Origin: Pseudomonadota bacterium
Lineage (GTDB): Bacteria; Desulfobacterota; Syntrophia; Syntrophales; JADFWA01
Assembly: GCA_030596145.1 (NCBI GenBank)
Contig: JAUVKS010000001.1
Coordinates: forward strand, 1-36,275
Reading direction: 5' to 3'
DNA: 36,275 nucleotides
The translations under genes were made by a program, and so were the position numbers. The first letter of the stretch is position 1. Every line of letters begins with the position of its first letter. The notes below the pieces were generated by a model that saw nothing but the letters and a program-made list of their open reading frames with translations, ran no database searches and was not told the DNA's origin. This document shows positions 1 to 36,275 of this stretch, piece after piece.

Positions 1-836
1 GATATCCTTACATTTTCTCCCATAACAATTGTGCCTGTCTTCTCATCTATGACCACAACTGCAGTGGAGTCGACCGCAACATTAATGTTTTCAACAATCG
101 AGACAAGCTTCACTATACTCCCTTTAAAAGACTCGTTTATATCTATGGCAATGGTAGATGAATCAACAAGCTTCGCTTCCACGCCCGCTATCGCGCCATT
201 TATGGCCTCCGCCACCCCTGTCGCAGTTGTAAAATCGGGCCTATGAAGATTTATGGAGAGTGACTTCCTGTTTTCAAAATTGTACTCCAATTCCCTTTCG
301 ACAAAAGCGCCGTTTGTAATCCGGCCAACAGTCGGATGATTCTTGGAAACTTTAGCGCCTCCCCCGCCTGCGGCAAAACCTCCGGTAGATACCGACCCCT
401 GCGCCACTGCATAGACCCTGCCATCCGCCCCCCGAAGCGGCGTCATAAGAAGAGTCCCTCCCCGCAGGCTGTTTGCATCACCAATGGATGAAACCATAAC
501 GTCTATTCTCGATCCCACCTTGGCGAATGGAGGAAGCTCGGCGCTGATCATAACTGATGCCACATTATCTGAGCTCAGGTCATTTCGGGACTCCTCTTTC
601 ATCCCAAGCCCCTGTCTGCTCAACATATTGGCAAGGGTTTCCTTTGTAAATCCGTTCTCAATATCGTCACCGGTTCCGGCCAGACCAATTACCAGGCCAT
701 AGCCGATCAACTGGTTATCCCTGACCCCGCCGATGCTGGATACATCCTTGATACGTGCAGCATAGGCATGAGACGCAATAACAAAACTAATTGCAAAAGA
801 AATTGCGACATATGTGAAGATTCTTGCTGTCTTCAT
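1..836 (-). CDS. flgI: Flagellar P-ring protein FlgI, N-terminal ~278 codons (3' end beyond window start)
   Basis: Not in ORF track because it is open at the window edge. Hand translation from ATG at 836: MKTARIFTYVAISFAISFVIASHAYAARIKDVSSIGGVRDNQLIGYGLVIGLAGTGD... This is a signal peptide plus the hallmark FlgI N-terminal block. AGGA lies 9 nt upstream. Confidence 0.9.
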   Translation of the reverse strand, partial: MKTARIFTYVAISFAISFVIASHAYAARIKDVSSIGGVRDNQLIGYGLVIGLAGTGDDIENGFTKETLANMLSRQGLGMKEESRNDLSSDNVASVMISAELPPFAKVGSRIDVMVSSIGDANSLRGGTLLMTPLRGADGRVYAVAQGSVSTGGFAAGGGGAKVSKNHPTVGRITNGAFVERELEYNFENRKSLSINLHRPDFTTATGVAEAINGAIAGVEAKLVDSSTIAIDINESFKGSIVKLVSIVENINVAVDSTAVVVIDEKTGTIVMGENVRI

Positions 837-846
837 AAAATCAATC

Positions 847-1593
847 CTAAAACGGCCAGGTCCAATCTACAATGCGCGTCAGCCAGCCCGGTCTCATCTT
901 GTCATTAACAACGCCCTTGCCTGTATAAACAATCTTTGCATCCGCAATGTACTGTGATGATATAACATTGTTCGAGGTAATATCCTCGGGTCTGATAATG
1001 CCGGAAACAACAATGTACTGATCCTCGGCATTTATAGCCAACCGCCGTTTCCCCTCTATGGCCAGATTGCCATTGGAGAGTACCCTGATAACCTTAGCTG
1101 TTATTTTTGCCTCTAATTGACCATCACGGCTCGTTTCGCCCGTACCGTTAAGAGAATTGGAAGACGTGCCTCCCAACCCGATTGACGTACCAAACCTTGT
1201 GTTCTGCTCCATCATCTTTTTTTCCAATCCCAAAAGGCTCGTTATCCCGGCAGTCGTACTCGTATCCCTGCTGGTAGTTGTATCGGCAGAATTGCTGCCT
1301 GAGGAATACTCGTCTATAATTATTGTAATGATATCATCAACACACCTTGCCTTATTATCGGTAAAAAGCAAATTTTTCGCATTTTCGCCGGGCCAGATGG
1401 ATCCTGTGGGCGGAAGCGATATTTTCTCCTTTGGAACCGGAACAGGTTCATCTTTTTTTACCATATTAATATTTGAAGAACATCCGGCAACAACAAGCAG
1501 AAAAATAACACCTAACAACACTATGTCGAGTAGTCGAGTAGTCGAGTAGTCGAGTAGTCGAGTAGTTAAGTGGTTGTTATTGTTTGTTTTCAT
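847..1593 (-). CDS. flgH: Flagellar L-ring lipoprotein FlgH
   Basis: Lipobox VVAG|C. FlgH core present (DDIITIIIDE..., NGNLAIEGKRRLAINAEDQYIVVSGIIRPEDI, YTGKG). ATG is 1 nt after the flgA stop, with an AAGGTGG SD. About 30 N-terminal residues are encoded by the family-A octamer repeat. Confidence 0.9.
   Translation of the reverse strand: MKTNNNNHLTTRLLDYSTTRLLDIVLLGVIFLLVVAGCSSNINMVKKDEPVPVPKEKISLPPTGSIWPGENAKNLLFTDNKARCVDDIITIIIDEYSSGSNSADTTTSRDTSTTAGITSLLGLEKKMMEQNTRFGTSIGLGGTSSNSLNGTGETSRDGQLEAKITAKVIRVLSNGNLAIEGKRRLAINAEDQYIVVSGIIRPEDITSNNVISSQYIADAKIVYTGKGVVNDKMRPGWLTRIVDWTWPF
1525..1573. repeat. Family A octamer tandem (GTCGAGTA x5 plus variant) inside the flgH 5' coding end
   Basis: gtcgagta repeated 5 times perfectly, then gttaagtgg. 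Translated as TTRLLDYSTTRLLDYSTTRLLD. Confidence 0.95.
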
Positions 1594-1594
1594 A

Positions 1595-2356
1595 TTAAAA
1601 ACCCACCTTCACGAGAGAATTACCCGTCACTCTGGCATAAATCATATTTTTAGATGATACATTTCTGACCTTTATCAATTCCCCATGCAGTCCATCCTGC
1701 TCTGAGAGTCCAATGGTCGTTATTCTAATCGGACCGTTTTCAAAAACAATTCTTACCGGCTTCCCCCTCTTTACCATTGGTATGCTTCTCACCATATTCC
1801 CGGTTATTTCGGTATTTGGTTTAATATTGGTGCGAAGCTTCATACCCACAACAGCATCAGGGTTCGAAATAATATTTGATGGCAAGCGGTTAAACCACCT
1901 TTTGACCAATCTGACATCATCACGGTTAATCCTGACATTTTTAGGAAGAGACTTTGTGCTGACCACAACATCCATCAGCACTTCTATCCTTACTCTGACG
2001 GTTTTCCCATTCAGAAATGAGTCATTTTCATAACACCTGACGGTAAAGGAAGAATTTCCGATAAAATCCTCATTCCTTCTGCTCAGGACCCGACAGGTAA
2101 TTTTTTTCCCTGTCAGGCTCAAATCAGACACCCTGCCGGAAAATTCTACCCGCACAACGCTTTTCGGCCAGGGCATGTTATTTTCAATATATGTCCTGAC
2201 AAGCCCCTCTATCGTCTGCCCTTTTATTACTACTACGGGAGCCGCGCACAGATGAGTGTTGAAAAGAAACAGGAAAACAACAATCGCAATTAAGAAAGAT
2301 CTCGTTAAGTGGTCAAGTAGTCGAGTGGTCGAGTGGTTGTTATTATTTGATTTCAT
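1595..2356 (-). CDS. flgA: Flagellar P-ring assembly chaperone FlgA
   Basis: 253 aa with a hydrophobic signal-like segment and a C-terminal FlgA/SAF-like region (GKPVRIVFENGPIRITTIGLSEQDGLHGELIKVRN). Sits between flgG and flgH. The N-terminus is encoded by a family-A repeat. Confidence 0.8.
   Translation of the reverse strand: MKSNNNNHSTTRLLDHLTRSFLIAIVVFLFLFNTHLCAAPVVVIKGQTIEGLVRTYIENNMPWPKSVVRVEFSGRVSDLSLTGKKITCRVLSRRNEDFIGNSSFTVRCYENDSFLNGKTVRVRIEVLMDVVVSTKSLPKNVRINRDDVRLVKRWFNRLPSNIISNPDAVVGMKLRTNIKPNTEITGNMVRSIPMVKRGKPVRIVFENGPIRITTIGLSEQDGLHGELIKVRNVSSKNMIYARVTGNSLVKVGF
2311..2347. repeat. 37-nt family A element inside the flgA 5' coding end, identical to 24361-24397
   Basis: ggtcaagtagtcgagtggtcgagtggttgttattatt occurs identically at both loci. 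It is coding here and non-coding in the flgE leader. Confidence 0.95.
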
Positions 2357-2385
2357 ATCGTTTACCTGAATTTGAGCAATTAGCT

Positions 2386-2448
2386 ATTAGGATTAAGGAT
2401 TAGAGGATTATTTCCTTACTTCTTACTCCTTTAATCCTTAATCCTTAA
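2386..2448. repeat. Hairpin of AGGATTA-type repeats (family H) between flgG and flgA
   Basis: ttaggattaaggattagagga ... tcctttaatccttaatccttaa are reverse-complementary arms. Confidence 0.9.
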
Positions 2449-2451
2449 AAC

Positions 2452-3234
2452 TTACCTCTTGAGGCCGTTAGCCATCTGCAGCATCTCATCCGCTGCCTGG
2501 ATTGCCTTTGAATTTATCTCGTATGCTCTCTGGCCTACAATCATCTTGACCATCTCATCCACAACATTTACATTTGACATCTCTAAAAAATGCTGTGAAA
2601 TGGTGCCGAACCCCTCTTCTCCGGGATTTCCGACAGTGGCGTCACCGGAGGATTCCGTCATATCATAGAGATTTCTCCCCAAACTGGTAAGTCCCGCGGG
2701 GTTGATAAACCTGGCAAGCTCTATCCTGCCGCTTGCCAGAGCAGCGCCGTCCTCATCGGTTGCCGTCCATGTGCCTCCGCTGTCAACGGTAAAATGTACC
2801 ATTTCCATAGGTATGTCCACTGCAGGTATCAATTTAAGCCCTTCGGAATTACACAAAGCACCATCCATATCCATCTTGAAATTGCCCGCCCGTGTGTAAA
2901 CCGTGCGCCCATTATCGTCAAGCTGGAAAAAGCCATCCCCTTCTATAGCAAAGTCGAATGTATTGTCCGTCTGCATATAGTCACCCTGGGTAAACATTTT
3001 TTGAACAGCCACCGGTTTTACGCCCATACCGATCTCTATACCCACCGGCAACTGACCTCCGCCGGATGTCTCAGCCCCTGATTTCGAATATAACTGATAC
3101 ATAAGATCCTGAAAATCGGCCCTTGCCTTTTTAAATCCCACGGTATTGATATTGGCCAGGTTGTTCGCAACAACGTCCTGGCTTATTTGTTGTGCCTCCA
3201 TGCCGGTTGCGGCTGTCCATAAAGCCCTTATCAT
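2452..3234 (-). CDS. flgG: Distal rod protein FlgG
   Basis: N-terminal MIRALWTAATGMEAQQ...VANNLANINTVGFK and C-terminal LEMSNVNVVDEMVKMIVGQRAYEINSKAIQ rod/hook motifs; 260 aa. Confidence 0.92.
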   Translation of the reverse strand: MIRALWTAATGMEAQQISQDVVANNLANINTVGFKKARADFQDLMYQLYSKSGAETSGGGQLPVGIEIGMGVKPVAVQKMFTQGDYMQTDNTFDFAIEGDGFFQLDDNGRTVYTRAGNFKMDMDGALCNSEGLKLIPAVDIPMEMVHFTVDSGGTWTATDEDGAALASGRIELARFINPAGLTSLGRNLYDMTESSGDATVGNPGEEGFGTISQHFLEMSNVNVVDEMVKMIVGQRAYEINSKAIQAADEMLQMANGLKR

Positions 3235-3254
3235 GTTAATCCTCCCTTAAGTTT

Positions 3255-3357
3255 AGTCGAGTGGTCAAGTAGTCGAGTAGTTGAGTAGTCGAGTAGTCGA
3301 GTAGTTGAGTAGTTGACTAATCCCAACTCGACTATTTTCCTACTCGACCACTCGACC
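3255..3357. repeat. Family A forward array followed by a reverse array (long imperfect hairpin), flgF-flgG spacer
   Basis: agtcgagtggtcaagtagtcgagtagttgagtagtcgagtagtcgagtagttgagtagttgac ... ctcgactattttcctactcgaccactcgacc. Confidence 0.95.
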
Positions 3358-3366
3358 CTGTGCAGG

Positions 3367-4076
3367 TTACAGTTTCCCGATGCGGTTTGTTGACGATCTG
3401 TCCTGTTCCGATATAGTATGAATCGCTTTCTGGTACGATTCAAAAGTGCGCTGTATATTGATCATTTCAACCATTTCTTTTATAATCTGGACATTGGAAA
3501 GCTCAAGGTATCCGGATTGGACACGTGCATTTTCTTCCTCTTTTGCGCCCGCTAAATCATCAGGATTACGAAAACCTACGCCTCGTTTAACAAGAGCAGA
3601 CGGTTCGCGAAAGCTCATGATCTTCAATGCATCAACTTCATCGCCATCCACACTTATCACGCCATCTTGGCTTATCCGGATGTTGTTTCCCTCAATTGTA
3701 ATTTTTCCACCTCTACCAAGGAGATAATCTCCGGCCTGTGTAACCAGCTCTCCATCCCCGTTGAGCGTAAACCTTCCATCTCTCGTATAGGCAACGCCGG
3801 CTTTTGTCTGAACAGCAAAAATCCCTTCCCGTCTATTACCAGATCCAGAACATTGCCGGTTTTCTGCATAATTCCCCGGGAATAATCGACAGTTGTTGCC
3901 GGTCCCTGCGCGGGTCTGCCTTCATCCGCCCCCTTTTCGGAGCTTGCCTTTAAAAAATGGAACCGCTCTGCCTTGAAACCGGGAGTGTTAACATTGGCAA
4001 TATTATGCGTGACGCAATTAAGCTGGCTAATCTGCCTTATAGCCGCATTTACCATTATTTCGATACCGTTGATCAT
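3367..4076 (-). pseudogene. flgF: Proximal rod protein FlgF-like, reading frame broken by a 1-nt indel in an A5/T5 run (3817-3821)
   Basis: ORF 3672-4127 gives the N-terminus MINGIEIMVNAAIRQISQLNCVTHNIANVNTPGFK (ATG 4076, GGGAGG SD). ORF 3367-3660 gives the C-terminus LELSNVQIIKEMVEMINIQRTFESYQK. Its frame stays open upstream and reads IFAVQTKAGVAYTRDGRFTLNGDGELVTQAGDYLLGRGGKITIEGNNIRISQDG, typical rod-protein sequence. Confidence 0.8.
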
Positions 4077-4147
4077 CTTTCCTGCCTCCCTTTCCTGCAC
4101 ACAAAAATAAAGCAATTTGTATGCCAAAAGAGCTAAGAGCGTGGAGC

Positions 4148-4323
4148 GGAGGGCAGAAGGGCAGAAGATTAGAGGGTTAGAGGGTTAGAGGGTTAGAGGT
4201 CGGGAGGCAGGCAATTTTGTTTATAACAGGAATTTTTTTCCCATTTGGTTGGCTCTTTTATAAAGGTAGTCGACCAGTTCACGGTTCAAGGTTGCTGGTT
4301 ACTGGTTGTCTAATCTTTTGACC
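4148..4323. repeat. Family C' (AGGGTTAG x3) plus a B-D-C module; spacer upstream of flgF
   Basis: gggcagaagggcagaagattagagggttagagggttagagggttagagg at 4148-4207. cagttcacggttcaaggttgctggttactggttgtctaatc at 4275-4323, containing the stop of ORF 4299-4640. Confidence 0.9.
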
Positions 4324-4640
4324 TTCTGCTCTTCTGCCATCACCTTCTCACCCTCCGGCCCCTGCTCTCTGTACCGTTCATTGAGCGAATAAACAAAGGC
4401 CAATATTTCCGCAACAGCTTTGTAAAGCTCAGGAGGAATCTGTTCATCTATATCAAGCCGGCTCAGGATCTGCGCCAGCGCAGGATCTTCTTTTACAGGC
4501 ACCTTATGTTTTTTTGCGAGTTCTATAATCTTTTCAGCAATGACGCCACTTCCCTTGGCTGTGACCCTCGGCGCCGAATCTCTTTTTCCGTCATATTTTA
4601 GGGCAGCGGCAATTGTTGTCTCTTTTTTGTCTTTGTTCAT
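4299..4640 (-). CDS. Stand-alone FlhB C-terminal-domain homologue (EscU/YscU/FlhB-CC-like; YlqH/FlhX type)
   Basis: AAALKYDGKRDSAPRVTAKGSGVIAEKIIELAKKHKVPVKEDPALAQIL...IPPELYKAVAEILAFVYSL aligns with FlhB in this window (LAVALRYDQTSTSAPKVVAKGAGFIAENIKDIARKNDVPIVNNKPLARVL...IPENLYRAVAEVLAFVYS). It starts just after where NPTH would be. Confidence 0.85.
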   Translation of the reverse strand: MNKDKKETTIAAALKYDGKRDSAPRVTAKGSGVIAEKIIELAKKHKVPVKEDPALAQILSRLDIDEQIPPELYKAVAEILAFVYSLNERYREQGPEGEKVMAEEQKVKRLDNQ

Positions 4641-4649
4641 AAAAACACC

Positions 4650-4910
4650 GTAACCGTTCAGAGGTTCAGACTTGCCTGCGGCAGGCAGAGGTTCAAGGTT
4701 CAGAGGTTCAGGATAAAGCTATTAGACATTAGCCATTAGCTCTTAGTCCGCCAGAGCCCTTTGGCGGATTAACTGTTTGATTTTTTAAGCTAAAGGCTAA
4801 TTGCTAAAAGCTAACTGCTAACAATCTTTGATTTGAAAATATTGGTGCATAGCAGTTAGCCCTGCGCTCCAAGAAAAACAACCCTGAACCTCTGAACCCT
4901 GAACGGTTAC
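4650..4910. repeat. ~260-nt nested multi-arm palindrome filling the spacer between the FliK-like and FlhB-C-like genes
   Basis: Outer arms are gtaaccgttcagaggttcag (4650-4669) and ctgaacctctgaaccctgaacggttac (4884-4910). Middle arms are ATTAGC-type and GCTAA-type arrays. Inner palindromes are tgcctgcggcaggca (4673-4687) and tccgcca-N8-tggcgga (4747-4768). Confidence 0.9.
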
Positions 4911-4918
4911 CCTTTATT

Positions 4919-6013
4919 TCACGCCAAAATATCCACGCCCTCCAGGGAAAACAGGTTTTGAACGTCGCGATATTCATCCTTTATTTTTAAATCATCCTTC
5001 TCTGTCACACACGTTAAATAATCTATGTCATATCCTAAAGCCGTGAGCTTTTCTCCAAGTTCTTCTAAAAACAATCTAATAAAATTACATATATTTTCAT
5101 CCTTACATTTCAATACACAGCTTATTTTTTTAGCCTTGATTTTCGCTTCAACAGTAATGTTGCCCAGGGCATCCATATCCAGCAGAAACAGAACTTTCTT
5201 CTCTTCCCGGCGGCCTTTGCCCTTTGAATCCCGATCTCCAAATTTCACAAATATCTCCGCCAGACCCATATTCTCCGGAAACAGCAGAGGAACCTGGAAC
5301 ATATATTTACCCTCATATTCCTGAAACAAATAATTTATCACCTGATGAGAGTTAATTATTTGCAAAGAGGAACGGACAAATCCGGCAAGTTTTTCCGCTG
5401 CGGGAAAATTTCTATTTTCCATCAACGACTGAAGCCTGCCGGACATCCTTATCAAGAGTTCCTTCAGGTTTTTAGAGGGATTCTTTACCTTCTCCATCAA
5501 GTAACCGAATTTGTGGACATAATCTCTAAAGAAGAAAGGTTTTTTTAAACTTTCCCTGGAAAATATCAACGATTCTAATATATTTTGTATATTCTTGACA
5601 TCTTCCTTTCCGAGATGCGCTGCAAGCTTCCCTAAATTTTCAGGACTGAACCTGCCTGTCCCTTCTATGAAAAACTCAAAAAGAGCTTTCGGGTTTGAAC
5701 GGTAAAATCTCAAACAATACATTAACCTGGAATTTTGCGATATTTCATTATGAACAATACGAAGGATAACACCGGGATGCAACTGTTCCACCTTTACCGC
5801 AACCTTTTCGCCTTTCTTAAGCGGCAGCTCGGAATCTGCCATAACTCTGCTGTTTTTCAGCAAAATCAGCGTTTTCCCGTAACGAGTGGTTTCCATGATT
5901 TCCGCTTCCACCACTTCGCCAACGGAAAGAGGAGGCAAAAATGCCGCTTTTTTTTGAATTTGCAACAGGTAATTTAGTTTATGGGATGCTATTGTGGGAG
6001 GAAGAATTTTCAT
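4919..6013 (-). CDS. Hypothetical protein with a FliK-like (Flg_hook-type) C-terminal region
   Basis: 364 aa. LFLLDMDALGNITVEAKIKAKKISCVLKCKDENICNFIRLFLEELGEKLTALGYDIDYLTCV parallels this window's FliK segment ITLNPPRLGTLDVDVLVRDNKVHVILQTENNDVRQILQSNVESLKSSLRNHGLVADTINV. The resemblance was judged by eye only. Confidence 0.5.
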   Translation of the reverse strand: MKILPPTIASHKLNYLLQIQKKAAFLPPLSVGEVVEAEIMETTRYGKTLILLKNSRVMADSELPLKKGEKVAVKVEQLHPGVILRIVHNEISQNSRLMYCLRFYRSNPKALFEFFIEGTGRFSPENLGKLAAHLGKEDVKNIQNILESLIFSRESLKKPFFFRDYVHKFGYLMEKVKNPSKNLKELLIRMSGRLQSLMENRNFPAAEKLAGFVRSSLQIINSHQVINYLFQEYEGKYMFQVPLLFPENMGLAEIFVKFGDRDSKGKGRREEKKVLFLLDMDALGNITVEAKIKAKKISCVLKCKDENICNFIRLFLEELGEKLTALGYDIDYLTCVTEKDDLKIKDEYRDVQNLFSLEGVDILA

Positions 6014-6482
6014 TCTTTTTTCGATGAAGATCTAAAATAAGACATATCTCTCCTTCAGTTAGATTCAACGTATCGGCTATCTCTTTTTCAGTTAGACCTT
6101 GCCGGGCCATTTTTACAACATCTTCATACTTTTCCCCGCGGCTTGAATCTCCTGACTTTCGGTCTTCGGACATGGCATCTGATTCTTTTATGAGGGTCCT
6201 CAATCGATTCTCTTTTTCATTCAGGACATATACGAACTCCTTTACTTCATTCAAAGCATGAAAAAGACGATCTGTAGAATGCCGGGAGTTTTCAATCAAC
6301 TTGCTGAATTCAGAAAAATTTTTTGCGCCTATTCCCTGCGGTCTCTTTTTTATTTCCCTGTTTACCGCCCGGATGAGAAATACAATGGCAAGGCACAGCG
6401 CTATATCTGCAAGGATCTGAAGTCCCAACATAAACTCTATGCTCATCAATCCCAGCATTCCAGCATTCCTCAATCCCAGCAT
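5979..6482 (-). CDS. Hypothetical single-pass membrane protein with coiled-coil and short C-terminal HTH-like segment
   Basis: TM segment LQILADIALCLAIVFLI; C-terminal GLTEKEIADTLNLTEGEICLILDL. The first ~17 codons (MLGLRNAGMLGL...) lie in a short repeat, so the true start may be 6446 or 6431. Overlaps the next ORF by 35 nt. Confidence 0.5.
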   Translation of the reverse strand: MLGLRNAGMLGLMSIEFMLGLQILADIALCLAIVFLIRAVNREIKKRPQGIGAKNFSEFSKLIENSRHSTDRLFHALNEVKEFVYVLNEKENRLRTLIKESDAMSEDRKSGDSSRGEKYEDVVKMARQGLTEKEIADTLNLTEGEICLILDLHRKKNENSSSHNSIP

Positions 6483-6495
6483 TTCAGCATTCCCT
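6441..6495. repeat. Short CCCAGCATT-type repeats at the 5' end of ORF 5979-6482
   Basis: cccagcattccagcattcctcaatcccagcatttcagcattcc. Confidence 0.8.
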
Positions 6496-6798
6496 TCATA
6501 CCTTTATATCTACTTTTCCCATGGGTTCATCATCATCAGCAGGGCCATCTTTTTTCTTCTTTGCGCTATTTTCTTCCGTGTTCTTTTCCCTCTTGCCCCG
6601 CTCCTCTTCCTCCCTGATCATAAGTCTCTCAGATTCTTCAAGGTCTTTAACTTTTTCTCTCAGCTCCCTCTTCTCTTCGGCTAATTGAGCTTCAAAATGG
6701 TTCTGCTGAACATCGGCCTGTTGCTGTTGAACCTGTTGGACACGTTCAACTGCGCTGGATTGCAATAATACCTGTTGCACATCAAGCGATCTGACCAT
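6496..6798 (-). CDS. Hypothetical small Gln/Glu/Lys-rich protein
   Basis: 100-aa ORF (MVRSLDVQQVLLQSSAVERVQQVQQQQADVQQ...EEEERGKREK). Low complexity; no motif I recognise. Preceded by a sigma-28-like promoter. Confidence 0.4.
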   Translation of the reverse strand: MVRSLDVQQVLLQSSAVERVQQVQQQQADVQQNHFEAQLAEEKRELREKVKDLEESERLMIREEEERGKREKNTEENSAKKKKDGPADDDEPMGKVDIKV

Positions 6799-6813
6799 GA
6801 CTTCTGCACCTCC

Positions 6814-6893
6814 TTAGGGTTCAGGGGGTTCAGGGTTCAGAGGTTCAGGGTTCTCTGATATCTAATCTTCTCACCTTCTCACCCTCTAATCCC
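6814..6893. repeat. Family B (GGTTCAGG) then family C (CTTCTCACC/CTAATC) arrays
   Basis: ttagggttcagggggttcagggttcagaggttcagggttc ... tctaatcttctcaccttctcaccctctaatccc. Confidence 0.9.
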
Positions 6894-6912
6894 GTGCCCC
6901 CTACTAATTGTC

Positions 6913-6940
6913 TTATCGTCACAATCTATTATAATCTTTA
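6913..6940 (-). promoter_or_regulatory. Sigma-28 (FliA) promoter candidate
   Basis: Minus strand reads TAAAGATT-N12-GACGATAA against consensus TAAAGTTT-N11-GCCGATAA (7/8 and 7/8, spacer +1). About 115 nt upstream of ORF 6496-6798. Confidence 0.4.
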
Positions 6941-6946
6941 GCCGTT

Positions 6947-7045
6947 CGCTTAATTGCGAATTTAGGGATTTAGGGATTTAGGAATTAAAGGTATTCTGTT
7001 GATTTCAATCCCTCAATCCCTCAATCCCCCAATTCCTTAATCCCT
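6947..7045. repeat. Family E hairpin (GGATTTAG array / CCTCAATC array); right arm contains the stop of ORF 7037-7819
   Basis: gcttaattgcgaatttagggatttagggatttaggaatt ... caatccctcaatccctcaatcccccaattcc. The left arm is ~90% identical to the reverse complement of 26838-26871. Confidence 0.9.
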
Positions 7046-7819
7046 ATAAGGTATCCTTATTGAAATAACATTAAAGCCCGACTCATATGTAATATGAAAA
7101 AGAGCATCGTACTTTTTCAGGAGAAATAGCGCATATAACAATCTTTTATTTTCATTCAGATCATGAAGGGGATAGTCGGCTGAACTCCAATTTTCGATTA
7201 GTTCTTTTATTTGGATTTCGGGAATGGGAACTCCGGTATCCTCAATTTTGACATATATATGTGAATCATCATGGCCTGTAGAGATAACCAGCTCATTTAA
7301 TTCGCTGTCTTTCATGGAATTTAGCAAATGTCTGGTTATCGCCGACAGAAAAATGGAATAATCGGCTTTTACTCCTGATATTTCCGGAATTTCCCTGTCC
7401 AATATCAGTTTCTTTTTAATATTATGCTTAAACTCCGGGTAAAACTGAAGGAACGCCATTTCAGACTCTACAAGCTCGGATAAATTGATTCTTCGCAAGG
7501 CAGTGTCGCTCAGCATCTGAAATTTTCCTGTCACATCATTAAACAGGCTGAAAAATCTGTTTGCTTCCTTTGCAATCAAACCAGCATCTGAAATTATCTT
7601 TTTGCAGCCTTCCAGGATCTCGGCATCTATGTTATTGTTATTATTTATAATAAGTTTAAGGCGCTCCGCCCTCCTCTGTAAAAGCTCGGAACGACCCAAA
7701 ATCCCATTCAAGGGGCTGGCAAAGTTATGAAGAATGCCGGGGATAAGCTCCCTGAAAGTCGATTCAAATTCTTTTCCCAGTTCCTTAAAAACCTCTCTTT
7801 GTTTCTTGCTTCCATTCAT
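7037..7819 (-). CDS. Soluble histidine-kinase-like protein (H-box plus degenerate ATPase domain)
   Basis: H-box-like HNFASPLNGILGRSELL; N-box-like ITRHLLNSMKDS; G1-like IEDTGVPIP (second Gly replaced by Pro). No clear G2 (GxGLGL) box and no TM segment. Confidence 0.55.
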   Translation of the reverse strand: MNGSKKQREVFKELGKEFESTFRELIPGILHNFASPLNGILGRSELLQRRAERLKLIINNNNNIDAEILEGCKKIISDAGLIAKEANRFFSLFNDVTGKFQMLSDTALRRINLSELVESEMAFLQFYPEFKHNIKKKLILDREIPEISGVKADYSIFLSAITRHLLNSMKDSELNELVISTGHDDSHIYVKIEDTGVPIPEIQIKELIENWSSADYPLHDLNENKRLLYALFLLKKYDALFHITYESGFNVISIRIPYRD

Positions 7820-7840
7820 TTTACCCCCAATTCAGACCTT

Positions 7841-7886
7841 GTCGAGTGGTTAGTGGCTCAACGGCATTGACTCGACTACTCGACCA
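7841..7886. repeat. Family A hairpin
   Basis: gtcgagtggttagtgg ... ctcgactactcgacc. Confidence 0.85.
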
Positions 7887-7889
7887 ATA

Positions 7890-8393
7890 TTACAATAAAA
7901 CAAACTTAGTAAAATATATTTTTTTAATTATCTCATCATCCAACAAATTATTCAAGCTAATTTTAATTTCTTCTTTTAACCCCCTCCTGATTTCAGGCAA
8001 CTCCGAAGGATGAAAATCCCCCCTTACCCCCCTTTGGTAAAGGGGGGATGGGGGGATTTTTAAAAGCTCTTTCAATGTGTTATATATGATCTTTCTCAAC
8101 TCGATCCTCTTTTGCGGCAGTTTCATCCCTCGATTCAGTTCAATAACCACATCACAAATCAGAAACCTGTCCTTTTTATTATCATCTTTCAAATGAATAA
8201 TGAAGTCATTAAAATATTCAAACCTTTCTTCTGTAGAAAGAGTCTCTTGCGAACTTACTTCACAGAGCTCCTGACTCCTGACCTCCGACCCCGCCAGACT
8301 GACGGGGGGCAAGCTCTGACCTCCGATCTCTGGTCCTTGCCCCCTGACAGACCCGTTGCCTGCAAACAACGCAATGCACAGGCATACGGCCAT
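7890..8393 (-). CDS. FliL-like paralogue carrying two repeat-derived in-frame insertions
   Basis: C-terminus FLICDVVIELNRG...LKEEIKISLNNLLDDEIIKKIYFTKFVLL parallels FliL in this window (...RDEIAVRLNSYLTKGQVRRVYFTEFLIQ). Start chosen at ATG 8393 (MAVCLCIALFAG). The ORF-track start at 8447 adds an unrelated 18-aa fragment. Confidence 0.5.
   Translation of the reverse strand: MAVCLCIALFAGNGSVRGQGPEIGGQSLPPVSLAGSEVRSQELCEVSSQETLSTEERFEYFNDFIIHLKDDNKKDRFLICDVVIELNRGMKLPQKRIELRKIIYNTLKELLKIPPSPLYQRGVRGDFHPSELPEIRRGLKEEIKISLNNLLDDEIIKKIYFTKFVLL
8013..8060. repeat. 48-nt G/C-tract palindrome inserted in frame in the FliL-like CDS
   Basis: aaaatccccccttacccccctttggtaaaggggggatggggggatttt. A ~21-bp stem with one bulge; 16 codons (IPPSPLYQRGVRGDF). 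Confidence 0.9.
8280..8336. repeat. Dispersed GACCTCC/CCGCC-hairpin element inside the FliL-like CDS (copy of 26415-26500)
   Basis: gacctccgaccccgccagactgacggggggcaagctctgacctcc compared with 26415-26459: 43/45 identical. Confidence 0.9.
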
Positions 8394-8470
8394 CAAAACT
8401 CTGTATGCACAACCAATGATTTTCTCAGTCAATTCTCTGTGTTTCACTTATATGCCTTCATGAACTTATG

Positions 8471-8588
8471 AAATCCCAAATTTCAAGCATCAAATTACAA
8501 ATAAATCCCAAATTTCAATATTCAATGAAACAGGATAGTCGAGTAGGAAATTAGTCAACCACTTGACCACTCGACCATTTGACCAATT
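8471..8588. repeat. Direct 16-mer x2 (AAATCCCAAATTTCAA at 8471 and 8503) plus a family A hairpin
   Basis: Both 16-mers are perfect. gatagtcgagtagg ... ttagtcaaccacttgaccactcgaccatttgacc. Confidence 0.85.
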
Positions 8589-8602
8589 GTGAGCGAAGCG
8601 AA

Positions 8603-9325
8603 CTAAGTAATGTCATGTCTGAATTTTTTCAAGCCGACCTTTAGTCTCAGTATTGCCTGGGAGTGGATTTGACAGACTCTTGATTCCGTCAATTTCAAGG
8701 TCAGTCCTATCTCCTTTAATGTTAATTCCTCATAATAATAAAGGGACAGCACCAGTTTTTCTTTTTCAGGGAGTGAATCTATTGCATTCTTCAATATGTT
8801 TTTAAGTTCCCTGTTGGCAAGAAGGAAAAAAGGATTGTTTTGATCAATTTTTTCCAACACATCATGCCTGCCGCATTTTTCACAGTAGCTCTGGGGCAAA
8901 TCATCCTTGCTCAGGATGCGGACACTCCTTGCTTCATCAAGAAGTTTATAATAATTTTTAAGTGATATGCCAAGATAATGCGAAATCTCTTCATCAGTTG
9001 GATGACGTCCGAACTTTTTCCGCAACACCTCAAGCGCATCTTTAATCATTGTTTCTTTGTTTCTAACTGATCTTGGCGCGTCATCTCTTGATCTTAATTC
9101 ATCCAATATGGCCCCCCGGATCCTGAACTGTGCATATGTTTCAAACCGCACCTTCTTAGTTTCGTCAAATTTCTCCAGGGCCGACATCAATCCCATTATG
9201 CCGACGCTGATTAAATCATCTGTGTCCACATGATCGGGGAGTCTCAGGGCAATCCTCCCGACAATATTCTTAACGAGAGGCAAATATTTAATTATCAGTT
9301 TCTCGCGCTCTTTTTTATAAGCCAT
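8603..9325 (-). CDS. fliA: Flagellar sigma factor FliA (sigma-28)
   Basis: 240 aa. Region 2 (VGIMGLMSALEKFD...FETYAQFRIRGAILDELR) and region 4 HTH (LSLYYYEELTLKEIGLTLKLTESRVCQIHSQAILRLK). Lies downstream of flhF-flhG. Confidence 0.9.
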   Translation of the reverse strand: MAYKKEREKLIIKYLPLVKNIVGRIALRLPDHVDTDDLISVGIMGLMSALEKFDETKKVRFETYAQFRIRGAILDELRSRDDAPRSVRNKETMIKDALEVLRKKFGRHPTDEEISHYLGISLKNYYKLLDEARSVRILSKDDLPQSYCEKCGRHDVLEKIDQNNPFFLLANRELKNILKNAIDSLPEKEKLVLSLYYYEELTLKEIGLTLKLTESRVCQIHSQAILRLKVGLKKFRHDIT

Positions 9326-9338
9326 TTTTATATCAGTT

Positions 9339-9500
9339 CAGCCACAAAGGCGCTAAGACACTAAGATTCTAAAATGATTATTTATTTCTTATGCGCAGTA
9401 AAAAGCAATATCTGTAATTTTTTTGGAAATAAATTCTTTCCTTTTATATAAGGTTTTGAAAAACATTCCTTTCCTTTGTGTCTTCGTGTCTTTGTGGCTG
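9339..9500. repeat. Family F inverted repeat (CAGCCACAAAG...) bracketing an AT-rich core; flhG-fliA spacer
   Basis: Arms are cagccacaaaggcgctaagacactaagat (9339-9367) and cctttgtgtcttcgtgtctttgtggctg (9473-9500). The same termini occur at 26755/26887. Confidence 0.85.
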
Positions 9501-9502
9501 GG

Positions 9503-10387
9503 TTATTGCACATTTTTGTTGATGGTGGATCTGCCAAAGAATTTAATGGTCCCGTTTTCGTAATCTTTCGGCTGTTTCAGACACAACTTTGCGATAATTT
9601 TAGACATGCTTTTACTTGCCTTTGAATCAGAGAAAATCTCTGTTAGCAGTTTTTGTTTCCTTACTGCTTTTGAAACATTTTGATCATGAGGGATATATCC
9701 CAAATACTCGATTGGAAGACCAAGGAAATGATTCGTAGCATTGCTCAACCTCGCGTAAACCATCATGGCTTCATTCGAATCCCTTGCCATGTTGACAAGC
9801 AGCATAAAACACCTTGTTTTATAGCTTTGATAAAGTATTTTGATTAAGGCGTAAGCATCCGTCAATGACGTGGGTTCAGGTGAAACAACTACAATAATTT
9901 CTCTCGCTGCCATATTAAAATACATGACATTGTCGCTAATTCCAGCGGCTGTATCGATAAGCATAAAATCGAAGTCTTCATCCAGTCCATCCATCTCCTC
10001 CAGAAGAGTGAACTTTTGCCCTTTTGACAGATCGGCTGTCCCCTGGATTCCTGAAGATGCCGGCAAAATCTTGATGCCTCCCGGACCTTCGACAACAGCC
10101 TCAGAAAGAGTTTTTTCGCCGCTAAGGACGTGGCGCAGATTATATTTTGGAGTAATGCCAAGGATCACATCTATGTTGGCCAACCCTGTATCAGCATCGA
10201 GCAGCAAAATTCTTTTCCCCATCTTCGAAAAAATATATGCGAAGTTTGCAGTTATATTTGTTTTCCCAACCCCCCCTTTGCCGCTGGTAACAGCGATAAC
10301 ACGGGTATTGCTATTATATATTTTCCGTTCAATTGTCTGGGGCATTACATTTTCCTTCATTTCTCTCAACGCTCCTGCCTGATCCAC
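9503..10387 (-). CDS. flhG: MinD/ParA-type ATPase FlhG (FleN/YlxH)
   Basis: Deviant Walker A VTSGKGGVGKT; LLLDADTGLANIDV. Follows flhF. The annotated start is GTG; ATG alternatives at 10360 and 10345. Confidence 0.88.
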   Translation of the reverse strand: MDQAGALREMKENVMPQTIERKIYNSNTRVIAVTSGKGGVGKTNITANFAYIFSKMGKRILLLDADTGLANIDVILGITPKYNLRHVLSGEKTLSEAVVEGPGGIKILPASSGIQGTADLSKGQKFTLLEEMDGLDEDFDFMLIDTAAGISDNVMYFNMAAREIIVVVSPEPTSLTDAYALIKILYQSYKTRCFMLLVNMARDSNEAMMVYARLSNATNHFLGLPIEYLGYIPHDQNVSKAVRKQKLLTEIFSDSKASKSMSKIIAKLCLKQPKDYENGTIKFFGRSTINKNVQ

Positions 10388-10456
10388 CTAAACTACCTCC
10401 ATAGGGACAAATCCCCTTTTTCTCAGTCTCTCAACTTCTGTTCTCTGACCTTATAA

Positions 10457-10604
10457 GGATTCAGAAGATTAGAAGGTTAGAAGGTAAGAGCTCCATAACC
10501 TTCTCACCTTCTGCTCTTCTAACCTTCTGCTCTTTTAACCCTCTCAACTTCTAACCTTCTAACCTTCTAACCTTCTAACCTTCTAACCTTCTAACCTTCT
10601 AACC
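10457..10604. repeat. Family C hairpin ending in 7 perfect TTCTAACC units (10549-10604)
   Basis: The left arm ggattcagaagattagaaggttagaaggtaagag pairs with AACCTTCT-type units. The 7x perfect octamer array contains the flhF stop codon (TAG, 10591-10593). Confidence 0.95.
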
Positions 10605-11826
10605 TCCCGCCGACTATCAGCCTTGCAAGTTTTGCAGGATCCATTTTATTTAAATCATGTGGAACATTCTGACCATCGGCAATGTAGAACACCGGTTTGC
10701 CGACATGGTCAATAACATTATAAATCGAGCCGAATTTTTTTGAATCATCCAGCTTCGTAAATATAATGTTGTTATAATTTACAATACCAAATCTCGCCAC
10801 AGCATCCATCATGCTCTCCTGACTTGATGTCATGCTTAAAACAAGATTCGTTTCCAGTGGAAGACCCATCGTAAAATATTCCTTTAATTTCGATAAATAA
10901 ACTTCATCACCACGACTCTTTCCAGGCGTATCTATCAGTATGATATCTTTATCGGCAAACTTATTCAAAGCTCTCTCTAATGCCTTCTTTTCAGAAGCAA
11001 CTTCCATGGGGACATCCATGATATCCGCGTATCTTTTCAGTTGTTCCACCGCGCCTATCCGATATGTATCCATTGTTATGATACCTACATTTAATTTATC
11101 TTCGAATAAACAGCGTGCCGCCAGCTTTGCCAGGGTTGTTGTTTTCCCATCACCCGTGGGGCCCACAAAGAGAGAAATCCTCTTTTTCCCCGTATTCCCG
11201 CCAGTATTTCTATAAGAAGAAGCAATAGATCCTTTTATAATGTTCTCAACAGCAGCCAGAGTATAATGATGGTTCTCCGGATCTTCCATCGAGCTATCGT
11301 TCTTCAACTCCTCTATTAATGCGCAGGCACGTTGTTTTGATACGCCTACCGAAATCAGGTGATAATAAACCTTTGACAGAGAAGAAGAAACTCTTCCATT
11401 ATTTTGAATGCCAAGAACATCAAATAAAAGACCCATTGTCTCCTTTATCTCAGTCAGCTCGGCATAAATGCCCCCTTGCTTTTTGAAATCCATAATAAAG
11501 GACTTCAACTCATTAACATCCGATCTAATTATGGAGAATGTATCTGATTCCTCTTTTTCGCATTTTTGAAGCTCCCCGCAGCTTGCTGCGGGGAAGCTTC
11601 GACCGTAAGGAAGTTTGCTATTTTCAGATTCGCTCGTTTTTGCTCGCTTTTGCGGTTCAACTTTACTTTCTTTTAGAATTTCATAATTATCATCCCTGGC
11701 AGCAATCACCTCAATCCTGCCATTCAGCCTTCTGCTGGAAAGCACTATGGCGTCCGGGCCCATATCCGCCTTTATCTTCTGCATAGCCTCGCTTATACTC
11801 AAGGCATCATATCTTTTAATCTGCAT
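10591..11826 (-). CDS. flhF: SRP-type GTPase FlhF
   Basis: N-terminus MQIKRYDALSISEAMQKIKADMGPDAIVLS; G1 GPTGDGKTTT; DTPG. Overlaps the flhA end by 11 nt. The stop codon lies inside the TTCTAACC tandem array. Confidence 0.9.
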   Translation of the reverse strand: MQIKRYDALSISEAMQKIKADMGPDAIVLSSRRLNGRIEVIAARDDNYEILKESKVEPQKRAKTSESENSKLPYGRSFPAASCGELQKCEKEESDTFSIIRSDVNELKSFIMDFKKQGGIYAELTEIKETMGLLFDVLGIQNNGRVSSSLSKVYYHLISVGVSKQRACALIEELKNDSSMEDPENHHYTLAAVENIIKGSIASSYRNTGGNTGKKRISLFVGPTGDGKTTTLAKLAARCLFEDKLNVGIITMDTYRIGAVEQLKRYADIMDVPMEVASEKKALERALNKFADKDIILIDTPGKSRGDEVYLSKLKEYFTMGLPLETNLVLSMTSSQESMMDAVARFGIVNYNNIIFTKLDDSKKFGSIYNVIDHVGKPVFYIADGQNVPHDLNKMDPAKLARLIVGGRLEG

Positions 11827-13900
11827 CTTTTGCCGCCAGCATACCCAGAGATTTGATATTTACATCACTAATGATTTCGTTGTGGGAAAGAACAGCGATA
11901 TTGGGAAAAAACTTTTCCAGTATCTTGCTTAAATATCCCCTGATATTGGGCGAGCAGAGAATAACCGGCGGCAAGCCTTTGTCGCTAAAAATTTTGATAA
12001 ACTTCTTGAGGTTGCCTACAACCTCTTGTATCAGAGTGGGGTCAGCCGCAACAAATGATTCATATTCCGTATGCTGAACCGATTTATTAATTCTGTCCTC
12101 AATATCAGGAGAAACCATAATAACTGTTATGTTCCCATCCGCGTCCTTATATTCCTTTGTTATCATCCTGGCCAGCGCCTGTCTTACATACCCGGTTAAC
12201 GTGTCAACATTTTTTGTCAGAGGCGCATAATCGGCTAATGTTTCCAGTATCGTAAGAAGATCGCGAATAGAAATTCTCTCCTTCAAAAGCCTCTGCAGTA
12301 CTTTCTGAAGCATGCCGAGCGGAACGATATTTGGAATAAGCTCCTCTATAACTTTGGGATGGCTCACTGCCAGACTATCCAGCAAAGACTGAACATCCTG
12401 CCTGCCCAACAGTTCATCTGCATGCGTTTTTATAATTTCAGTCAAATGGGTCGTAATAACGGCTGCCGGATCAACAACAACAAAACCCTTTGCTTGAACC
12501 GATTCTTTTTCTTTTTCATCTATCCAGACCGCAGGCAGGCCGAAAGCAGGTTCCTTTGCCTCAATTCCCGTTATCTTTGCGCCTTCATTTCCAGCAGTTA
12601 TTGCCAGATAATGACCCATCTGTATTTCTCCCTTAGCTATCTCAACTCCTTTCAGTTTAACAACATATTCACCGGGCTTTACCTGCAGATTGTCTCTTAT
12701 ATGTATGGCAGGCGTGACAAAGCCCATTTCAACGGCTATCTGCCTTTTCAGCGCCTTGATTCTCTCAAGCAATTCACCGCCCTCTCCTGCATCAACGAGG
12801 GGCACCAGGCTGTATCCTATCTCAAGTTCAAGGGCATCAAGGGGCAGGAGAGCTTCTATGGGCTCCTCCACCGGTTCCGGCGGCGGCTTCTCCTCCATAT
12901 CTTCAACTTTCTGTGATGATTTAAATGTCCTGTATGCAATAATTCCCGAAATAAGAGCAATGGCTAAAAAAGATATCTTGGGCATGCCGGGAATTAAACC
13001 AAATATCAACAGGATAACTGAAGCCGCTGCAATCACCTTTGGTTTGGCAAAGAGTTGTCCTCCTACTTCCTTACCCAAATCAGATGAGCCTGTAGACCTG
13101 GAGATAAGCATGCCTGCGGCAGTTGATACAATCAGCGCCGGAATCTGCGTTACCAGCCCATCACCCACTGTAAGAAGAGTATAGACGCGAGCGGCATCCG
13201 CTACCGACATACCCTGCTGCAGCACGCCGACAATCAAACCGCCCAAAATATTTATCGTGGCAATAATAATCCCCGCGATTGCATCCCCCCTGACGAACTT
13301 GCTCGCCCCGTCCATTGCGCCGTAAAAATTTGATTCCAGCTCAATTTCACGCCGCCTTCTTCTCGCCTCTGCATCTGTAATCAGCCCTGCATTAAGATCT
13401 GCGTCGATGCTCATCTGTTTTCCGGGCATCGCATCCAGGGTGAATCTTGCCGCCACTTCGGCTATTCTTGTGGCGCCCTTGGTTATCACAATAAAATTAA
13501 TAAGGACAAGCACCAGAAATACTATAAATCCAACCACATAATTGCCGCCGACAACAAAGGAGCCGAATGCCTTGATGACCTGCCCGGCCGCCCCCGGGCC
13601 CTCATTGCCATGGAGAAGTATAAGACGCGTGGAAGCTACATTAAGGGACAAACGAAGCAAAGTTATAATTAAAAGGATGGATGGAAAAACGGAAAAATCG
13701 ATAGGTTTTTGCACATAAACTGAAACCAGCAGTATAATCAGAGAAAAACTGATACTGAAAGAAAGGAGCATATCGAGAGCAAAGGGGTGCAGAGGTATCA
13801 TCATAACCAGAAGGATACCTGCTATCCCTATGGCCATCGCGGTATTGCCGCCTTTAAACAAATCGAAAAAATTGCCGGTTTTAACGTAAGGATCAGCCAT
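11816..13900 (-). CDS. flhA: Export gate protein FlhA
   Basis: 694 aa. N-terminal polytopic TM domain, then the conserved FVRGDAIAGIIIATINILGG block and a large cytoplasmic C-terminal domain. Confidence 0.95.
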   Translation of the reverse strand: MADPYVKTGNFFDLFKGGNTAMAIGIAGILLVMMIPLHPFALDMLLSFSISFSLIILLVSVYVQKPIDFSVFPSILLIITLLRLSLNVASTRLILLHGNEGPGAAGQVIKAFGSFVVGGNYVVGFIVFLVLVLINFIVITKGATRIAEVAARFTLDAMPGKQMSIDADLNAGLITDAEARRRRREIELESNFYGAMDGASKFVRGDAIAGIIIATINILGGLIVGVLQQGMSVADAARVYTLLTVGDGLVTQIPALIVSTAAGMLISRSTGSSDLGKEVGGQLFAKPKVIAAASVILLIFGLIPGMPKISFLAIALISGIIAYRTFKSSQKVEDMEEKPPPEPVEEPIEALLPLDALELEIGYSLVPLVDAGEGGELLERIKALKRQIAVEMGFVTPAIHIRDNLQVKPGEYVVKLKGVEIAKGEIQMGHYLAITAGNEGAKITGIEAKEPAFGLPAVWIDEKEKESVQAKGFVVVDPAAVITTHLTEIIKTHADELLGRQDVQSLLDSLAVSHPKVIEELIPNIVPLGMLQKVLQRLLKERISIRDLLTILETLADYAPLTKNVDTLTGYVRQALARMITKEYKDADGNITVIMVSPDIEDRINKSVQHTEYESFVAADPTLIQEVVGNLKKFIKIFSDKGLPPVILCSPNIRGYLSKILEKFFPNIAVLSHNEIISDVNIKSLGMLAAKDAD

Positions 13901-14140
13901 TGCTCGTTACTCGTTGCTGGTTACTGGTTGCTCGTTACTGGTTGCGAATTACTCGTTGCTGGTTGCTCGTTGCTCGTTCCGAAAAGGAAATAGGAAAGAG
14001 TTAAGAGAAAAGGGTGTTACTCTATTCTCTAATCCTCTGACCTTTTAATCTTCTGACCTTCTAACCTTCTAACCTCCGACCTCCGACCTCCGACCTCCTT
14101 ACTCGACCACTTGACTATTTCCCCACTCGACCATTCCCCT
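13901..14140. repeat. Composite spacer: family D heptamers, element J, family C (incl. GACCTCC x3), family A
   Basis: tgctcgttactcgttgctggttactggttgctcgttactggttgc..., then the J element, then ctgaccttctaaccttctaacctccgacctccgacctccgacctcc, then ttactcgaccacttgactatttccccactcgacc. Confidence 0.95.
13972..14030. repeat. Dispersed element J, copy 1 (59 nt, 57/59 identical to 29491-29549), upstream of flhA
   Basis: gctcgttccgaaaaggaaataggaaagagttaagagaaaagggtgttactctattctct. Confidence 0.95.
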
Positions 14141-15191
14141 TGCTGTAAACGAATGCCAGTACTTCAGCAACCGCCCTGTACAAATTTTCCGGTATCATCT
14201 CATCCACATCCACATTCTTATACAATACTCGTGCCAGCGGCTTGTTGTTAACGATGGGCACATCGTTTTTCCTTGCAATATCTTTTATATTCTCAGCTAT
14301 GAAACCAGCCCCTTTAGCAACCACCTTCGGCGCAGATGTGCTTGTCTGATCATAGCGAAGCGCCACGGCAAGATGGGTGGGGTTGGTTATAACCACATCC
14401 GCTTCCGGAACGCTTGCCATCATTCTCTTTCTGGCCATATCTCTCTGGAGATGTTTTATCCTTGCCTTTACAAGAGGATCTCCTTCTGTCTGTTTGGATT
14501 CGTCCTTCACCTCCTGCTTTGACATTTTAAGATTTTTTTCAAATTCCCACTTCTGATAAATATAATCGAAAACTGCAAGGATTATAAGCGCCAAACAAAC
14601 TCTGAGAATAATCTTGAATGCAACCCCTCCAATGCAAATCAATATTCCCCATACACTCTGGTCCATCAGCGGAATAAAATTCTCTATTTCCCCCTTGATA
14701 GTTATATAAACAACGAAACCGATTAGCGAAATCTTAAATATATTCTTTGCCAGTTCCACAAGGCCTCTGATGGAAAACAGCTTCTGAAATCCCTTGATCG
14801 GATCAATCTTTGAGAATTTCGGCTGCACCGATTCTGAGGAAAGCACAAAACCAATCTGAACGTAATTGGCAAGCAAAGCCATGAAAAAAGCAGACAAAAA
14901 AAGAGGCAAAAGCATGGCGAAAATCTTATACACAATGCCGCTTGAAAGACTCTGGATATTATTGTAATCAACATTGAATTGGCCGGACTGGGTGAGCGAC
15001 CACCTTGTAAGAGCCATCATCCTTTCGACTATAGCGTAAGAACCAAACCAGAAGCATGCCAGACAGGCTAACAAAACCGCCACAGATGCAACTTCCCTGC
15101 TTTTTGCAACCTGACCCTTCTTCCTCGCCTTTTCCCGCTTCTTAGGAGTAGCTCGCTCGGTCTTTTCCTGATCTTTATTTTCTTCAGCCAT
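14115..15191 (-). CDS. flhB: Export switch protein FlhB
   Basis: 358 aa. N-terminus EKTERATPKKREKARKKGQVAKSREV, four TM segments, NPTH autocleavage motif (VVITNPTHLAVALRYD). The last codons and the stop lie in a family-A repeat. Confidence 0.95.
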   Translation of the reverse strand: MAEENKDQEKTERATPKKREKARKKGQVAKSREVASVAVLLACLACFWFGSYAIVERMMALTRWSLTQSGQFNVDYNNIQSLSSGIVYKIFAMLLPLFLSAFFMALLANYVQIGFVLSSESVQPKFSKIDPIKGFQKLFSIRGLVELAKNIFKISLIGFVVYITIKGEIENFIPLMDQSVWGILICIGGVAFKIILRVCLALIILAVFDYIYQKWEFEKNLKMSKQEVKDESKQTEGDPLVKARIKHLQRDMARKRMMASVPEADVVITNPTHLAVALRYDQTSTSAPKVVAKGAGFIAENIKDIARKNDVPIVNNKPLARVLYKNVDVDEMIPENLYRAVAEVLAFVYSKGNGRVGK

Positions 15192-15203
15192 ATTTCATAA
15201 AAG

Positions 15204-15325
15204 CTCAAGGTTCACGGTTCAAGGTTCACGGTTCAACGGTTCAACGGTTACTGGTTCTCTAATCTTCTAACCTTCTAATCTTCTAACCTTCTCACCTTCT
15301 TACCTTCACTACTCGACCATTCCCT
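15204..15325. repeat. Composite spacer with B, D-fragment, C, A module order (fliR-flhB)
   Basis: ctcaaggttcacggttcaaggttcacggttcaacggttcaacggttactggttctctaatcttctaaccttctaatcttctaaccttctcaccttcttaccttcactactcgaccattccc. Confidence 0.95.
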
Positions 15326-15346
15326 GACACCTGCGTCAAAAAACCA

Positions 15347-16108
15347 TCACATTAAATGGAGAAGCAGGTTCAGCTTGTCTCCAAGATCCAGAAAAATACT
15401 GCCCACCATTCTTGCGAAAACAGGAAGGGCAAGTCCGATACATATAAGCCCCACTGCTATTTTCACAGGAAACCCAACGATAAGTATATTAATCTGGGGA
15501 ACGGTCCTGGCAATCAATCCAAATCCGATGCTTATCATCAAAAGCATGGCGATAACCGGAGCGCCTGTCTTAATTGCAACGACAAACATATCTTTTGAAA
15601 GCTCAATGATTGCCTGCGTTAATTCTCCTGAAAAATGAAAGCTAAGGGCAGGAACAATCCTATAACTTTCCGCGATAGCGTATAAAAAGAGATGGTGGCC
15701 ATCAACAGCAAGAAATACCAGCATGGCAAGCAGATATTGAAATTGGGCTATAATTGAAACCTGCGCGCTGGTTATGGGATCAAACACATTTACAATGGCA
15801 AAACCCATTTGAAAGCCTGCAAGCTGCCCTGCTAATTGCACCCCGGCAAAGACCAGTCTGCCCGCCAAACCTATAGTGACGCCAATCATAACCTCCCCGG
15901 CCATTCTCAACGCTAACGGCAGGATATCAGGAGACGAGATATGGAGTTTAATAAATGGGAAAAGCAGAAATACTATCATCAGAGACAGCCCCCCTTTTAC
16001 CCTGACAGGAACAGTCCTGTTCCCTAAAATAGGCATTGTTACTACTATCGAGCTCACCCTGAGGAGCACAAAAATAAACGTCTCAATCTGCTGTGCTGTT
16101 ATTTGCAC
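15347..16108 (-). CDS. fliR: Export apparatus protein FliR
   Basis: 253-aa polytopic membrane protein after fliQ, with FliR-like segments (LRVSSIVVTMPILG..., GFQMGFAIVNVFDP). GTG start as annotated. Confidence 0.88.
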   Translation of the reverse strand: MQITAQQIETFIFVLLRVSSIVVTMPILGNRTVPVRVKGGLSLMIVFLLFPFIKLHISSPDILPLALRMAGEVMIGVTIGLAGRLVFAGVQLAGQLAGFQMGFAIVNVFDPITSAQVSIIAQFQYLLAMLVFLAVDGHHLFLYAIAESYRIVPALSFHFSGELTQAIIELSKDMFVVAIKTGAPVIAMLLMISIGFGLIARTVPQINILIVGFPVKIAVGLICIGLALPVFARMVGSIFLDLGDKLNLLLHLM

Positions 16109-16189
16109 CTTCTCACCCTCTAATCTTTCTCACCTTCTAATCTTCTCACCCTTTCAGTCTCTCAACCCTGAACCCTGAACCCTGAACCT
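16109..16189. repeat. Family C then B' arrays (fliQ-fliR spacer)
   Basis: cttctcaccctctaatctttctcaccttctaatcttctcaccc...caaccctgaaccctgaaccctgaacc. Confidence 0.9.
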
Positions 16190-16190
16190 T

Positions 16191-16460
16191 TCATCTTATA
16201 TACATCGGTATGGCTTGAAAGAGCTCCCTGGTATAAGTAACCATAAGGTTGATCATCCATGGAAGCGCAACGATGAGGGCCACCATGACCGCAACTATTT
16301 TAGGAACAAATGTCAATGTCATTTCCTGAATCTGAGTTACAGCCTGAAAGATGCTTACGACGAGGCCTACAGCAAGGCCCACCGTGAGCATTGGGGCTGC
16401 AAGCAGCAAGGTAACCTTTATGGCTTCAGCCGCCATTCCAATAATCAGATCAATAGTCAT
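16191..16460 (-). CDS. fliQ: Export apparatus protein FliQ
   Basis: 89 aa with two TM segments; SIFQAVTQIQEMTLTFVPKI motif. Confidence 0.92.
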   Translation of the reverse strand: MTIDLIIGMAAEAIKVTLLLAAPMLTVGLAVGLVVSIFQAVTQIQEMTLTFVPKIVAVMVALIVALPWMINLMVTYTRELFQAIPMYIR

Positions 16461-16471
16461 GCGCTACCTCT

Positions 16472-16640
16472 TTTAACAGGGTTCAAAGGTTCAAAGGTTC
16501 AGGGTTCAGGGTTGCTCGTTACTGGTTGCTGTCTAATCTTCTGACTTCTGACTTCTGACCTCCCTACTCGACCACTCGACCCGTCCGCCATCGGCTTCGC
16601 CTCAGGCGAATGCCGGGCGGGCCATTTCCCCACTCGACTA
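16472..16640. repeat. Composite spacer with B, D, C, A order plus a GC-rich imperfect palindrome (16580-16621)
   Basis: agggttcaaaggttcaaaggttcagggttcagggttgctcgttactggttgctgtctaatcttctgacttctgacttctgacctccctactcgaccactcgac; cccgtccgccatcggcttcgcctcaggcgaatgccgggcggg; ccatttccccactcgac. Confidence 0.95.
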
Positions 16641-16642
16641 AT

Positions 16643-17413
16643 TTAAGCAAAGCTTTGAACCAGCGAACCGATTATTAAATTCCACCCGTCAACCAGCACA
16701 AAAAGGAGTAGTTTGAACGGCAGGCTTATCATTATAGGCGGAAGCATCATCATTCCCATTGATAAAAGCACACTGGCAATGACCATATCCAGTATCAAAA
16801 AAGGGAGATAGATCATAAACCCGATTTGAAAAGCCGTCTTTAATTCACTGATTACAAAGGCGGGTATTAATACGGGAAGTTTGATCTCATCAGGTTTTTG
16901 GGGCCTTTCCCCCCTTGAAATTTTGACAAAGAGGGCAATATCTTTTTCTCCAGCCTGCTTTAACATAAATTCTTTTATGGGCTGCGCTGCCAGGTCAAAT
17001 GCTTTTTCAGCCGATATCTCTTCATTTATATACGGCTGCAACGCCTGAGAATTTACCTTATTCCAGACAGGGGTCATGATAAAAAAGGTCAGGAAGAGGG
17101 ATAATCCAATGATAATCTGGTTTGCAGGCATCTGCTGCGTACCCAGAGCATGCCTTAGAAGGGAAAGGACGACAACAATTCGAGTAAACGAAGTCAACAT
17201 TACAAGTATTGCGGGAGCAAGAGAAAGTATTGTAAAAAGAAACAACAGTTGCAGAACTACCGCTACCCTGCCTGGTTCATCACCGCCGTCCCCAGCATTC
17301 AAACTTATCGAGGGAATGGAAAATGATTGCCCCCACGAAGAGCCTGCAAAAAAAATGAGTCCAAAAACTACCAGGATGCATATAAGACATTTCCCGAATC
17401 TTGATGGTCTCAT
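16643..17413 (-). CDS. fliP: Export apparatus protein FliP
   Basis: Signal-like N-terminus, then SLAPAILVMLTSFTRIVVVLSLLRHALGTQQMPANQIIIGLSLFLTFFIMTPV. The ORF-track start at 17425 is TTG; ATG at 17413 preferred. Confidence 0.93.
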   Translation of the reverse strand: MRPSRFGKCLICILVVFGLIFFAGSSWGQSFSIPSISLNAGDGGDEPGRVAVVLQLLFLFTILSLAPAILVMLTSFTRIVVVLSLLRHALGTQQMPANQIIIGLSLFLTFFIMTPVWNKVNSQALQPYINEEISAEKAFDLAAQPIKEFMLKQAGEKDIALFVKISRGERPQKPDEIKLPVLIPAFVISELKTAFQIGFMIYLPFLILDMVIASVLLSMGMMMLPPIMISLPFKLLLFVLVDGWNLIIGSLVQSFA

Positions 17414-17484
17414 AAAAAGTGTCAATTTCAGACCTCGCTAAGTGGTTAAGTTTTGAAAGATGAACATAGAACATACTATTAAAA

Positions 17485-17526
17485 GATGAACGTCCAACAT
17501 CGAACATTGAACGTCGAACGTCGAAT
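17485..17526. repeat. Inverted partner of element I (CGAACG/CAACATCGAA motifs)
   Basis: gatgaacgtccaacatcgaacattgaacgtcgaacgtcgaat. 17489-17504 is the perfect reverse complement of 17636-17651. Confidence 0.9.
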
Positions 17527-17610
17527 AATGATGTCGCTCCGCTCCTCAAATTATGTTTGGTTCAGGGATATTTGGTTGCTGTTTTTACGACCTCCGACTT
17601 CTGGCCTCTG

Positions 17611-17707
17611 TTCCTTCATCTTTTCCCATTCAACATTCGATGTTGGACGTTCGATCTGGCTTCGCAAATGCTATGCCAAGACACGTGTTCGATGTTCATT
17701 TTTTTCA
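17611..17707. repeat. Dispersed element I, copy 1 (fliO-fliP spacer)
   Basis: ttccttcatcttttcccattcaacattcga[tgttggacgttcga]tctggcttcgcaaatgctatgccaagacacgtgttcgatgttcattttttt. Near-identical to 20341-20437 except for the position of a 14-nt module. Confidence 0.95.
17663..17678 (-). promoter_or_regulatory. Sigma-54 promoter candidate inside dispersed element I (copy 1), upstream of fliP
   Basis: Minus strand reads TGGCAT-AGCAT-TTGCG. Predicted +1 (~17652) coincides with one arm of a 16-bp perfect inverted repeat (17636-17651 / 17489-17504). Confidence 0.5.
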
Positions 17708-17711
17708 GGCC

Positions 17712-18068
17712 CTACTTCAACAGTCCCTTTAAATAACCGGAAAATGGAACACTTTTCCCTTTCTGTTCCTGAACTTCTTTCAGTTGTTCAAGAGATTCAG
17801 AATCCACAATTTCCGTCAACAGGGATATCTTGCTGCTTGAAACGCCGATCACCATAATATTGCCCAACACATCAATAAGCATTATACTGCTTTTGGCCCC
17901 CAGGTATTTAACAGACAAAGTCTTTATCAGTTCCCCGCCATTGATTACTCCTCCTCCCTTTTTCACGATTTTTTTAAACAGATACGCAACAACAATCATA
18001 ACGCCCACCGTAACGGCAAGAGCCGATATGATTTTCAAAAGAGAGTAAAATAATTCCGGTGAATTCAT
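17712..18068 (-). CDS. fliO: FliO-like small membrane protein
   Basis: 118 aa, single N-terminal TM segment (ISALAVTVGVMIVVAYLF). Sits between fliN and fliP. Confidence 0.7.
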   Translation of the reverse strand: MNSPELFYSLLKIISALAVTVGVMIVVAYLFKKIVKKGGGVINGGELIKTLSVKYLGAKSSIMLIDVLGNIMVIGVSSSKISLLTEIVDSESLEQLKEVQEQKGKSVPFSGYLKGLLK

Positions 18069-18084
18069 AGCGCTCCTCAGATAA

Positions 18085-18513
18085 CTACTTCAGCTTATCA
18101 ATCCTCTCGGCATGGGAGATAACATCCGTCAATCTGACCCCGAATTTCTCATTAACCACAACTACTTCACCCCTGGCAATCAATCGATTATTGACAAAGA
18201 CATCCATTGGTTCCCCTGCAAGCTTCGTTAACTCTACGACTGAACCCTGGCCTAACTGAAGAAGCTCGCTTATCAACATCCTTCCTCTGCCCAACTCAAC
18301 AGCCAGGGTAAGGGGTATGTCCAGAATAAAATCCATATCCAGCGACGCCTTCTTTGTTTCGCCTTTTTTCATTTCCTCGAACGTGACACTGTTTACTTCT
18401 TTTTTTTCAGCCGGCTTAGCAGATGCCTTCATCTCATCCTGGACATCGTCCCAGCCGATTTCTTCATCATTTTTTGTTTCTTTTACTTCTTCCGCCGACT
18501 CATTCTGTTCCAT
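18085..18513 (-). CDS. fliN: C-ring protein FliN
   Basis: SpoA domain LDIPLTLAVELGRGRMLISELLQLGQGSVVELTKLAGEPMDVFVNNRLIARGEVVVVNEKFGVRLTDV. ATG at 18513 is preceded by GAGGTG within the fliM end; the track start at 18537 is less likely. Confidence 0.92.
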   Translation of the reverse strand: MEQNESAEEVKETKNDEEIGWDDVQDEMKASAKPAEKKEVNSVTFEEMKKGETKKASLDMDFILDIPLTLAVELGRGRMLISELLQLGQGSVVELTKLAGEPMDVFVNNRLIARGEVVVVNEKFGVRLTDVISHAERIDKLK

Positions 18514-18514
18514 A

Positions 18515-19501
18515 TCAATACACCTCTTTCCCAACAATAAATTTTGATATTTCTACCGCCCGGTTGCCTTTATAAATTCCTGGCTGCCCCTTAAACTTAA
18601 GGACATCTTCCACATAAATATCCAGACTACTGCTGCAATATTGATCCAGGGGGATCACATCCCCCTTTTTCAGGTTTATAATTTCTCTACCACTCAGCTT
18701 TGTTCTGCCCAGCTCGACAGTCAGGTTCACTTTTGAACATCTAAGACCCTCCTTAAACCTGTACGCCCACTCTTTATCAACCTCCAGCCTATCCGCCTGA
18801 TAAGTTCCCTGCAATTTTTCCCTGATCGGCTCTATTGTCAAATAAGGTATGCAGAAAGTCATTATGCCCGAAGAAAATTCGAGGTCGATTTCAAATTGCG
18901 AAACAATCACGACATCGGTAGGCGCCACAATCTGCATAAACTGAGGATTGCTTTCCGATCTCTGATAGATAACATCAAGTTGTATAATTGCTTTCCACAC
19001 CTCTTTAAAATCAGACAGCACTTTCAACACAATCCTCTTTATTAGATTATTCTCTATGTTTGTAAAATCTCTTCCCTCAATTTTAAACCCCTCCCGCCCG
19101 GACCCTCCAAAAATAATATCAACCAGCGCAAATACCACTCGCGATTCAATGACAAGAAGTGAACTACCCTTTAATGGATCCATTTTAAAGGCATGGAGAC
19201 TCGCAGGTATGGGAATTGATTTTATAAATTCGCCATACTTGATCATGTCCACCGATAACGTATTTACATTAATAACTTTTCTTAACAATGATAAGAGGGT
19301 TGTCCTGAATATCCTGGCGAATTTTTCAGTTGTTATCTCCAGGGCAGGCATTCTCCCCCTAACGATTCTGTCCTGACCGGTTAAATCGTATTGCCGAACT
19401 GATGATGGATCATAAGTCTCCTCCTGTTCTGTCTCAATCTCACCATCCGATACCCCTGTTAAGAGTGCATCCACCTCTTCCTGTGATAATATCTGGGACA
19501 T
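18515..19501 (-). CDS. fliM: C-ring switch protein FliM
   Basis: N-terminal CheY-P-binding type motif SQILSQEEVDALL; 328 aa; C-terminal SpoA-like region; AAGGAG SD. Confidence 0.93.
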   Translation of the reverse strand: MSQILSQEEVDALLTGVSDGEIETEQEETYDPSSVRQYDLTGQDRIVRGRMPALEITTEKFARIFRTTLLSLLRKVINVNTLSVDMIKYGEFIKSIPIPASLHAFKMDPLKGSSLLVIESRVVFALVDIIFGGSGREGFKIEGRDFTNIENNLIKRIVLKVLSDFKEVWKAIIQLDVIYQRSESNPQFMQIVAPTDVVIVSQFEIDLEFSSGIMTFCIPYLTIEPIREKLQGTYQADRLEVDKEWAYRFKEGLRCSKVNLTVELGRTKLSGREIINLKKGDVIPLDQYCSSSLDIYVEDVLKFKGQPGIYKGNRAVEISKFIVGKEVY

Positions 19502-19517
19502 CTAAGTTGTCTCCTTA

Positions 19518-19611
19518 AAGGTTCAATGTTCAAGGTTCAGGGTTCAGGGTTCAGGGTTCAGGGTTCAGGGTTCAGTTTAACCTTGAACCTTGAACCTTTG
19601 AACCGTGAACG
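19518..19611. repeat. Family B hairpin (GGTTCAGG x5 facing an AACCTTG array), fliL-fliM spacer
   Basis: aaaggttcaatgttcaaggttcagggttcagggttcagggttcagggttcagggttcag ttt aaccttgaaccttgaacctttgaaccgtgaacg. Confidence 0.95.
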
Positions 19612-19612
19612 C

Positions 19613-20104
19613 TTACTGTATAAGAAATTCGGTAAAGTAAACCCTTCTGACCTGACCTTTAGTAAGATAGCTATTTAGACGCACAGCAATCTCGTCTCTG
19701 AGACGCTGTTTTCCCTCAAAGCCTGCTATCTCTTTATAGCTTTTTGATGAAAGGAGGCCTAAAATGCTGTCCGTAATTTTTGGCTTTAAAAGGTCCATCT
19801 CCGATATACAATCCTGATTAGATACTTCGATCTGAATCGTAGATTTTAAGTACCTTTCGCCGTTAGCATCCATTAAATTTACGATCAGGCTGCCCATGGA
19901 CCAGATGCCCGATTTTTGAACAATCTGTTCGCTGACTGCTTTTTCTGAACCGGAAGTGTGAGTCTTATAATACGTCCACCCCGCAAAACCTGCGGCCCCT
20001 AAAATCACTACACCAAAAAACACTACAATCCATTTAATGATTGATTTCTTGCCTTTTCCGGGTTCTTTTTCTTTAGATTCCTCTTCCTTTTCTTCTTTAA
20101 CCAT
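19613..20104 (-). CDS. fliL: Basal-body-associated protein FliL
   Basis: 163 aa. Lys/Glu-rich N-terminus, one TM segment, FliL core (LIVNLMDANGERYLKSTIQIEV...RVYFTEFLIQ). Confidence 0.88.
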   Translation of the reverse strand: MVKEEKEEESKEKEPGKGKKSIIKWIVVFFGVVILGAAGFAGWTYYKTHTSGSEKAVSEQIVQKSGIWSMGSLIVNLMDANGERYLKSTIQIEVSNQDCISEMDLLKPKITDSILGLLSSKSYKEIAGFEGKQRLRDEIAVRLNSYLTKGQVRRVYFTEFLIQ

Positions 20105-20126
20105 TACCGCTCCCTCCTCTTGATAT

Positions 20127-20336
20127 TGGTCGAGTGGTCAAGTAGTCAAGTAGTCGAGTGGTCATTGCGAGAAGTCCGCCGCAGGCGGATGGATTATCAA
20201 CATGTTTTGAGATTGCTTCGCTTCGCTCGCAATGACAATGCTGGGGTTTTTCAAATGTCTCGAATAACCAATCATCCATTTCCCCACTCGACCACTCAAC
20301 CATTTTCCTACTCGACTACTTCCCCACTCGACTATT
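20127..20336. repeat. Composite palindromic element: family A array, GTCATTGCGAG...CTCGCAATGAC palindrome, family A' array
   Basis: Forward A units at 20127-20163. An 11-bp perfect inverted repeat at 20161-20171 / 20225-20235 encloses tccgccgcaggcgga. Reverse A units at 20277-20336. Confidence 0.9.
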
Positions 20337-20340
20337 TCTG

Positions 20341-20437
20341 TTTCTTCATGTTTTCCCATTCAACATTCGATCTGGCTTCGCAAATGCTATGCCAAGACAC
20401 GTGTTGGACGTTCGGTGTTCGATGTTCATTTTTTTAA
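20341..20437. repeat. Dispersed element I, copy 2 (motB-fliL spacer; overlaps the motB stop)
   Basis: tttcttcatgttttcccattcaacattcgatctggcttcgcaaatgctatgccaagacacgtgt[tggacgttcggtgt]tcgatgttcattttttt. Confidence 0.95.
20379..20394 (-). promoter_or_regulatory. Sigma-54 promoter candidate inside dispersed element I (copy 2), upstream of fliL
   Basis: Minus strand reads TGGCAT-AGCAT-TTGCG. Identical to the site at 17663-17678. Confidence 0.5.
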
Positions 20438-21121
20438 TGTTAGGATGACCTCCACCCTTCTGTTGATGTTCCTGTTATGATCGCTCACATTCGGGAAAAG
20501 GGGTCTTGAGTCCGCATAACCTGCCGCAGAAAGCCTTTCCTGGAAAATGCCTCCTTCGGAAATGAAATATTTGACAACATTTACGGCCCGGGCCACTGAA
20601 AGCTCCCAGTTTGAAGGAAATCGTCTGTTACTTATAGGGACATCATCTGTATGTCCTTCTATACTTATTTGACAAACAGTCTTTTTAAGAATAGGACACA
20701 GGCCTCTGAGGGCAGGATTATTTCTTTTTTCAATTTCGGCCATACCTGTCTTAAATAACAGTTTTTCTCCAATTGTAACGGAAATACCCTCTTTTATTAC
20801 CCTTGCGTCCATTATGCCTTCAGGGCCGCCGAGCGCTTTGTTTATACGCCTGGCCAATTTTCTCTTTTTATTCTCAAATATCATGGCCTTATTTATTATA
20901 GGAATAACAAAGGGGGTAAAAATACTCACATCCTCTTTTTTTAGTTTCGGCATATTAAATACAGCTCTTACAGCATAAGATACCGTTGTCAGTTTAGATT
21001 TATCCATTTCTGAAAGCGAAAGAACTAAAACCAGGAATGTAAGCAAGAGCGTCACCATATCATTGAAGGTTGTGAGCCATTTCCCTCCTTTATCTTCTGA
21101 ATTTTTACACTTATTATTCAT
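20426..21121 (-). CDS. motB: Stator protein MotB (canonical, with TM Asp)
   Basis: KWLTTFNDMVTLLLTFLVLVLS carries the conserved channel Asp. C-terminal OmpA-like domain (IEGHTDDVPISNRRFPSNWELSVARA...NRRVEV). The track start at 21139 is TTG; ATG at 21121 preferred. Confidence 0.85.
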   Translation of the reverse strand: MNNKCKNSEDKGGKWLTTFNDMVTLLLTFLVLVLSLSEMDKSKLTTVSYAVRAVFNMPKLKKEDVSIFTPFVIPIINKAMIFENKKRKLARRINKALGGPEGIMDARVIKEGISVTIGEKLLFKTGMAEIEKRNNPALRGLCPILKKTVCQISIEGHTDDVPISNRRFPSNWELSVARAVNVVKYFISEGGIFQERLSAAGYADSRPLFPNVSDHNRNINRRVEVILTLKK

Positions 21122-21141
21122 CCAGTGCCCCAGGATCAATT

Positions 21142-21834
21142 CTATAATTCAAAATAAAATTCAACTCTCCGGTTTTCCCGTCTGCCTTCAGAAACATCAT
21201 TTGACGCGACCGGATGATATTGGCTGAACCCGACTGCGGCCAGCCTATCCGCTGAAAGTTCTCCTTTCTCAAGGAGATACCGCAGGATATTGACCGCCCG
21301 GGTAGTCGAAAGTTCCCAGTTCGACGGGAACTCGGAAGTAGCTATCGGAACATTATCGGTATGACCTTCCACCCTTACAGAGAAAGGGTTATTTCGCGCT
21401 ATCTTTATCATCTCATCAAGACACGGATATGCCTCTTTATTTATTTCAGCTACTCCTGATGGAAACAATACATTGCTTCCAAAAATAACTATAAACCCTT
21501 TCTCGATTTTTTTTATGTTGACCGATTCGTTTAGACCTGCCTTTCTGAGATATTTCCATAGGGATTTGATGGCCGGTTCGGCAAATTCACCTTGATCTTC
21601 CGAAATATCCTTCGAGAGTTTCAGTATATTATTGCCTTTATCAAGCTTACGATCTTCAGTGATCGACTCCTCCCTTTGTTGAAAGTTAGCTATTTTATCT
21701 TCTTTGATGGTTGAATAGGACACAAGCATGGCAAAAAGAGCCACTATAATCAGCACGAGAGAACAGTATATCATCTCCCAGCCTGCAGCCGGGGTCTCTT
21801 TTTTCTCGTTGCTCTTTCTTGATTCCTCTTCCAT
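21142..21834 (-). CDS. MotB-like OmpA-domain protein lacking the canonical TM Asp
   Basis: TM region GWEMIYCSLVLIIVALFAMLV has Ser where MotB has Asp. OmpA-like C-terminus (VEGHTDNVPIATSEFPSNWELSTTRA...NRRVEF). The track start at 21858 (TTG) lies in a repeat; ATG at 21834 preferred. Confidence 0.7.
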   Translation of the reverse strand: MEEESRKSNEKKETPAAGWEMIYCSLVLIIVALFAMLVSYSTIKEDKIANFQQREESITEDRKLDKGNNILKLSKDISEDQGEFAEPAIKSLWKYLRKAGLNESVNIKKIEKGFIVIFGSNVLFPSGVAEINKEAYPCLDEMIKIARNNPFSVRVEGHTDNVPIATSEFPSNWELSTTRAVNILRYLLEKGELSADRLAAVGFSQYHPVASNDVSEGRRENRRVEFYFEL

Positions 21835-21838
21835 ATTT

Positions 21839-21966
21839 AGCTTCGCTTCGCTTCGCAAGTGGTCAAGTGGTTGAGTGGTCGAGTAGTTAAATAGTCGAGT
21901 CGTCGAGTGGGGAAATAGTCGAATGGGAATTAGTCAACCACTCGACCACTTGACCACTCGACTAAA
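21839..21966. repeat. GCTTCGC triplet plus a family A hairpin (motA / motB-like spacer)
   Basis: gcttcgcttcgcttcgc, then agtggtcaagtggttgagtggtcgagtagttaaatagtcgagtcgtcgagtgg ... tagtcaaccactcgaccacttgaccactcgac. Confidence 0.9.
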
Positions 21967-21976
21967 TTCCAAGACG

Positions 21977-22738
21977 TTAAAACACAGTTTTTCTCTTCTC
22001 AGGCGATATAAAAGAATGGAGCTTATCTTCCAGCACCCTTGGATTGTCTCCTGACTGGATAGAAAGGATACCGCTTATCATCAACTGCTTTTGCATAAGT
22101 TCGCTGCTGCTTCGTGTCTTCAGTTTGCCTGCGGCCGGCAGGAAAACCAGATTTGCCAGGATTACACCATAAAAAGTGGTTACAAGGGCAATAGCCATGG
22201 CCGGTCCTATGGAAGACGGATCATCCATTTGAACCAGCATCTTTATCAATCCTATCAGGGTTCCCACCATACCCATAGCCGGCGCAAAATTCCCCATGGT
22301 TGTAAATATCTCCGCTCCCAGCCTGTGCCTTTCGGAAATGTATTCAAGCTCTGTATTAAGAATTCTGGAAAGGATAACCGGTTCAACGCCATCTATCATC
22401 AACATCATCCCTTTGGCAAAGAAGGAATCTTTAACATCTTCCACCTTGTCCTCCAGGGCCAGTATCCCGTCACGCCGGGCAATCTTTGACATATCCAGCA
22501 GCATTTCTATTATTTTTTCCGTTTCCAACTTTTTCCGGAAAAATACATGTTTTGCTACCTTTGCCACCCCAAGCATATCTGATATGGGATAATTAATAAG
22601 AACGGCGCCAAAAGTCCCGCCCAGGACAATCATTGCAGAGGGGGCATTTACAAACCACGATGCTCCGCCGCCCATAGTTATGGCGCCGACTACAAGGCCA
22701 AATCCGATTATAATTCCTAAAAGAGTTGATATATCCAT
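21977..22738 (-). CDS. motA: Stator protein MotA
   Basis: MDISTLLGIIIGFGLV...; MotA/TolQ/ExbB channel motif APAMGMVGTLIGLIKML...ALVTTFYGVILANLVFLPAAGKL. The track start at 22759 is TTG inside a promoter-like site; ATG at 22738 preferred. Confidence 0.9.
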   Translation of the reverse strand: MDISTLLGIIIGFGLVVGAITMGGGASWFVNAPSAMIVLGGTFGAVLINYPISDMLGVAKVAKHVFFRKKLETEKIIEMLLDMSKIARRDGILALEDKVEDVKDSFFAKGMMLMIDGVEPVILSRILNTELEYISERHRLGAEIFTTMGNFAPAMGMVGTLIGLIKMLVQMDDPSSIGPAMAIALVTTFYGVILANLVFLPAAGKLKTRSSSELMQKQLMISGILSIQSGDNPRVLEDKLHSFISPEKRKTVF

Positions 22739-22754
22739 TCTGGGGTTATGGAAA

Positions 22755-22770
22755 AGCAAAGAATGTGCCA
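22755..22770 (-). promoter_or_regulatory. Sigma-54 promoter candidate abutting the motA start
   Basis: Minus strand reads TGGCAC-ATTCT-TTGCT, a perfect match to core consensus. The predicted +1 (~22744) would leave only ~6 nt before the motA ATG at 22738. Confidence 0.45.
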
Positions 22771-23072
22771 GAAGGATTGGGGGTTAGAGTGTGAGAAGGT
22801 TAGAAGGGAAGAGGGTGAGAAGGTAGGAAGGTAAGAGGGTAGGAAGAGCAGAAGGGAAGAGGGTGATAGGATTAGGGGATTAGAAGGTTAGAGGGGAAGA
22901 GGGTGAGAAGTTTTGTTTTTGAGTTCTTTACTAACCTTCTAACCTTCTGATCTTCTAACTTTCTGTTTTTGACGGGTCGTCAGAAATTTGACACATAACT
23001 ACTCAGATTGTCAGGTTCACAGTTCTCTAACCTTGAACCTTGAACCGTGAACCCTTGAACCGTGAACCTAAG
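22771..23072. repeat. Long purine-rich family C' tract (~145 nt), short C arm, then family B' units (flgE-motA spacer)
   Basis: gaaggattgggggttagagtgtgagaaggttagaagggaagagggtgagaaggtaggaagg... facing taaccttctaaccttctgatcttctaac. Then aaccttgaaccttgaaccgtgaacccttgaaccgtgaacc. Confidence 0.9.
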
Positions 23073-23078
23073 TAATAT

Positions 23079-24335
23079 TTATCTCTTGATGTTCATCAGC
23101 TCGGACATCATCTGATCGGTGGTTGTGATGACTTTGGCATTGGCCTGGTACGCCCTTTGGGCAGTGATCATATTGATAAATTCCGTGGCGATATCGGCGT
23201 TCGACATCTCAAGAGAGTTGGGGCTGATCTCACCCAATCCGCCTCTTCCAGGTGCGTTTATGACCGCGGCGCCCGAATTTATCGTGGTGGCGAACAGATT
23301 GGACCCCATTTTATTCAATCCCCCGGGACTCGCAAACTTTGCCAGGGCAATCTGTCCTATTTCCGCAGTCTGCCCATTTGAGAACAAACCCTGGATGATC
23401 CCATCGCCTCCTATTGACAGACCCTGCAACTCGCCCGAGGCATGACCATTACAGACAAGACTCCTGTTGACCGAGGGACTGGCATAACCTGTCATTGTCT
23501 CGGCAGGCTCATCGGTATCGGTTACAGCGTCCTTCAGATCCCAGTTGATTGTACCGGAATCACCGATGCCGATGGTGGCGTCACCCGGCAAGAGGCCTGT
23601 GACGGTAATATCTATATCGGTTGTAGCAGGATCAAGTTTTCCATCTCCATCAAAACCAATGATGGCTGGATCTAAGGCTATTGTGGCAGTGCCCAGGTCC
23701 GACATGTCAACCGCTATAGACCATTCACCAACAGATGGAAGTGGTGCTTTCGTAAAGGTCAACGTAAGCGTATGCCCGGCCCCTAACGAATCATAGACAG
23801 TTAGCGCGGAAACAAAGGTATCACCCTTAGCAGCCTCCCCATTGAGATTTGCGCCTATGGAAACTCTGGTTGTAGCTATCGGATCTGACTGAACGCCGCC
23901 CATAGAGATGTCTCCGATCACATTTGTAGAAACGCCGTTCTCATAAGTATATCCCTGAACTCTGTAACCATTTACATCCACGAGATACTCGGTCTTATCC
24001 ACAGTGAACATACCTGCTCTGGTATAATAGGTGGCGCCTTCAGTATCGTTAACCATAAAAAATCCTTCTCCATTTATTGCAAGATCAGTGGCGCTCTGCG
24101 TACTCATAAATGAACCCTGCCCAAAAAGAGTGGGAACCGCAGTCACCCCTACACCGCGTCCTATCTGCATTGCTCCAGAACCTCCGGCAATGCTCTGGCT
24201 TAAGATATCGCCAAAAACCATGGTTCCTGCCTTAAAACCAACAGTATTGATATTGGCTATATTATTGCCTATGACATCCATCTGTTGTGAACTGGCATTT
24301 AAGCCTGATACTCCCGAAAATAATGAGCTTCCCAT
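23079..24335 (-). CDS. flgE: Hook protein FlgE
   Basis: MGSSLFSGVSGLNASSQQMDVIGNNIANINTVGFK...LEMSNADIATEFINMITAQRAYQANAKVI; 418 aa; AAGGAGG SD. Confidence 0.93.
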   Translation of the reverse strand: MGSSLFSGVSGLNASSQQMDVIGNNIANINTVGFKAGTMVFGDILSQSIAGGSGAMQIGRGVGVTAVPTLFGQGSFMSTQSATDLAINGEGFFMVNDTEGATYYTRAGMFTVDKTEYLVDVNGYRVQGYTYENGVSTNVIGDISMGGVQSDPIATTRVSIGANLNGEAAKGDTFVSALTVYDSLGAGHTLTLTFTKAPLPSVGEWSIAVDMSDLGTATIALDPAIIGFDGDGKLDPATTDIDITVTGLLPGDATIGIGDSGTINWDLKDAVTDTDEPAETMTGYASPSVNRSLVCNGHASGELQGLSIGGDGIIQGLFSNGQTAEIGQIALAKFASPGGLNKMGSNLFATTINSGAAVINAPGRGGLGEISPNSLEMSNADIATEFINMITAQRAYQANAKVITTTDQMMSELMNIKR

Positions 24336-24360
24336 TTTTTATTACCTCCTTCCTTTAATT

Positions 24361-24491
24361 GGTCAAGTAGTCGAGTGGTCGAGTGGTTGTTATTATTCAA
24401 GCAAATAATCCTTGGATGATCATACGATCTACTTTCCCTTTGAGTTTTCAGCTTTTACCTTTCAACTTTCAGCTTTGAGCTTTGAGCTTTT
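24361..24491. repeat. 37-nt family A element (same as 2311-2347) plus family G heptamers (GAGCTTT); flgD-flgE spacer
   Basis: ggtcaagtagtcgagtggtcgagtggttgttattatt; ctttgagttttcagcttttacctttcaactttcagctttgagctttgagcttttt. Confidence 0.9.
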
Positions 24492-24497
24492 TATCCT

Positions 24498-25139
24498 TTA
24501 TCCCGATTCATTCACAGAAATGATATCCCCAAAGGAAATATCCTGTCCGTTAACGGAAAGATAAGGGGAACCTTCCTTAAATGTCACTCCTGTCACCTGT
24601 CCCGTTATTATTGTATAGACTGGTATTTCATCTCCATTGTCATCGATTGCTGATATCTCGAAGGTATAGTCGCCATGGGCAACATCACTGCAATCCCACG
24701 TAACTGAATTTTCTCCCTCCTGTTGACTTCCTAATTCGATGGTATCCACAAGATTGGCCTCTTCATCATAAATTTTGATGGTAACTTGTTCAGCGCTTTC
24801 TGATAAATTATAAGCAAACTCGGCAGATGGGCCCTCTACTTTGATGCCATCGCCTCTTGCGGTCACCTCCTTGCCGATGAGGTTTACCGATTGGGCATTA
24901 TTTAACGAAGACTGATAAAGATTCAGCACTTCCAGTTGAGTGTTCATATTGCTCAACTGTTCAAGGCTGGAGAATTGAGCAAGTTGCGCTGTAAAATCAG
25001 CGCCATCAAGGGGATTGAGAGGATCCTGATTCTGAAGCTGTGCTACCAGCATCTCAAGAAAATCATCCTTCCCCAGCGTGTCCGCTTGCAGAGATTGCAA
25101 ACTTTCATTACTACTACTATTAATACTTTCTATTGTCAT
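24498..25139 (-). CDS. flgD: Hook cap/assembly protein FlgD
   Basis: LGKDDFLEMLVAQLQNQDPLNPLDGADFTAQLAQFSSLEQL is the hallmark FlgD N-terminal motif; 213 aa. Confidence 0.92.
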   Translation of the reverse strand: MTIESINSSSNESLQSLQADTLGKDDFLEMLVAQLQNQDPLNPLDGADFTAQLAQFSSLEQLSNMNTQLEVLNLYQSSLNNAQSVNLIGKEVTARGDGIKVEGPSAEFAYNLSESAEQVTIKIYDEEANLVDTIELGSQQEGENSVTWDCSDVAHGDYTFEISAIDDNGDEIPVYTIITGQVTGVTFKEGSPYLSVNGQDISFGDIISVNESG

Positions 25140-25162
25140 TTCATACCCTCCTCAACTTGATA

Positions 25163-25280
25163 TTGGTCGAGTGGTCGAGTGGTTGACTACTCGACTATTT
25201 AGCGCCTGAACGAAAACTTCGATTTCTTATAGATCAAAAACTAACCTTGAACCGTAAACTGTGAACCGTAAACCGTTACC
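25163..25280. repeat. Family A hairpin plus B' units (fliK-flgD spacer)
   Basis: ttggtcgagtggtcgagtggttgactactcgactattt; aaccttgaaccgtaaactgtgaaccgtaaaccgttacc. Confidence 0.9.
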
Positions 25281-25281
25281 T

Positions 25282-26715
25282 TTACGCAAACAAACTGACA
25301 CGCCCGTCACTCCGGACGCTTGGGTTTTCTTCCTTAAACGATGAGGGGTCATGATTCAAGGAATCTTGTTCCCCCCCATGGTCTTCTTCGTTCCCTTCCC
25401 GATTTCTGCCTTCTCTAAATAATGTCTCATTCCGCCCGGAGCCGTAATTGCCGCCGTCCGGTTTTTCCTGAACAGATACATTTATGGTATCCGCGACCAA
25501 TCCATGATTGCGAAGAGAGCTTTTGAGACTTTCCACATTTGACTGTAATATCTGCCTGACATCATTATTTTCCGTCTGCAGGATAACATGCACTTTATTA
25601 TCCCTGACAAGCACATCCACATCCAGCGTGCCCAGACGGGGCGGGTTGAGCGTGATTCTTACCCTTCCTGGCTTCTTTACGCTGTTTGCAATCTGATTGA
25701 TCAAAGCCCGTGGTTCTACGTCGTAACTGTTCACGCTCTCATTGATGACTGCCGACCCGCTATCTGCATGAAAAGCGGTATGCTGATATCCCCCGGCAGA
25801 AAAATCCCTGTAAGATGGACGCTCCGGTGGTGAAGTCCCTCTATGAAGAATCCCCATAGCCTCTTCACCCTTAAGAGCCAAAGGTTTCAGTGAATTTCCG
25901 ATGCCATTTTTGCCGCCGCTGTCCGGCTCTACACTGCTCTTTGCTTTTACAACAACCGCATTCTTCAAACTGAACTTCAAAAGCCCCTGTTTCTCCTCCA
26001 TCTTTGCCTTCCGGCCATTGCCTTCTGTCCTATGGCCCCCGCCAGACTGACGGCGGTCAGGTCTGAGCAGGGCGTTGTTTATTCCGGCAATGTTCTTTCC
26101 ATTCTTAAAGAGAGCTGCATCGGTCTTTCCATTCATGATACCTGAGTCTAACGCCCGTTTCCCGAACGGGCCGATGAGGGCATCGGCCCCTACACGTACC
26201 TGAGCCTCATTCTTTCCGACAACCGCTTTAGCTTCACCCTTAAGAGCCAAAGGTTTCAGTGAATTTCCGATGCCATTTTTGCCGCCGCTGTCCGGCTCTA
26301 CACTGCTCTTTGCTTTTACAACAACCGCATTCTTCAAACTGAACTTCAAAAGTCCCGGAGCATCCACCATCTCTGCCCTCCCACCGGGGCGTAGGCCCCT
26401 ATGGGCCGGAGGCTGACCTCCGACCCCGCCAGACTGACGGCGGGCAAGCTCTGACCTCTGACCTCTGACCTCCGACCTCTGACCTCCGACCTCTGGTCCC
26501 CGGCCTTTCACAGGTAGCGATTGATTCGTTTTTTCCGTCTCTTGTGTCGTTATGCGGCATATCTGCCCCATCATACAAAAAAACGGCATCATCTGCTCCG
26601 GTTCCTTACCTGTCTGCCGTCGCACAGGCAGGCCGGTCTTCCTTTCCTGCAATTTTTCAGATGAGCCCAGAAGGCCGATGCCCTGTTTTAGATTCACCAG
26701 ATTAGACTCTATCAT
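25282..26715 (-). CDS. fliK: Hook-length control protein FliK (repeat-rich N-terminal/ruler half)
   Basis: C-terminal Flg_hook-type domain (RVRITLNPPRLGTLDVDVLVRDNKVHVILQTENNDVRQILQSNVESLKSSLRNHGL). Sits between ylxF-like and flgD. The N-terminal start is uncertain. Confidence 0.8.
   Translation of the reverse strand: MIESNLVNLKQGIGLLGSSEKLQERKTGLPVRRQTGKEPEQMMPFFCMMGQICRITTQETEKTNQSLPVKGRGPEVGGQRSEVRGQRSELARRQSGGVGGQPPAHRGLRPGGRAEMVDAPGLLKFSLKNAVVVKAKSSVEPDSGGKNGIGNSLKPLALKGEAKAVVGKNEAQVRVGADALIGPFGKRALDSGIMNGKTDAALFKNGKNIAGINNALLRPDRRQSGGGHRTEGNGRKAKMEEKQGLLKFSLKNAVVVKAKSSVEPDSGGKNGIGNSLKPLALKGEEAMGILHRGTSPPERPSYRDFSAGGYQHTAFHADSGSAVINESVNSYDVEPRALINQIANSVKKPGRVRITLNPPRLGTLDVDVLVRDNKVHVILQTENNDVRQILQSNVESLKSSLRNHGLVADTINVSVQEKPDGGNYGSGRNETLFREGRNREGNEEDHGGEQDSLNHDPSSFKEENPSVRSDGRVSLFA
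25863..25983. repeat. 121-bp perfect direct repeat inside fliK, copy 1
   Basis: cttcacccttaagagccaaaggtttcagtgaatttccgatgcc...caaactgaacttcaaaag is identical to 26232-26352. The offset is 369 nt, i.e. 123 codons. Confidence 0.95.
26232..26352. repeat. 121-bp perfect direct repeat inside fliK, copy 2
   Basis: Base-for-base identical to 25863-25983. Encodes GLLKFSLKNAVVVKAKSSVEPDSGGKNGIGNSLKPLALKGE twice. Confidence 0.95.
26415..26500. repeat. Dispersed GACCTCC/CCGCC-hairpin element with an expanded GACCTCT heptamer run, inside fliK
   Basis: gacctccgaccccgccagactgacggcgggcaagctctgacctctgacctctgacctccgacctctgacctccgacctctggtcc. A partial third copy lies at 26036-26068. Confidence 0.9.
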
Positions 26716-26754
26716 TACCTAAACACCAATTTCCTTAAATATATGGTATTAGTC

Positions 26755-26887
26755 CAGCCACAAAGACACTAAGATTATATTATAATTTGGGAATTTAGGA
26801 ATTGAAGGATGTTGTCACTTTTAATTCCTCAATCCCCAAATCCCTCAATCCCTCAATTCGCAATTAAGCAAAGTGTCTTTGTGGCTG
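26755..26887. repeat. Nested hairpin: family F termini enclosing a family E hairpin (fliK leader)
   Basis: cagccacaaagacactaagat ... gggaatttaggaattgaagg ... cctcaatccccaaatccctcaatccctcaattcgcaattaagc ... aagtgtctttgtggctg. Confidence 0.9.
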
Positions 26888-26918
26888 AGTAGCTACGAAT
26901 GCTTTACCAAAGGATAAA

Positions 26919-26934
26919 AGCAAAAGACGTACCA
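26919..26934 (-). promoter_or_regulatory. Sigma-54 promoter candidate upstream of fliK
   Basis: Minus strand reads TGGTAC-GTCTT-TTGCT. About 200 nt upstream of the fliK ATG, with the nested hairpin 26755-26887 in the predicted leader. Confidence 0.5.
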
Positions 26935-27020
26935 CCCTTCAGGCTTTCGGAATTACGGGAAATATCAGGCTGTTATGAAAATGCTATGGAATGGAAACTT
27001 GAGACGGGGGCAAATATTGC

Positions 27021-27617
27021 CTATTGACTTGAAAGAAATGCCGACGTGGTTATCTCTCTGGTTATCTCTACAGATTTGGCTGGATTTACATGCCCCAATA
27101 TCGCTCCCGCTTTTTTGCTTTTCATGTTCATAATTATAGCCGCGGCTGTCCGTGTGTCCAGTTTTTCCAGCATGGAACCTGCCCGGGCAGGGGGAACAGA
27201 CTCATAAACCTTTGCCATGCTCTTGTACTTTCTATTATTTCTTTCCTCAACCATTTCAAAAAGCGCTGTTAATTTCTTCTCTAACTCTTGCAAGCTATTA
27301 ATTTTGGAAAGTATCTCATCTCTTAACAAATTTAATCTTCTTTCTTCTGACTGCAAAAAGTTTTCCCGGTCATTAAGCGCCTTTTGCTTCCCTAACAATG
27401 AAGATAAAAGCTTCCTTTCTTCTGACAGCCTGTCCTCGCATACGTCCCTCACCAAACGCGCAAAACCGTCCGTAACCGGCGAATCTGCCGCCGCCTTGTT
27501 TACAAACAGAAGACGATCAGCGGTTTCTGAATTTTTTATTATTCCTATGACAGCAGCAATCTTTATTAGAACAATAAAGAATATCACAATGTTACAGGCA
27601 ATTATCAGCTTTTTCAA
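27021..27617 (-). CDS. Membrane-anchored coiled-coil protein with MgtE_N-like C-terminus (YlxF/FlbB/MotE-type)
   Basis: N-terminal TM segment, coiled-coil, then PPARAGSMLEKLDTRTAAAIIMNMKSKKAGAILGHVNPAKSVEI. Position after fliJ matches Bacillus ylxF. TTG start with an AGGAG SD, overlapping the fliJ end. Confidence 0.65.
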   Translation of the reverse strand: MKKLIIACNIVIFFIVLIKIAAVIGIIKNSETADRLLFVNKAAADSPVTDGFARLVRDVCEDRLSEERKLLSSLLGKQKALNDRENFLQSEERRLNLLRDEILSKINSLQELEKKLTALFEMVEERNNRKYKSMAKVYESVPPARAGSMLEKLDTRTAAAIIMNMKSKKAGAILGHVNPAKSVEITREITTSAFLSSQ

Positions 27618-28056
27618 TTTTCACGCTCCTGCCGGATCTTAAAAGCCAGGACTCATCCAACTCTTTCTGTTCCCTGGTAATCAAAGACAACCTGTATTCT
27701 TCCAGTTTTTTTTCTTTAATGATTTCCAGGATTTTTCTTTTGCTTGAAGCATTAACAAGCTTTGTTCTTTTCTCTTCCAGATCCTTTCCAATCTGACAAA
27801 CAATCTCTTCCCGGTGATTTTCCTCATCCTTTATATGACTGATATAAGAAAGATAAATTGAAACGTCGGCAGCGCTCAGCTTACTCTCGCCCATCTTTTT
27901 CAATCGGGAGATCAAACCCGCCATCCCTCTTCTCAGCTTTTTCAATGTTTCTTTCTCACAATCGAGGTTCCTTTTTATATCTGCGAATTCAAGCATCAGC
28001 CGTTCTTCTAACTGTTTTCTGTATTTTAATACGGGCTGTAATCTGAAATTAAACAT
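27592..28056 (-). CDS. fliJ: Export chaperone/stalk protein FliJ
   Basis: 154-aa all-coiled-coil protein. N-terminus MFNFRLQPVLKYRKQLEERLMLEF is typical of FliJ. Follows fliI. Confidence 0.8.
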   Translation of the reverse strand: MFNFRLQPVLKYRKQLEERLMLEFADIKRNLDCEKETLKKLRRGMAGLISRLKKMGESKLSAADVSIYLSYISHIKDEENHREEIVCQIGKDLEEKRTKLVNASSKRKILEIIKEKKLEEYRLSLITREQKELDESWLLRSGRSVKIEKADNCL

Positions 28057-28060
28057 ATGA

Positions 28061-28114
28061 TAACCGTTCAGAGGTTCAGGGTTCAGGGTTCAGGGTTATC
28101 TGAACCCTGAACCT
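28061..28114. repeat. Family B hairpin (fliI-fliJ spacer)
   Basis: taaccgttcagaggttcagggttcagggttcagggttatctgaaccctgaacc. The first 19 nt are identical to 4651-4669. Confidence 0.9.
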
Positions 28115-28119
28115 TTTAA

Positions 28120-29427
28120 TTAGTCAAAAAGAGCAAAGAGTTGTTCTTTGCTCTCTTCAAAACTGATCTTTTCGTTAATATCCTGTCTTGAAAATGAATT
28201 TATCTTGCCTATCATTTTTATTGCATTGTCTATTTCAGAATTGCTTCCTTCCACGTAGGCGCCTATATTAATCAAATCTTCAGCCTTGCTGTAAGTTGAT
28301 ACAATATTTAAGACATCGTTGGCCATCTTTCGGTGTTTCTCATCCACAATATCTATCATCAACCTGCTGATGCTTTCCAGGACATCTATCGCAGGATAGT
28401 GATTCCTTGCAGCCAGACTGCGAGTAAGGGTTATATGACCATCAAGGATTGATCTTGCCGCATCAGCGATCGGTTCATTAAAATCATCGCCTTCCACAAG
28501 AACCGTGTAAAGGCCTGTTATGCTGCCGCTATCTTCTATGTTTCCCGCTCTTTCCAGCAACTTTGGCATAAGGCTGAAAACCGATGGTGTATAACCTTTT
28601 GCAGTTGGAGGTTCTCCGACAGATAGACCGACCTCTCTTTGCGCCATTGCAAATCTGGTCAGCGAATCGACCATAAGGAGAACTTCCATTCCCTGATCTC
28701 TGAAATATTCCGATATTGCAGTCGCTACGTACGCTGCTCTCATCCTGATGAGGGGATGCATGTCCGATGTTGCCACAACAACCACAGACTTGGCCAGCCC
28801 TTCCTTGCCAAGGTTATTTTCAATAAATTCACGAACTTCTCTTCCTCTTTCGCCGACGAGTCCGATTACATTGATATCAGCGCTTGTATTTCTGGCAATC
28901 ATGCCGAGGAGAAAGCTCTTGCCAACCCCGGAGCCTGAAAATATCCCCATCCTCTGACCTTTGCCACAGCTAAACAACCCATTCATCGCCCTGATTCCAA
29001 GGTCCATCGGTTCCCTTATCCTGTTCCTTTTAAGAGGATTGATGGGTTTCGCGTAAACCGGATATTCGCCTTCCGATTCTATTGGTCCCCTGTCATCAAT
29101 AGGATTGCCCAGACCATCAATGACCCTTCCCAGAAGATTATGACCTACTTTGACATTTGACTTTTTCCCAGTGGAGAGAATCCTGCTGCCAGACCGAACA
29201 CTATCAATGTTTCCGAAAGGCATTAAAAGAACCTTTTCTTCCCTGAATCCCACAACTTCCGCGACGATTGTCCTGTTGTTGCCATTCGGATAAATCCGGC
29301 ACATCTCGCCTATGGAAGTTTCAGGATTATACCCTTTCACTAAAAGACCTATAATCTCGCTTACCTTTCCATAGACACTGAACGGATTTGTATCCTTAAT
29401 TATTCTATGATATTTCTCAAAATCCAT
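28120..29427 (-). CDS. fliI: Flagellar export ATPase FliI
   Basis: Walker A GSGVGKS, Walker B LLMVDSLTR, F1/T3SS-ATPase fold motifs; 435 aa. Confidence 0.96.
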   Translation of the reverse strand: MDFEKYHRIIKDTNPFSVYGKVSEIIGLLVKGYNPETSIGEMCRIYPNGNNRTIVAEVVGFREEKVLLMPFGNIDSVRSGSRILSTGKKSNVKVGHNLLGRVIDGLGNPIDDRGPIESEGEYPVYAKPINPLKRNRIREPMDLGIRAMNGLFSCGKGQRMGIFSGSGVGKSFLLGMIARNTSADINVIGLVGERGREVREFIENNLGKEGLAKSVVVVATSDMHPLIRMRAAYVATAISEYFRDQGMEVLLMVDSLTRFAMAQREVGLSVGEPPTAKGYTPSVFSLMPKLLERAGNIEDSGSITGLYTVLVEGDDFNEPIADAARSILDGHITLTRSLAARNHYPAIDVLESISRLMIDIVDEKHRKMANDVLNIVSTYSKAEDLINIGAYVEGSNSEIDNAIKMIGKINSFSRQDINEKISFEESKEQLFALFD

Positions 29428-29449
29428 GGCAACTACTCACTCAGGTTGT

Positions 29450-29595
29450 CCGGTTCAGGGTTCAGGGTTCAAGGTTCAGGGTTGCTGGTTGCTCGTTCCG
29501 AAAAGGAAAGAGGAAAGAGTTAAGAGAAAAGGGTGTTACTCTATCCTCTGACATCTGATCCCTGTCCTTTCATCTTTGAGCTTTCACCTTTCAGC
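29450..29595. repeat. Composite spacer: B, D, element J copy 2, then C/G-type units (fliH-fliI)
   Basis: ccggttcagggttcagggttcaaggttcagggttgctggttgctcgtt, then J, then ctgacatctgatccctgtcctttcatctttgagctttcaccttt. Confidence 0.95.
29491..29549. repeat. Dispersed element J, copy 2, upstream of fliI
   Basis: gctcgttccgaaaaggaaagaggaaagagttaagagaaaagggtgttactctatcctct. 57/59 identical to 13972-14030. Confidence 0.95.
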
Positions 29596-30310
29596 CCAAC
29601 GATTCCTTGATCTTATCTAACTGCTGATCCAGCCTGGCATCTACTATCCCTGAATGCGTCTCTATTACAGCCCCGCCCTGACCGATTTCTTCATCCTTCT
29701 CAATCAATATATCGCCGTAACTGTCAAGGAAATCGGGTTTTGCCTCTGTTATGTAACGGTGATCTTCGGGGTTCAGCCGGATACTGACATCATCTCTCTC
29801 CTGCATATTTCTCATCGCATCTTTAAGGACTGACAGGACAACTTCCCTGTCGGCGCCCACTTCCTTATGTATAACCCTACCGGCTATTGAAAAAACAAGA
29901 TCGATTATTTCCTTTTCAAAGCCTTCCAGAAATTCTTCCTTCAGTACTTTTAATTCTCTGATCAGTTTCGCAACAGATTCCGCGGCAAGAGACAACTTTC
30001 TCTTTTCCTGATCTATGCCCTTTGTTACTCCTTTTAAAAAGCCTCTGTCATAGGCTTTTTTTTCCGCAATTTTTATTCTTTCCTCTATCTGTTCTTCGGG
30101 CTGTTTCCCGGGTTTCTCAATCTCAGCATCGATATCCCTCTTATTTTTACGTGCCTTAAAACCTGCTTCATTTACCGGAATATGACATATGCCCCGAATA
30201 AACCCTGCCAGCGCTTTCTCCCTCGAACCTGCCCGCTCGTGCCTCGCAGTGGCAGGCGGATCTGTCAGCTTTACATCCTGAGCCTTGATAATCCTGTCAG
30301 ACGAATACAT
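29591..30310 (-). CDS. fliH: Export ATPase regulator FliH
   Basis: 239 aa between fliG and fliI. Central charged helix (EERIKIAEKKAYDRGFLKG) and FliH-like C-terminus. Overlaps the fliG end by 14 nt. Confidence 0.78.
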   Translation of the reverse strand: MYSSDRIIKAQDVKLTDPPATARHERAGSREKALAGFIRGICHIPVNEAGFKARKNKRDIDAEIEKPGKQPEEQIEERIKIAEKKAYDRGFLKGVTKGIDQEKRKLSLAAESVAKLIRELKVLKEEFLEGFEKEIIDLVFSIAGRVIHKEVGADREVVLSVLKDAMRNMQERDDVSIRLNPEDHRYITEAKPDFLDSYGDILIEKDEEIGQGGAVIETHSGIVDARLDQQLDKIKESLG

Positions 30311-31298
30311 CTTCTTTGCCGCTCTCTGTAAATGCTATTTTACCCTCGGATTCCAGTCTCTTTGCGATCTTGATAATCGCTTGCTGGCTACTTTCCACCT
30401 CTGACAGTCTTATTGGGGGCATAACCTCTATATTTTCTCTGAGCATCTCAGCGGCGCGCTTTGATATATTTTTAAAGACCTTCTTTTTCATGTCATCGTC
30501 AACTATTTTGAGGGCGCGGGCCAGATCTTCACGCTTTACCTCCGCCAGCAACATTTTCATGCTCTTGTCGTCTAACTTGAAAATATCATCAAAAGTAAAC
30601 ATGAGGCTTTTAATCTCAGTTGCCAGATCAGGATCTGCCTCCTCAAGCGATTTGAGAATTGCCTTTTCGCTCGACTGATTTATGCTGTTCAAAATTTCTG
30701 CCATCATACTAACTCCGCCAACCTGCTCTTCGCTGTCCCTTCCAAAAACTATCTCTGATTCAAGCGTTTTCGCCATCTCCTCCATAAACTCACGCGGGAC
30801 GCTTCCCAGTGTCACAATCCTCTCCACAATGTCTTTTTGCCTGTCAGGGGGGAGATTTTCCAGGATCTTCGCCGCCTGTTCCGGTCTCAGGTGCGCTAAT
30901 ATAAGGGATGTAGTCTGGGGATGCTCCTGCCTTGTAAAATCCATCAAGAACTTCGGATCAGCATTCCTCAATTTTTCAATGATTGGGCTATCGGATGAAA
31001 AGTTTTCATCTTCAATCGCTTTTATAAATTCTCTCCCCCTATCCTCTCCCAGGGCTTTCACCACAATATTTTCAACAACATTATCTTGAAATGATATGAT
31101 CCTCTTCCCCTTTTCCCGGGCAAGCACGCAAAATTCCCTGGCGACATGTTCCATGTCTTCATTAGATATTCCAGTTAAGCTGTTCATACGCTTTCCAACG
31201 CTTTTGACCTCAGCCGGTGCGAGATTTCTCATTACATCGGCTGCCACTTCTTCGTCCAGAGACAAAAGAAGCACCGCCGCTTTTTCTTCGTTTATCAT
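30297..31298 (-). CDS. fliG: Rotor/switch protein FliG
   Basis: EKAAVLLLSLDEEVAADVMRNL...; MFTFDDIFKLDDKSMKMLLAEV; 333 aa. Confidence 0.95.
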   Translation of the reverse strand: MINEEKAAVLLLSLDEEVAADVMRNLAPAEVKSVGKRMNSLTGISNEDMEHVAREFCVLAREKGKRIISFQDNVVENIVVKALGEDRGREFIKAIEDENFSSDSPIIEKLRNADPKFLMDFTRQEHPQTTSLILAHLRPEQAAKILENLPPDRQKDIVERIVTLGSVPREFMEEMAKTLESEIVFGRDSEEQVGGVSMMAEILNSINQSSEKAILKSLEEADPDLATEIKSLMFTFDDIFKLDDKSMKMLLAEVKREDLARALKIVDDDMKKKVFKNISKRAAEMLRENIEVMPPIRLSEVESSQQAIIKIAKRLESEGKIAFTESGKEDVFV

Positions 31299-31321
31299 AT
31301 TCTCGCAATCCTCCTTTACCC

Positions 31322-32899
31322 TTACCTGAGCCAGTTCCTCAATAACTCCGCAAATTTCCGGGCATCCCGACCAGCCAGCTTCTTTACGGCATCTAAGTCT
31401 TTAAGACCTTCATCCTCCAGTTCTTCCAGGTCCAGCGAAATGCCTGCGGCCTCCAGTCTGGCTGGAGCAGCAGCGGCCGGCAATTTTCTTTCGCCAACAT
31501 CCTCGATCCTGTCCTTTGACATAATGAATTTGGTTAAAGGACGCAGAATAAAAAGGAAAACAAATATCAAGACAATTAATGAAGCAAAGTATTTTATGAA
31601 CGGAACAATTAGATGTGATTTAGTCTTCCAGAAACCTTCCTCAACAGGCCCGGTTTCTAATTCAAGTTTTCTGAAAGGGATGCTGGTTACCACTATCCGA
31701 TCGCCCCTTTTGGCATCAAAACCAACCGACCTTTTAACAAGGCCATCCAGGGTTTCCATCTCTTTTTTTGATCTTGCCTGAAACTCCTCAATACCTTTAT
31801 CATTTTTGCTGTAAACACCATCCACCAGCACAGCTATTGACAATTTTTCCACTTCCCCAACAGGCATTACAGTCTTACTGACAACCCTGTTTATTTCATA
31901 GTTGACTAATTCATCCGTTTTTTCATGATCTGTGCCATAGGGTTTTGCGCTCTGTCCGCTGGTGGAGCTGACTGTGCTTTCTCCTCCTCTGACCGGCGTA
32001 CTCGCCTTTTCGGTCCTGCGGTGCAGGCTCCTCACAACAGGTTCTTCAGGATCGTAGGATTCCTCCGTTTTTTCCATAACTCTAAAATCAAGAACAGCGG
32101 AAACCCTTGCCACAACCTTTCCTTCTCCCACCACCTTTTCCAGCATGGTTTGAATCCTGTTCGCCAGGCCCTTTTCTACATTTCTCTGAAACTCTATTTG
32201 TGAATCTGTCCGCTTCGACAATTGAGACCCGCTTCTGGCCGCTGACAGGATATTCCCTCCACTGTCAACTATCATTACCTCTTCCGGACTAAGCCCTTCC
32301 ACACTGCCGGCCACCAAGGAGGCTATCCCTTCTACTTGAGATGCCCGTAGCCTCCTGCCTGTTTTTAGTTTTATAATAACCGAAGCAGTCGGTTTTGCCT
32401 GTTTTTCAACAAAAAGTGATTTCTTAGGTATTACGATATGAACCCTGCTATGTTGAATCTCATCCAGGCCGTTGATTGTGCGTGATAATTCTCCCTGGAG
32501 AGCCCTTTGATAATTCAACTGTTGCACAAAATCGGTAACGCCGAAATTCTTGTTGTCAAATATTTCAAAACCCACGCCCCCGCCTTTAGGCAGCCCCGAA
32601 GCAGCCAGGTCGAGCCTTAATTCAGAAACATCTTCGGCAGGGATTAATATGGAATCGCCGGCAGAAGATACCTTATAGGGAATCTTTTTTTCCTGCAATA
32701 CAGCAACAATCTCACCTGCATCCTCAGCAGAAAGATTGGAAAAAAGCGTCCTGTATTCTTTCTGATTTACAAAAAGGATAAATGCCACTATACTAATTGT
32801 CGTAACAACGGCAACAAGAAGAATAGATAGCCTTTTCGATAGGGTTAACGATTTAAAGGTTTCCGCTAACTGAGAAAAAAAATGAAGTACAGAATCCAT
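31322..32899 (-). CDS. fliF: MS-ring protein FliF
   Basis: 525 aa. N-terminal TM segment, YRTLFSNLSAEDAGEIVAVLQEKKIPYKV...GLPKGGGVGFEIFD, second TM segment near the C-terminus. Confidence 0.95.
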   Translation of the reverse strand: MDSVLHFFSQLAETFKSLTLSKRLSILLVAVVTTISIVAFILFVNQKEYRTLFSNLSAEDAGEIVAVLQEKKIPYKVSSAGDSILIPAEDVSELRLDLAASGLPKGGGVGFEIFDNKNFGVTDFVQQLNYQRALQGELSRTINGLDEIQHSRVHIVIPKKSLFVEKQAKPTASVIIKLKTGRRLRASQVEGIASLVAGSVEGLSPEEVMIVDSGGNILSAARSGSQLSKRTDSQIEFQRNVEKGLANRIQTMLEKVVGEGKVVARVSAVLDFRVMEKTEESYDPEEPVVRSLHRRTEKASTPVRGGESTVSSTSGQSAKPYGTDHEKTDELVNYEINRVVSKTVMPVGEVEKLSIAVLVDGVYSKNDKGIEEFQARSKKEMETLDGLVKRSVGFDAKRGDRIVVTSIPFRKLELETGPVEEGFWKTKSHLIVPFIKYFASLIVLIFVFLFILRPLTKFIMSKDRIEDVGERKLPAAAAPARLEAAGISLDLEELEDEGLKDLDAVKKLAGRDARKFAELLRNWLR

Positions 32900-32909
32900 A
32901 TCTTCCTTT

Positions 32910-33119
32910 CAAGAGGTTCAAGGTTCAAGATTCAAGATTCACAGTTCAAGATTCACGGTTCATGGTTCAAGGTTGCTCGTTGCTCGTTACTGGTTGCTGT
33001 CTAATCTTCTAATCCTCTAATCTTCTGACCTTCTGCTGGTTGCTCGTTACTGGTTGGTGTCTAATCTTCCGACCTTCTGACCTTCTAATCTTCTAATCTT
33101 CCGACCTCTGACCTCTGTT
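32910..33119. repeat. Composite spacer B, D, C, D, C (fliE-fliF), with an internal ~33-nt D-C module duplicated
   Basis: ggttcaaggttcaagattcaagattcacagttcaagattcacggttcatggttcaagg. ttgctcgttactggttgctgtctaatcttct recurs at ~32971, ~33031 and 16510. Confidence 0.9.
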
Positions 33120-33121
33120 CC

Positions 33122-33439
33122 CTACACCTGCATCCGCATGACTTCCTGATAGGCCTCTAATATCTTGTTCCTTACCTGCATCATTGTTTTGAAGGAAATA
33201 CTTGCCTTTTCCATGGCAATTATTGTCTCATGAATGCTCCCCGAATCACTGAGCGCCACCTTTGCGATAGCGCTGTCGGCATCTAATTGAAGTTTGTTGA
33301 TTTCCCCGATCTTGTCCTTTAAAACTTTGCTAAAAGAACCCTCTTTTCCCCCAATCTTACCGCTTTTTCCCGGAGTATCTGAAACCGGAGTATCTGAAAT
33401 TGGGGGCATCAGATCGCCCCGAATCAGCATATCGTTCAT
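33122..33439 (-). CDS. fliE: Basal body protein FliE
   Basis: 105 aa. C-terminal IHETIIAMEKASISFKTMMQVRNKILEAYQEVMRMQV is FliE-typical. GGAGG SD. Confidence 0.9.
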   Translation of the reverse strand: MNDMLIRGDLMPPISDTPVSDTPGKSGKIGGKEGSFSKVLKDKIGEINKLQLDADSAIAKVALSDSGSIHETIIAMEKASISFKTMMQVRNKILEAYQEVMRMQV

Positions 33440-33460
33440 CTTTAAACGCCTCCATACATT

Positions 33461-33572
33461 TAGTCAAGTGGTCGAGTAGTTGAGTGGTCGAGTGGTTAAC
33501 TACTCGACTACTCGACCATTTCCCTACTCGACCATTTCCCTACTCGACTATTTCCCTACTCGACTATTTCCC
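33461..33572. repeat. Family A hairpin (flgC-fliE spacer); contains the flgC stop
   Basis: tagtcaagtggtcgagtagttgagtggtcgagtggttaac tactcgactactcgaccatttccctactcgaccatttccctactcgactatttccctactcgac. Confidence 0.95.
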
Positions 33573-33977
33573 AAGTTCCAGCGCCTTGAGCGCCATACTT
33601 TTTGTTGCATCGAATGCGGTGATGCAAGCCTCATACGCCCTGTTCGCAGTGATCATATCCGCCATTTCAACAACCGTATTGATGTCAGGCATGGCCACAA
33701 TGCCCTTTGAGTCTGCGTCGGGATGAGCAGGATCAAAGACCATCCTTATGCTGTCTCTCTCTTCCATAATACCTTCCACCTTTACCATTCGCAAAACATC
33801 ATTGAAACTCCCATTTACAGGCTCAGAAGAAAAAACAATGGTTTTTCTTCTGTACGCCCCCCCCTCCGGCGTGCGCGTTGTGTTGATGTTGGCAAGATTC
33901 GATACAATAACGTCCATCTTTGCTCTCTGAGCTGCAAGCCCCGAAGCGCAAACCCGAAAAGCCGACATGAATTCCAT
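33564..33977 (-). CDS. flgC: Proximal rod protein FlgC
   Basis: SGLAAQRAKMDVIVSNLANINTTRTPEGGAYRRK...VEMADMITANRAYEA. The stop codon lies in a family-A repeat. Confidence 0.93.
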   Translation of the reverse strand: MEFMSAFRVCASGLAAQRAKMDVIVSNLANINTTRTPEGGAYRRKTIVFSSEPVNGSFNDVLRMVKVEGIMEERDSIRMVFDPAHPDADSKGIVAMPDINTVVEMADMITANRAYEACITAFDATKSMALKALELGK

Positions 33978-33978
33978 A

Positions 33979-34365
33979 TTATTTTGCCTCCCTCAAAACC
34001 GTATTCAAGCCCCTGAACTTTCTTGCCAGCAGCTCTATGGTAAGATTATGCATAAGATGGTTTTCCGCCAGTTTTGCCATTTCACTGTCAAGGTTGACCC
34101 TTTCCCCGGAATCGATTACCTCGAAATCGGCTTTATCACCTGAAATTGACCGTTCGGACAGGTGTTTTTCTCTGCTTTTTGCCATCGTTATCCCCGTTCC
34201 ATTACCGATAAGGGCTTTCAGCTCTTCTTTGAAAACAATATCCTTTGGTCTGTAGTTCGGAGTATCTATATTTGCGATGTTTGAGCTTATCACCTTATGC
34301 CTTTCCGATCGAAAATCCAAAATAGTAGACAACATTTCTATGGTTTTACCAAATAACGCATCCAT
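33979..34365 (-). CDS. flgB: Proximal rod protein FlgB
   Basis: LDFRSERHKVISSNIANIDTPNYRPKD; 128 aa. Stop is 1 nt before the flgC ATG. Confidence 0.92.
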   Translation of the reverse strand: MDALFGKTIEMLSTILDFRSERHKVISSNIANIDTPNYRPKDIVFKEELKALIGNGTGITMAKSREKHLSERSISGDKADFEVIDSGERVNLDSEMAKLAENHLMHNLTIELLARKFRGLNTVLREAK

Positions 34366-34380
34366 AATTATTCCTTTCAG

Positions 34381-34445
34381 AGTTCAGGGTTCAGAGGTTC
34401 AGGGTTCAAGGCTGCTCGTTGCTGTCTAACCTTCTCATCTTCTCA
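34381..34445. repeat. B, D, C module directly upstream of flgB
   Basis: agttcagggttcagaggttcagggttcaaggctgctcgttgctgtctaaccttctcatcttctcacc. Confidence 0.9.
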
Positions 34446-34465
34446 CCTTCTACCCGTCGTATTTA

Positions 34466-34481
34466 TGCAATACTTATACCA
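34466..34481 (-). promoter_or_regulatory. Sigma-54 (-24/-12) promoter candidate upstream of flgB
   Basis: Minus strand reads TGGTAT-AAGTA-TTGCA (consensus TGGCAC-N5-TTGCW, correct GG/GC spacing). About 100 nt upstream of the flgB ATG, next to a sigma-54 activator gene. Confidence 0.6.
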
Positions 34482-34500
34482 AAATACATGGCTCAAAAGC

Positions 34501-34606
34501 AGAAAGTTAGAAGATCAGAAGGTCGTTGTAATGCAAGAAAATCAGAAAAACAAAACTTCTCACCCTCTCACCCTCTCACCTTCTCACCTTCTAACCTTCT
34601 AACACT
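34501..34606. repeat. Family C hairpin containing the response-regulator stop codon
   Basis: agaaagttagaagatcagaaggtcg ... cttctcaccctctcaccctctcaccttctcaccttctaaccttctaac. Confidence 0.85.
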
Positions 34607-35937
34607 CTGCCCCCTGCCTCCTTCCTGTATCCATTGAGTTTATTACGGATTGTTCGCACACTTACACCTAAAATCTCTGATGCCCTGGTTCTGTTTCCTT
34701 CCGCCTTTTCCAGAGTTTTAAATATAAGTCTTTTTTCCATCTCTTTTAACGTGGCGCCTTCCGACCCGTCGTGCTCGCGCCCGTCGCGGCAGGGGTCAGT
34801 GACTATTACGTCTTTTTCCAGATAAAGATGTTCAGGCAGGATCGTCTCGCCCCCGGACAGCAGCACCGCCCTCTCGATCACATTTTCCAGCTCCCTTACA
34901 TTGCCCGGCCAGTTATAACTTTCAAGCATTTGCTCAACTTCCTTTGATAACGCGGGCTTGGCTGTCCCGCCGAGCTGGCTGTATTTTTCCAGAAAATGTC
35001 CGCAGAGTAACAGCGCGTCCCCCTTTCTTTCCCTCAAGGGAGGAATGCTCACAGGTATAACATTCAAACGGTAATAGAGATCTTTCCTAAACTTTTTGTT
35101 ATTAATATATTTTTTTAAATCTGCATTTGTTGTGGCAATTATTCTAACATCTACAGGAACAGATGCCTTGCCTCCAAGCCTATCGACCTCAGATTCCTGT
35201 ATAACCCGAAGGAGTTTCGCCTGAAGCTGAACATCCATTTCGCTGATTTCATCCAGCAGCAATGTCCCGCCACTGGCTAATTCGAATTTACCAAGCCTCA
35301 TTCTGGACGCGCCGGTAAATGCGCCCTTTTCATGTCCGAACATTTCGCTCTCAAGAAGATTGTGAGGAATAGCAGCACAATTCACCGCCACAAACGGCAT
35401 GTCCGCCCTGCTGCTGTGAAGGTGTATATACCGGGCAACCAGTTCCTTCCCAGTACCGCTTTTTCCTTGTATCAGAATGCTTGATTTGCTTCTGGACACA
35501 CCCTTCAGCAACTCCAGAAGGGCAAGCATTTTTTTGTCCTCTGTAATAATCGTTTTTCCCCGGAACAAGCATCCCTTTACGTCATGTTTTGAACCACATG
35601 CTTCCTTTCCTTCTTTTTCAGCCACCACTTTTTTAACAAGCGATTCCAGATGATCTATTGAGAACGGCTTCATAAGGAAATCTGCGGCCCCTTCTTTCAT
35701 AGCTTCGACTGCGGTATTGACCGTACCGTAAGCCGTTATGACGACAACGGGAGTTTTGGAAGAAACCTTTTTAATGCCTCGCAGGACATCCATGCCGCTC
35801 ATCCCGGGCATCCTCATGTCGGTTATAACCACTTCAAATTTATCCTCCTGAAATTTTTCAAGAGCATCAGCGCCACTCCCTGAGACTTCGACTTTATATC
35901 CGCAACTTTCCAGGGATTCGGAAAGAGCAATCCTCAT
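34591..35937 (-). CDS. Sigma-54-dependent response regulator (NtrC family; FlrC/FleR-like). True N-terminus lies upstream of the annotated Met
   Basis: Receiver domain ([13 protein letters not shown]), AAA+ Walker [15 protein letters not shown] motif, C-terminal HTH ([17 protein letters not shown]). In-frame ILVVDDEPS precedes the annotated Met. An ATG at 35989 is one frame off. Confidence 0.9.
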
Positions 35938-35993
35938 TGAGGGCTCATCGTCAACAACTAAAATCGTTTTTGTTTTCGTAGTTCTCCATGTCA

Positions 35994-36135
35994 GGGGGGT
36001 CAGGGATCGGGAGCTGTTAAGTCTTTTACCCTCAACCTGACCTCAAGGTTTACAATTTACACTATTTTCTTTGATCAACTGTTAATCCTGAACCTCGATC
36101 CCTGTTTACTGATCCCCGACCCCTGATCCCCTGTT
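35994..36135. repeat. GATCAGGG/GATCGGG-type inverted repeats between the kinase and response-regulator genes
   Basis: ggggtcagggatcggg ... cctgaacctcgatccctgtttactgatccccgacccctgatcccctg. Confidence 0.8.
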
Positions 36136-36275
36136 AATGGAAATGTAATATTAAAAGCAGCCCCGCCGCCTTTGTTTTTCTCTACATCTATCGAACCACC
36201 GTGAATATCAACGATATTGTGGGCAATAGCAAGACCAAGACCCGTACCCTTCTCTTTTGTGGTAAAAAAGGGATC
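36075..36275 (-). CDS. Sensor histidine kinase, C-terminal fragment (5' part beyond window end)
   Basis: Hand translation: [47 protein letters not shown]... shows the G2 box GTGLGL and the HATPase_c end. The tail ([19 protein letters not shown]) reads into a repeat. Confidence 0.85.

Follow-up and report, generated by a model that had tools for sequence, protein, structure and literature searches.

Tandem arrays in the junctions of the flagellar cluster

The 7–8-nt tandem arrays that occupy the gene junctions of the analysed flagellar cluster belong, with fair likelihood, to the STRR-type long simple-sequence repeats, a genome- and lineage-wide form of fast-evolving non-coding DNA, and are not a component of a flagellar system. 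The cluster represents an extreme case of an already known class of bacterial simple-sequence DNA.

Pfam and ORF tables placed the whole cluster on the minus strand of the 36,275-nt stretch of DNA analysed (the window), which derives from a Desulfobacterales MAG, in the order FlrC-FlgBC-FliEFGHIJ-FliK-FlgDE-MotAB-FliLMNOPQR-FlhBAFG-FliA...FlgFGAH. A total of 38 gene junctions was mapped, 26 longer than 25 nt (63–321 nt each, 4713 nt summed) and 12 overlapping or at most 23 nt apart. The 28/11 split of 39 junctions given in the sequence-only reading agrees with this map if the FlgA/FlgH junction, in which the array sits within the ORF start, and the FlrC upstream spacer are counted as well.

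The claim that junctions longer than ~25 nt are filled with tandem repeats held for 26 of 26, with 7–8-nt arrays detected by TRF in 25 and by eye in one, which contained 2-unit copies only. The array-free junctions (12 of 38) were, as proposed, all overlaps or spacers of at most 23 nt. TRF reported 105–106 rows in the window, 71 with a period of 7 or 8, and the arrays covered 43.7% of the non-coding bases (2230/5107) vs. 1.1% of the coding ones (336/31168); in 20 shuffled windows, 0–76 bases were covered (~35 nt in total). Coverage ranged from 13 to 83% in the 25 long junctions with TRF arrays, and a few arrays were located inside ORFs (1525–1566, 2308–2337, 8268–8348 and 26413–26495). The limited set of families, with A–H all found where they had been reported, and the frequent layout of an array with its reverse complement were likewise confirmed.

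Hairpin-forming and one-orientation junctions

The description of the arrays as hairpin-forming applied to 15 of the 26 long junctions, which folded with z < -2 relative to dinucleotide shuffles; it did not apply to the remaining 11, with arrays in one orientation and z from -1.6 to +1.4. In the data below, percentages denote the share of a junction under TRF arrays and z the folding against such shuffles.

Family A formed hairpins in FlgF>FlgG (3235..3366, 132 nt, 58%, z = -6.3; (GTCGAGTRG)n with inverted (CYACTCGAC)n), MotA>MotB-like (21859..21976, 118 nt, 76%, z = -5.7) and MotB>FliL (20105..20425, 321 nt, 41%, z = -5.9), in the last case around the dispersed element TTGTCATTGCGAGCGAAGCGAAGCAATC, this junction also holding the second copy of a sigma-54-like module. 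In FlgC>FliE (33440..33563, 124 nt, 81%, z = -5.4), family A units separated by GGGAAAT, with a 16-nt period, were accompanied by inverted A. Hairpins of (GGTTCAA)n with (CTGAACC) x8 and of (GGTTCAG)2/(CTGAACC)3 were found in FliL>FliM (19502..19612, 111 nt, 79%, z = -6.6) and FliI>FliJ (28057..28119, 63 nt, 51%, z = -5.6), respectively. The hairpins cited earlier as examples (3255–3357, 19518–19611, 28061–28114 and 33461–33572) were upheld, with junction z values of -6.3, -6.6, -5.6 and -5.4.

A z of -8.5 was obtained for the junction at 4641..4918 (278 nt, 39%), where GGTTCAG/CTGAACC outer arms around (TTAGC..)/(GCTAA..) inner arrays gave a long nested stem. The junction at 6799..7036 (238 nt, 50%, z = -5.1) carried a (GGGATTGA)n/(TAAATCCC)n hairpin followed by the composite (GGTGAGAA)n-GATTAGATATCAGAGAACC-(CTGAACC)n. 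Terminal inverted arms of 8-nt units, CAGCCACAAAGACAC...GTGTCTT..GTGGCTG, were present in FlhG>FliA (9326..9502, 177 nt, 13%, z = -5.4), and CAGCCACAAAGACAC arms also enclosed a (GGGATTGA)n hairpin upstream of FliK (26716..27020, 305 nt, 18%, z = -3.2). FlgG>FlgA (2357..2451, 95 nt, 61%, z = -3.9) contained (AGGATTA)n and then (TAATCCT)n as a hairpin, FlhF>FlhG (10388..10590, 203 nt, 60%, z = -3.6) about 14 copies of (AGAAGGTT) plus inverted (AACCTTCT)n, and FliO>FliP (17426..17711, 286 nt, 13%, z = -3.8) inverted (GAACATC)/(GATGTTC) arrays with a duplicated sigma-54-like module. FlgE>MotA (22760..23078, 319 nt, 49%, z = -4.3) comprised a family B hairpin 3' of flgE, the conserved TGTCAAATTTCTGACGACCCGTCA and (AGAAGGTT)n with long inverted (CCTTCTMA)n, while FlrC>FlgB (34366..34590, 225 nt, 41%, z = -3.8) comprised (AGGTGAGA)n with an inverted partner, followed by the composite R-TTAGACAGCAAC-D-(AACCYTG)n. 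Upstream of FlrC, the spacer together with the 3' end of a sensor-kinase ORF (35938..36160) carried (GGGGATCA/GGGGTCG)n and inverted (CCCGATCCCTGACCCC).

Among the other junctions, FlhB>FlhA (13901..14114, 214 nt, 73%, z = +1.4) consisted of family A, (GGAGGTC)n, (AGAAGGTK)n, a dispersed 70-nt module and about 11 copies of (CAACSAG), directly abutting the FlhA ATG. FliE>FliF (32900..33121, 222 nt, 83%, z = +0.9) held a twice-repeated one-orientation composite, (GGTCAGA/AGAAGATT)n-TTAGACASCAAC-(CAACSAG)n, and then (CTTGAAC)n; FliR>FlhB (15192..15346, 155 nt, 61%, z = -0.7) another such composite, (AGAAGGTK)n-(AACCAGTAAC)-(CGTTGAAC/CGTGAAC)n. FliP>FliQ (16461..16642, 182 nt, 41%, z = -0.2) contained family A and then (AGAAGTC)n-TTAGACAGCAAC-(CAACSAG)n-(AACCYTG)n, and FliH>FliI (29428..29590, 163 nt, 66%, z = -0.9) (GAAAG..)n, copy 2 of the 70-nt module and (CAACSAG)n-(AACCYTG)n. 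One-orientation arrays (CAACC/TGAACC, CTCTAACC and CTTCTGCC) were present in FlhB-C-like>FlgF (4128..4298, 171 nt, 39%, z = +0.5), and (GGTTCAG)n then (GGTGAGAA)n, without a hairpin, in FliQ>FliR (16109..16190, 82 nt, 65%, z = -0.4). FlgD>FlgE (24336..24497, 162 nt, 54%, z = 0.0) carried a family A module (AATAACAACCACTCGAC...) besides (AGCTCAA)n, FliK>FlgD (25140..25281, 142 nt, 33%, z = +0.3) (ACGGTTT)n and a short inverted family A pair, and FliA>FliL-like (8448..8602, 155 nt, 21%, z = -1.6) a short family A hairpin. In the junction at 7820..7889 (70 nt, 0%, z = +0.2), a pair of GTCGAGTAG units and a single inverted copy remained under the TRF threshold.

Dispersed composite modules

Composite pieces recurred with 86–98% identity at unrelated sites of the window and within coding regions, as well as at non-orthologous sites in relatives, which indicates that the arrays also spread by copy-and-paste. 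On the minus strand, one module lies within the 5' ends of both the FlgH and the FlgA ORFs: in FlgH as (TACTCGAC) x5.2 at 1525..1566, encoding MKTNNNNHLTTRLLDYSTTRLLD in place of the signal-peptide n-region that relatives have, and in FlgA at 2305..2347 (MKSNNNNHSTTRLLD...). The FlgA copy, a 43-nt family A module (D4), was 98% identical to the one in FlgD>FlgE. The 70-nt module (D11) at 13961–14030 shared 96% identity with its FliH>FliI copy, and the module with the sigma-54-like promoter (D13) 94% between FliO>FliP and MotB>FliL. A 71-nt module with an array (D12) was located within the FliL-like ORF (8278..8348, minus strand), and its copy of 86% identity, together with (GTCAGAG) x6.7, within FliK (26413..26495, minus strand), in a reading frame different from that in the FliL-like protein. 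The boundary TTAGACAGCAAC occurred four times in the window and also in the relative L001, and the boundary GATTAGATATCAGAGAACC of 6799..7036 recurred in L002–4 at another junction, FlhB>FlhA.

Turnover of the arrays among relatives

Orthologous junctions in relatives were either 5–15 nt long or contained different array families, contrary to the idea of a mosaic dedicated to the flagellar cluster. FlhF>FlhG measured 203 nt here, 264 nt in Eth-SRB1 and just 5 nt in both L003 and L246; in L245, with 97% FlhA identity, it was 124 nt long and carried unrelated AT-rich repeats. FliL>FliM held family B in the window, family A in L246 and different arrays in L001; the L003 junction measured only 39 nt. 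Unit numbers also varied, (CCCCGAC)5(CCCTAAT)2(CCCTGAT)5 in L002 vs. 6/1/4 in L003/L004, in otherwise identical spacers. Across relatives, conservation in the junctions was limited to ribosome-binding sites, sigma-54 promoters and one UAS-like site.

Arrays outside flagellar genes

The idea of a dedicated mosaic that saturates a single conserved operon was not supported, as a housekeeping operon showed. In another Desulfobacterales contig (L127, assigned by IleS), A/B/S-type arrays were present in every junction of ileS-lspA-lgt-holA, with 38.7 covered bases per kb; these families saturate it to the same degree. In Desulfonema magnum, the finished genome (CP061800) carried (GGTGTTA)12...(CCTAACA)12 between ileS and lspA. 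Arrays adjoined ResB, PBP1, CdhD, Acs and others at further Desulfobacterales loci, and they also occurred in non-flagellar spacers of Eth-SRB1.

(AACCYTG)3 and (TCGAGTRG)3 gave at least 120 matches each, spread over many phyla and over contigs with 29–72% GC. In viral contigs, at least 120 matches were obtained for (AACCYTG)3 and 82 for (GAACATY)3, vs. 2 and 15 for composition-matched controls; GAAC-core heptamers were strongly in excess in phage contigs. Like repeats in spacers of unrelated genes in relatives, other phyla and phages argue against a flagellum-specific device, and so do the many non-flagellar genes flanked and the identical unit arrays across phyla.

Promoters and RNA-level signals

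A single polycistronic RNA was not borne out, as sequence motifs revealed sigma-54 -24/-12 elements in at least five junctions: TGGCATACAAATTGC at 4112–4126 (FlhB-C-like>FlgF), TGGCATAGCATTTGC at 17664–17678 in the duplicated module of FliO>FliP, copy 2 of that module at 20380–20394 (MotB>FliL), TGGTACGTCTTTTGC at 26920–26934 upstream of FliK, all sigma-54-like, and a perfect promoter, TGGCACATTCTTTGC, at 22756–22770 (FlgE>MotA). Because several junctions hold such predicted promoters, the cluster is, judging from these motifs, not one polycistron.

Folding reached z < -2 (dinucleotide shuffles) in 15 junctions when the sense strand was folded and in 16 when the antisense strand was, and among the 15 sense-strand hairpin junctions, sense was more stable in 6 and antisense in 9. 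No U-tails were found at the array hairpins, terminator-like sites were not enriched (17 vs. 16.9 expected; 12 vs. 16.2) and the Rfam search gave no matches. Hairpins equally stable on either strand and without U-tails provide no strand-specific sign of RNA-level selection, and the RNA effects of the arrays are probably incidental.

The orientations were not random. In the window, (CAACSAG)n and (GGAGGTC)n were sense-only (17.9 and 12.7 copies, antisense 0), AGAAGGTT had 53.5 sense and 23.3 antisense copies, and the R-D-B composite was in sense orientation at every occurrence; its order at FlhB>FlhA was retained in four lineages. Among the matches listed, (AACCYTG)n at most 80 nt upstream of long ORFs in unrelated genomes was sense in 59 vs. 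27 cases (p = 7e-4) and in viral contigs in 71 vs. 47 (p = 0.03). A stem directly 3' of flgE was kept in the window, L246 and L002–4, and in L001 a different family makes the stem at this position. The orientation bias, non-random units and persisting elements suggest some polarity or selection beyond pure neutral slippage.

Proposed origin and comparison with known repeats

Among the three roles proposed earlier (RNA punctuation, protein-binding arrays and selfish expansion), purely selfish or neutral expansion fitted best. The arrays would grow via slippage, the unit-number differences between near-identical genomes being those that slipped-strand mispairing would yield, and they build up wherever insertion is tolerated, all spacers not locked by overlapping or close start/stop codons being filled. 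Composite modules may spread into any unconstrained spacer; array-to-array template switching or gene conversion and MITE-like mobilisation are candidate copy-and-paste routes.

An array and its own inverse in one transcript would form long RNA stems without U-tails, which may, by analogy with REP/BIME elements, block 3'-exonucleases or be targeted by RNase III; this is probably a side effect, perhaps co-opted at a few sites, e.g., the conserved stem after flgE. Among the periodic repeats of prokaryotic intergenic DNA, tandem heptamers are the commonest, with no function known (bioRxiv 10.1101/309039), and heptamers were described as over-represented and as variable in length among close relatives (PMC4692102). 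The analogy with the STRR heptamers of heterocystous cyanobacteria, drawn in the sequence-only reading, proved sound; the arrays described here combine 7- and 8-nt units from several families.

Tandem Arrays in the Junctions of the Flagellar Cluster

All long ORFs of the window were located on the minus strand, and a complete flagellar cluster was identified by Pfam. In the order of transcription, it started with an FlrC-like sigma-54 activator (the name FlrC being taken from source annotations), FlgB, FlgC, FliE, FliF, FliG, FliH, FliI and FliJ, followed by an MgtE_N protein, FliK, FlgD, FlgE, MotA and two MotB-like proteins. Next came FliL, FliM, FliN, FliO, FliP, FliQ, FliR, FlhB, FlhA, FlhF, FlhG and FliA, and the order ended with five small or unknown proteins, an FlhB-C-like protein, FlgF, FlgG, FlgA, FlgH and the first part of one more gene. 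FlhA showed 86–87% identity to the proteins of "Desulfobacteraceae bacterium Eth-SRB1" and other Desulfobacterales/Thermodesulfobacteriota MAGs, and the source is therefore a MAG contig of the Desulfobacterales.

The 38 junctions comprised 26 longer than 25 nt (63–321 nt) and 12 that overlapped or did not exceed 23 nt. Tandem Repeats Finder (TRF) returned 105–106 rows, 71 of them with a period of 7 or 8 and the remainder mostly with multiples thereof, and the longest arrays reached 13.8 copies. Arrays covered 43.7% of the 5,107 non-coding bases versus 1.1% of the 31,168 coding bases; when the window was shuffled 20 times, 0–76 bases were covered in total (about 0.1%). TRF arrays were found in 25 of the 26 long junctions, occupying 13–83% of each, and the 26th (7820–7889) contained two GTCGAGTAG units and an inverted copy. 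The observation of array-filled junctions is correct and statistically overwhelming, and the window is among the densest examples found of intergenic tandem arrays. All the families listed in the sequence-only reading were recovered, and its junction counts held, as did its rule that the array-free junctions are the coupled ones; the exceptions were the 1-nt FlgA/FlgH junction and a 13-nt junction, where arrays were present just within the downstream ORF as called.

At 6446–6493, a (CCAGCATT)n / 24-nt repeat occupied the 5' end of a DUF6115-like ORF as called, which encoded 167 aa versus 155 aa in relatives; the true start probably lies downstream, and this segment would then be one more array-filled junction. 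FlgF was split by a frameshift at about 3790–3830, with residues 1–95 in one frame and 84–237 in another as compared with the ortholog in locus L002, which reflects either a pseudogene or a sequencing error. In FlrC, the start of the receiver domain (KTILVVDDEP) was in frame, but ACG occupied the position of the Eth-SRB1 ATG (35937–35990), and the first canonical in-frame start was the internal MRIALS, annotated likewise in an 89% relative (P0242). FliK contained a 176-nt direct duplication of 88% identity (25863–26038 and 26232–26407).

Turnover of Arrays at Orthologous Junctions

The arrays are probably STRR-like simple-sequence DNA, which would grow in tandem by slippage and whose blocks would spread as modules, in a copy-and-paste manner, into every unconstrained spacer. 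The flagellar clusters compared with the window were those of Eth-SRB1 (L001 and L503), of a second lineage represented by three assemblies (L002–L004), of a third lineage (L246) and of two further loci, L245 (97% FlhA identity) and L504 (89% FlrC identity). Arrays of 7–8 nt units were present in the junctions of all these relatives, at 13–41 covered bases/kb versus 71/kb in the window, and junction lengths among relatives ranged from 5 to 264 nt.

Judged from the sequences compared, the arrays are not conserved elements. The FlhF>FlhG junction consisted of 203 nt of AGAAGGTT arrays in the window, 264 nt in Eth-SRB1, 124 nt of unrelated AT-rich repeats in L245 and 5 nt in two other lineages (L003 and L246). 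At FliL>FliM, family B, (AACCYTG)n, was found in the window, family A, (TCGAGTRG)n, in L246, other arrays in L001 and 39 nt in L003. Conservation among the relatives was seen in the promoters, in the overlapping junctions and in the final 15–20 nt, which include the ribosome-binding site. The array (CCCCGAC)5(CCCTAAT)2(CCCTGAT)5 of L002 corresponded to 6/1/4 copies in L003 and L004, although FlhA was identical, which attests directly to length change of the slippage type, or at a minimum to a heterogeneous population.

Some features persisted. A family-B stem was located right after flgE in the window, L246 and L002–L004, with a stem of a different family in L001, and at FlhB>FlhA four lineages shared the order of the purine-rich family R, (AGAAGGTK)n, family D, (CAACSAG)n, and family B. 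In the window, (CAACSAG)n directly abutted the FlhA ATG (13898–13978) and the FlhA leader GTAAATGTGGATTAAAA, conserved in L001 and L003, was missing; L245 had the near-identical leader ATAAATGTGGATTAAAA. Because the same constrained gene junctions of relatives are empty, filled by other families or different by single units, the window and its relatives form a good natural system to separate slippage, copy-and-paste spread and possible selection.

Two further observations came from the relatives. A 15-nt coding repeat of FliN, AAGCCGGTTGAAGAA (eight copies, L003 5858–5978), varied in copy number, and FliN was 157, 177 and 172 aa long in three near-identical assemblies (L003 compared with L002 and L004). 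The Eth-SRB1 flagellar cluster carried a truncated gene of the four-helix-bundle 23S-rRNA-IVP type (L001 16857–17081, within 16818–17111), flanked by inverted AGAAGGTT/ACCTTCT arrays. No further copies were found by iterated phmmer/hmmsearch, started from this single truncated seed, in about 4 Mb of array-bearing loci, and an association of the arrays with these genes was dropped.

Arrays Outside Flagellar Genes

Flagellar specificity was assessed through relatives and pattern scans. A scan for (AACCYTG)3 in one genome per species gave at least 120 matches; among those listed were Acidobacteriota, Planctomycetota, Bacteroidota, Verrucomicrobiota, Chloroflexota, Desulfobacterales and others, and many of the listed 8-kb loci carried several further 7–8-nt families. 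The metagenome scan for (TCGAGTRG)3 also gave at least 120 matches, those listed including contigs of 29–72% GC. In Desulfobacterales, arrays flanked genes for ResB, a class-A PBP, a PEP-utilising enzyme, CdhD, acetyl-CoA synthetase and others, and dispersal independent of gene function was seen in other members of the order at loci L127, L008, L015, L040, L052, L114, L501 and L503.

In L127, assigned to Desulfobacterales by IleS, A-, B- and S-type arrays occupied every junction of the ileS-lspA-lgt-holA operon (38.7 covered bases/kb). The isolate Desulfonema magnum, whose genome is complete (CP061800, locus L501), had (GGTGTTA)12 at 12831–12913 and (CCTAACA)12 at 13499–13584, separated by about 590 nt, between ileS and lspA; coming from a complete isolate genome, they also argue against an assembly artefact. 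Three further CCTAACA arrays, 92 nt apart, were present at L501 5236–5450. In Eth-SRB1, spacers outside the flagellar genes had arrays at 36% and 50% coverage. The proposal of a system tied to one flagellar operon found no support, since spacers of unrelated genes are also array-filled in the related genomes L127, Desulfonema magnum and Eth-SRB1, which for these relatives is the outcome that the sequence-only reading had named as its refutation; the long flagellar spacers probably mark no special regulatory layer. When arrays used for ascertainment were set aside, 169 and 172 distinct units were counted in 241 and 238 arrays, so a small universal repertoire of units was rejected, most units being lineage-specific.

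Sigma-54-type Elements and Predicted Stems in the Junctions

Sigma-54-type -24/-12 elements were detected on the coding strand in several junctions. A perfect element, TGGCACATTCTTTGC (22756–22770, coding strand), was located upstream of MotA and conserved in relatives; the upstream sequence TGTCAAATTTCTGACGACCCGTCA (22985–23010) was conserved together with it in L002–L004, L246 and L001, with arrays between the two and a spacing of about 100 to 430 nt among relatives. One-mismatch sites on the coding strand were found upstream of FlgF (4112–4126) and FliK (26920–26934). The sigma-54-like sequence TGGCATAGCATTTGC occurred in two identical copies on the coding strand (17664–17678 and 20380–20394), both within a dispersed module, D13, at FliO>FliP and MotB>FliL. 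The module copies (17647–17697 and 20363–20413) were 94% identical over 51 nt, extended to about 90 nt and were flanked by GAACATC-type arrays, and TGGCATAGCATTTGC may be a promoter copied along with the repeats. Because sigma-54-type elements sit in several junctions, the flagellar cluster is not one polycistron.

Each long junction was folded on both strands against 100 dinucleotide shuffles. On the mRNA strand, z was below -2 in 15 of 26 junctions (median z = -3.7), ranging from -3.2 to -8.5 in these 15, and the four junctions previously offered as example hairpins gave -6.3, -6.6, -5.6 and -5.4. The other 11 junctions, with arrays in a single orientation, had no stem (z from -1.6 to +1.4); typically they held a composite in which (AGAAGGTK)n, (CAACSAG)n and (AACCYTG)n followed one another in that order. 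The description of the junctions as hairpin-forming was therefore retained for the 15 and given up for the 11. On the antisense strand, z was below -2 in 16 of 26 junctions, and among the 15 junctions with sense-strand hairpins the sense strand was more stable in six and the antisense strand in nine. Since the antisense strand folds equally well, the stems are DNA-level inverted repeats without the G-U signature of RNA-level selection. Palindromy in the window arose only from an array and its inverse array, the units themselves being direct tandem ones.

Terminator-like sites (a stem followed by a T-run) were not enriched relative to shuffles (17 versus 16.9 expected and 12 versus 16.2), and canonical intrinsic terminators were rejected as an explanation of the array stems, as such sites did not exceed the number expected from shuffles. 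Rfam searches of both strands of the window gave no match at the gathering score. Also rejected was the idea that purine-rich R arrays pair with B arrays over the intervening D arrays, with six of seven bases matching per unit: the 8- and 7-nt periods lose register, and such junctions fold no better than shuffles.

These data bear on selected inter-cistronic RNA punctuation, in which inverted arrays would be kept since their stems would set segmental mRNA stability or processing and hence subunit stoichiometry. REP/BIME stems act in this way on segmental mRNA stability and processing in E. coli operons. In its favour are the strong folding of 15 junctions, stems without U-tails, which would not terminate transcription, the stem directly after flgE kept in four lineages with another family in a fifth, and the last 15–20 nt with the ribosome-binding site left free of arrays. 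However, 11 junctions are stemless, antisense stems are equally stable and lack a G-U signature, and orthologous junctions are 5–15 nt long or filled by non-pairing arrays. Moreover, a housekeeping operon is saturated with these arrays, convergent and divergent gene pairs have them too, and several junctions contain promoters and so do not lie inside one transcript. Such punctuation is an unlikely explanation of the arrays; RNA stem formation is probably a by-product, with array stems possibly co-opted at a few sites.

Orientation Bias and Choice of Units

In the window, (CAACSAG)n was present in 17.9 copies in the sense orientation versus none in antisense, (GGAGGTC)n in 12.7 versus none and AGAAGGTT in 53.5 versus 23.3, and the R-D-B composite was in sense in every case. 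As all genes are on one strand, polarity of transcription and of replication are inseparable in the window. In unrelated genomes, (AACCYTG)n located at most 80 nt upstream of a long ORF was in sense orientation 59 times versus 27 (p = 7e-4), and in viral contigs, with the same placement, 71 versus 47 times (p = 0.03). Array positions were judged by start/stop proximity, which replaced a crude ORF-based classification whose results were partly distorted by spurious ORFs arising from stop-free antisense arrays; in this test, (TCGAGTRG)n showed no orientation bias upstream of long ORFs.

The IMG/VR scan returned at least 120 matches for (AACCYTG)3 of family B, 82 for (GAACATY)3 of the window family (GAACATC) and 31 for (CAACSAG)3 of family D, as compared with 15 and 2 for the composition-matched controls (ATCCYAG)3 and (ACACYGT)3. 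Among octamers, there were six matches for (AGAAGGTK)3, none for (TCGAGTRG)3 of family A and two for the control (GATGCTRG)3. The viral loci of the GAAC-core scans (L249–L368 and L422–L498) had 35–72% GC among the matches listed, and the arrays were mostly non-coding and often formed inverted pairs near gene starts. Over-representation was clear only for some units, the GAAC-core ones. With only two heptamer controls run, GAAC/GTTC-core heptamers look like a special class shared with phages, a lead rather than a result.

The preferred reading of slippage and modular spread does not account for the orientation biases and the GAAC-core excess. It is conceivable, if rather doubtful, that the GAAC/GTTC-core heptamers (TGAACCY = AACCYTG; GAACATY) are an ancient cross-phylum and phage class, polar towards downstream genes, and not arbitrary slippage products. 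If so, there would be a conserved factor reading one unit per subunit on RNA or ssDNA, or a dedicated generating mechanism, and GAAC-core sites would stand naturally in dense array in the flagellar cluster of the Desulfobacterales. The excess in phage contigs and the orientation bias offer new leads on the function and origin of tandem heptamers in general.

Such biases are also relevant to protein-binding arrays, in which each unit would be one site and binding would modulate transcription or translation of the downstream gene; on DNA, a regulator or nucleoid protein is conceivable, and on mRNA an oligomeric RNA-binding protein (S1, Csp, CsrA or a ring protein). The arrays reach start codons or end within a few nt of them, abutting the ATG in the case of FlhA, and the sense bias of (AACCYTG)n upstream of ORF starts holds across phyla and phages. 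The non-random excess of certain units and the resemblance of the purine-rich units GGAGGTC and AGAAGGT to Shine-Dalgarno sequences point in the same direction. Comparable proposals were made for TAACTGA repeats (PMC4679880), for Geobacter paired octa-/heptanucleotide sites (PMC2700814) and for Nostoc heptamers, whose deletion altered reporter activity (bioRxiv 10.1101/2022.06.06.494920). However, at least 13 unit families in the 36-kb window and 169–172 distinct units among about 240 arrays elsewhere would call for many binding specificities; in addition, family identity turns over at orthologous sites, the arrays are 2 to 14 units long with no preferred number, and none of the window genes codes for a candidate binding protein. 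This explanation and selected RNA punctuation are the main rivals of the preferred reading, and both were given the same low likelihood.

Dispersed Modules and Arrays inside Coding Sequences

Several blocks were found again at unrelated sites. A 70-nt module (D11) was 96% identical between the FlhB>FlhA and FliH>FliI junctions, and a 43-nt family-A module (D4) was 98% identical upstream of FlgE (24355–24397) and inside the FlgA start, being also present at the FlgH start. Of the array boundaries, TTAGACAGCAAC was present in four copies in the window and in one copy in L001, whereas GATTAGATATCAGAGAACC was located at one junction of the window and at another junction in L002–L004. Arms of CAGCCACAAAGACAC were seen in two window junctions, L002–L004 and one metagenome contig. 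Separately, a dispersed element, TTGTCATTGCGAGCGAAGCGAAGCAATC with its inverted partner CTCGCAATGAC, was observed at different junctions in different genomes (window 20211–20238; L002 1625; L003 1572; L004 1587; L220 10714).

A 71-nt array-containing module (D12) was shared with 86% identity by the genes of the FliL-like protein (8278–8348) and FliK (26413–26483), and it was translated in different frames in the two proteins. FlgH (1525–1593) and FlgA (2305–2356) started with a repeat-derived peptide, MK[ST]NNNNH.TTRLLD, where relatives have the n-region of the signal peptide, and the same DNA was non-coding upstream of FlgE. As modules recur at unrelated sites and inside coding regions, the arrays behave as invasive DNA that spacers and disordered or cleaved parts of proteins tolerate. 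Arrays can become coding sequence, as in the signal-peptide n-regions of FlgA and FlgH and in the FliK linker, and gene callers misplace starts in or around them (FlgA, FlgH, FlhA and MotA).

The arrays could alternatively be miniature mobile elements, with hairpin composites as the transposing units, mobilised by a RAYT- or transposase-like enzyme or by a reverse-transcription/template-jumping activity, and slippage as a secondary process. Near-identical composite modules at unrelated sites and in coding regions are consistent with this, as are the occurrence of the same units in phage contigs and the family A hairpins, which have identical internal spacers (GGGAAAT and GTTGACTAATT) at several junctions and in metagenome contigs. 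However, the window has no transposase or RAYT gene, the sole candidate passenger (the 23S-rRNA-IVP gene of L001) has no other copy in the array-bearing loci, and units grade into one another within arrays, as in-situ drift predicts. Transposition of this kind is improbable. An assembly artefact, with collapsed or chimeric low-complexity spacers of a short-read MAG, is highly improbable: the window is indeed a MAG contig with a frameshifted FlgF and no in-frame canonical start in FlrC, and exact unit counts differ among assemblies of nearly the same genome, but arrays occupy the orthologous positions of independently made assemblies (ENA, JGI, NCBI and Logan), occur in the Desulfonema magnum isolate and in contigs L068 and L100, whose "tig..." names suggest long-read assemblies, and are flanked by intact, syntenic coding sequence.

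Comparison with Known Repeat Systems

A REP is a single imperfect palindrome, about 35 nt long, that has a conserved GTAG head and is moved by a RAYT transposase, and in BIME mosaics the orientation alternates and the linkers are defined. The window shares with REP/BIME elements the inter-cistronic mosaics of alternating orientation, the stems in polycistronic mRNA and the dispersal, REP/BIME being spread genome-wide and not gene-specific. In contrast, the window elements are direct tandem 7–8-nt units, and no transposase or RAYT was found by Pfam among the proteins of the 36-kb window. The REP/BIME analogy drawn previously can be kept as a functional one, whereas the defining unit structure is absent.

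The STRR sequences of heterocystous cyanobacteria were reportedly described by Mazel et al. in 1990 and are mentioned in PMC4692102. The window resembles them in having several tandem heptamer families dispersed in intergenic DNA, some within operons, and in the stems possible where inverted copies adjoin. The STRR units CCCCAGT, TTGGTCA and CAACAGT were not found in tandem in the window, half of the window families are octamers, and the host is not a heterocystous cyanobacterium, the best FlhA/FlrC relatives being Desulfobacterales/Thermodesulfobacteriota.

Geobacter metallireducens carries tens of paired tandem octa-/heptanucleotide sets on opposite strands, read as regulator sites, a role that was predicted only (PMC2700814). 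The Geobacter sets consist of 3–5 tandem 7–8-nt units, each paired with an inverse set at variable distance, in tens of intergenic places; 15 window junctions similarly combine an array with its inverse array, and both hosts belong to the same former class, Deltaproteobacteria. The Geobacter consensus MTYCTGA matches the CTTCTGA array at 16538–16559 (in tandem once, three copies); no tandem copies of GTTGCTYN or TCTCCGTS were found there, and the related TTGCTSG of family D has a period of 7. The window arrays are longer and far denser than the Geobacter sites.

TAACTGA repeats have been described in marine Beggiatoaceae, in cyanobacteria and in Bacteroidetes (PMC4679880). They too are heptamer arrays, with copy numbers from 2 to over 40 and a position that is mostly immediately upstream of a start codon, patchily distributed across phyla, with no link to gene function and also present within essential operons. 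That system has a single dominant unit that is almost always direct, whereas the window has at least 13 families, often inverted, and TAACTGA in tandem is absent from it.

Heptamers are over-represented in Xanthomonas and Nostoc, and array length varies strongly between close relatives (PMC4692102). The GGGAATC (Xanthomonas) and GGGGAYT (Nostoc) arrays are likewise intergenic, with some inverted pairs and extensive length variation at the same junctions in close relatives. Family E of the window (GGGATTGA) has G-runs like theirs, so quadruplexes are possible in principle, but most window families lack G-runs and have other unit sequences, four units are not preferred, and neither GGGAATC nor GGGGATT was found in tandem in the window.

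The literature search returned nothing on the window unit sequences or on such repeats in Desulfonema/Desulfobacterales. Tandem heptamers in general are the most abundant periodic repeat of prokaryotic intergenic DNA, of unknown function and origin (Mori et al., bioRxiv 10.1101/309039). As in the long simple-sequence repeats of prokaryotes (Mrazek et al. 2007, as cited in PMC4692102), the window arrays have tandem 7-nt units (in the window also 8-nt ones) and a strong intergenic bias. Those repeats occur in many phyla, mostly in environmental bacteria, and their copy number varies among close relatives. At least three head-to-tail copies of a 5–11-nt unit define that class; the window arrays have periods of 7 or 8 and up to 13.8 copies, are in excess in non-coding DNA and vary in copy number between close genomes. 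They differ in their extreme density (44% of non-coding DNA and every free junction), in many families lying side by side with octamers as common as heptamers, and in frequent inverse-complement pairing and composite modules. The arrays of the window are therefore best taken as a new, unusually dense case of a known class of intergenic tandem repeats.

What the first reader, a model, noticed from the sequence alone, without database searches (positions are those of the whole stretch)
8280..8336. The same repeat element sits inside two different proteins and is read in two different frames
A 45-nt element (gacctccgaccccgccagactgacgg[g/c]gggcaagctctgacctc) occurs in the FliL-like ORF at 8280-8324 and in fliK at 26415-26459, with a partial copy at 26036-26068. 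Both proteins start it in the same frame (G-x-G-P-E-[IV]-G-G-Q).

The fliK copy has extra GACCTCT heptamers, and heptamers are not a multiple of three. The remainder is therefore translated as ELARRQSGGVGGQP in FliK but as SLPPVSLAGSEV in the FliL-like protein. This shows intergenic-type repeats colonising coding DNA, with heptamer copy number setting the frame. The situation resembles Rickettsia palindromic elements that insert in frame into genes.
Basis: partly seen in the sequence, partly recalled or inferred. Interest (0 to 1): 0.6.

Follow-up and report, generated by a model that had tools for sequence, protein, structure and literature searches.

The report
Frame-rotating repeat tract inside flagellar proteins
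Two flagellar genes carry, in floppy linker regions, the same 7-base repeats and an ultra-conserved 31-base unit that fill the gaps between genes; because 7 and 31 are not multiples of three, the same DNA is read in different frames, and related bacteria show this in at least ten unrelated proteins.

Summary
A shared stretch (44 of 45 bases identical) lies in the FliL-like ORF (8280-8324) and in fliK (26415-26459). fliK has four extra heptamers (28 nt, a +1 shift), so the same bases read SLPPVSLAG in one protein and ELARRQSGG in the other.

What it is:
- **Tract family:** GGTCRGA-type heptamer tracts of the kind that fills the intergenic gaps here. They lie on the strand where the A-containing units have no stop in any frame.
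- **Core unit:** a 31-nt unit, GAGCTTGCCCGCCGTCAGTCTGGCGGGGTCR, embedded in the tract.
- **Conservation:** its 26-nt core occurs exactly in 30 loci of other Desulfobacterales-type MAGs and metagenomes, at 1-5 copies per genome in the nine genomes checked. That is better conserved than the FliK C-terminal domain.

Evidence that the tracts are translated:
- Orthologues have tracts at the same linker positions with very different lengths (about 30 to 600 nt).
- The frame is kept, and indels between close relatives are multiples of three.
- AlphaFold places the FliL-like tract in a disordered linker.

Related FliK proteins carry three tandem units read in all three frames. The unit also sits in frame in an RNase II-family protein, histidine kinases, a chemotaxis receptor, dihydroorotase, an epimerase and TPR proteins.

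It works like Rickettsia palindromic elements but is not one of them. I rate it a new variant of a known kind.

The parts
7890..8447 (-). FliL-like ORF (185 aa from GTG 8447, or 167 aa from ATG 8393). It has an N-terminal hydrophobic signal or anchor, a repeat-coded linker, and then a FliL-type domain.
   Evidence: - ORF and translation.
- Pfam FliL.
- 41 homologues aligned.
- AlphaFold gives helix 2-30, residues 32-69 with pLDDT below 50, and a domain at 75-184 with pLDDT about 90.
8268..8349 (-). Heptamer tract (sense GGTCRGA and variants) that codes the linker ..RGQGPEIGGQ[SLPPVSLAGS]EVRSQE.. of the FliL-like protein.
   Evidence: - Sequence and repeats.
- Orthologues have a tract at the same spot, about 30 to 600 nt long and always in frame.
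8286..8316 (-). 31-nt conserved unit (sense GAGCTTGCCCCCCGTCAGTCTGGCGGGGTCG), read as SLPPVSLAG. It carries one private change (C to G on the + strand) in the hairpin stem.
   Evidence: -.
- The 26-nt core is 8291-8316.
8008..8064 (-). Second, unrelated in-frame insert in the FliL-like domain. It is a 57-nt nested palindrome, AAAATCCCCCCATCCCCCCTTT-ACC-AAAGGGGGGTAAGGGGGGATTTT.., coding ..KIPPSPLYQRGVRGDFHP..
   Evidence: - It is absent from the close relative L101 as an exact 57-nt gap and from the G000:C197, G305 and G301 copies.
- It is shared by P0003-P0007.
- 17 matches to its central palindrome motif lie in the bin's assembly, several with the flanking GGGGGGAT arms.
- It falls in a low-pLDDT loop at aa 131-146.
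25282..26715 (-). fliK (477 aa): a conserved N-terminus, a repeat-rich ruler region and a C-terminal Flg_hook domain.
   Evidence: -.
- The N-terminus NLxNLKQxIGLxGxSEK...MMPFxCxMG is conserved in G301, G305 and 25 database homologues.
26413..26500 (-). fliK heptamer tract with the 31-nt unit, coding ..GRGPEVGGQRSEVRGQRS[ELARRQSGGV]GGQ..
   Evidence: -.
- There are six heptamers at 26452-26493, against two in the FliL-like gene.
26421..26451 (-). 31-nt conserved unit in fliK with the consensus sequence, read as ELARRQSGG.
   Evidence: -.
- The 26-nt core is 26426-26451.
26038..26056 (-). Decayed copy of the unit at the head of the other fliK duplication unit, read in the same frame (..PDRRQSGGG..).
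   Evidence: -.
- The G301 orthologue has a full unit at this position.
- P0047 has two units there.
25863..26407 (-). 369-nt-period in-frame tandem duplication of a fliK ruler module (25863-26038 and 26232-26407, 88% identical). Each module is preceded in mRNA sense by a unit or tract.
   Evidence: - (repeat family D12).
- Orthologues have a tract, with or without units, before each ..EMxDAPGLLKFSLKN module.

Best explanation
**What it is**
- These are translated, non-triplet microsatellite tracts in disordered linkers.
- The lineage that owns this flagellar cluster is a Desulfobacterales-type bacterium close to MAGs CSMAG_410 and MAG063. It carries tracts of 7-nt units (sense GGTCRGA).
- Interspersed in the tracts is a nearly invariant 31-nt unit, GAGCTTGCCCGCCGTCAGTCTGGCGGGGTCR. 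This is a short GC hairpin whose loop looks like one heptamer.

**Where the tracts lie**
- They fill intercistronic gaps.
- They also sit in places where a protein tolerates any flexible peptide: after the signal or anchor of the FliL-like protein, in the FliK ruler region, between domains, and in surface loops.

**Why they can be translated**
- The tracts are almost always oriented with transcription.
- On that strand neither the heptamers nor the unit has a stop in any frame.
- The opposite strand of A-containing units meets TGA in every frame.

**Why the frame rotates**
- Slippage or unequal exchange changes tract length in steps of 7 or 31 nt, and both leave remainder 1 on division by 3.
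- Each added unit therefore rotates the frame of everything downstream within the tract.
- Only variants whose net change is a multiple of three bases keep the downstream domain, and these are what is seen.
- Hence the same 31 nt is read as ELARRQSGG, SLPAVSLAG or ACPPSVWRG, depending on how many units precede it.

**Shown here**
- The anatomy, the orthologous positions, frame maintenance, and placement in a disordered linker or loop (modelled for the FliL-like protein).
- Use of all three frames, the spread over unrelated proteins, and conservation of the unit at the nucleotide level.

**Inferred**
- Slippage as the source of length change.
- That the peptides act only as linker or spacer, which in FliK would contribute to ruler length.
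- That conservation of the unit reflects a DNA- or RNA-level role or repeated copying, since it cannot be protein-level.
For: **Anatomy and frames**
-.

**Conservation of the unit**
- The 26-nt core matches exactly in 10 genome loci and 20 metagenome loci. Almost all are flanked as ..GGTCR-core-GGTCR.., even where no heptamer array is present.
- There are 1-5 copies per genome with 0-2 mismatches.
- The best-conserved part of fliK is only 80-82% identical at nucleotide level between the window and G301 or G305.

**Orientation**
- In about 85% of the 43 copies, the flanking or enclosing ORFs point the same way as the unit.

**Orthologous tracts, in frame**
- FliL-like copies in the window, G000:C197, G305 and G301. 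The G301 tract is about 600 nt and codes about 200 aa of SEVGSQE-type repeats.
- 32 aligned homologues nearly all have a GQxSEV-type linker after CLCIALFAG.
- FliK of G305 has a tract at the same place.

**Indels are multiples of three**
- In the close relative L101 (about 90% nt identity) the indels within the gene body are 45 nt (two heptamers plus one unit), 24 nt and 57 nt.
- In fliK against L102, every gap is a multiple of 3 or sums to one (46 + 26 = 72).

**Frame rotation**
- P0010/L101 has two units read ELARRQSGG and then SLPAVSLAG.
- L102/P0046 has 3 x 31 nt perfect tandem units read ACPPSVWRG-RSLPAVSLAGS-ELARRQSGGV.

**Other proteins carrying the unit in frame**
- An RNase II-family protein, between the HTH_RNase_II and RNB domains.
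- A hybrid kinase, between HATPase_c and the receiver domain.
- A kinase-GGDEF protein, inside HATPase_c.
- Two TPR proteins.
- A chemotaxis receptor tail, dihydroorotase and an NAD-epimerase.

**Structure**
- AlphaFold: the linker at 32-69 has pLDDT below 50, next to a confident domain.

**Independent assemblies**
- The tracts are identical in independent assemblies.
Against: - No direct evidence of translation exists: no proteomics or ribosome profiling is available.
- One orthologue is out of frame. G301 fliK is split by a +1 shift and a TAA inside its heptamers. A tract can therefore break a gene, or that assembly has an error there.
- Database proteins are called ORFs, so the protein-level survey is biased toward in-frame cases.
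- The hairpin is no more stable than shuffled controls (z = -0.02), and no compensatory changes were seen. A structural role for the unit is therefore unsupported.
- Why the unit is so conserved is not explained by slippage alone.
- No coding-tract length variation was seen among three assemblies of the same species.
Confidence: 0.75

Rival explanations
1. Recent ectopic gene conversion or template switching between the fliK tract and the FliL-like tract, 18 kb apart, copied the block from one gene to the other. On this view their near-identity is a private, recent event. This is not exclusive of the main explanation.
For: - The similarity extends beyond the unit. The upstream GGACCAGAG[A/G]TCGGAGGTCAGAG is 22 of 23 identical, and the downstream GGTCGGAGGTCAG is 13 of 13 identical.
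- The ACCAGAG variant heptamer (GPE) at the fliK tract edge is not seen in other FliK orthologues but is common in FliL-like orthologues.
Against: - The 26-nt core is identical in dozens of unrelated loci, and GGTCGGAGGTCAG flanks recur elsewhere, for example in L036 and L054. Most of the identity therefore needs no private event.
- The FliL-like copy carries a private substitution.
- Units occur in other FliL-like orthologues (P0004, P0005, P0010, P0019) and FliK orthologues (G301, P0046, P0047, P0052, P0058) independently.
Confidence: 0.2
2. The tracts are contingency loci. Gain or loss of one unit by slippage frameshifts fliK or the FliL-like gene, giving reversible on/off switching of hook-length control or motility. 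The in-frame state is simply the majority phase.
For: - The unit lengths are not multiples of three and lie inside the coding sequence of surface-organelle genes, which is the classical layout.
- G301 fliK is out of frame exactly within its heptamers.
- An intergenic octamer array differs by one unit between assemblies of the same species, at window 7885.
- The 7/8-nt arrays are densest on the three flagellar contigs.
Against: - The coding tracts are identical in three assemblies for the FliL-like gene and two for fliK.
- The window tracts are imperfect, with alternating C/T variants and no run of more than two identical heptamers. This lowers slippage.
- The unit also sits in housekeeping enzymes such as dihydroorotase and an RNase II-family protein, where switching makes little sense.
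Confidence: 0.2
3. The 31-nt unit is a very small mobile or templated element with its own machinery (a recombinase, a HUH enzyme acting on the hairpin, or copying from a master RNA). It targets heptamer tracts and spreads horizontally, and its conservation reflects recent copying rather than function.
For: - There are near-identical copies in many genomes with low copy number and no 3-mismatch copies. The distribution is 14 copies with 0 mismatches, 7 with 1 and 4 with 2.
- It is absent from all 300 sampled genomes of the bin's own order yet present in several other lineages.
- It has constant GGTCR flanks, it can be tandem (L032, L102), and it appears in loci without heptamers (L050, L088).
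Against: - There are no terminal inverted repeats and no consistent target-site duplication.
- 31 nt is far below known transposable units.
- No associated gene was identified.
- The patchy taxonomy may partly be mis-binning of short contigs.
Confidence: 0.15
4. The regions are not translated. True starts lie downstream or the genes are decaying, and the open frames are an accident of stop-free repeats.
For: - Stop-free repeats do extend ORFs artificially elsewhere. L033, L042 and L049 have unit-bearing ORFs with no domains.
- Many window ORFs also run into upstream arrays.
Against: - Conserved protein sequence lies on both sides of the tract in one frame. For the FliL-like protein this is the signal or anchor CLCIALFAG upstream and the domain downstream. 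For FliK it is the conserved N-terminus upstream and Flg_hook downstream. This holds in many orthologues with different tract lengths.
- Indels are multiples of three.
- A FliL-type protein needs its N-terminal anchor, and FliK is generally thought to need its N-terminus for export (established knowledge of these families).
Confidence: 0.05
5. The shared stretch is an assembly artefact: repeats were collapsed or joined chimerically.
For: - The source is a fragmented metagenome bin of 227 contigs.
- A second fliK copy is cut at a contig end.
Against: - Unique flanks lie on both sides within one 36-kb contig.
- The tracts are identical in contigs from other JGI samples.
- The same architecture is seen in many independent studies.
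Confidence: 0.02

Closest known systems
Rickettsia palindromic elements (RPEs)
   Same: - Dispersed palindrome-containing repeats that are found in frame inside unrelated, functional genes.
- They add a peptide in places compatible with the fold (review PMC10969869).
- Here the unit is in at least ten unrelated protein families, in linkers or loops.
   Different: - RPEs are about 150 bp, confined to Rickettsia, and each encodes one conserved peptide in one frame (PMC10969869).
- This unit is 31 nt and rides in 7-nt microsatellite tracts.
- It has only 1-5 copies per genome in the nine genomes checked and is read in all three frames.
- The 57-nt nested palindrome at 8008-8064 is the closer formal analogue of an RPE.
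Borg tandem repeats that create disordered regions in proteins (Schoelmerich et al. 2023, PMC9879509)
   Same: - The same repeat phenomenon occupies intergenic DNA and ORFs.
- It evolves fast and creates disordered segments, often in membrane or extracellular proteins.
- Homologous proteins carry repeats at the same place.
   Different: - In Borgs, all repeat units inside ORFs have lengths divisible by three and give perfect amino-acid repeats (PMC9879509).
- Here the units are 7 and 31 nt. The peptide period is three units, and the frame of any given unit depends on its position.
Bacterial heptamer simple-sequence repeats. Examples are TAACTGA in Beggiatoaceae and cyanobacteria (PMC4679880), GGGNATC in Xanthomonas and Nostoc (PMC4692102), the heptanucleotide elements 'within genes' of Geobacter metallireducens (PMC2700814), and the long SSRs of Mrazek et al. 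2007 as summarised in PMC4679880.
   Same: - 7-nt units, mostly intergenic, between co-oriented genes.
- They are strand-biased, with one strand full of stops and the other translatable.
- They occur occasionally inside ORFs and have a patchy phylogenetic distribution.
   Different: - Those reports treat genic copies as rare exceptions.
- None of those I read describes an embedded invariant longer unit, conserved orthologous coding positions across a protein family, or frame rotation of the same unit within one protein.
- The core sequence was not found in any searchable paper or in Rfam.
Contingency loci (phase variation by simple-sequence repeats in coding regions)
   Same: Repeat units that are not multiples of three lie inside the coding sequence of surface-structure genes. 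One orthologue (G301 fliK) is frameshifted within the tract.
   Different: - No copy-number switching has been demonstrated.
- The tracts are imperfect.
- The same unit also sits in housekeeping enzymes.
REP/BIME extragenic palindromes
   Same: A short GC-rich hairpin in intercistronic positions, oriented with transcription, often just after a stop codon.
   Different: - REPs are extragenic and high-copy, and are tied to RAYT transposases.
- This unit is low-copy, is tolerated in coding DNA, and has no identified partner enzyme.

Membership tests
Rickettsia palindromic elements (RPE) | An element of about 100-150 bp belonging to one of the described RPE families and found in Rickettsia | tested here: not met
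   - The unit is 31 nt.
- The hosts are Desulfobacterales-type MAGs.
- The defining feature is taken from PMC10969869.
Rickettsia palindromic elements (RPE) | Inserted in frame in unrelated protein-coding genes | tested here: met
   Found in frame in FliK, the FliL-like protein, an RNase II-family protein, two histidine kinases, two TPR proteins, a chemotaxis receptor, dihydroorotase and an epimerase.
Rickettsia palindromic elements (RPE) | Each element encodes one conserved peptide, always in one reading frame | tested here: not met
   Three frames are used. All three occur in tandem in P0046/L102.
MITE (miniature inverted-repeat transposable element) | Terminal inverted repeats and target-site duplications | tested here: not met
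   - No terminal inverted repeats are present.
- The GGTCR flanks could mimic a 5-bp duplication inside heptamers, but they are absent or different in L043, L045, L050 and L088.
Contingency locus (SSR phase variation) | A repeat unit not divisible by three, inside a coding sequence or promoter | tested here: met
   7-nt and 31-nt units lie inside the ORFs.
Contingency locus (SSR phase variation) | Unit number varies within or between populations and switches the frame | tested here: inconclusive
   - The coding tracts are identical in 2-3 assemblies.
- G301 fliK is out of frame.
- An intergenic octamer varies by one unit.
Borg-type amino-acid tandem repeats | Genic repeat units divisible by three, giving perfect amino-acid repeats | tested here: not met
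   The units are 7 and 31 nt. The defining feature is taken from PMC9879509.
Borg-type amino-acid tandem repeats | Repeats create intrinsically disordered regions at equivalent places in homologous proteins | tested here: met
   AlphaFold gives pLDDT below 50 for residues 32-69. The linker position is the same in 32 homologues.
REP/BIME | High-copy extragenic palindromes associated with a RAYT transposase | tested here: not met
   - There are 1-5 copies per genome and genic copies are frequent.
- The presence of a RAYT was not tested.
Known RNA families (Rfam 15) | Match to a curated covariance model | tested here: not met
   No relevant hit at E <= 1 in five unit-bearing loci.

The most novel reading that the evidence does not exclude
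The 31-nt unit could be a conserved cis-acting module: a hairpin that displays one heptamer in its loop. A dedicated factor would recognise it and nucleate, copy or maintain heptamer tracts, and the module would move between Desulfobacterales lineages. That would make it a 'tract-riding' micro-element. Being stop-free in every sense frame, it could colonise protein linkers and intergenic spacers alike, and in flagellar genes it could double as a frame-rotating switch.
Probability: 0.15. Interest if true: 0.8.

Novelty: new variant of a known kind. Interest (0 to 1): 0.62.

Why it matters
- **Non-triplet repeats as stable coding sequence.** In one bacterial lineage, repeats of 7 and 31 nt are not just tolerated accidents in coding DNA. 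They are a regular building material for protein linkers, kept in frame across whole protein families.
- **Selection below the protein level.** The same DNA is translated in all three frames. This is a clean natural case where selection on a sequence must act on DNA or RNA, because the unit is better conserved than the neighbouring FliK domain.
- **Link to a measurable trait.** In Salmonella, FliK length sets hook length (established knowledge). Repeat dynamics here may therefore affect hook length and possibly motility switching.
- **Practical consequence.** Gene callers and annotators will mis-start, split or over-extend genes at such tracts, as seen with G301 fliK and the ORFs that run into arrays.

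Tried and rejected
- **Dispersed repeat of the window's own genome: rejected.** Only the two copies and one partial copy exist in the 1.76-Mb bin at up to 2 mismatches. None exists in 300 genomes of the bin's order.
- **fliK-to-FliL-like transfer: dropped as the main explanation.** I first inferred this from the duplicated RRQSGG in fliK. Exact copies then turned up in 30 foreign loci and in other FliL-like orthologues.
- **Known RNA family or published element: none found.** No Rfam hit and no paper containing the sequence.
- **Hairpin as a significant structure: not supported.** The fold energy equals that of shuffled controls. The observed variants lie mostly in the loop or outer stem, and none is compensatory.
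- **Transposon hallmarks: absent.** No terminal inverted repeats and no consistent target-site duplication.
- **Unit-bearing ORFs in L033, L042 and L049: treated as non-coding.** They have no Pfam domains.
- **Programmed +1 frameshifting at GGG-TAA in G301 fliK: not pursued.** An AGAGGG precedes the site, but this is a single case with poor re-pairing of the tRNA.
Full report
**1. Observation**

None is expected by chance. A 19-nt piece recurs at 26038-26056.

All three lie inside minus-strand ORFs:
- The FliL-like ORF, 7890-8447, is 185 aa, with Pfam FliL on residues 154-183.
- fliK, 25282-26715, is 477 aa, with Flg_hook on residues 344-420.

In mRNA sense, both genes enter the shared block as G-x-G-P-E-[IV]-G-G-Q. 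fliK then has six GAGGTCR heptamers and the FliL-like gene has two. That is 28 nt more, a +1 shift. The following bases therefore read ELARRQSGGVGGQP in FliK and SLPPVSLAGSEV in the FliL-like protein.

Contigs from two other JGI samples (L099, L100; 99-100% identical) carry the identical FliL-like tract. A same-species JGI protein (P0045) carries the identical FliK tract. This is therefore not an assembly artefact.

**2. What the element is**

The window is saturated with 7- and 8-nt tandem repeats between genes. GACCTCY heptamers (sense GGTCRGA) occur in intergenic gaps at 14072-14098, 16538-16559 and 33103-33117.

The non-heptamer core, CCGCCAGACTGACGGNGGGCAAGCTC, is not a dispersed repeat of this bin:
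- Only these copies exist in its 1.76 Mb.
- None exists in 300 genomes of the bin's GTDB order, including all seven of its family.

Exact-match scans then changed the picture:
- They found the core in 10 loci of species-representative genomes. These are Desulfobacteraceae and Desulfobacterales MAGs, Candidatus Desulfaltia bathyphila, a Thermodesulfobacteriota MAG, and short contigs in bins labelled otherwise.
- They also found it in 20 metagenome contigs.
- The core is almost always flanked as ..GGTCR-core-GGTCR.. and usually sits inside heptamer arrays.
- The repeating unit is 31 nt, GAGCTTGCCCGCCGTCAGTCTGGCGGGGTCR. It is seen as 2.5 tandem copies in L032 and three perfect copies in L102.
- Genomes that have it carry 1-5 copies with 0-2 mismatches.

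For scale, the best-conserved part of fliK is only 80-82% identical in DNA between the window and its closest genome relatives. The unit is therefore more conserved than the protein domain next to it. Because it is read in three frames and also lies outside genes, that conservation cannot be protein-level.

The unit can form a 6-7 bp GC hairpin whose loop resembles a heptamer. The fold is no better than shuffled sequence, and no compensatory changes were seen. There is no Rfam match and no paper containing the sequence.

**3. Are the tracts translated?**

*FliL-like orthologues.* The closest flagellar orthologues are in G301 (Desulfobacteraceae CSMAG_410) and G305 (Thermodesulfobacteriota MAG063).
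- Four FliL-like copies were compared: the window, G000:C197, G305 and G301.
- All have a heptamer tract at exactly the same place, between the hydrophobic N-terminal segment ..CLCIALFAG and the conserved ERFEYFNDF.. domain.
- The tract lengths are about 30, 50, 75 and 600 nt, and all are in frame.
- Of 41 database homologues, the 32 I aligned nearly all have a GQxSEV-type linker there.
- Several carry the unit: P0004 and P0005 as SLPAVSLAG, P0019 as ELARRQSGG, and P0010 with two units, one in each frame.

*Indels against a close relative.* The DNA of P0010 (L101) is syntenic and about 90% identical. Within the gene body it differs from the window gene by three indels, all multiples of three:
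- 45 nt, which is two heptamers plus one unit
- 24 nt
- 57 nt

*fliK orthologues.*
- The N-terminus upstream of the tract is conserved in G301, G305 and 25 homologues.
- Every ..EMxDAPGLLKFSLKN ruler module is preceded by a tract, with or without units.
- P0046/L102 has three tandem units (93 nt) read ACPPSVWRG-RSLPAVSLAGS-ELARRQSGGV, and this block occurs twice.
- Gaps between the window gene and the L102 gene are multiples of three or sum to one.

*Structure.* AlphaFold, run with the family alignment, gives a helix at 2-30, pLDDT below 50 for residues 32-69 (the tract), and a confident domain at 75-184.

*The one exception.* G301 fliK has a full unit at the position of the window's decayed copy, in the ELARRQSGG frame of the C-terminal part. 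The gene is nevertheless split by a +1 shift and a TAA inside its heptamers.

**4. Generality**

Oriented as GAGCTTG.., about 85% of 43 copies point the same way as the neighbouring or enclosing ORFs. On that strand neither the heptamers nor the unit contains a stop in any frame. On the other strand, A-containing units meet TGA in every frame within 21 nt (read directly from the sequence).

In intergenic cases the unit often lies 6-30 nt after the upstream stop. The last heptamer can supply the GGAGG of the next gene's ribosome-binding site, as in L026.

The unit is in frame in the following proteins:

| Protein | Position of the unit |
|---|---|
| RNase II-family protein (L032) | between the HTH_RNase_II and RNB domains |
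| Hybrid histidine kinase (L096) | between HATPase_c and the receiver domain |
| Kinase-GGDEF protein (L050) | inside HATPase_c |
| Two TPR proteins (L029, L045) | inside the protein; in L029 TPR repeats lie on both sides |
| Methyl-accepting chemotaxis protein (P0070) | C-terminal tail |
| Dihydroorotase (P0071) | near the N-terminus |
| NAD-dependent epimerase (P0073) | inside the protein |

The rough frame tally in credible proteins is about 15 for ELARRQSGG, 8 for SLPAVSLAG and 3 for ACPPSVWRG. This suggests mild protein-level filtering against the Cys/Trp frame, but the counts are not independent.

**5. Mechanism**

The best-supported reading is as follows:
- Heptamer tracts with embedded 31-nt units are a hypervariable, transcription-oriented repeat system.
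- The system occupies intercistronic spacers and any protein segment that tolerates a flexible peptide.
- Length changes come in steps of 7 or 31 nt, and both leave remainder 1 on division by 3.
- The frame in which a given unit is read is therefore the number of preceding units modulo three.
- Only variants that differ by a whole number of codons preserve the downstream domain.

This explains several observations at once:
- the two frames in the window
- the two frames within one FliL-like protein
- the three frames within one FliK
- the 45-nt indel
- the 7-residue peptide period (GQRSEVR)

The near-identity of the window's two copies is mainly the universal conservation of the unit and its flanks. 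A recent exchange between the two tracts may have contributed but is not needed.

I consider translation of the tracts very likely. Slippage as the mutational source, and a purely spacer role for the peptides, are inferences. In FliK, by analogy with Salmonella, the tract would add to ruler length.

Phase variation is possible but has no direct support. The reason for the unit's conservation is open: a DNA or RNA function, or repeated copying.

**6. Comparison with what is known**

- **RPEs.** It behaves like Rickettsia palindromic elements, with in-frame presence in unrelated genes at fold-compatible sites (PMC10969869). It fails their defining features of size, host and a single frame.
- **Borg repeats.** It resembles the Borg tandem repeats that create disordered regions at equivalent positions of homologous proteins. 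There, however, all genic units are divisible by three (PMC9879509).
- **Bacterial heptamer repeats.** It belongs to this broad class, along with TAACTGA (PMC4679880), GGGNATC (PMC4692102), and the Geobacter metallireducens elements found 'even within genes' (PMC2700814).
- **What appears new.** Several features did not appear in the papers I could search: the invariant 31-nt unit, the conserved coding positions across families, and the frame rotation.

I rate it a new variant of a known kind.

**7. Caveats**

- The bin is probably mixed, or the cluster was transferred.
  - GroEL on another contig is 85-92% identical to the bin's nominal relatives and 75-76% to G301 and G305.
  - The flagellar proteins show the opposite pattern, 41-45% against 60-69%.
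  - The count of 'two copies in the own genome' therefore says little about the true host.
- Protein-database surveys are biased toward in-frame cases.

Noticed in passing
window 8008-8064 (-): A 57-nt nested palindrome (AAAATCCCCCCATCCCCCCTTT-ACC-AAAGGGGGGTAAGGGGGGATTTT..) is inserted in frame in the folded FliL-type domain. It codes KIPPSPLYQRGVRGDFHP, falls in a low-confidence loop, and is absent as an exact 57-nt gap in the close relative L101. The bin's assembly has 17 matches to its central palindrome motif, several with the flanking arms. This is the closer formal analogue of an RPE.
   Followed up: partly
G000 contigs C114 (the window), C4 and C197: The density of 7/8-nt arrays is highest on the three flagellar contigs, at 71, 62 and 58 bases per kb. 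It is 45 or less on every other contig, and 79 contigs have none.
   Followed up: no
G000:C197:19203-19640 and G000:C4:9182-9847: The bin holds a second FliL-like gene (66% identity) and a second fliK C-terminus (72% identity, cut at a contig end). This means either two flagellar clusters or two co-binned populations.
   Followed up: partly
whole window, compared with G000:C173: Phylogenetic discordance. GroEL is closest to the bin's nominal genus and family (85-92%), whereas the flagellar genes are closest to outside MAGs G301 and G305 (60-69% against 41-45%). The contig is likely mis-binned or horizontally acquired.
   Followed up: partly
G000:C95:4707-4761 and G000:C163:900-931: Two more heptamer arrays lie inside credible ORFs. 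(GGGGTCA/GGGATCA) x8 codes RGSGIRGQGSGVRGQGSED in a 958-aa ORF, between its N-terminal TPR-rich body and a C-terminal TPR-like tail. (GAATTCG) x4.5 lies inside the receiver domain of a hybrid kinase without changing its length.
   Followed up: no
window 7885; also 8412, 9178-9215, 7580-7704 and 5082-5115: Same-species contigs L099 and L100 both have one extra GTCGAGTA octamer just after the FliL-like stop codon. Each also has further indels relative to the window: a 42-nt duplication at the FliL-like N-terminus and a 38-nt deletion in L099, and 125-nt and 34-nt deletions in L100.
   Followed up: partly
FliL-like orthologues P0007, P0008, P0012, P0016, P0020, P0021, P0027; also P0021, L032 and L101:3001-3549: Other small inserts (palindromic where the DNA was seen) sit in frame in this family. 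KPVCRDEHGxG is one (palindrome CCTGTCTGCCGTG..CACGGCACAGGCAGG in G305). EPQKRAHS...CCGELQ occurs in both FliL-like P0021 and the RNase II-family protein of L032. A 24-nt GGCCTGTTCCCCGAACAGGCC occurs in L101.
   Followed up: no
L034:1780-1870 (G301 fliK): fliK is split into two ORFs by a +1 shift at ..AGAGGG-TAA-A.. inside its heptamer tract, just before a full 31-nt unit. This could be a pseudogene, a phase-off state, an assembly error or recoding. It was not resolved.
   Followed up: partly
window 8394-8447 (-): The 18-codon N-terminal extension (V)KHRELTEKIIGCAYRVL of the FliL-like ORF is shared by some orthologues (P0008, P0009, P0012, P0030). It also hits a non-coding place in G301 at 89% identity. 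Most other orthologues begin with a different N-terminus (MTLLSQIVVAGYYKK-type) or at the internal ATG, which is 8393 in the window. Either start lies upstream of the tract.
   Followed up: partly

Follow-up and report, generated by a model that had tools for sequence, protein, structure and literature searches.

The 36,275-nt stretch of DNA analysed here, which we call the window, is one flagellar gene cluster on the minus strand, and arrays with a period of 7–8 nt cover 44.6% of its intergenic bases as against 1.15% of its coding bases. TRF returned 106 rows for the window, nearly all with a period of 7, 8 or multiples of these. Head-to-tail units of 5–11 nt are present far above chance and show the preference for non-coding DNA that marks long simple sequence repeats of the short tandemly repeated repetitive (STRR) type. 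Read in the mRNA sense, four families follow one another: A (unit GGTCGAGT) stands first, C (AGAAGNTT or GGTCAGA) second, D (SAGYAAC) third and B (CYTGAACC) fourth. A further module, F, with an AAAGCTC-type unit, stands 5′ in one spacer (29428-29590). All 25 D units in the window share one orientation. The units of A, B, C and D contain GG at most, unlike the polar G-rich heptamer repeats with their runs of G3-4; G3 runs occur only in a minor GGGATTGA family near 7005-7030 and 26823-26857.

The spacers that combine these modules all lie on the minus strand and are described here in the mRNA sense. The fliP-fliQ spacer (16461-16642; genes assigned by Pfam FliP and FliQ) holds the full composite of A, C, D and B followed by SD and ATG: an A unit (16626-16642), a GC-rich hairpin insert (16583-16625) and A+ (16565-16582) lead into C+ (16532-16564), D (16511-16531), B- (16477-16510) and the SD/start context (16461-16476). 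The fliR-flhB spacer (15192-15346) begins with a conserved small hairpin (15325-15346) and continues through A+ (15309-15324), C+ (15258-15308), a single D unit, GAACCAGTAAC (15247-15257), and B- (15205-15246) to an AU-rich tail (15192-15204). Between flhB and flhA (13901-14132), A+ (14099-14132) overlaps the flhB stop at 14115-14117 and is followed by C+ (14028-14098), a linker that we call J (13976-14027) and a D array (13901-13975) that abuts the flhA ATG. The fliH-fliI spacer (29428-29590) also contains J (29495-29541), here preceded by F+ (29566-29590) and a C-like array (29542-29565) and followed by D (29481-29494) and B- (29452-29480). Between fliE and fliF (32900-33121) the order is C, D, C, D, B, with C+ at 33060-33121, D at 33035-33059, C+ at 33000-33034, D at 32972-32999, B- at 32915-32971 and an SD at 32900-32914; the C-D block is duplicated in tandem (32974-33094; period 60, 2 copies, 83% by TRF). 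In the flgB 5′UTR (34379-34455), C+ (34425-34455), D (34411-34424) and B- (34379-34410) lie just downstream of a predicted sigma54-type promoter (34466-34481).

Two shorter composites complete this set. At 4277-4352, C+ (4309-4352) and D (4291-4308) overlap the 3′ end of an ORF (4299-4640), whose stop TAA falls within a CAGTAAC unit, and B- follows at 4277-4290. At 6818-6890, C+ (6862-6890) is joined to B- (6818-6850) by a linker, TATCAGAGAA (6851-6861), and the same C-linker junction is found in the flhB-flhA spacer of a relative, L002. The spacers that the initial annotation gave as examples each read as it described them, and two more were found (29428-29590 and 6818-6890). Within 13901-16640, the sole departure from the A-C-D-B order is the fliQ-fliR spacer (16109-16190), in which B+ (three copies of GGTTCAG, 16164-16190) precedes a C+ array that runs up to the GTG start (16109-16163). 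About 13 other spacers have a second architecture, an array followed by its own reverse complement, and form hairpins.

The order of the modules, claimed from the outset to be fixed and non-random, is indeed so in the window: all eight spacers with at least two oriented modules are colinear with A, C, D, B (p ~3e-7, taken as the product of 1/k! on the assumption of independent random order). A precedes C in 3 of 3 cases and D precedes B in 7 of 7, even as the module content is combinatorial (ACD, ACDB, CDB, CB, DB), a pattern of fixed order with variable copy number like that of BOX elements and BIMEs. Orthologous spacers of relatives with 82–88% FlhB identity keep C-D-B or A-C-D while varying in length from 2 to 233 nt. 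L127, for example, retains C-D-B at the fliR-flhB position, and L129 has about one unit of each module in a 42-nt spacer. Farther afield, across Desulfobacterota and Bacteroidota, C-like arrays lie upstream of D at 8 loci and downstream at none; C-then-D recurs in other genomes, in one 5′UTR and in protein-coding loops, and D arrays are present in several phyla. The relative order of B and D beyond the window is mixed, with B-then-D at 2 loci (L068 by the strict detector, L033 by eye) and D-then-B at 1.

The arrays break up short-read assemblies of this lineage, and the closest strains are available as gene-sized contigs only. This behaviour could hint that the composites were created by misassembly or sequencing error in a metagenome bin rich in repeats, a reading that we find scarcely credible: in an independent assembly, L124 (flhB 99.7% identical), the flanking arrays are base-for-base the same up to its contig end, three independent assemblies of a relative agree save for single-unit indels, and the same architecture is found in at least eight other genomes.

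Slippage can be seen at work in the arrays and accounts for most of their change over short times. Among three assemblies of one species (L001, L002 and L003), which show 8 mismatches over 21 kb, the only non-coding differences are one 7-nt and one 8-nt unit indel, and in L125 (flhB 98.5% identical) the C and B units are less numerous than in the window while the junctions are intact. Such whole-unit variation in copy number between close strains is characteristic of STRR. One could imagine that slippage acted independently in each spacer from chance seeds, with a compositional filter alone giving the order and no shared descent. In keeping with this idea, slippage is directly visible, the polarity of the arrays (discussed below) is general and extends to hairpin spacers, and arrays begin at conserved seeds, such as GGGAATGGTC after the fliR hairpin in all relatives.

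The junctions between modules are difficult to reconcile with that picture. A 33-nt C-D junction, allowing at most 2 mismatches, occurs in three copies (16510, 32978 and 33038) against 0.00 expected, although the copies are not all independent because two of the three belong to the one 60-nt tandem duplication. The initial annotation had described this junction as recurring nearly verbatim, which it does, the two positions near 32971 and 33031 having been off by a few bases. A shared core, GATTAGA-SARC-CAGTAAC, is present as well: GATTAGASARC occurs 4 times in the window, where 0.03 copies would be expected, and in ~1 Mb of fetched DNA all 9 copies lie between C and D/B arrays. Linker J recurs over 70 nt with 96% identity between the flhB-flhA and fliH-fliI spacers, which lie 15.5 kb from each other; its 54-mer in fliH-fliI has 0 mismatches at specified bases and 1 difference at a wildcard position. 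A C-TATCAGAGAAC junction is likewise repeated in a non-orthologous spacer of L002. Conserved junctions were thus found where the initial annotation suggested looking for them, with the 33-nt junction, the GATTAGASARC core and J each shared by non-orthologous spacers.

Whole blocks also come and go. A C-D-B block of 103–108 nt is present in a close relative, L123, and absent from the window; on its 5′ side ~150 nt of coding DNA are identical between the two, and on its 3′ side the non-coding DNA is alignable but diverged. Shared junctions, a unique linker, the presence or absence of a block and C-then-D in other genomes together mean that independent slippage in each spacer cannot explain the order. 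It could yield neither the 33-nt junctions, the 70-nt linker and the GATTAGASARC core nor a block indel, and A-before-C and D-before-B, each pair falling within one compositional class, would go unexplained. Slippage alone is contradicted by these observations, and we regard it as very improbable. The proposal that a composite exists rather than slippage nevertheless holds only in its first half: order, junctions and blocks are inherited together, but slippage is active too, and the contrast was a false one since both operate.

Gain and loss of an entire block raises the possibility that the composites are copies of a discrete, non-autonomous mobile element comparable to MITEs, BOX elements or REPINs. 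On this view a full-length A-C-D-B, mobilised by an enzyme whose gene lies elsewhere in the genome, would enter transcribed DNA in one orientation only and afterwards decay or expand by slippage. Consistent with mobility, the same junction core appears in different spacers and genomes, the repeat families are found across phyla, C-D blocks lie in frame within a receiver domain and polyketide/PUFA-synthase linkers, a D-type array lies in frame within an NRPS adenylation domain, and in the closest strains short-read contigs break off within arrays, just as happens at dispersed repeats. The ends of the block are not those of a MITE, however: at the indel between L123 and the window there are no terminal inverted repeats, and the search for target-site duplications that the initial annotation suggested yielded only a trivial 3-nt AAC shared by the ends at this single block indel. 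Nor did a full-length ‘master’ copy appear, and ends and module content vary. Pfam revealed no transposase-like gene (30/39 window ORFs, and precomputed Pfam annotations of the relatives’ flagellar loci), no REP-type palindrome or RAYT gene was seen in the 36-kb window, and a search of the metagenome collection for the exact 22-nt junction gave a single match. Taken together, these features make a conventional mobile element rather doubtful. A related proposal, which we also judge unlikely, is that the A/F-C-D-B composite is a very small, orientation-specific and so far unrecognised insertion element, which would spread horizontally, either itself or through the machinery that writes it, and insert as a block. 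Such an element may move among phyla that share sediment habitats (Desulfobacterota, Bacteroidota, Acidobacteriota and Chloroflexota) and may target transcribed DNA (operon spacers, 5′UTRs and even protein loops) in a transcription- or RNA-coupled manner, without classical transposon ends.

The order is in part a case of a more general polarity rule, which hairpin spacers follow as well: G-rich A and C come before C-rich D and B. GC skew is higher in the 5′ half of 21 of the 26 window spacers (p = 0.0025) and of 43 of 55 spacers of relatives (p = 3e-5). Inverted D-type pairs in other genomes have the G-rich arm first in 20 cases and last in none (14:0 by a stricter count), and no reversed, C-rich-first pairs were found among the A-type and B-type inverted pairs of the window. 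Across many phyla, a long ORF starts within 30 nt downstream of D arrays in 34 of 121 cases in the sense direction as compared with 4 of 121 in the antisense direction. A G-rich-first/C-rich-last rule has been published for the heptamer repeats of Xanthomonas and Nostoc (PMC4692102), and the placement seen there, G-rich sense after a stop and C-rich sense before a start (Rehm et al., 2015), is also what we find here.

As RNA, the composite spacers are predicted to be unstructured. The modules of the pneumococcal BOX elements (Streptococcus pneumoniae), arranged as boxA-boxB(n)-boxC, and of the mosaic BIMEs of E. coli are unique sequences of 30–60 nt that fold into stable stem-loops. Our composite spacers share with them a fixed module order, a variable internal copy number, an intergenic position within transcripts and many dispersed copies, but here each module is itself a 7–8-nt array and the composite has no predicted structure. 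Relative to shuffles, composite spacers have fold z values of -1.0 to +1.1, whereas hairpin spacers reach -4 to -8.5; the fliP-fliQ spacer gives +0.17 and -0.03 in two runs, and the fliQ-fliR spacer -0.38. In the second run the composite spacers gave -0.03, +0.74 and -2.2, the last for a 139-nt sub-stretch of 15192-15346. The RNA structure that the initial annotation thought worth seeking is therefore not apparent, with z about 0. Rfam 15 gave no match at gathering score over the whole window, the sole match over 13800-16750 being a chance snoRNA (E = 0.27), and neither sigma70-type promoters nor intrinsic terminators were found within the composite spacers. When 78-nt segments of the mRNA strand are ranked by their excess of C over G, array regions account for 10 of the top 12; the two most extreme (C40/G1 and C39/G6) are found immediately upstream of sigma54-type promoters, where transcription units end. 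A comparison of predicted start-site accessibility gave a mixed outcome, the native arrangement scoring lower than the flipped one in 6 of 9 spacers and lower than the shuffled one in 4 of 9.

Strict orientation of the arrays relative to genes and their proximity to start codons could also point to a cis-regulatory code, in which arrays would be multivalent RNA or DNA platforms for global regulators (CsrA-type GGA binders, ribosomal protein S1, cold-shock proteins, Rho, or IHF/HU), their order a selected grammar and their length a means of tuning cistrons. Order is kept in orthologous spacers despite sequence turnover, some C units (GGAGGTC) contain GGA and SD-like motifs, and array density peaks in the flagellar cluster. 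Regulator binding has been proposed for the TAACTGA repeats (PMC4679880) and for Geobacter classes 1–3 (PMC2700814), and heptamer repeats had reporter effects in a Nostoc preprint (10.1101/2022.06.06.494920). Set against this, SD-like 9-mers show no excess overall (5.5% intergenic vs 5.3% coding), copy numbers vary between near-identical strains, the same blocks occur within coding regions, where such a grammar would be senseless, and no candidate binding protein was identified. Moreover, orthologous spacers span 2–233 nt among relatives, so flagellar gene expression as such does not depend on the arrays. We consider a regulatory code possible but not probable.

Heptamer and octamer repeats between bacterial genes have been reported since ~1990, at first in cyanobacteria and later in Xanthomonas, Beggiatoaceae, Bacteroidetes and Geobacter, and we know of no agreed function or origin for them. 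The arrays described here are a richer, modular form of these repeats and not a new kind of element. Like the long simple sequence repeats of 5–11 nt of Mrazek et al. (2007), as summarised in PMC4679880, and the STRR heptamers of cyanobacteria, they are 7–8-nt head-to-tail arrays, overwhelmingly intergenic, sporadic across phyla and variable by slippage. What sets them apart is the presence in one spacer of at least five families, in a set order and joined by conserved junctions, and the share of intergenic DNA that the families occupy together, which is close to half in this one cluster. Tandem dimers of the published units TAACTGA, CCCCAGT, TTGGTCA, CAACAGT, GGGAATC and GGGGATT are absent from the window. 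The GGGAATC repeats of Xanthomonas and GGGGA(T/C)T repeats of Nostoc (Rehm et al., 2015; PMC4692102) similarly prefer gaps between co-oriented ORFs, form inverted pairs and vary in length among close relatives, but they are single-family repeats discussed as G-quadruplex formers, whereas most units here have only GG runs, and an ordered multi-family composite is absent from that description. TAACTGA heptamers of marine Beggiatoaceae, cyanobacteria and Bacteroidetes (MacGregor, 2015; PMC4679880) resemble our arrays in lying in the sense direction directly upstream of starts, often without a visible Shine-Dalgarno sequence, in occurring also inside ORFs and in a patchy cross-phylum distribution that suggests horizontal spread; they differ in unit, belong to a single family mostly of 2–6 copies, and have no described composite order.

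Units of similar consensus are reported from a cultured relative, Geobacter metallireducens, whose multicopy tandem octa- and heptanucleotide classes 1–3 are GTTGCTYN, TCTCCGTS[Y] and MTYCTGA (Aklujkar et al., 2009; PMC2700814). On a comparison of consensus sequences only, class 1 approximates the reverse complement of D (GTTRCTS), with a published period of 8 as opposed to 7 here, and CTTCTGA, which is the 7-nt C unit in reverse complement, fits class 3. These sites belong to the same phylum and are intergenic, even within an operon (proB-proA); they occur as pairs on opposite strands with 3–5 units per site and were interpreted as sites for IHF/HU or a global regulator (PMC2700814). Opposite-strand pairing of D is not seen in the window, although other genomes show 20 D-/D+ pairs, and a fixed order between classes is not reported for Geobacter.

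We propose, as an explanation that we hold to be somewhat more probable than not, that these are lineage-wide modular STRR-type arrays in which blocks are copied, slippage adjusts the length and selection on the transcript sets the orientation. A small dispersed sequence would have come to occupy flagellar-operon spacers in an uncultured Desulfobacterales-like clade, with its consecutive segments each amplified into an array: an optional GGTCGAGT or AAAGCTC, then AGAAG-type purine units ending in GATTAGA, then SARC-(C)AGTAAC, then CYTGAAC. Array length changes unit by unit through slipped-strand mispairing. Multi-module blocks with their junctions are duplicated in tandem, shared by non-orthologous spacers, and gained or lost as units, and it is for this reason that the order is the same everywhere. 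Copying between spacers would probably proceed by homology- or microhomology-driven gene conversion or template switching among similar arrays with no dedicated transposase, although this step is inferred and no donor–recipient pair has been caught. Copying within a genome leaves the same units and the C-then-D order in distant phyla unexplained, and either horizontal transfer or a shared molecular preference is needed for these; the in-frame C-D blocks in protein loops look more like active insertion than gene conversion.

The fixed orientation is likely to reflect selection on the transcript, which would place G- or purine-rich arrays first and C/A-rich, G-poor, unstructured arrays next to the start codon. 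The reason that we prefer, speculatively, is that exposed C-rich, G-poor RNA could serve as a loading site for the termination factor Rho. If C-rich RNA loads Rho, it would be tolerated only where it pairs straight away with a G-rich arm transcribed earlier, lies next to a ribosome that is starting translation, or closes a transcription unit. CA-rich arrays near a start might in addition act as structure-free leaders. The composite spacers themselves expose C-rich RNA, which counts against the Rho idea. In one relative, arrays are much denser across the flagellar cluster than among adjacent housekeeping genes. An excess in the flagellar cluster is something that a purely neutral model of spreading does not predict.

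These findings add to what is known of intergenic repeats in bacteria in three respects. Different repeat families are not independent of one another but move jointly, in one order and with their junctions conserved; blocks made of several families are gained, lost and duplicated as wholes; and the G-rich-first/C-rich-last strand rule is exceptionless for inverted pairs and extends to families that are not complementary. Through this linkage of families, these block events and this strand rule, the possible explanations of intergenic heptamer and octamer repeats are narrowed.

Tandem Repeats Finder returned 106 rows for the window, almost all with a period of 7, 8 or a multiple of these, and of the 4.9 kb of DNA between genes 44.6% is covered by arrays, compared with 1.15% of the coding DNA. 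Read in the mRNA sense (minus strand), the A+ unit is GGTCGAGT, B+ is GGTTCAG (B- being CYTGAACC), C+ is AGAAGGTT, AGAAGATT or AGAAGGTG together with the 7-mers GGTCAGA and GGTCGGA, and D is SAGYAAC; A-, B- and C- are the respective reverse complements, and AAAGCTC, GGGATTGA, CGAACRT and CACAAAGA form minor families. The initial annotation had proposed that these families follow one another in a fixed order, A, C, D, B and then the next start site, as parts of a composite element. Every spacer it offered as an example is as described, and two further composite spacers are present at 29428-29590 and 6818-6890. A+, C+, D and B- are colinear in all eight spacers with at least two oriented modules, the sole break in strict order being a tandem C-D duplication within 32900-33121; by our own calculation, independent random ordering would produce this colinearity with a probability of about 3e-7. 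The 25 D units all lie in one orientation, and the 33-nt junction recurs at 16510, 32978 and 33038 with at most two mismatches, versus none expected. The non-random order is thus confirmed as an observation, and the interpretation attached to it is partly supported.

Part of this order reflects a more general rule of polarity. GC skew is higher in the 5' half (mRNA sense) of 21 of 26 spacers in the window (p = 0.0025) and of 43 of 55 spacers from eight relatives (p = 3e-5). Inverted D-type pairs in other genomes place the G-rich arm first in a ratio of 20:0 among the matches listed (14:0 when counted more strictly), and among the A-type and B-type inverted pairs of the window none was found reversed; a pair with its G-rich arm first reads identically on both strands. 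The same polarity rule has been described for G-rich heptamers in Xanthomonas and Nostoc (Rehm et al., 2015; PMC4692102). That A and C precede D and B is in part a case of this rule. The sub-orders within the window, A before C (3/3) and D before B (7/7, although D-before-B is not universal elsewhere), together with the verbatim junctions, call for common descent.

Slippage itself is real. In a single related species, three independent assemblies (L001-L003) show 8 mismatches in 21 kb, and their only non-coding differences are one 7-nt (ATCCCTG)n unit and one 8-nt (CTAATCCT)n unit. A near-identical strain, L125 (flhB 98.5% identical), has fewer C and B units in its fliR-flhB spacer, with both junctions and the tail unchanged; another, L124 (flhB 99.7% identical), is the same as the window as far as its contig extends. 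The earlier contrast between a composite and slippage does not hold, as both operate; independent slippage at each spacer cannot explain the shared order.

Judging from the sequences compared, order and junctions are inherited as blocks. GATTAGA closes the C array in most composite copies, yet makes up only about one-fifth of C units; the core GATTAGASARC has four copies in the window versus 0.03 expected, and each of the nine copies in about 1 Mb of fetched DNA has a C array on one side and D/B arrays on the other. The unique 52-nt linker J and its flanking units are common to the flhB-flhA and fliH-fliI spacers, as a stretch of 70 nt with 96% identity whose copies are 15.5 kb apart. The C-D block is tandemly duplicated with a period of 60, and the AGATTAGA-TATCAGAGAACC junction found at 6851-6890 is seen again in the related L002, in its flhB-flhA spacer, which is not orthologous. 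A metagenome scan for the 22-nt C-D junction returned one match, in a close relative (L123), in which the coding DNA 5' of the block matches the window exactly over some 150 nt, and the 3' non-coding DNA is alignable but diverged. There, 24 nt before the stop codon of an MgtE_N-like gene (window 27021-27617), L123 carries a 103-108-nt C-D-B block that is missing from the window; its new stop is the TAG inside GATTAGA, and the block borders have no inverted ends, with AAC as the only repeated bases. In relatives with 82-88% identical FlhB, orthologous spacers keep the module order and all else changes. The flhB-flhA spacer, A-C-J-D in the window, is C-linker-D-B in L002; L004 and L126 have A-C-D at this place, and in L005 and L129 only 2 nt separate the two genes. 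The fliR-flhB spacer retains C-D-B in L125 and L127, and the 42-nt fliQ-fliR spacer of L129 holds about one unit per module. In the simplest reading, consecutive segments of one small dispersed sequence would each have been amplified.

Folding of every spacer of at least 60 nt against dinucleotide shuffles separates the spacers by z into two classes. In about 13, a first array is followed by a second that is its reverse complement (for example, 19502-19612 and 33440-33563); these fold far better than chance, with z from -4 to -8.5. The five composite spacers at 13901, 15192, 16461, 29428 and 32900 give z from -1.0 to +1.1; a second folding of composites gave -0.03 and +0.74, whereas a 139-nt part of 15192-15346, which allows weak, periodic AAGGUU/AACCUU pairing between C+ and B-, gave -2.2. 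Because the composite spacers fold like shuffles, they are not structured RNA and offer no material for a covariation test; RNA structure, which had been suggested as a check on the composite, does not rise above shuffles in these five spacers, and we dropped the idea of a structured or covarying element.

A GC-rich hairpin, CCCGCCCGGCATTCGCC-TGA-GGCGAAGCCGATGGCGGACGGG (16583-16625), breaks the A+ array of the fliP-fliQ spacer, and similar GC-rich hairpin inserts occur in the flhB-flhA spacer of L126. Directly 3' of the fliR stop (15325-15346) lies a small hairpin, TTTTTTGACGCAnGyGTCA followed by GGGAATGGTC, which is kept at the same position in L002, L004, L005 and L127-L130 while the adjoining arrays, beginning at its GGTC, turn over. 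The fliO-fliP and motB-fliL spacers share a non-array segment (17607-17697 and 20337-20413; 94% identity in each of two neighbouring matches, 35 and 51 nt long) within long hairpins with (CGAACRT)n arms, and a related piece occurs at L002 20212-20280. Between A+ and A- arrays at about 20170-20260 lies a palindromic MITE-like element (GTCATTGCGAGCGAAGCGAAGCAATC ... GCAATGAC), with related copies at L002 2755, L049 and L064, including a Chitinophagaceae MAG. In L130, opposite-orientation copies of a ~230-nt element absent from the window flank fliP (7436-7730 and 8460-8692), and L127 has a related copy upstream of fliQ (8285-8730).

The arrays are bacterial heptamer/octamer simple sequence repeats, and the composite is a variant of this known, unexplained class. 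STRR heptamers are one precedent for heptamer arrays. Another is the simple sequence repeats of Mrazek (2007), as summarised in PMC4679880; TAACTGA repeats (PMC4679880), the G-rich repeats of Xanthomonas and Nostoc (PMC4692102) and the heptamer repeats of a Nostoc preprint (10.1101/2022.06.06.494920) are related phenomena. Geobacter metallireducens, a culturable member of the same phylum that has arrays between proB and proA, has paired tandem sites GTTGCTYN and MTYCTGA (PMC2700814), whose published consensus is similar to D and to the 7-nt C unit when these are read as reverse complements; this Geobacter-like consensus aside, no tandem dimers of other published repeat units were found in the window. 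The composite is like BOX/BIME mosaics in logic but lacks their structure, and it does not qualify as a MITE. Our literature search found no description of this arrangement in Desulfobacterales, of a composite in which several families keep a fixed order with conserved junctions, of whole blocks being gained, lost or duplicated, or of near-saturation of one operon's spacers with arrays.

The D 18-mer CAACCAGTAACGAGCAAC, scanned in a species-representative genome collection, occurs in more than 117 stretches versus about 17 expected by chance on our own estimate; the matches listed come from Thermodesulfobacteriota and also from Bacteroidota, Acidobacteriota, Chloroflexota and others. The start of a long ORF follows the D array by no more than 30 nt in 34 of 121 sense-orientation cases versus 4 of 121 antisense controls. 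At 8 of the loci listed a C-like purine array precedes D, and at none does it come downstream, in Desulfobacterota and Bacteroidota, with clear C-then-D cases beside non-flagellar genes at L046, L029, L084, L119 and L032. The flagellar cluster seems unusually array-rich. The window has about 13 arrays per 8 kb versus 0-4 at most of the loci L006-L122 (up to 7), and in L127 (1-8730 versus 8731-14724) five housekeeping-gene spacers right beside flagellar genes are free of arrays.

Arrays also reach into proteins. C-then-D occurs in frame in a loop of a receiver domain (L088) and in linkers of polyketide/PUFA synthases (L027, L111, L032), and a D-type array in an NRPS adenylation domain (L102); in-protein D arrays translate as (Q/E)QP(A/V)TSN. 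Coding arrays of 7-nt period (CTCTGAC x6.7) are found in the window in the fliK CDS and in ORF 7890-8447, with coding repeats at 26449-26495, 8278-8348 and 25863-26407, and within fliK a stretch of 176 nt is directly repeated (88% identity). Arrays overlap ORF 3' ends at 10591, 14115, 34591 and 4299 in the window and near 700 in L123, providing the stop codon as TAG in GATTAGA or GGTTAGA or as TAA in CAGTAAC; array gain thus rewrites protein C-terminal tails.

ORF calls and Pfam describe one co-oriented minus-strand flagellar cluster: sigma54 activator, flgBC, fliEFGHI(J), fliK, flgDE, motAB(B), fliLMNOPQR, flhBA, flhF, flhG, fliA, then flgFG, flgA and flgH. The nearest FlhB proteins are from MAGs of uncultured Desulfobacterales, Thermodesulfobacteriota or 'Deltaproteobacteria', those at 98-100% identity lying on ~1.2-kb contigs with ends inside repeats; an exact-protein look-up returned no record for the window's FlhB and FliQ. 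Between flgD and flgE, L001-L003 carry a PF05635 (23S rRNA intervening-sequence/four-helix-bundle) gene (349-791) that is absent from the window. The apparently frameshift-split flgF (3367-4127, minus; N-terminal rod domain 3672-4127, C-terminal domain 3367-3660 in another frame), a single 237-aa gene in relatives, is a pseudogene or else reflects a sequencing error. Scanning found no tRNA or tmRNA in the window, and Rfam gave no family there at gathering score and nothing relevant in 13800-16750 at E <= 1. Promoter-like sites in 13800-16750 (7 versus 3.8 +/- 1.9 in shuffles) and terminator-like sites (3 versus 3.1) are not clearly above shuffles, and no sigma70-type promoter or intrinsic terminator was detected inside its spacers. 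Sigma54-type promoters (TGGYAY-N5-TTGCW) lie on the minus strand upstream of flgB (34466-34481), fliK (26919-26934), motA (22755-22770; conserved in relatives) and flgF (4111-4126), and these four split the cluster into several sigma54-dependent units; given their positions, the mechanically called starts of motA (22759) and flgF (4127) are probably too far upstream. With sigma54-type promoters elsewhere and no sigma70-like promoter or terminator within them, the spacers of 13800-16750 are most likely internal to a polycistronic transcript.

Since orthologous spacers can be as short as 2 nt, the arrays are in that sense dispensable. For the idea that CA-rich arrays might keep the start site open, the picture is mixed: opening energies over nine spacers average 7.8, 11.7 and 8.3 kcal/mol with native, reverse-complemented and shuffled upstream arrays, native being lower than flipped in six and lower than shuffled in four. 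We rejected purine arrays as general Shine-Dalgarno mimics: SD-like 9-mers make up 5.5% of intergenic versus 5.3% of coding DNA, and only the GGAGGTC variant binds strongly to an anti-SD assumed to be canonical. Rho loads on C-rich, G-poor, unstructured RNA. When 78-nt windows of the mRNA strand are ranked by excess of C over G, array regions make up ten of the top 12, and the two most extreme, 22779-22856 (C40/G1) and 4130-4207 (C39/G6), lie directly upstream of sigma54-type promoters and thus at the ends of transcription units; each looks like a candidate Rho loading site where the preceding operon ends. We hypothesize that selection against exposed C-rich, G-poor RNA within operons could set the polarity of the arrays. 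Such avoidance of Rho could place C-rich arms after their G-rich partners, and could confine unpaired C-rich arrays to positions by start codons or at operon ends.

Follow-up and report, generated by a model that had tools for sequence, protein, structure and literature searches.

The window, a 36,275-nt stretch of DNA from a Pseudomonadota bacterium (GCA_030596145.1) related to marine sulfate reducers, contains a flagellar gene cluster and has all of its genes coded on the minus strand. Two near-identical 97-nt sequences lie in long spacers of this cluster, copy 1 between fliO and fliP (286 nt) and copy 2 between motB and fliL (321 nt), both in the coding-strand sense (Table 1). An earlier note on this DNA had described this pair, and 94 of the 97 bases match once a moved 14-mer is allowed for, so that the likeness cannot be of chance origin. 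Read on the minus strand, the copies have in common AAAAAAATGAACATCGAAC, a 31-nt core and ATCGAATGTTGAATGGGAAAA(G/C)ATGAAG(G/A)AAC, and the 14-nt module has indeed changed places, as the note had seen: copy 1 has it on the 3' side of the core (ATCGAACGTCCAAC), copy 2 on the 5' side (ACCGAACGTCCAAC). Each copy carries a sigma-54-type motif in non-coding DNA on the coding strand, 239 nt upstream of the fliP and 276 nt upstream of the fliL start codon, respectively. Copy 2 overlaps the end of motB, whose stop codon (20426-20428) is the TGA within its AAAAAAATGAAC. Both copies also hold a 29-codon frame (ATGAAC...TGA), yet the unit encodes no conserved peptide because the 14-nt shift sets the core in different frames. 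The gene for a sigma-54 activator, as previously noted, is present at the head of the cluster and encodes receiver, sigma-54 AAA+ and HTH_8 domains; no rpoN gene was found on this contig.

Table 1. Features of the repeat copies and of the surrounding flagellar cluster (positions in the window)
Feature	Position	Strand	Description
Copy 1, array unit with cassette	17611..17707	-	fliO-fliP spacer; AAAAAAATGAAC, 1 heptamer, 31-nt cassette, 4 heptamers, tail GGGAAAAGATGAAGGAAC
Cassette of copy 1	17656..17686	-	31 nt, ACGTGTCTTGGCATAGCATTTGCGAAGCCAG; motif TGGCATAGCATTTGC at 17664-17678; predicted +1 ~17652
Copy 2, array unit with cassette	20341..20437	-	motB-fliL spacer; 3 heptamers before cassette, 2 after
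Cassette of copy 2	20372..20402	-	31 nt; -24/-12 motif at 20380-20394; predicted +1 ~20368
'Empty' array unit of same family	17480..17545	+	no cassette; TAAAAGATGAAC, 5 heptamers, AATGATGTCGCTCCGCTCC
Terminator-like hairpin	17489..17522	-	13 pairs, then CATCTTTTAA; in predicted leader, between copy 1 motif and fliP
fliP	16643..17425	-	downstream of copy 1; predicted leader ~227 nt
fliL	19613..20104	-	downstream of copy 2; predicted leader ~264 nt, with long hairpin of GTCGAGTGG arrays
Native motA sigma-54 promoter	22755..22770	-	TGGCACATTCTTTGCT; conserved in relatives L032, L034 and L035
Conserved palindrome upstream of motA	22965..22995	-	TGTCAAATTTCTGACGACCCGTCAAAAAC; resembles an activator-binding site
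Second native-looking sigma-54 promoter	4111..4126	-	TGGCATACAAATTGCT; ahead of rod gene, with 35-nt leader and ribosome-binding site
Sigma-54 activator gene	34591..35937	-	

A dispersed cassette nested in heptamer arrays

The pair had been interpreted as a dispersed element of about 97 bp. The dispersal is borne out, but the unit that disperses is smaller, a 31-nt cassette set into a carrier, here called the array unit, at a heptamer boundary that varies from copy to copy, and this nesting accounts for the apparent relocation of the 14-nt module. An array unit consists of AAAA(G/A)ATGAAC, three to six tandem heptamers of the form RTYSAAY (ATCGAAC, GTCCAAC and variants) and a short tail; it is also widespread without the cassette, empty units being common, and frequently occurs in inverted pairs that form long hairpins (copy 1, L004, L010/L020, L013, L017/L023 and L021). 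The highly conserved cassette lies exactly at a heptamer boundary and in constant orientation relative to the heptamers, as seen in 14 of the 14 copies that were found without constraint on the flanks. The two copies of the window, with five heptamers each, hold it in different slots, and the homologous composites L013 and L023 hold it in opposite arms. As judged from these arrangements, the cassette is a module separate from its carrier. Its junctions read ...AAC / cassette / ATCGAA..., with an ambiguity of 1 nt (A) only and no target-site duplication; the cassette alone possesses neither a terminal inverted repeat nor a palindromic core, and no transposase gene is encoded in the window. When folded as single-stranded DNA, either strand does no better than shuffled sequence (z -0.4 and +0.6), ruling out a REP-like palindrome. 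Conservation spans all 31 nt, including ACACGTGT and GAAGCCAG, and exceeds the approximately 10 positions needed by sigma-54, which suggests another constraint on the cassette or a recent spread.

The cassette is dispersed, occurring at 12 loci in seven Desulfobacterales metagenome-assembled genomes (MAGs) and on 15 metagenome contigs; 29 copies that are at least 93.5% identical over the 31 nt were collected from the seven MAGs and several metagenomes. These comparisons establish that both copies of the window are members of a family of mosaic intergenic repeats found in marine Desulfobacterales. That they are instead a local duplication of an ordinary promoter within the flagellar cluster, with no dispersed family behind it, would agree with a 36-kb window holding only two cassette copies of such high identity, but is hardly credible and already refuted, given exact 25-31-mers beside unrelated genes in seven other MAGs and 15 metagenome contigs. 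The neighbouring genes elsewhere (Fic, Usp, XseA, ABC transporters, CheR and others) have nothing in common, which makes the cassette a dispersed repeat, a possible source of promoters and, contrary to the earlier proposal, not a device of the flagellar fliL-to-fliR block. We found no functional coherence among these neighbours, adjacency to activator genes (L005, L018) or che genes (L004, L025) being within chance. Orientation bias, which the earlier note had set as a test, was not significant (14 sense versus 5-6 antisense, p 0.06-0.12), and this split is what about 70% gene co-directionality alone would produce. Inverted-pair composites are informative on orientation because either arm could carry the cassette, and in three of five informative cases (L004, L020/L010, L023/L017) it is antisense. 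Units are found after the stop codon of an upstream gene in the same orientation more often than not (approximately 18 versus 6).

A phage origin was rejected, as viral contigs gave no exact match to the cassette. A short-word BLAST over the collected loci, aimed at diverged copies, returned one sister cassette (L006, 76% over 25 nt) and nothing intermediate. The searchable literature contained neither the cassette nor the ATCGAAC/GTCCAAC heptamer strings, and on sigma-54 together with repeats it offered indirect precedents only.

Promoter motif and predicted leaders

Both copies contain TTGGCAT-AGCAT-TTGCG on the coding strand, with the GG and GC dinucleotides 10 nt apart, as first reported. 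Compared with the consensus TGGCAC-N5-TTGCW, all nine bases of TGGCA and TTGC match; position -21 is T rather than C, and -11 is G rather than the A or T present at all four native sites of the window. The pattern TGGCA-N6-TTGC has four matches in the window, all on the minus strand, versus 0.42 expected, and its probability in a given 31-mer, both strands counted, is approximately 1.3e-4; TGGCAYN5TTGCW with one mismatch has seven matches, all on the coding strand, among them the motA promoter and the site ahead of the rod gene. The -24/-12 element of the cassette resembles the cluster's native flagellar promoters in type, and the rod-gene site, a textbook example, also has the TTGGCAT form. 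No sigma-70-like promoter was found in either the fliO-fliP or the motB-fliL spacer.

No palindrome of the motA type, GTCA-N6-TGAC, lies in the 260 nt upstream of either copy, a stretch that codes for FliO and MotB, respectively; other activators, or sites that escaped recognition, may still play a part. Among 15 copies retrieved with the 17 central bases left free, four of the seven independent substitution events, a small sample, strike GG or GC (TTTACG twice, TTTGTG and TTGTCG), and individual copies therefore appear not to be under purifying selection for sigma-54 binding.

The 16-bp inverted repeat noted earlier is perfect, 17636-17651 being the exact reverse complement of 17489-17504, and it extends to a stem of approximately 25 bp (17628-17652 with 17491-17515) within the leader predicted for copy 1. 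The empty array unit lies inverted relative to copy 1, the pair forming a hairpin composite of approximately 228 bp (17480-17707); copy 2 stands without an inverted partner of the same family. Predicted folding energies are -58.2 kcal/mol (z -2.08) for the copy 1 leader and -94.7 kcal/mol (z -5.9) for the copy 2 leader, ahead of fliL. A search of the whole window against Rfam at gathering thresholds gave no family, and at E<=1 the region 17380-20480 gave spurious miRNA matches only, on a GGTTCAG array. The heptamers resemble a T-loop, but a tRNA-derived element was discarded, as ARAGORN finds none.

Repeat invasion of a compact operon

In relatives, the genes from motA to flhA form a compact operon whose one conserved sigma-54 promoter lies at motA. 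The note's premise that the fliL block is normally polycistronic is thus sound: in L035 a 4-nt overlap joins fliO to fliP, and motB and fliL are 11 nt apart. The motB-fliL spacer measures -8 nt (an overlap) in L034, 11 in L035, about 45 in L032, 109 in L031, 191 in L001, 290 in L002 and 321 in the window. From the state of the relatives to that of this lineage, intergenic DNA of the flagellar operon has grown from 277 nt to 1464 nt via short tandem arrays. Approximately 80 tandem 7/8-nt arrays of three to six units occupy the 36-kb window, of the intergenic kind that is often paired on opposite strands. The cassette site is not conserved at orthologous positions in relatives (L031, L034 and L035 for fliO-fliP; L034 and L035 for motB-fliL), and the fliO-fliP spacers of L031 and L034 contain other repeats and no sigma-54 motif.

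Contig L002 lacks exactly the 31 nt of the copy 2 cassette, and has an empty five-heptamer allele at motB-fliL, although the contig is otherwise identical, and L001 lacks the whole unit at this position. The JGI strain contigs L001, L002 and L038 bear seven other deletions without microhomology in unique sequence, including coding sequence; their reliability is uncertain for this reason, and these unexplained deletions weaken them as clean evidence of insertion polymorphism. An exact look-up of the FliP protein for further strain contigs returned no record. Taken with the relatives, the comparison leads us to infer strongly that both cassettes are recent, dispensable additions in this lineage.

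Possible roles and known counterparts

We tentatively favor, at somewhat short of an even chance, a reading in which repeat-delivered cassettes serve as opportunistic internal sigma-54 promoters ahead of fliP and fliL. The ancestor most likely possessed a compact motA-to-flhA operon driven from the single sigma-54 promoter at motA, and in this lineage 7/8-nt tandem arrays entered nearly every gene junction, with cassette-bearing units landing after fliO and after motB. Sigma-54 RNA polymerase can probably dock on the cassette, and an activator reaching it, from solution or from a distance, would give rise to starts near 17652 and 20368, from which transcripts would traverse hairpin-rich leaders into fliP and fliL. 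The cassettes would thus be recent add-ons outside the conserved flagellar regulatory design, and the other copies in these genomes are, for the most part, probably neutral. In favor of a working promoter are the quality of the motif, its likeness to the native promoters of the cluster, its coding-strand bias and the nearby activator gene. A motif without an activator site, substitutions in GG and GC, a null-like orientation and a hairpin before fliP together make promoter activity no more than plausible.

A mosaic repeat that is selfish or neutral, the cassette and its heptamer carrier having moved by transposition in trans or been copied between arrays by gene conversion, is a possibility to be taken seriously, if a doubtful one. 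Here the sigma-54 likeness would be vestigial, a promoter having been captured once, or incidental; the copies would yield no transcripts and the operon would be read from motA through the repeats. Unrelated neighbours throughout the genomes, apparent presence or absence of the cassette among contigs that are otherwise 100% identical, its absence from both sites in relatives and the lack of an orientation preference in composites are all consistent with such a repeat, as are the missing activator site, substitutions at GG and GC that are as frequent as or more frequent than at other positions, and the conservation of the full 31 nt, including the ACACGTGT and GAAGCCAG that sigma-54 does not need. 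It fits poorly with a 31-mer that matches TGGCA-N6-TTGC at 9/9 positions, for which chance is about 1e-4, and with the form that the cassette shares with native promoters of the same cluster; moreover, the cassette is not found on viral contigs and bears no transposon marks in the way of a terminal inverted repeat, hairpin or target-site duplication. It is improbable that the units are instead structural or RNA punctuation, their long hairpins in the polycistronic mRNA or the DNA serving in processing or stability, or as partial terminators or insulators between cistrons, with the cassette binding another protein, for instance at the ACACGTGT palindrome, rather than sigma-54. Both leaders fold into long stems, a hairpin and T run are present at 17522-17489, and units favor the position after a co-oriented stop codon, copy 2 even supplying that of motB; similar paired hepta-/octamer arrays of Geobacter metallireducens have been proposed as IHF/HU global-regulator sites (PMC2700814). 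This role would, however, leave the sigma-54 consensus match unexplained, and it is at odds with a cassette that has no significant secondary structure, with the lack of any Rfam match and with a copy 2 that lacks an inverted partner from within the family. We consider it unlikely, too, that the cassette is a site- and orientation-specific mobile promoter module, entering AAC^ATCGAA heptamer boundaries of pre-existing arrays by an enzyme or by templated gene conversion and retained where array invasion had broken operon transcription. If so, it would be the smallest mobile promoter module yet described, and a selfish repeat system would both harm and restore operon expression through activator-gated sigma-54 promoters.

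Promoter-bearing dispersed repeats are known from the Correia elements of Neisseria, and the BIME/REP of enterobacteria and the REPINs are mosaics of short modules that are intergenic, often located past stop codons, hairpin-forming and variable between strains. The units described here share with the latter a mosaic, intergenic, hairpin-forming nature, a frequent place just past stop codons and perhaps a presence that varies between strains, but the cassette, unlike BIME/REP, has no palindrome, and its carrier arms are tandem heptamers rather than a single imperfect palindrome. The window showed no gene of the RAYT type; the population biology of REPINs has been described (PMC8049555). Closest in kind to the cassette are the putative mobile promoters of Nijveen, Matus-Garcia and van Passel, near-identical promoter sequences upstream of non-homologous genes (PMC3575422). 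Like these, the cassette is a short intergenic sequence with a promoter motif, near-identical beside non-homologous genes within and across genomes. It differs from them, and from Correia elements, in that the known cases are sigma-70 promoters and its motif is of the sigma-54 type, inert without an activator ATPase; in contrast to mobile promoters, it is only 31 nt long, has no inverted ends and always lies inside a heptamer array, and its promoter is putative. The carrier resembles the paired hepta- and octanucleotide tandem arrays, or 'multicopy nucleotide sequences', of G. metallireducens (PMC2700814) and the heptamer direct repeats of Beggiatoaceae and cyanobacteria (PMC4679880) in its three to six tandem 7/8-mers, its frequent opposite-strand pairs at variable distance and its many families per genome. 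The published units GTTGCTYN and MTYCTGA resemble some arrays of the window; a conserved non-repetitive cassette or a sigma-54 motif inside arrays is reported in neither study. In Pseudomonas putida, internal sigma-54 promoters are reported to precede fliL, and a REP-filled spacer ahead of fliH to have promoter activity (bioRxiv 10.1101/2021.08.29.457346), which gives the promoter reading a precedent. The layout is similar in its nested operon, its sigma-54 motif ahead of fliL and a spacer expanded by repeats where relatives have almost none; the Pseudomonas fliL promoter, however, is conserved across species and FleQ-dependent, whereas the sites described here are lineage-specific, repeat-borne and absent in close relatives.

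Sigma-54 promoters are silent until an activator ATPase remodels the closed complex and are therefore generally regarded as closely coupled to particular regulators. If real, a sigma-54 promoter on a dispersed repeat would challenge this view and provide a natural system for how new sigma-54 promoters gain activators. It would also let one ask whether activators act from solution or over kilobase distances, and whether inactive bound holoenzyme has roles. Should the cassette be inactive, it would represent an ordinary, though unusual, repeat family of uncultured Desulfobacterales. The repeat-invaded flagellar operon itself offers a clear example in which to study how an operon tolerates such an invasion or compensates for it.

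Anatomy of the two copies

Two near-identical elements lie on the minus strand of the window, one in the fliO-fliP spacer (copy 1) and one in the motB-fliL spacer (copy 2), and each contains the sigma-54-like motif TGGCATAGCATTTGC on the coding strand. All that the earlier note described is present. The copies have three stretches in common, AAAAAAATGAACATCGAAC, ACGTGTCTTGGCATAGCATTTGCGAAGCCAG and ATCGAATGTTGAATGGGAAAA(G/C)ATGAAG(G/A)AAC, and a 14-mer lies 3' of the common core in copy 1 and 5' of it in copy 2. The core, a conserved 31-nt module called here the cassette, is flanked by tandem heptamers of the form RTYSAAY (ATCGAAC, GTCCAAC, ACCGAAC, ATCGAAT, GTTGAAT). ATGAAC is followed in copy 1 by one heptamer, the core and four heptamers, and in copy 2 by three heptamers, the core and two heptamers, with five heptamers in each copy. 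The "relocated" 14-nt module is two heptamers on the opposite side of the 31-nt insert. The 16-bp inverted repeat reported for copy 1 is exact, and prolongs to a stem of ~25 bp in the predicted leader.

Three comparisons set the core apart as a module distinct from its carrier. At the motB-fliL site of L002, a metagenome contig otherwise identical to the window, the same array unit consists of five uninterrupted heptamers and the core is absent; what it lacks is precisely those 31 nt, to within 1 nt of ambiguity. Next to copy 1 lies an empty unit belonging to this family, in inverted orientation, and the pair makes up a ~228-bp hairpin composite. Finally, homologous composites at two loci (L013 and L023) have the core in opposite arms.

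L002 is one of three JGI metagenome contigs (with L001 and L038) that are 100% identical to the window and yet show seven further deletions in unique DNA, most of it coding, with no microhomology at their ends. The deletions in these contigs measure 27-173 nt, affect flgE, fliM, fliO, the start of fliP and the end of motB, and may be assembly artefacts or genuine defective variants. The putative cassette-less allele of L002 is more credible than these deletions because it is heptamer-precise and is accompanied by six substitutions in the adjoining octamer array.

Features of the window
Feature	Position	Strand	Remarks
Activator gene	34591-35937	-	Receiver, sigma-54 AAA+ and HTH_8 domains
Sigma-54-like site, one mismatch	34466-34481	-	TGGTATAAGTATTGCA, ~100 nt upstream of flgB
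Sigma-54-like site, one mismatch	26919-26934	-	TGGTACGTCTTTTGCT, ~200 nt upstream of fliK
fliK	25282-26715	-	Internal 176-nt direct repeat, 25863-26038 and 26232-26407 (88% identity, 369 nt apart)
Palindrome upstream of motA	~22965-22995	-	TGTCAAATTTCTGACGACCCGTCAAAAAC; TGTCA-N6-TGACG-N4-GTCAAAAA
motA sigma-54 promoter	22755-22770	-	CTGGCACAnTCTTTGCTTT; in L032 at ~111, L034 ~3110, L035 ~3276
Adjacent motB-like (OmpA-domain) genes	21142-21858, 20426-21139	-	MotB plug in second only
Copy 2	20341-20437	-	Motif 20380-20394
MITE-like element, 76 nt	20161-20236		GTCATTGCGAG...CTCGCAATGAC around a TCCGCCGCAGGCGGA hairpin, within inverted GTCGAGTGG octamer arrays of the motB-fliL spacer; also in L001, L002 and L038
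Copy 1	17611-17707	-	Motif 17664-17678
Inverted repeat, 16 bp	17636-17651, 17489-17504		
Empty array unit	17480-17545		Inverted relative to copy 1
Terminator-like hairpin	17489-17522	-	13 pairs, then T run CATCTTTTAA
Paralogue-like genes	4299-4640, 4919-6013, 7890-8447	-	Products: FlhB C-terminal domain alone; weak FliK-like protein; weak FliL-like protein
Native sigma-54 site before rod gene	4111-4126	-	TTGGCAT form
Example tandem arrays	10496-10605, 13900-13978, 19520-19575, 22786-22866, 33499-33572		
Differences in L001, L002 and L038	23177-23269, 20308-20480, 17890-18002, 17413-17503, 17410-17440, ~19248-19274		

The dispersed repeat family

The earlier proposal of a dispersed element holds for the dispersal itself (12 MAG loci and 15 metagenome contigs); the unit, however, is a 31-nt cassette in a heptamer array and not a ~97-bp element. 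An exact 25-mer of the core was found at 12 loci in seven species-level MAGs (Desulfobacteraceae, Desulfobacterales or Thermodesulfobacteriota; JAYENE01, CBDAFK01, JAUWOH01, JAPVVG01, JAUWLP01, DAOWEJ01 and JAFDFT01), with up to three such loci found in one MAG, and a second scan, anchored on the cassette edges only and leaving the 17 central bases unconstrained, recovered 15 metagenome contigs. Over the 31 nt, identity among the 29 cassette copies is 93.5% or higher, and L006 alone yielded a diverged sister cassette; because the scans of the collection needed exact anchors, diverged copies are under-sampled. This sister (31 nt, ~6918-6948, plus strand, CCTTGTCGCGGCGTAACCTTAGCGAAGCTGG) retains GG-N10-GC. 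In the 14 copies recovered with unconstrained flanks, the cassette lies between heptamers in a constant relative orientation.

Empty array units are common in loci that hold the cassette, and at two loci (L019 and L028) the arrays also house small cassettes of other kinds. This makes the family a mosaic that can loosely be likened to BIMEs. Just 5' of their cassettes, L019 and L028 have hairpin cassettes, TCCGCCAAAGCGCTCTGGCGGA and ...CCGCCGAAGCGGCTGCGAAGGCCGGG, and a GCGAAG motif is common to several of the other small cassettes (L006, L019, L028). The callable neighbour genes, which are heuristic longest-ORF calls confirmed in part by Pfam, show no relation to each other or to flagella: their products include a methyltransferase, Fic, Usp, DUF4160, an MFS transporter, an HD-domain protein, an ABC substrate-binding protein, XseA, CheR/CheA, RadC, DUF362, a sigma-54 activator and a small heat-shock protein. 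At L014, a locus of MAG063, a unit that holds the cassette extends over the start of an ORF (4184-4651) that matches positions 29-125 only of an epimerase profile, and a further epimerase fragment follows at 4750-5124; this gene may have been disrupted by the repeat.

Dispersed repeats that carry promoters, and "mobile promoters", are already known (PMC3575422), as are paired hepta- and octamer arrays in Geobacter metallireducens (PMC2700814) and heptamer repeats in Beggiatoaceae and cyanobacteria (PMC4679880). In the searchable literature no example turned up of a sigma-54 motif borne on such a cassette, 31 nt long and always oriented alike at heptamer boundaries.

History of the flagellar cluster

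The window spans a whole MAG contig of 36,275 nt and has one flagellar cluster, all of whose genes are on the minus strand. The activator gene comes first, followed by flgB, flgC, fliE, fliF-G-H-I-J, fliK, flgD and flgE; then by motA, two motB-like genes, fliL, fliM, fliN, fliO, fliP, fliQ, fliR, flhB, flhA, flhF, flhG and fliA; and last by rod and ring genes. Almost all gene junctions are occupied by tandem arrays of 7- or 8-nt units (GTCGAGTA, TCTAACCT, GGTTCAG, GTTGCTC, CTCTGAC and others), ~80 in 36 kb, many of them paired in inverted orientation to form hairpins. In sequence, some of the units are similar to the G. metallireducens arrays GTTGCTYN and MTYCTGA (PMC2700814). Three related contigs, L031, L032 and L034, come from lineages that are likewise rich in arrays.

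The two spacers in the window and related contigs
Contig	FliM identity	motB-fliL	fliO-fliP
L035	78%	11 nt	-4 nt (overlap)
L034	80%	-8 nt (overlap)	295 nt, other repeats, sigma-54 motif absent
L032	90%	~45 nt	Contig ends at start of ATCGAAC unit, same position
L031	93%	109 nt	311 nt, other repeats, sigma-54 motif absent
L001	Identical	191 nt	Has cassette
L002	Identical	290 nt	Has cassette
Window		321 nt	286 nt, has cassette

In L035 the motA-to-flhA spacers add up to 277 nt, versus 1464 nt in the window, and no 7/8-nt arrays were found in L035 (1-12987). This compact operon bears out the assumption that the block is normally polycistronic, and the gene table of the JGI contig with P0011 (FliM identity 77%) indicates the same layout. 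L032, L034 and L035 all retain the motA promoter and, upstream of it, an activator-site-like palindrome; in the window, the two have been pushed apart by ~200 nt of inserted octamer arrays. Since this promoter lies only ~13-21 nt from the motA ATG, its transcript would be almost leaderless. Together, the compact relatives and the conserved motA promoter point to an ancestral single operon driven by sigma-54, at which the two cassettes are late arrivals with the repeat invasion.

A scan of the window for TGGCA-N6-TTGC gave four hits, always on the minus strand, where 0.42 were expected. The cluster may contain several native sigma-54 promoters.

Possible promoter activity of the cassette

We hold it highly probable that a repeat-borne, strongly conserved sigma-54-like cassette, housed in heptamer arrays and dispersed in marine Desulfobacterales, was recently gained at two junctions of a formerly compact operon. 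That it would also work at both as an activator-dependent internal promoter, serving fliP and fliL, is a tentative prediction from its sequence and setting, which we regard as quite possible. The cassette matches all nine bases of TGGCA and TTGC, in the TTGGCAT form of the native rod-gene site; the probability of such a motif in a 31-mer by chance is ~1e-4. An activator gene is present within the cluster, as the earlier note stated, all seven sites within one mismatch of TGGCAYN5TTGCW in the window are on the coding strand, and no sigma-70-like sites were found in either spacer. Precedents in Pseudomonas putida, where internal sigma-54 promoters precede fliL and a REP-expanded flagellar spacer has promoter activity (bioRxiv 10.1101/2021.08.29.457346), lend this reading support.

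Other observations argue against a promoter. Of the 15 copies from the scan that left the motif free, nine are identical to the window, and four of the seven independent substitutions destroy GG or GC; single copies are therefore not kept functional. The bias of orientation implied by the earlier note is present in direction (14 copies sense toward the next gene versus 5-6 antisense, p 0.06-0.12) but matches the ~70% co-directionality of genes: array units follow the direction of the upstream gene in ~18 of 24 cases, and merely tracking that gene would give such counts. In inverted-pair composites, moreover, the cassette is antisense in three of five informative cases. That it is a silent hitchhiker is a possibility we entertain with some doubt. 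Position -11 of the cassette is G, against A or T at native sites, no motA-type palindrome was found near either copy, and the DNA upstream is coding. Long hairpins dominate both predicted leaders, and a terminator-like hairpin, derived from the partly self-complementary heptamer array, lies between copy 1 and fliP, 64 nt 5' of the fliP start. Conservation covers all 31 nt, including a ACACGTGT palindrome and GAAGCCAG, neither of which sigma-54 requires. A structural role, or one involving another protein, seems improbable to us. If the cassette does act as a promoter, it is an opportunistic add-on, outside the conserved regulatory design.

Follow-up and report, generated by a model that had tools for sequence, protein, structure and literature searches.

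A perfect in-frame repeat in a flagellar hook-length control gene, best explained by gene conversion between old module copies

A perfect in-frame repeat inside a protein regarded as a 'molecular ruler' resembles a fresh lengthening of that ruler, and the fliK gene described here raises the question of whether it is one. The window, meaning the whole stretch of DNA that was analysed, is 36,275 nt long and comes from the assembly Pseudomonadota bacterium GCA_030596145.1, a metagenome-assembled genome (MAG) of 1.76 Mb in 227 contigs that is 80% complete. Within its fliK, positions 25863-25983 and 26232-26352 match at 121/121 nt with an offset of 369 nt, or 123 codons, that keeps the frame, and the 41-aa peptide GLLKFSLKNAVVVKAKSSVEPDSGGKNGIGNSLKPLALKGE is present twice in FliK, at aa 121 and aa 244. 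We refer to the repeated segment as the module, to its N-proximal copy as c1 and to its C-proximal copy as c2. An earlier reading of this DNA made from the sequence alone (the sequence-only reading) had reported the 121-bp identity and its in-frame offset, both of which were borne out base for base, and had proposed either that 123 codons were duplicated recently, which should lengthen the hook, or that this is a polymorphic length-tuning site. Our comparison with related genes leads to a different view, in which an old two-copy architecture was probably homogenised recently and the protein would have been slightly shortened.

FliK proteins are secreted and bring growth of the flagellar hook to a stop. 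The gene had been called fliK, and this name is backed by the Flg_hook domain, the flagellar operon context, the AlphaFold2 fold and Foldseek matches in the PDB. Pfam PF02120 (Flg_hook) was found on the open reading frame at aa 344-420 with an E value of 7.5e-19 and 67.8 bits, against a gathering cut-off of 29.8. The gene order on the minus strand is fliH, fliI, a fliJ-like gene, an MgtE_N-type gene, fliK, flgD and flgE, and the order around fliK on the contigs of relatives is the same as that of the window. The N-terminus MIESNLVNLKQ is conserved among homologues, and for this reason a start codon downstream of the heptamer array was rejected. NCBIfam assigned no family to the window FliK, and a look-up of the exact 477-aa sequence gave no record. 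The same bin also contains a second syntenic flagellar cluster on contig C4:1-9917, with 73-85% nucleotide identity to window positions 16793-25920, and C4 terminates within module c2 of its fliK. This cluster comes either from a co-binned related species or is a paralogous cluster.

AlphaFold2 modelled FliK with a pLDDT of 80-93 at aa 331-421 and below 50 elsewhere, and aa 1-330 were predicted to have no secondary structure. Both module copies lie inside this N-terminal part predicted to be disordered, in agreement with their earlier placement in the 'ruler' region. The best PDB matches of the C-domain model in Foldseek were 2RRL (FliK C-domain, E 7.6e-5) and 5CUK (PscP switch domain), the latter with a TM score of 0.57 and an rmsd of 3.8. 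A PDB sequence-profile search with FliK gave no match, and a Pfam search at E values up to 5 found no family in the N-terminal 323 aa, including the repeated module. Near the N-terminus, the F45/C47 motif (PFFCMMG) is almost invariant among FliK homologues and could be a candidate gate-recognition motif for FliK export. The features of the gene are collected in the table below.

Table. Features of fliK in the window, with positions counted from the first letter of the window.
Feature	Position	Strand	Basis
fliK (flagellar hook-length control protein), 477 aa	25282..26715	-	ORF, Pfam PF02120, operon position, conserved N-terminus
T3S4 / Flg_hook switch domain (aa 344-420), only part predicted to fold	25456..25686	-	Pfam, AlphaFold2, Foldseek
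Module copy c2, C-proximal, aa 244-284, putative donor	25863..25983	-	Identical to c1; without insert, like L027 c2
Spacer between modules, aa 162-243, unique, not duplicated, poorly conserved	25984..26231	-	No counterpart downstream of c1's partner
GC hairpin CCGCCAGACTGACGGCGG, read RRQSGG, upstream of c2 in gene sense	26039..26056	-	Motif matching and translation
30-nt coding tandem repeat, two units (NGKTDAALFK / NGKNIAGINN), inside spacer	26073..26132	-	Family D11
Module copy c1, N-proximal, aa 121-161, putative conversion recipient	26232..26352	-	Identical to 25863-25983; flanks; no 45-nt insert
GC hairpin CCGCCAGACTGACGGCGG, second copy, read RRQSGG, upstream of c1 in gene sense	26426..26443	-	Motif matching and translation
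Heptanucleotide array CTCTGAC x 6.7 in fliK frame, read GQRSEVRGQRSE	26449..26495	-	Tandem Repeats Finder and translation

The edges of the repeat are sharp. Exact identity extends no further on either side, and without gaps the copies are similar at 88% out to 176 nt, with no similarity beyond; the 45-nt flanks of c1 and c2 on each side are only 56% alike. This is the longest exact direct non-tandem repeat within any contig of the 1.76-Mb assembly, the next non-tandem one being 67 nt, and a repeat of 121 nt cannot arise by chance. When the genome was searched with the module by BLAST, the sole further match was 58 nt long, 88% identical and located at the end of contig C4.

To place the two copies in time, we turned to related genes. 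A protein search with FliK returned 58 homologues, which belong to Desulfobacterales / Thermodesulfobacteriota MAGs where they are named, and fliK DNA was compared for seven of these genes. Both module copies are found in at least six related fliK genes of Desulfobacterales type that come from other metagenomes: two complete modules occur in P0002, P0004, P0007, P0009 and P0012, and the P0003/P0006 lineage likewise has the pair, although the P0006 contig begins inside c1 and the c2 of P0003 is truncated. One complete module and an extra N-half were seen in P0011, P0013, P0014 and P0016, and three N-halves of the module in P0021. In the relatives AEMADAPG stands before c1 and EAKAVV after it, c2 stands between AKMEEKQG and EETIKIPHRG, and the window flanks correspond to these, with window c2 running into EEAMGILHRG, orthologous to EETIKIPHRG. 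When fliK DNA of the window was aligned with that of the same-strain contig L021 and of five further lineages, c1 and c2 fell at the same locations in each of the four other lineages whose modules are both complete. The 45-nt flanks in the window are 64-93% identical to the same-position flank of relatives as opposed to 53-71% to the flank of the other copy, with one tie among these comparisons (c1 upstream against L026).

Inside the relatives, c1 and c2 are 93.4, 89.0, 91.2 and 91.9% identical (7-11% diverged), and 85% identical in the MAG L027. Divergence at the level of the relatives would put about 8-18 differences into 121 nt, where the window has 0. Relatives that have both copies together with distinct orthologous flanks share just 57-67% protein identity. 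Because both copies are present in relatives, diverged and at orthologous positions, the duplication is old; on these alignments it predates the split of the window lineage from several Desulfobacterales-type lineages. Genomes of the same family from other genera (L003, L005) are without the module and have their own unrelated repeats, and they are therefore of no use for dating the duplication. Diverged double copies in relatives are an outcome that the sequence-only reading had itself listed as speaking against a recent event, and the recent 123-codon duplication that it put forward loses its footing.

The module itself has the consensus LLKFSLKNAVAVKGKS...GGKNxIGNxLKxLGLxGE and is 40-59 aa long. 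Averaged over pairs of relatives, nucleotide identity reaches 89.5% for c1, 89.8% for c2 and 87.8% for the C-domain, compared with 57.6% for the linker before c1 and 66.6% for the spacer between the copies. Since the module is conserved like the C-domain and the linkers far less, we take it to be a conserved linear motif and a functional element in the predicted-disordered region, not ruler filler. The N-terminal part of Salmonella FliK has determinants that bind FlgD and FlgE (PMC6972891), and by analogy the module is a candidate hook- or cap-binding determinant.

The best explanation for the identity of the window copies is, in our judgement and at a probability of roughly 0.7, a recent intragenic gene conversion in which c2 was copied over c1 in a fliK that already had two copies. 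Gene conversion was one of three options that had been offered for the zero divergence, and it is the one best supported by shared derived states. The nearest other species is L027, a Desulfobacterales MAG from NCBI with a fliK that is nearly identical to the window fliK in its 3' half. Comparison with L027 c2 shows differences at 14/121 sites, and all 14 are common to both window copies. At least four states common to the window copies (AAAGCAAAG, AGCAGTG, AATGGCATC and TTGGCTCTT) are present in 0/15 other aligned module sequences, and the window modules are 100% identical to each other versus 82-91% to any other module. The indels give a similar picture: L027 keeps a 45-nt insert, TEKNTEKNSFIPVKN, in c1 that is missing in its c2, and both window copies are without this insert and have the same left boundary. 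Scanning metagenomes with a 31-mer specific to the window and spanning this deletion junction gave 0 hits, probably because sequences similar to the window are missing from the scanned set. A maximum likelihood tree of the modules (121-178 sites) had most supports below 70 and did not resolve grouping by position, and the conversion is argued here from flanks, indels and unique shared states rather than from this poorly resolved tree.

We propose that the ancestral fliK held two copies, c1 and c2, of a conserved linear motif of 40-59 aa, and that these copies were diverging. After the split from the L027 lineage, c2 would have been copied over c1 by non-reciprocal homologous recombination, presumably of the RecA type, with the direction of transfer judged from one close relative (L027). 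The conversion tract would span the whole module and end where homology ends. Such an event would have erased the divergence between c1 and c2 and removed about 15 codons that L027 c1 keeps, slightly shortening FliK and adding no codons, which is contrary to the lengthening by duplication that had been proposed. The 121-nt perfect direct repeat that results would now make it easier for unequal recombination to delete or add 123 codons in frame.

Near-identical tracts are also found in other lineages. L022/P0003 has 219 nt at 99% identity (L022:1193-1750), and internal repeats that are exact over 41 aa or more occur in 4/55 homologues, namely P0038 (99 aa, tandem), P0003 (72 aa), P0016 (51 aa) and the window (41 aa), each involving a different fliK tract. 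Homogenisation of internal tracts thus appears to recur within the clade. Concerted evolution by gene conversion of intragenic repeats is a general phenomenon in bacterial repeat-containing genes, and the window fliK is like it in having within-gene repeats that are closer to each other than to orthologues, shared derived changes and a sharp-edged tract. Most descriptions of it concern surface or antigenic proteins and tandem arrays, unlike the window fliK, and we found no description of gene conversion of fliK repeats in the literature searched.

A contig from another sample, L021 (JGI metagenome), matches the window at all fliK positions that align (100%), and its module copies are identical to each other over 115 nt. 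Its fliK differs from that of the window by -39, +120 and +7 nt. The 39-nt gap is located at the AGTTCAG motif before c1, and the 7-nt change is a duplication (AGTTCAG) at the start of c2 (L021:2375-2390) that frameshifts fliK. The +120 nt are in frame and belong to the 30-nt repeat (DGKTDAALFK), which has six units in L021:2098-2250 versus two in the window; this difference may be a true length polymorphism or may stem from assembly. The upstream half of L021 is about 96% identical to the window and has frame-breaking indels. We considered L021 as independent confirmation of the identity, but the indels at its module edges are probably assembly joins, with one repeat unitig used twice. Because the assembler probably reused one repeat node, and given the module-edge indels and the upstream half at about 96%, L021 was reduced to weak support.

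The same concern applies to the window, where the identity could be an assembly artefact in which the assembler merged similar copies or threaded one repeat node twice. The genome is a MAG in 227 contigs at 80% completeness, the identity is known from assembled contigs, and a de Bruijn assembler could have collapsed a small number of genuine mismatches between c1 and c2. The contigs of C4 and L027 both break inside the module, suggesting that assemblers struggle there, and the indels of L021 fall precisely at the module edge. Nevertheless, we consider an artefact unlikely. The short-read assemblies L023 (MEGAHIT k141) and L025 (SPAdes) keep the 7-11% divergence between copies, so homogenisation is no general outcome of assembly, and 121 nt is below common read lengths. 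In addition, the window-specific variant GGCTCTT is located 15 nt from the unique 3' flank of c1, and real k-mers must therefore join a window-type module to that flank. No alternative version of c1 was found by BLAST anywhere in the bin.

A recent tandem duplication of 369 nt (123 codons) that lengthened FliK would account for a period that is an exact multiple of three and for the zero divergence inside the 121 nt, and tandem duplication seems real elsewhere in the clade, as in P0038, where the 99-aa repeat has a period of 99. With such an origin, however, the whole 369-nt unit should match, and the identity covers 121/369 nt only, leaving 248/369 nt without a duplicate. Both copies are also present in P0002, P0004, P0007, P0009, P0012 and the P0003/P0006 lineage, making this origin highly improbable. 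We give as little credence to extreme purifying selection on the nucleotide sequence, acting on a DNA or RNA signal with no recombination involved. The module is about 90% conserved at the nucleotide level across species, like the catalytic domain, as would be expected under such selection, but selection cannot give lineage-specific substitutions and a deletion that are common to both copies and absent elsewhere. A search of Rfam at E values up to 1 found no family inside fliK, and the copies are direct repeats that form no RNA helix. Conversion of c1 by c2 is the reading we prefer over these three.

Several other repeats are found in and around fliK. The GC hairpin CCGCCAGACTGACGGCGG has 3 matches in the window versus 0.01 expected by chance, and the statement that a hairpin-derived RRQSGG segment precedes each module copy was accurate, with the hairpin at 26039 and 26426. 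The CTCTGAC heptamer array in fliK is of the same type as the arrays filling intergenic gaps of this genome, and its frame is kept only by changes of three units; heptamer arrays at the same place in the fliK of relatives have other lengths. The hairpin and heptamers of fliK (26413-26467) recur at 8278-8332 with 94.5% identity, inside a FliL-like ORF (7890-8447, minus strand; Pfam FliL, E 2.2e-7), where they are in another reading frame than in fliK and stand directly after the hydrophobic N-terminal segment. The hairpin-heptamer element looks like repeat DNA that is tolerated in frame in linker regions. A 31-nt hairpin unit, CAGAGCTTGCCCGCCGTCAGTCTGGCGGGGT, is present in tandem inside the fliK of relatives P0002 and P0003 (L024:1665-1726, L022), and in P0003 the hairpin core is read successively in all three frames as PPSVWR, PAVSLAG and RRQSGG; three units of 31 nt amount to 93 nt, which keeps the frame. 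Upstream of fliK, in a gap of 300 nt, there is a long imperfect inverted repeat (26755-26887) with 56-nt arms that are 71% complementary. Three weak Rfam matches upstream of fliK were to plant-miRNA models on this long hairpin, with E values of 0.11-0.5 and scores far below the gathering score, and they are spurious.

The complete FliK homologues sampled range from 365 to 712 aa. P0002, P0007 and P0012 have 546-568 aa and two modules, and their close relatives P0015 and P0022 have one module. In P0015 (407 aa) the single module is a hybrid with the 5' flank of c1 and the 3' flank of c2, matching, as expected, the product of unequal recombination, while P0022 (409 aa) has one module and is joined within the heptamer/hairpin linker. 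These differences in module copy number all come from short metagenome contigs, in which assembly collapse is possible. In this clade fliK seems to be reshaped often by recombination between its internal repeats, and FliK length may plausibly change through recombination at the module. The earlier suggestion of a polymorphic length-tuning site keeps some indirect backing: relatives with one, two or three modules and the in-frame indels of L021 would fit length polymorphism, but they are drawn from short metagenome contigs and from repeats prone to mis-assembly.

A more far-reaching possibility is that the 121-nt repeat, the 30-nt repeat and the heptamer array together make up a 'contingency locus' that works by recombination and slippage, which we regard as quite unlikely. 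If true, cells would switch among one-, two- and three-module FliK, or switch off by 7-nt frameshifts, giving heritable diversity in hook length or flagellation, and conversion that recurs would maintain the identity of the repeats and with it the working of the switch.

[quoted passage not shown] Like FliK, YscP is a secreted length-control protein of a type III secretion system (T3SS) with a C-terminal T3S4 switch domain, and the window C-domain model matches PscP 5CUK, which is homologous to the YscP switch domain. For YscP, PMC3469391, with reference to Wagner et al. 2009, describes repeats of 14, 25 and 46 aa in the N-terminal/central region, varying in number between strains and giving proteins of 452, 515 and 538 aa. 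The window protein differs in that it is a flagellar FliK and no injectisome ruler, and in that it has two dispersed copies 123 codons apart and no tandem array. Where YscP changes in copy number, the feature in the window would be one of old copies that were homogenised. We take this to be ordinary repeat evolution with no new principle.

Salmonella FliK is divided into a ruler (1-207), a linker (208-267) and a C-terminal switch domain (268-405; PDB 2RRL). Its domain plan, disordered at the N-terminal end and with a folded Flg_hook/T3S4 domain at the C-terminal end, is like the one predicted for the window FliK, and flgD and flgE are likewise in its gene neighbourhood. The N-terminal 330 aa of the window FliK have no detectable sequence similarity to Salmonella FliK. 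To our knowledge, a duplicated motif has not been described in Salmonella FliK. The role of FliK length in setting hook length is itself debated, and deletions in the N-terminal part of Salmonella FliK did not shorten hooks (bioRxiv 10.1101/2020.03.25.007062).

What is distinctive about this locus is that conversion probably homogenised old copies where a fresh expansion had been assumed. For the Desulfobacterales-type clade, the predicted-disordered N-terminal part of FliK has a motif that is conserved like the catalytic domain and is usually present twice. The fliK of this clade appears to gain, lose and homogenise internal segments repeatedly, and it may offer natural material for testing FliK length against hook length.
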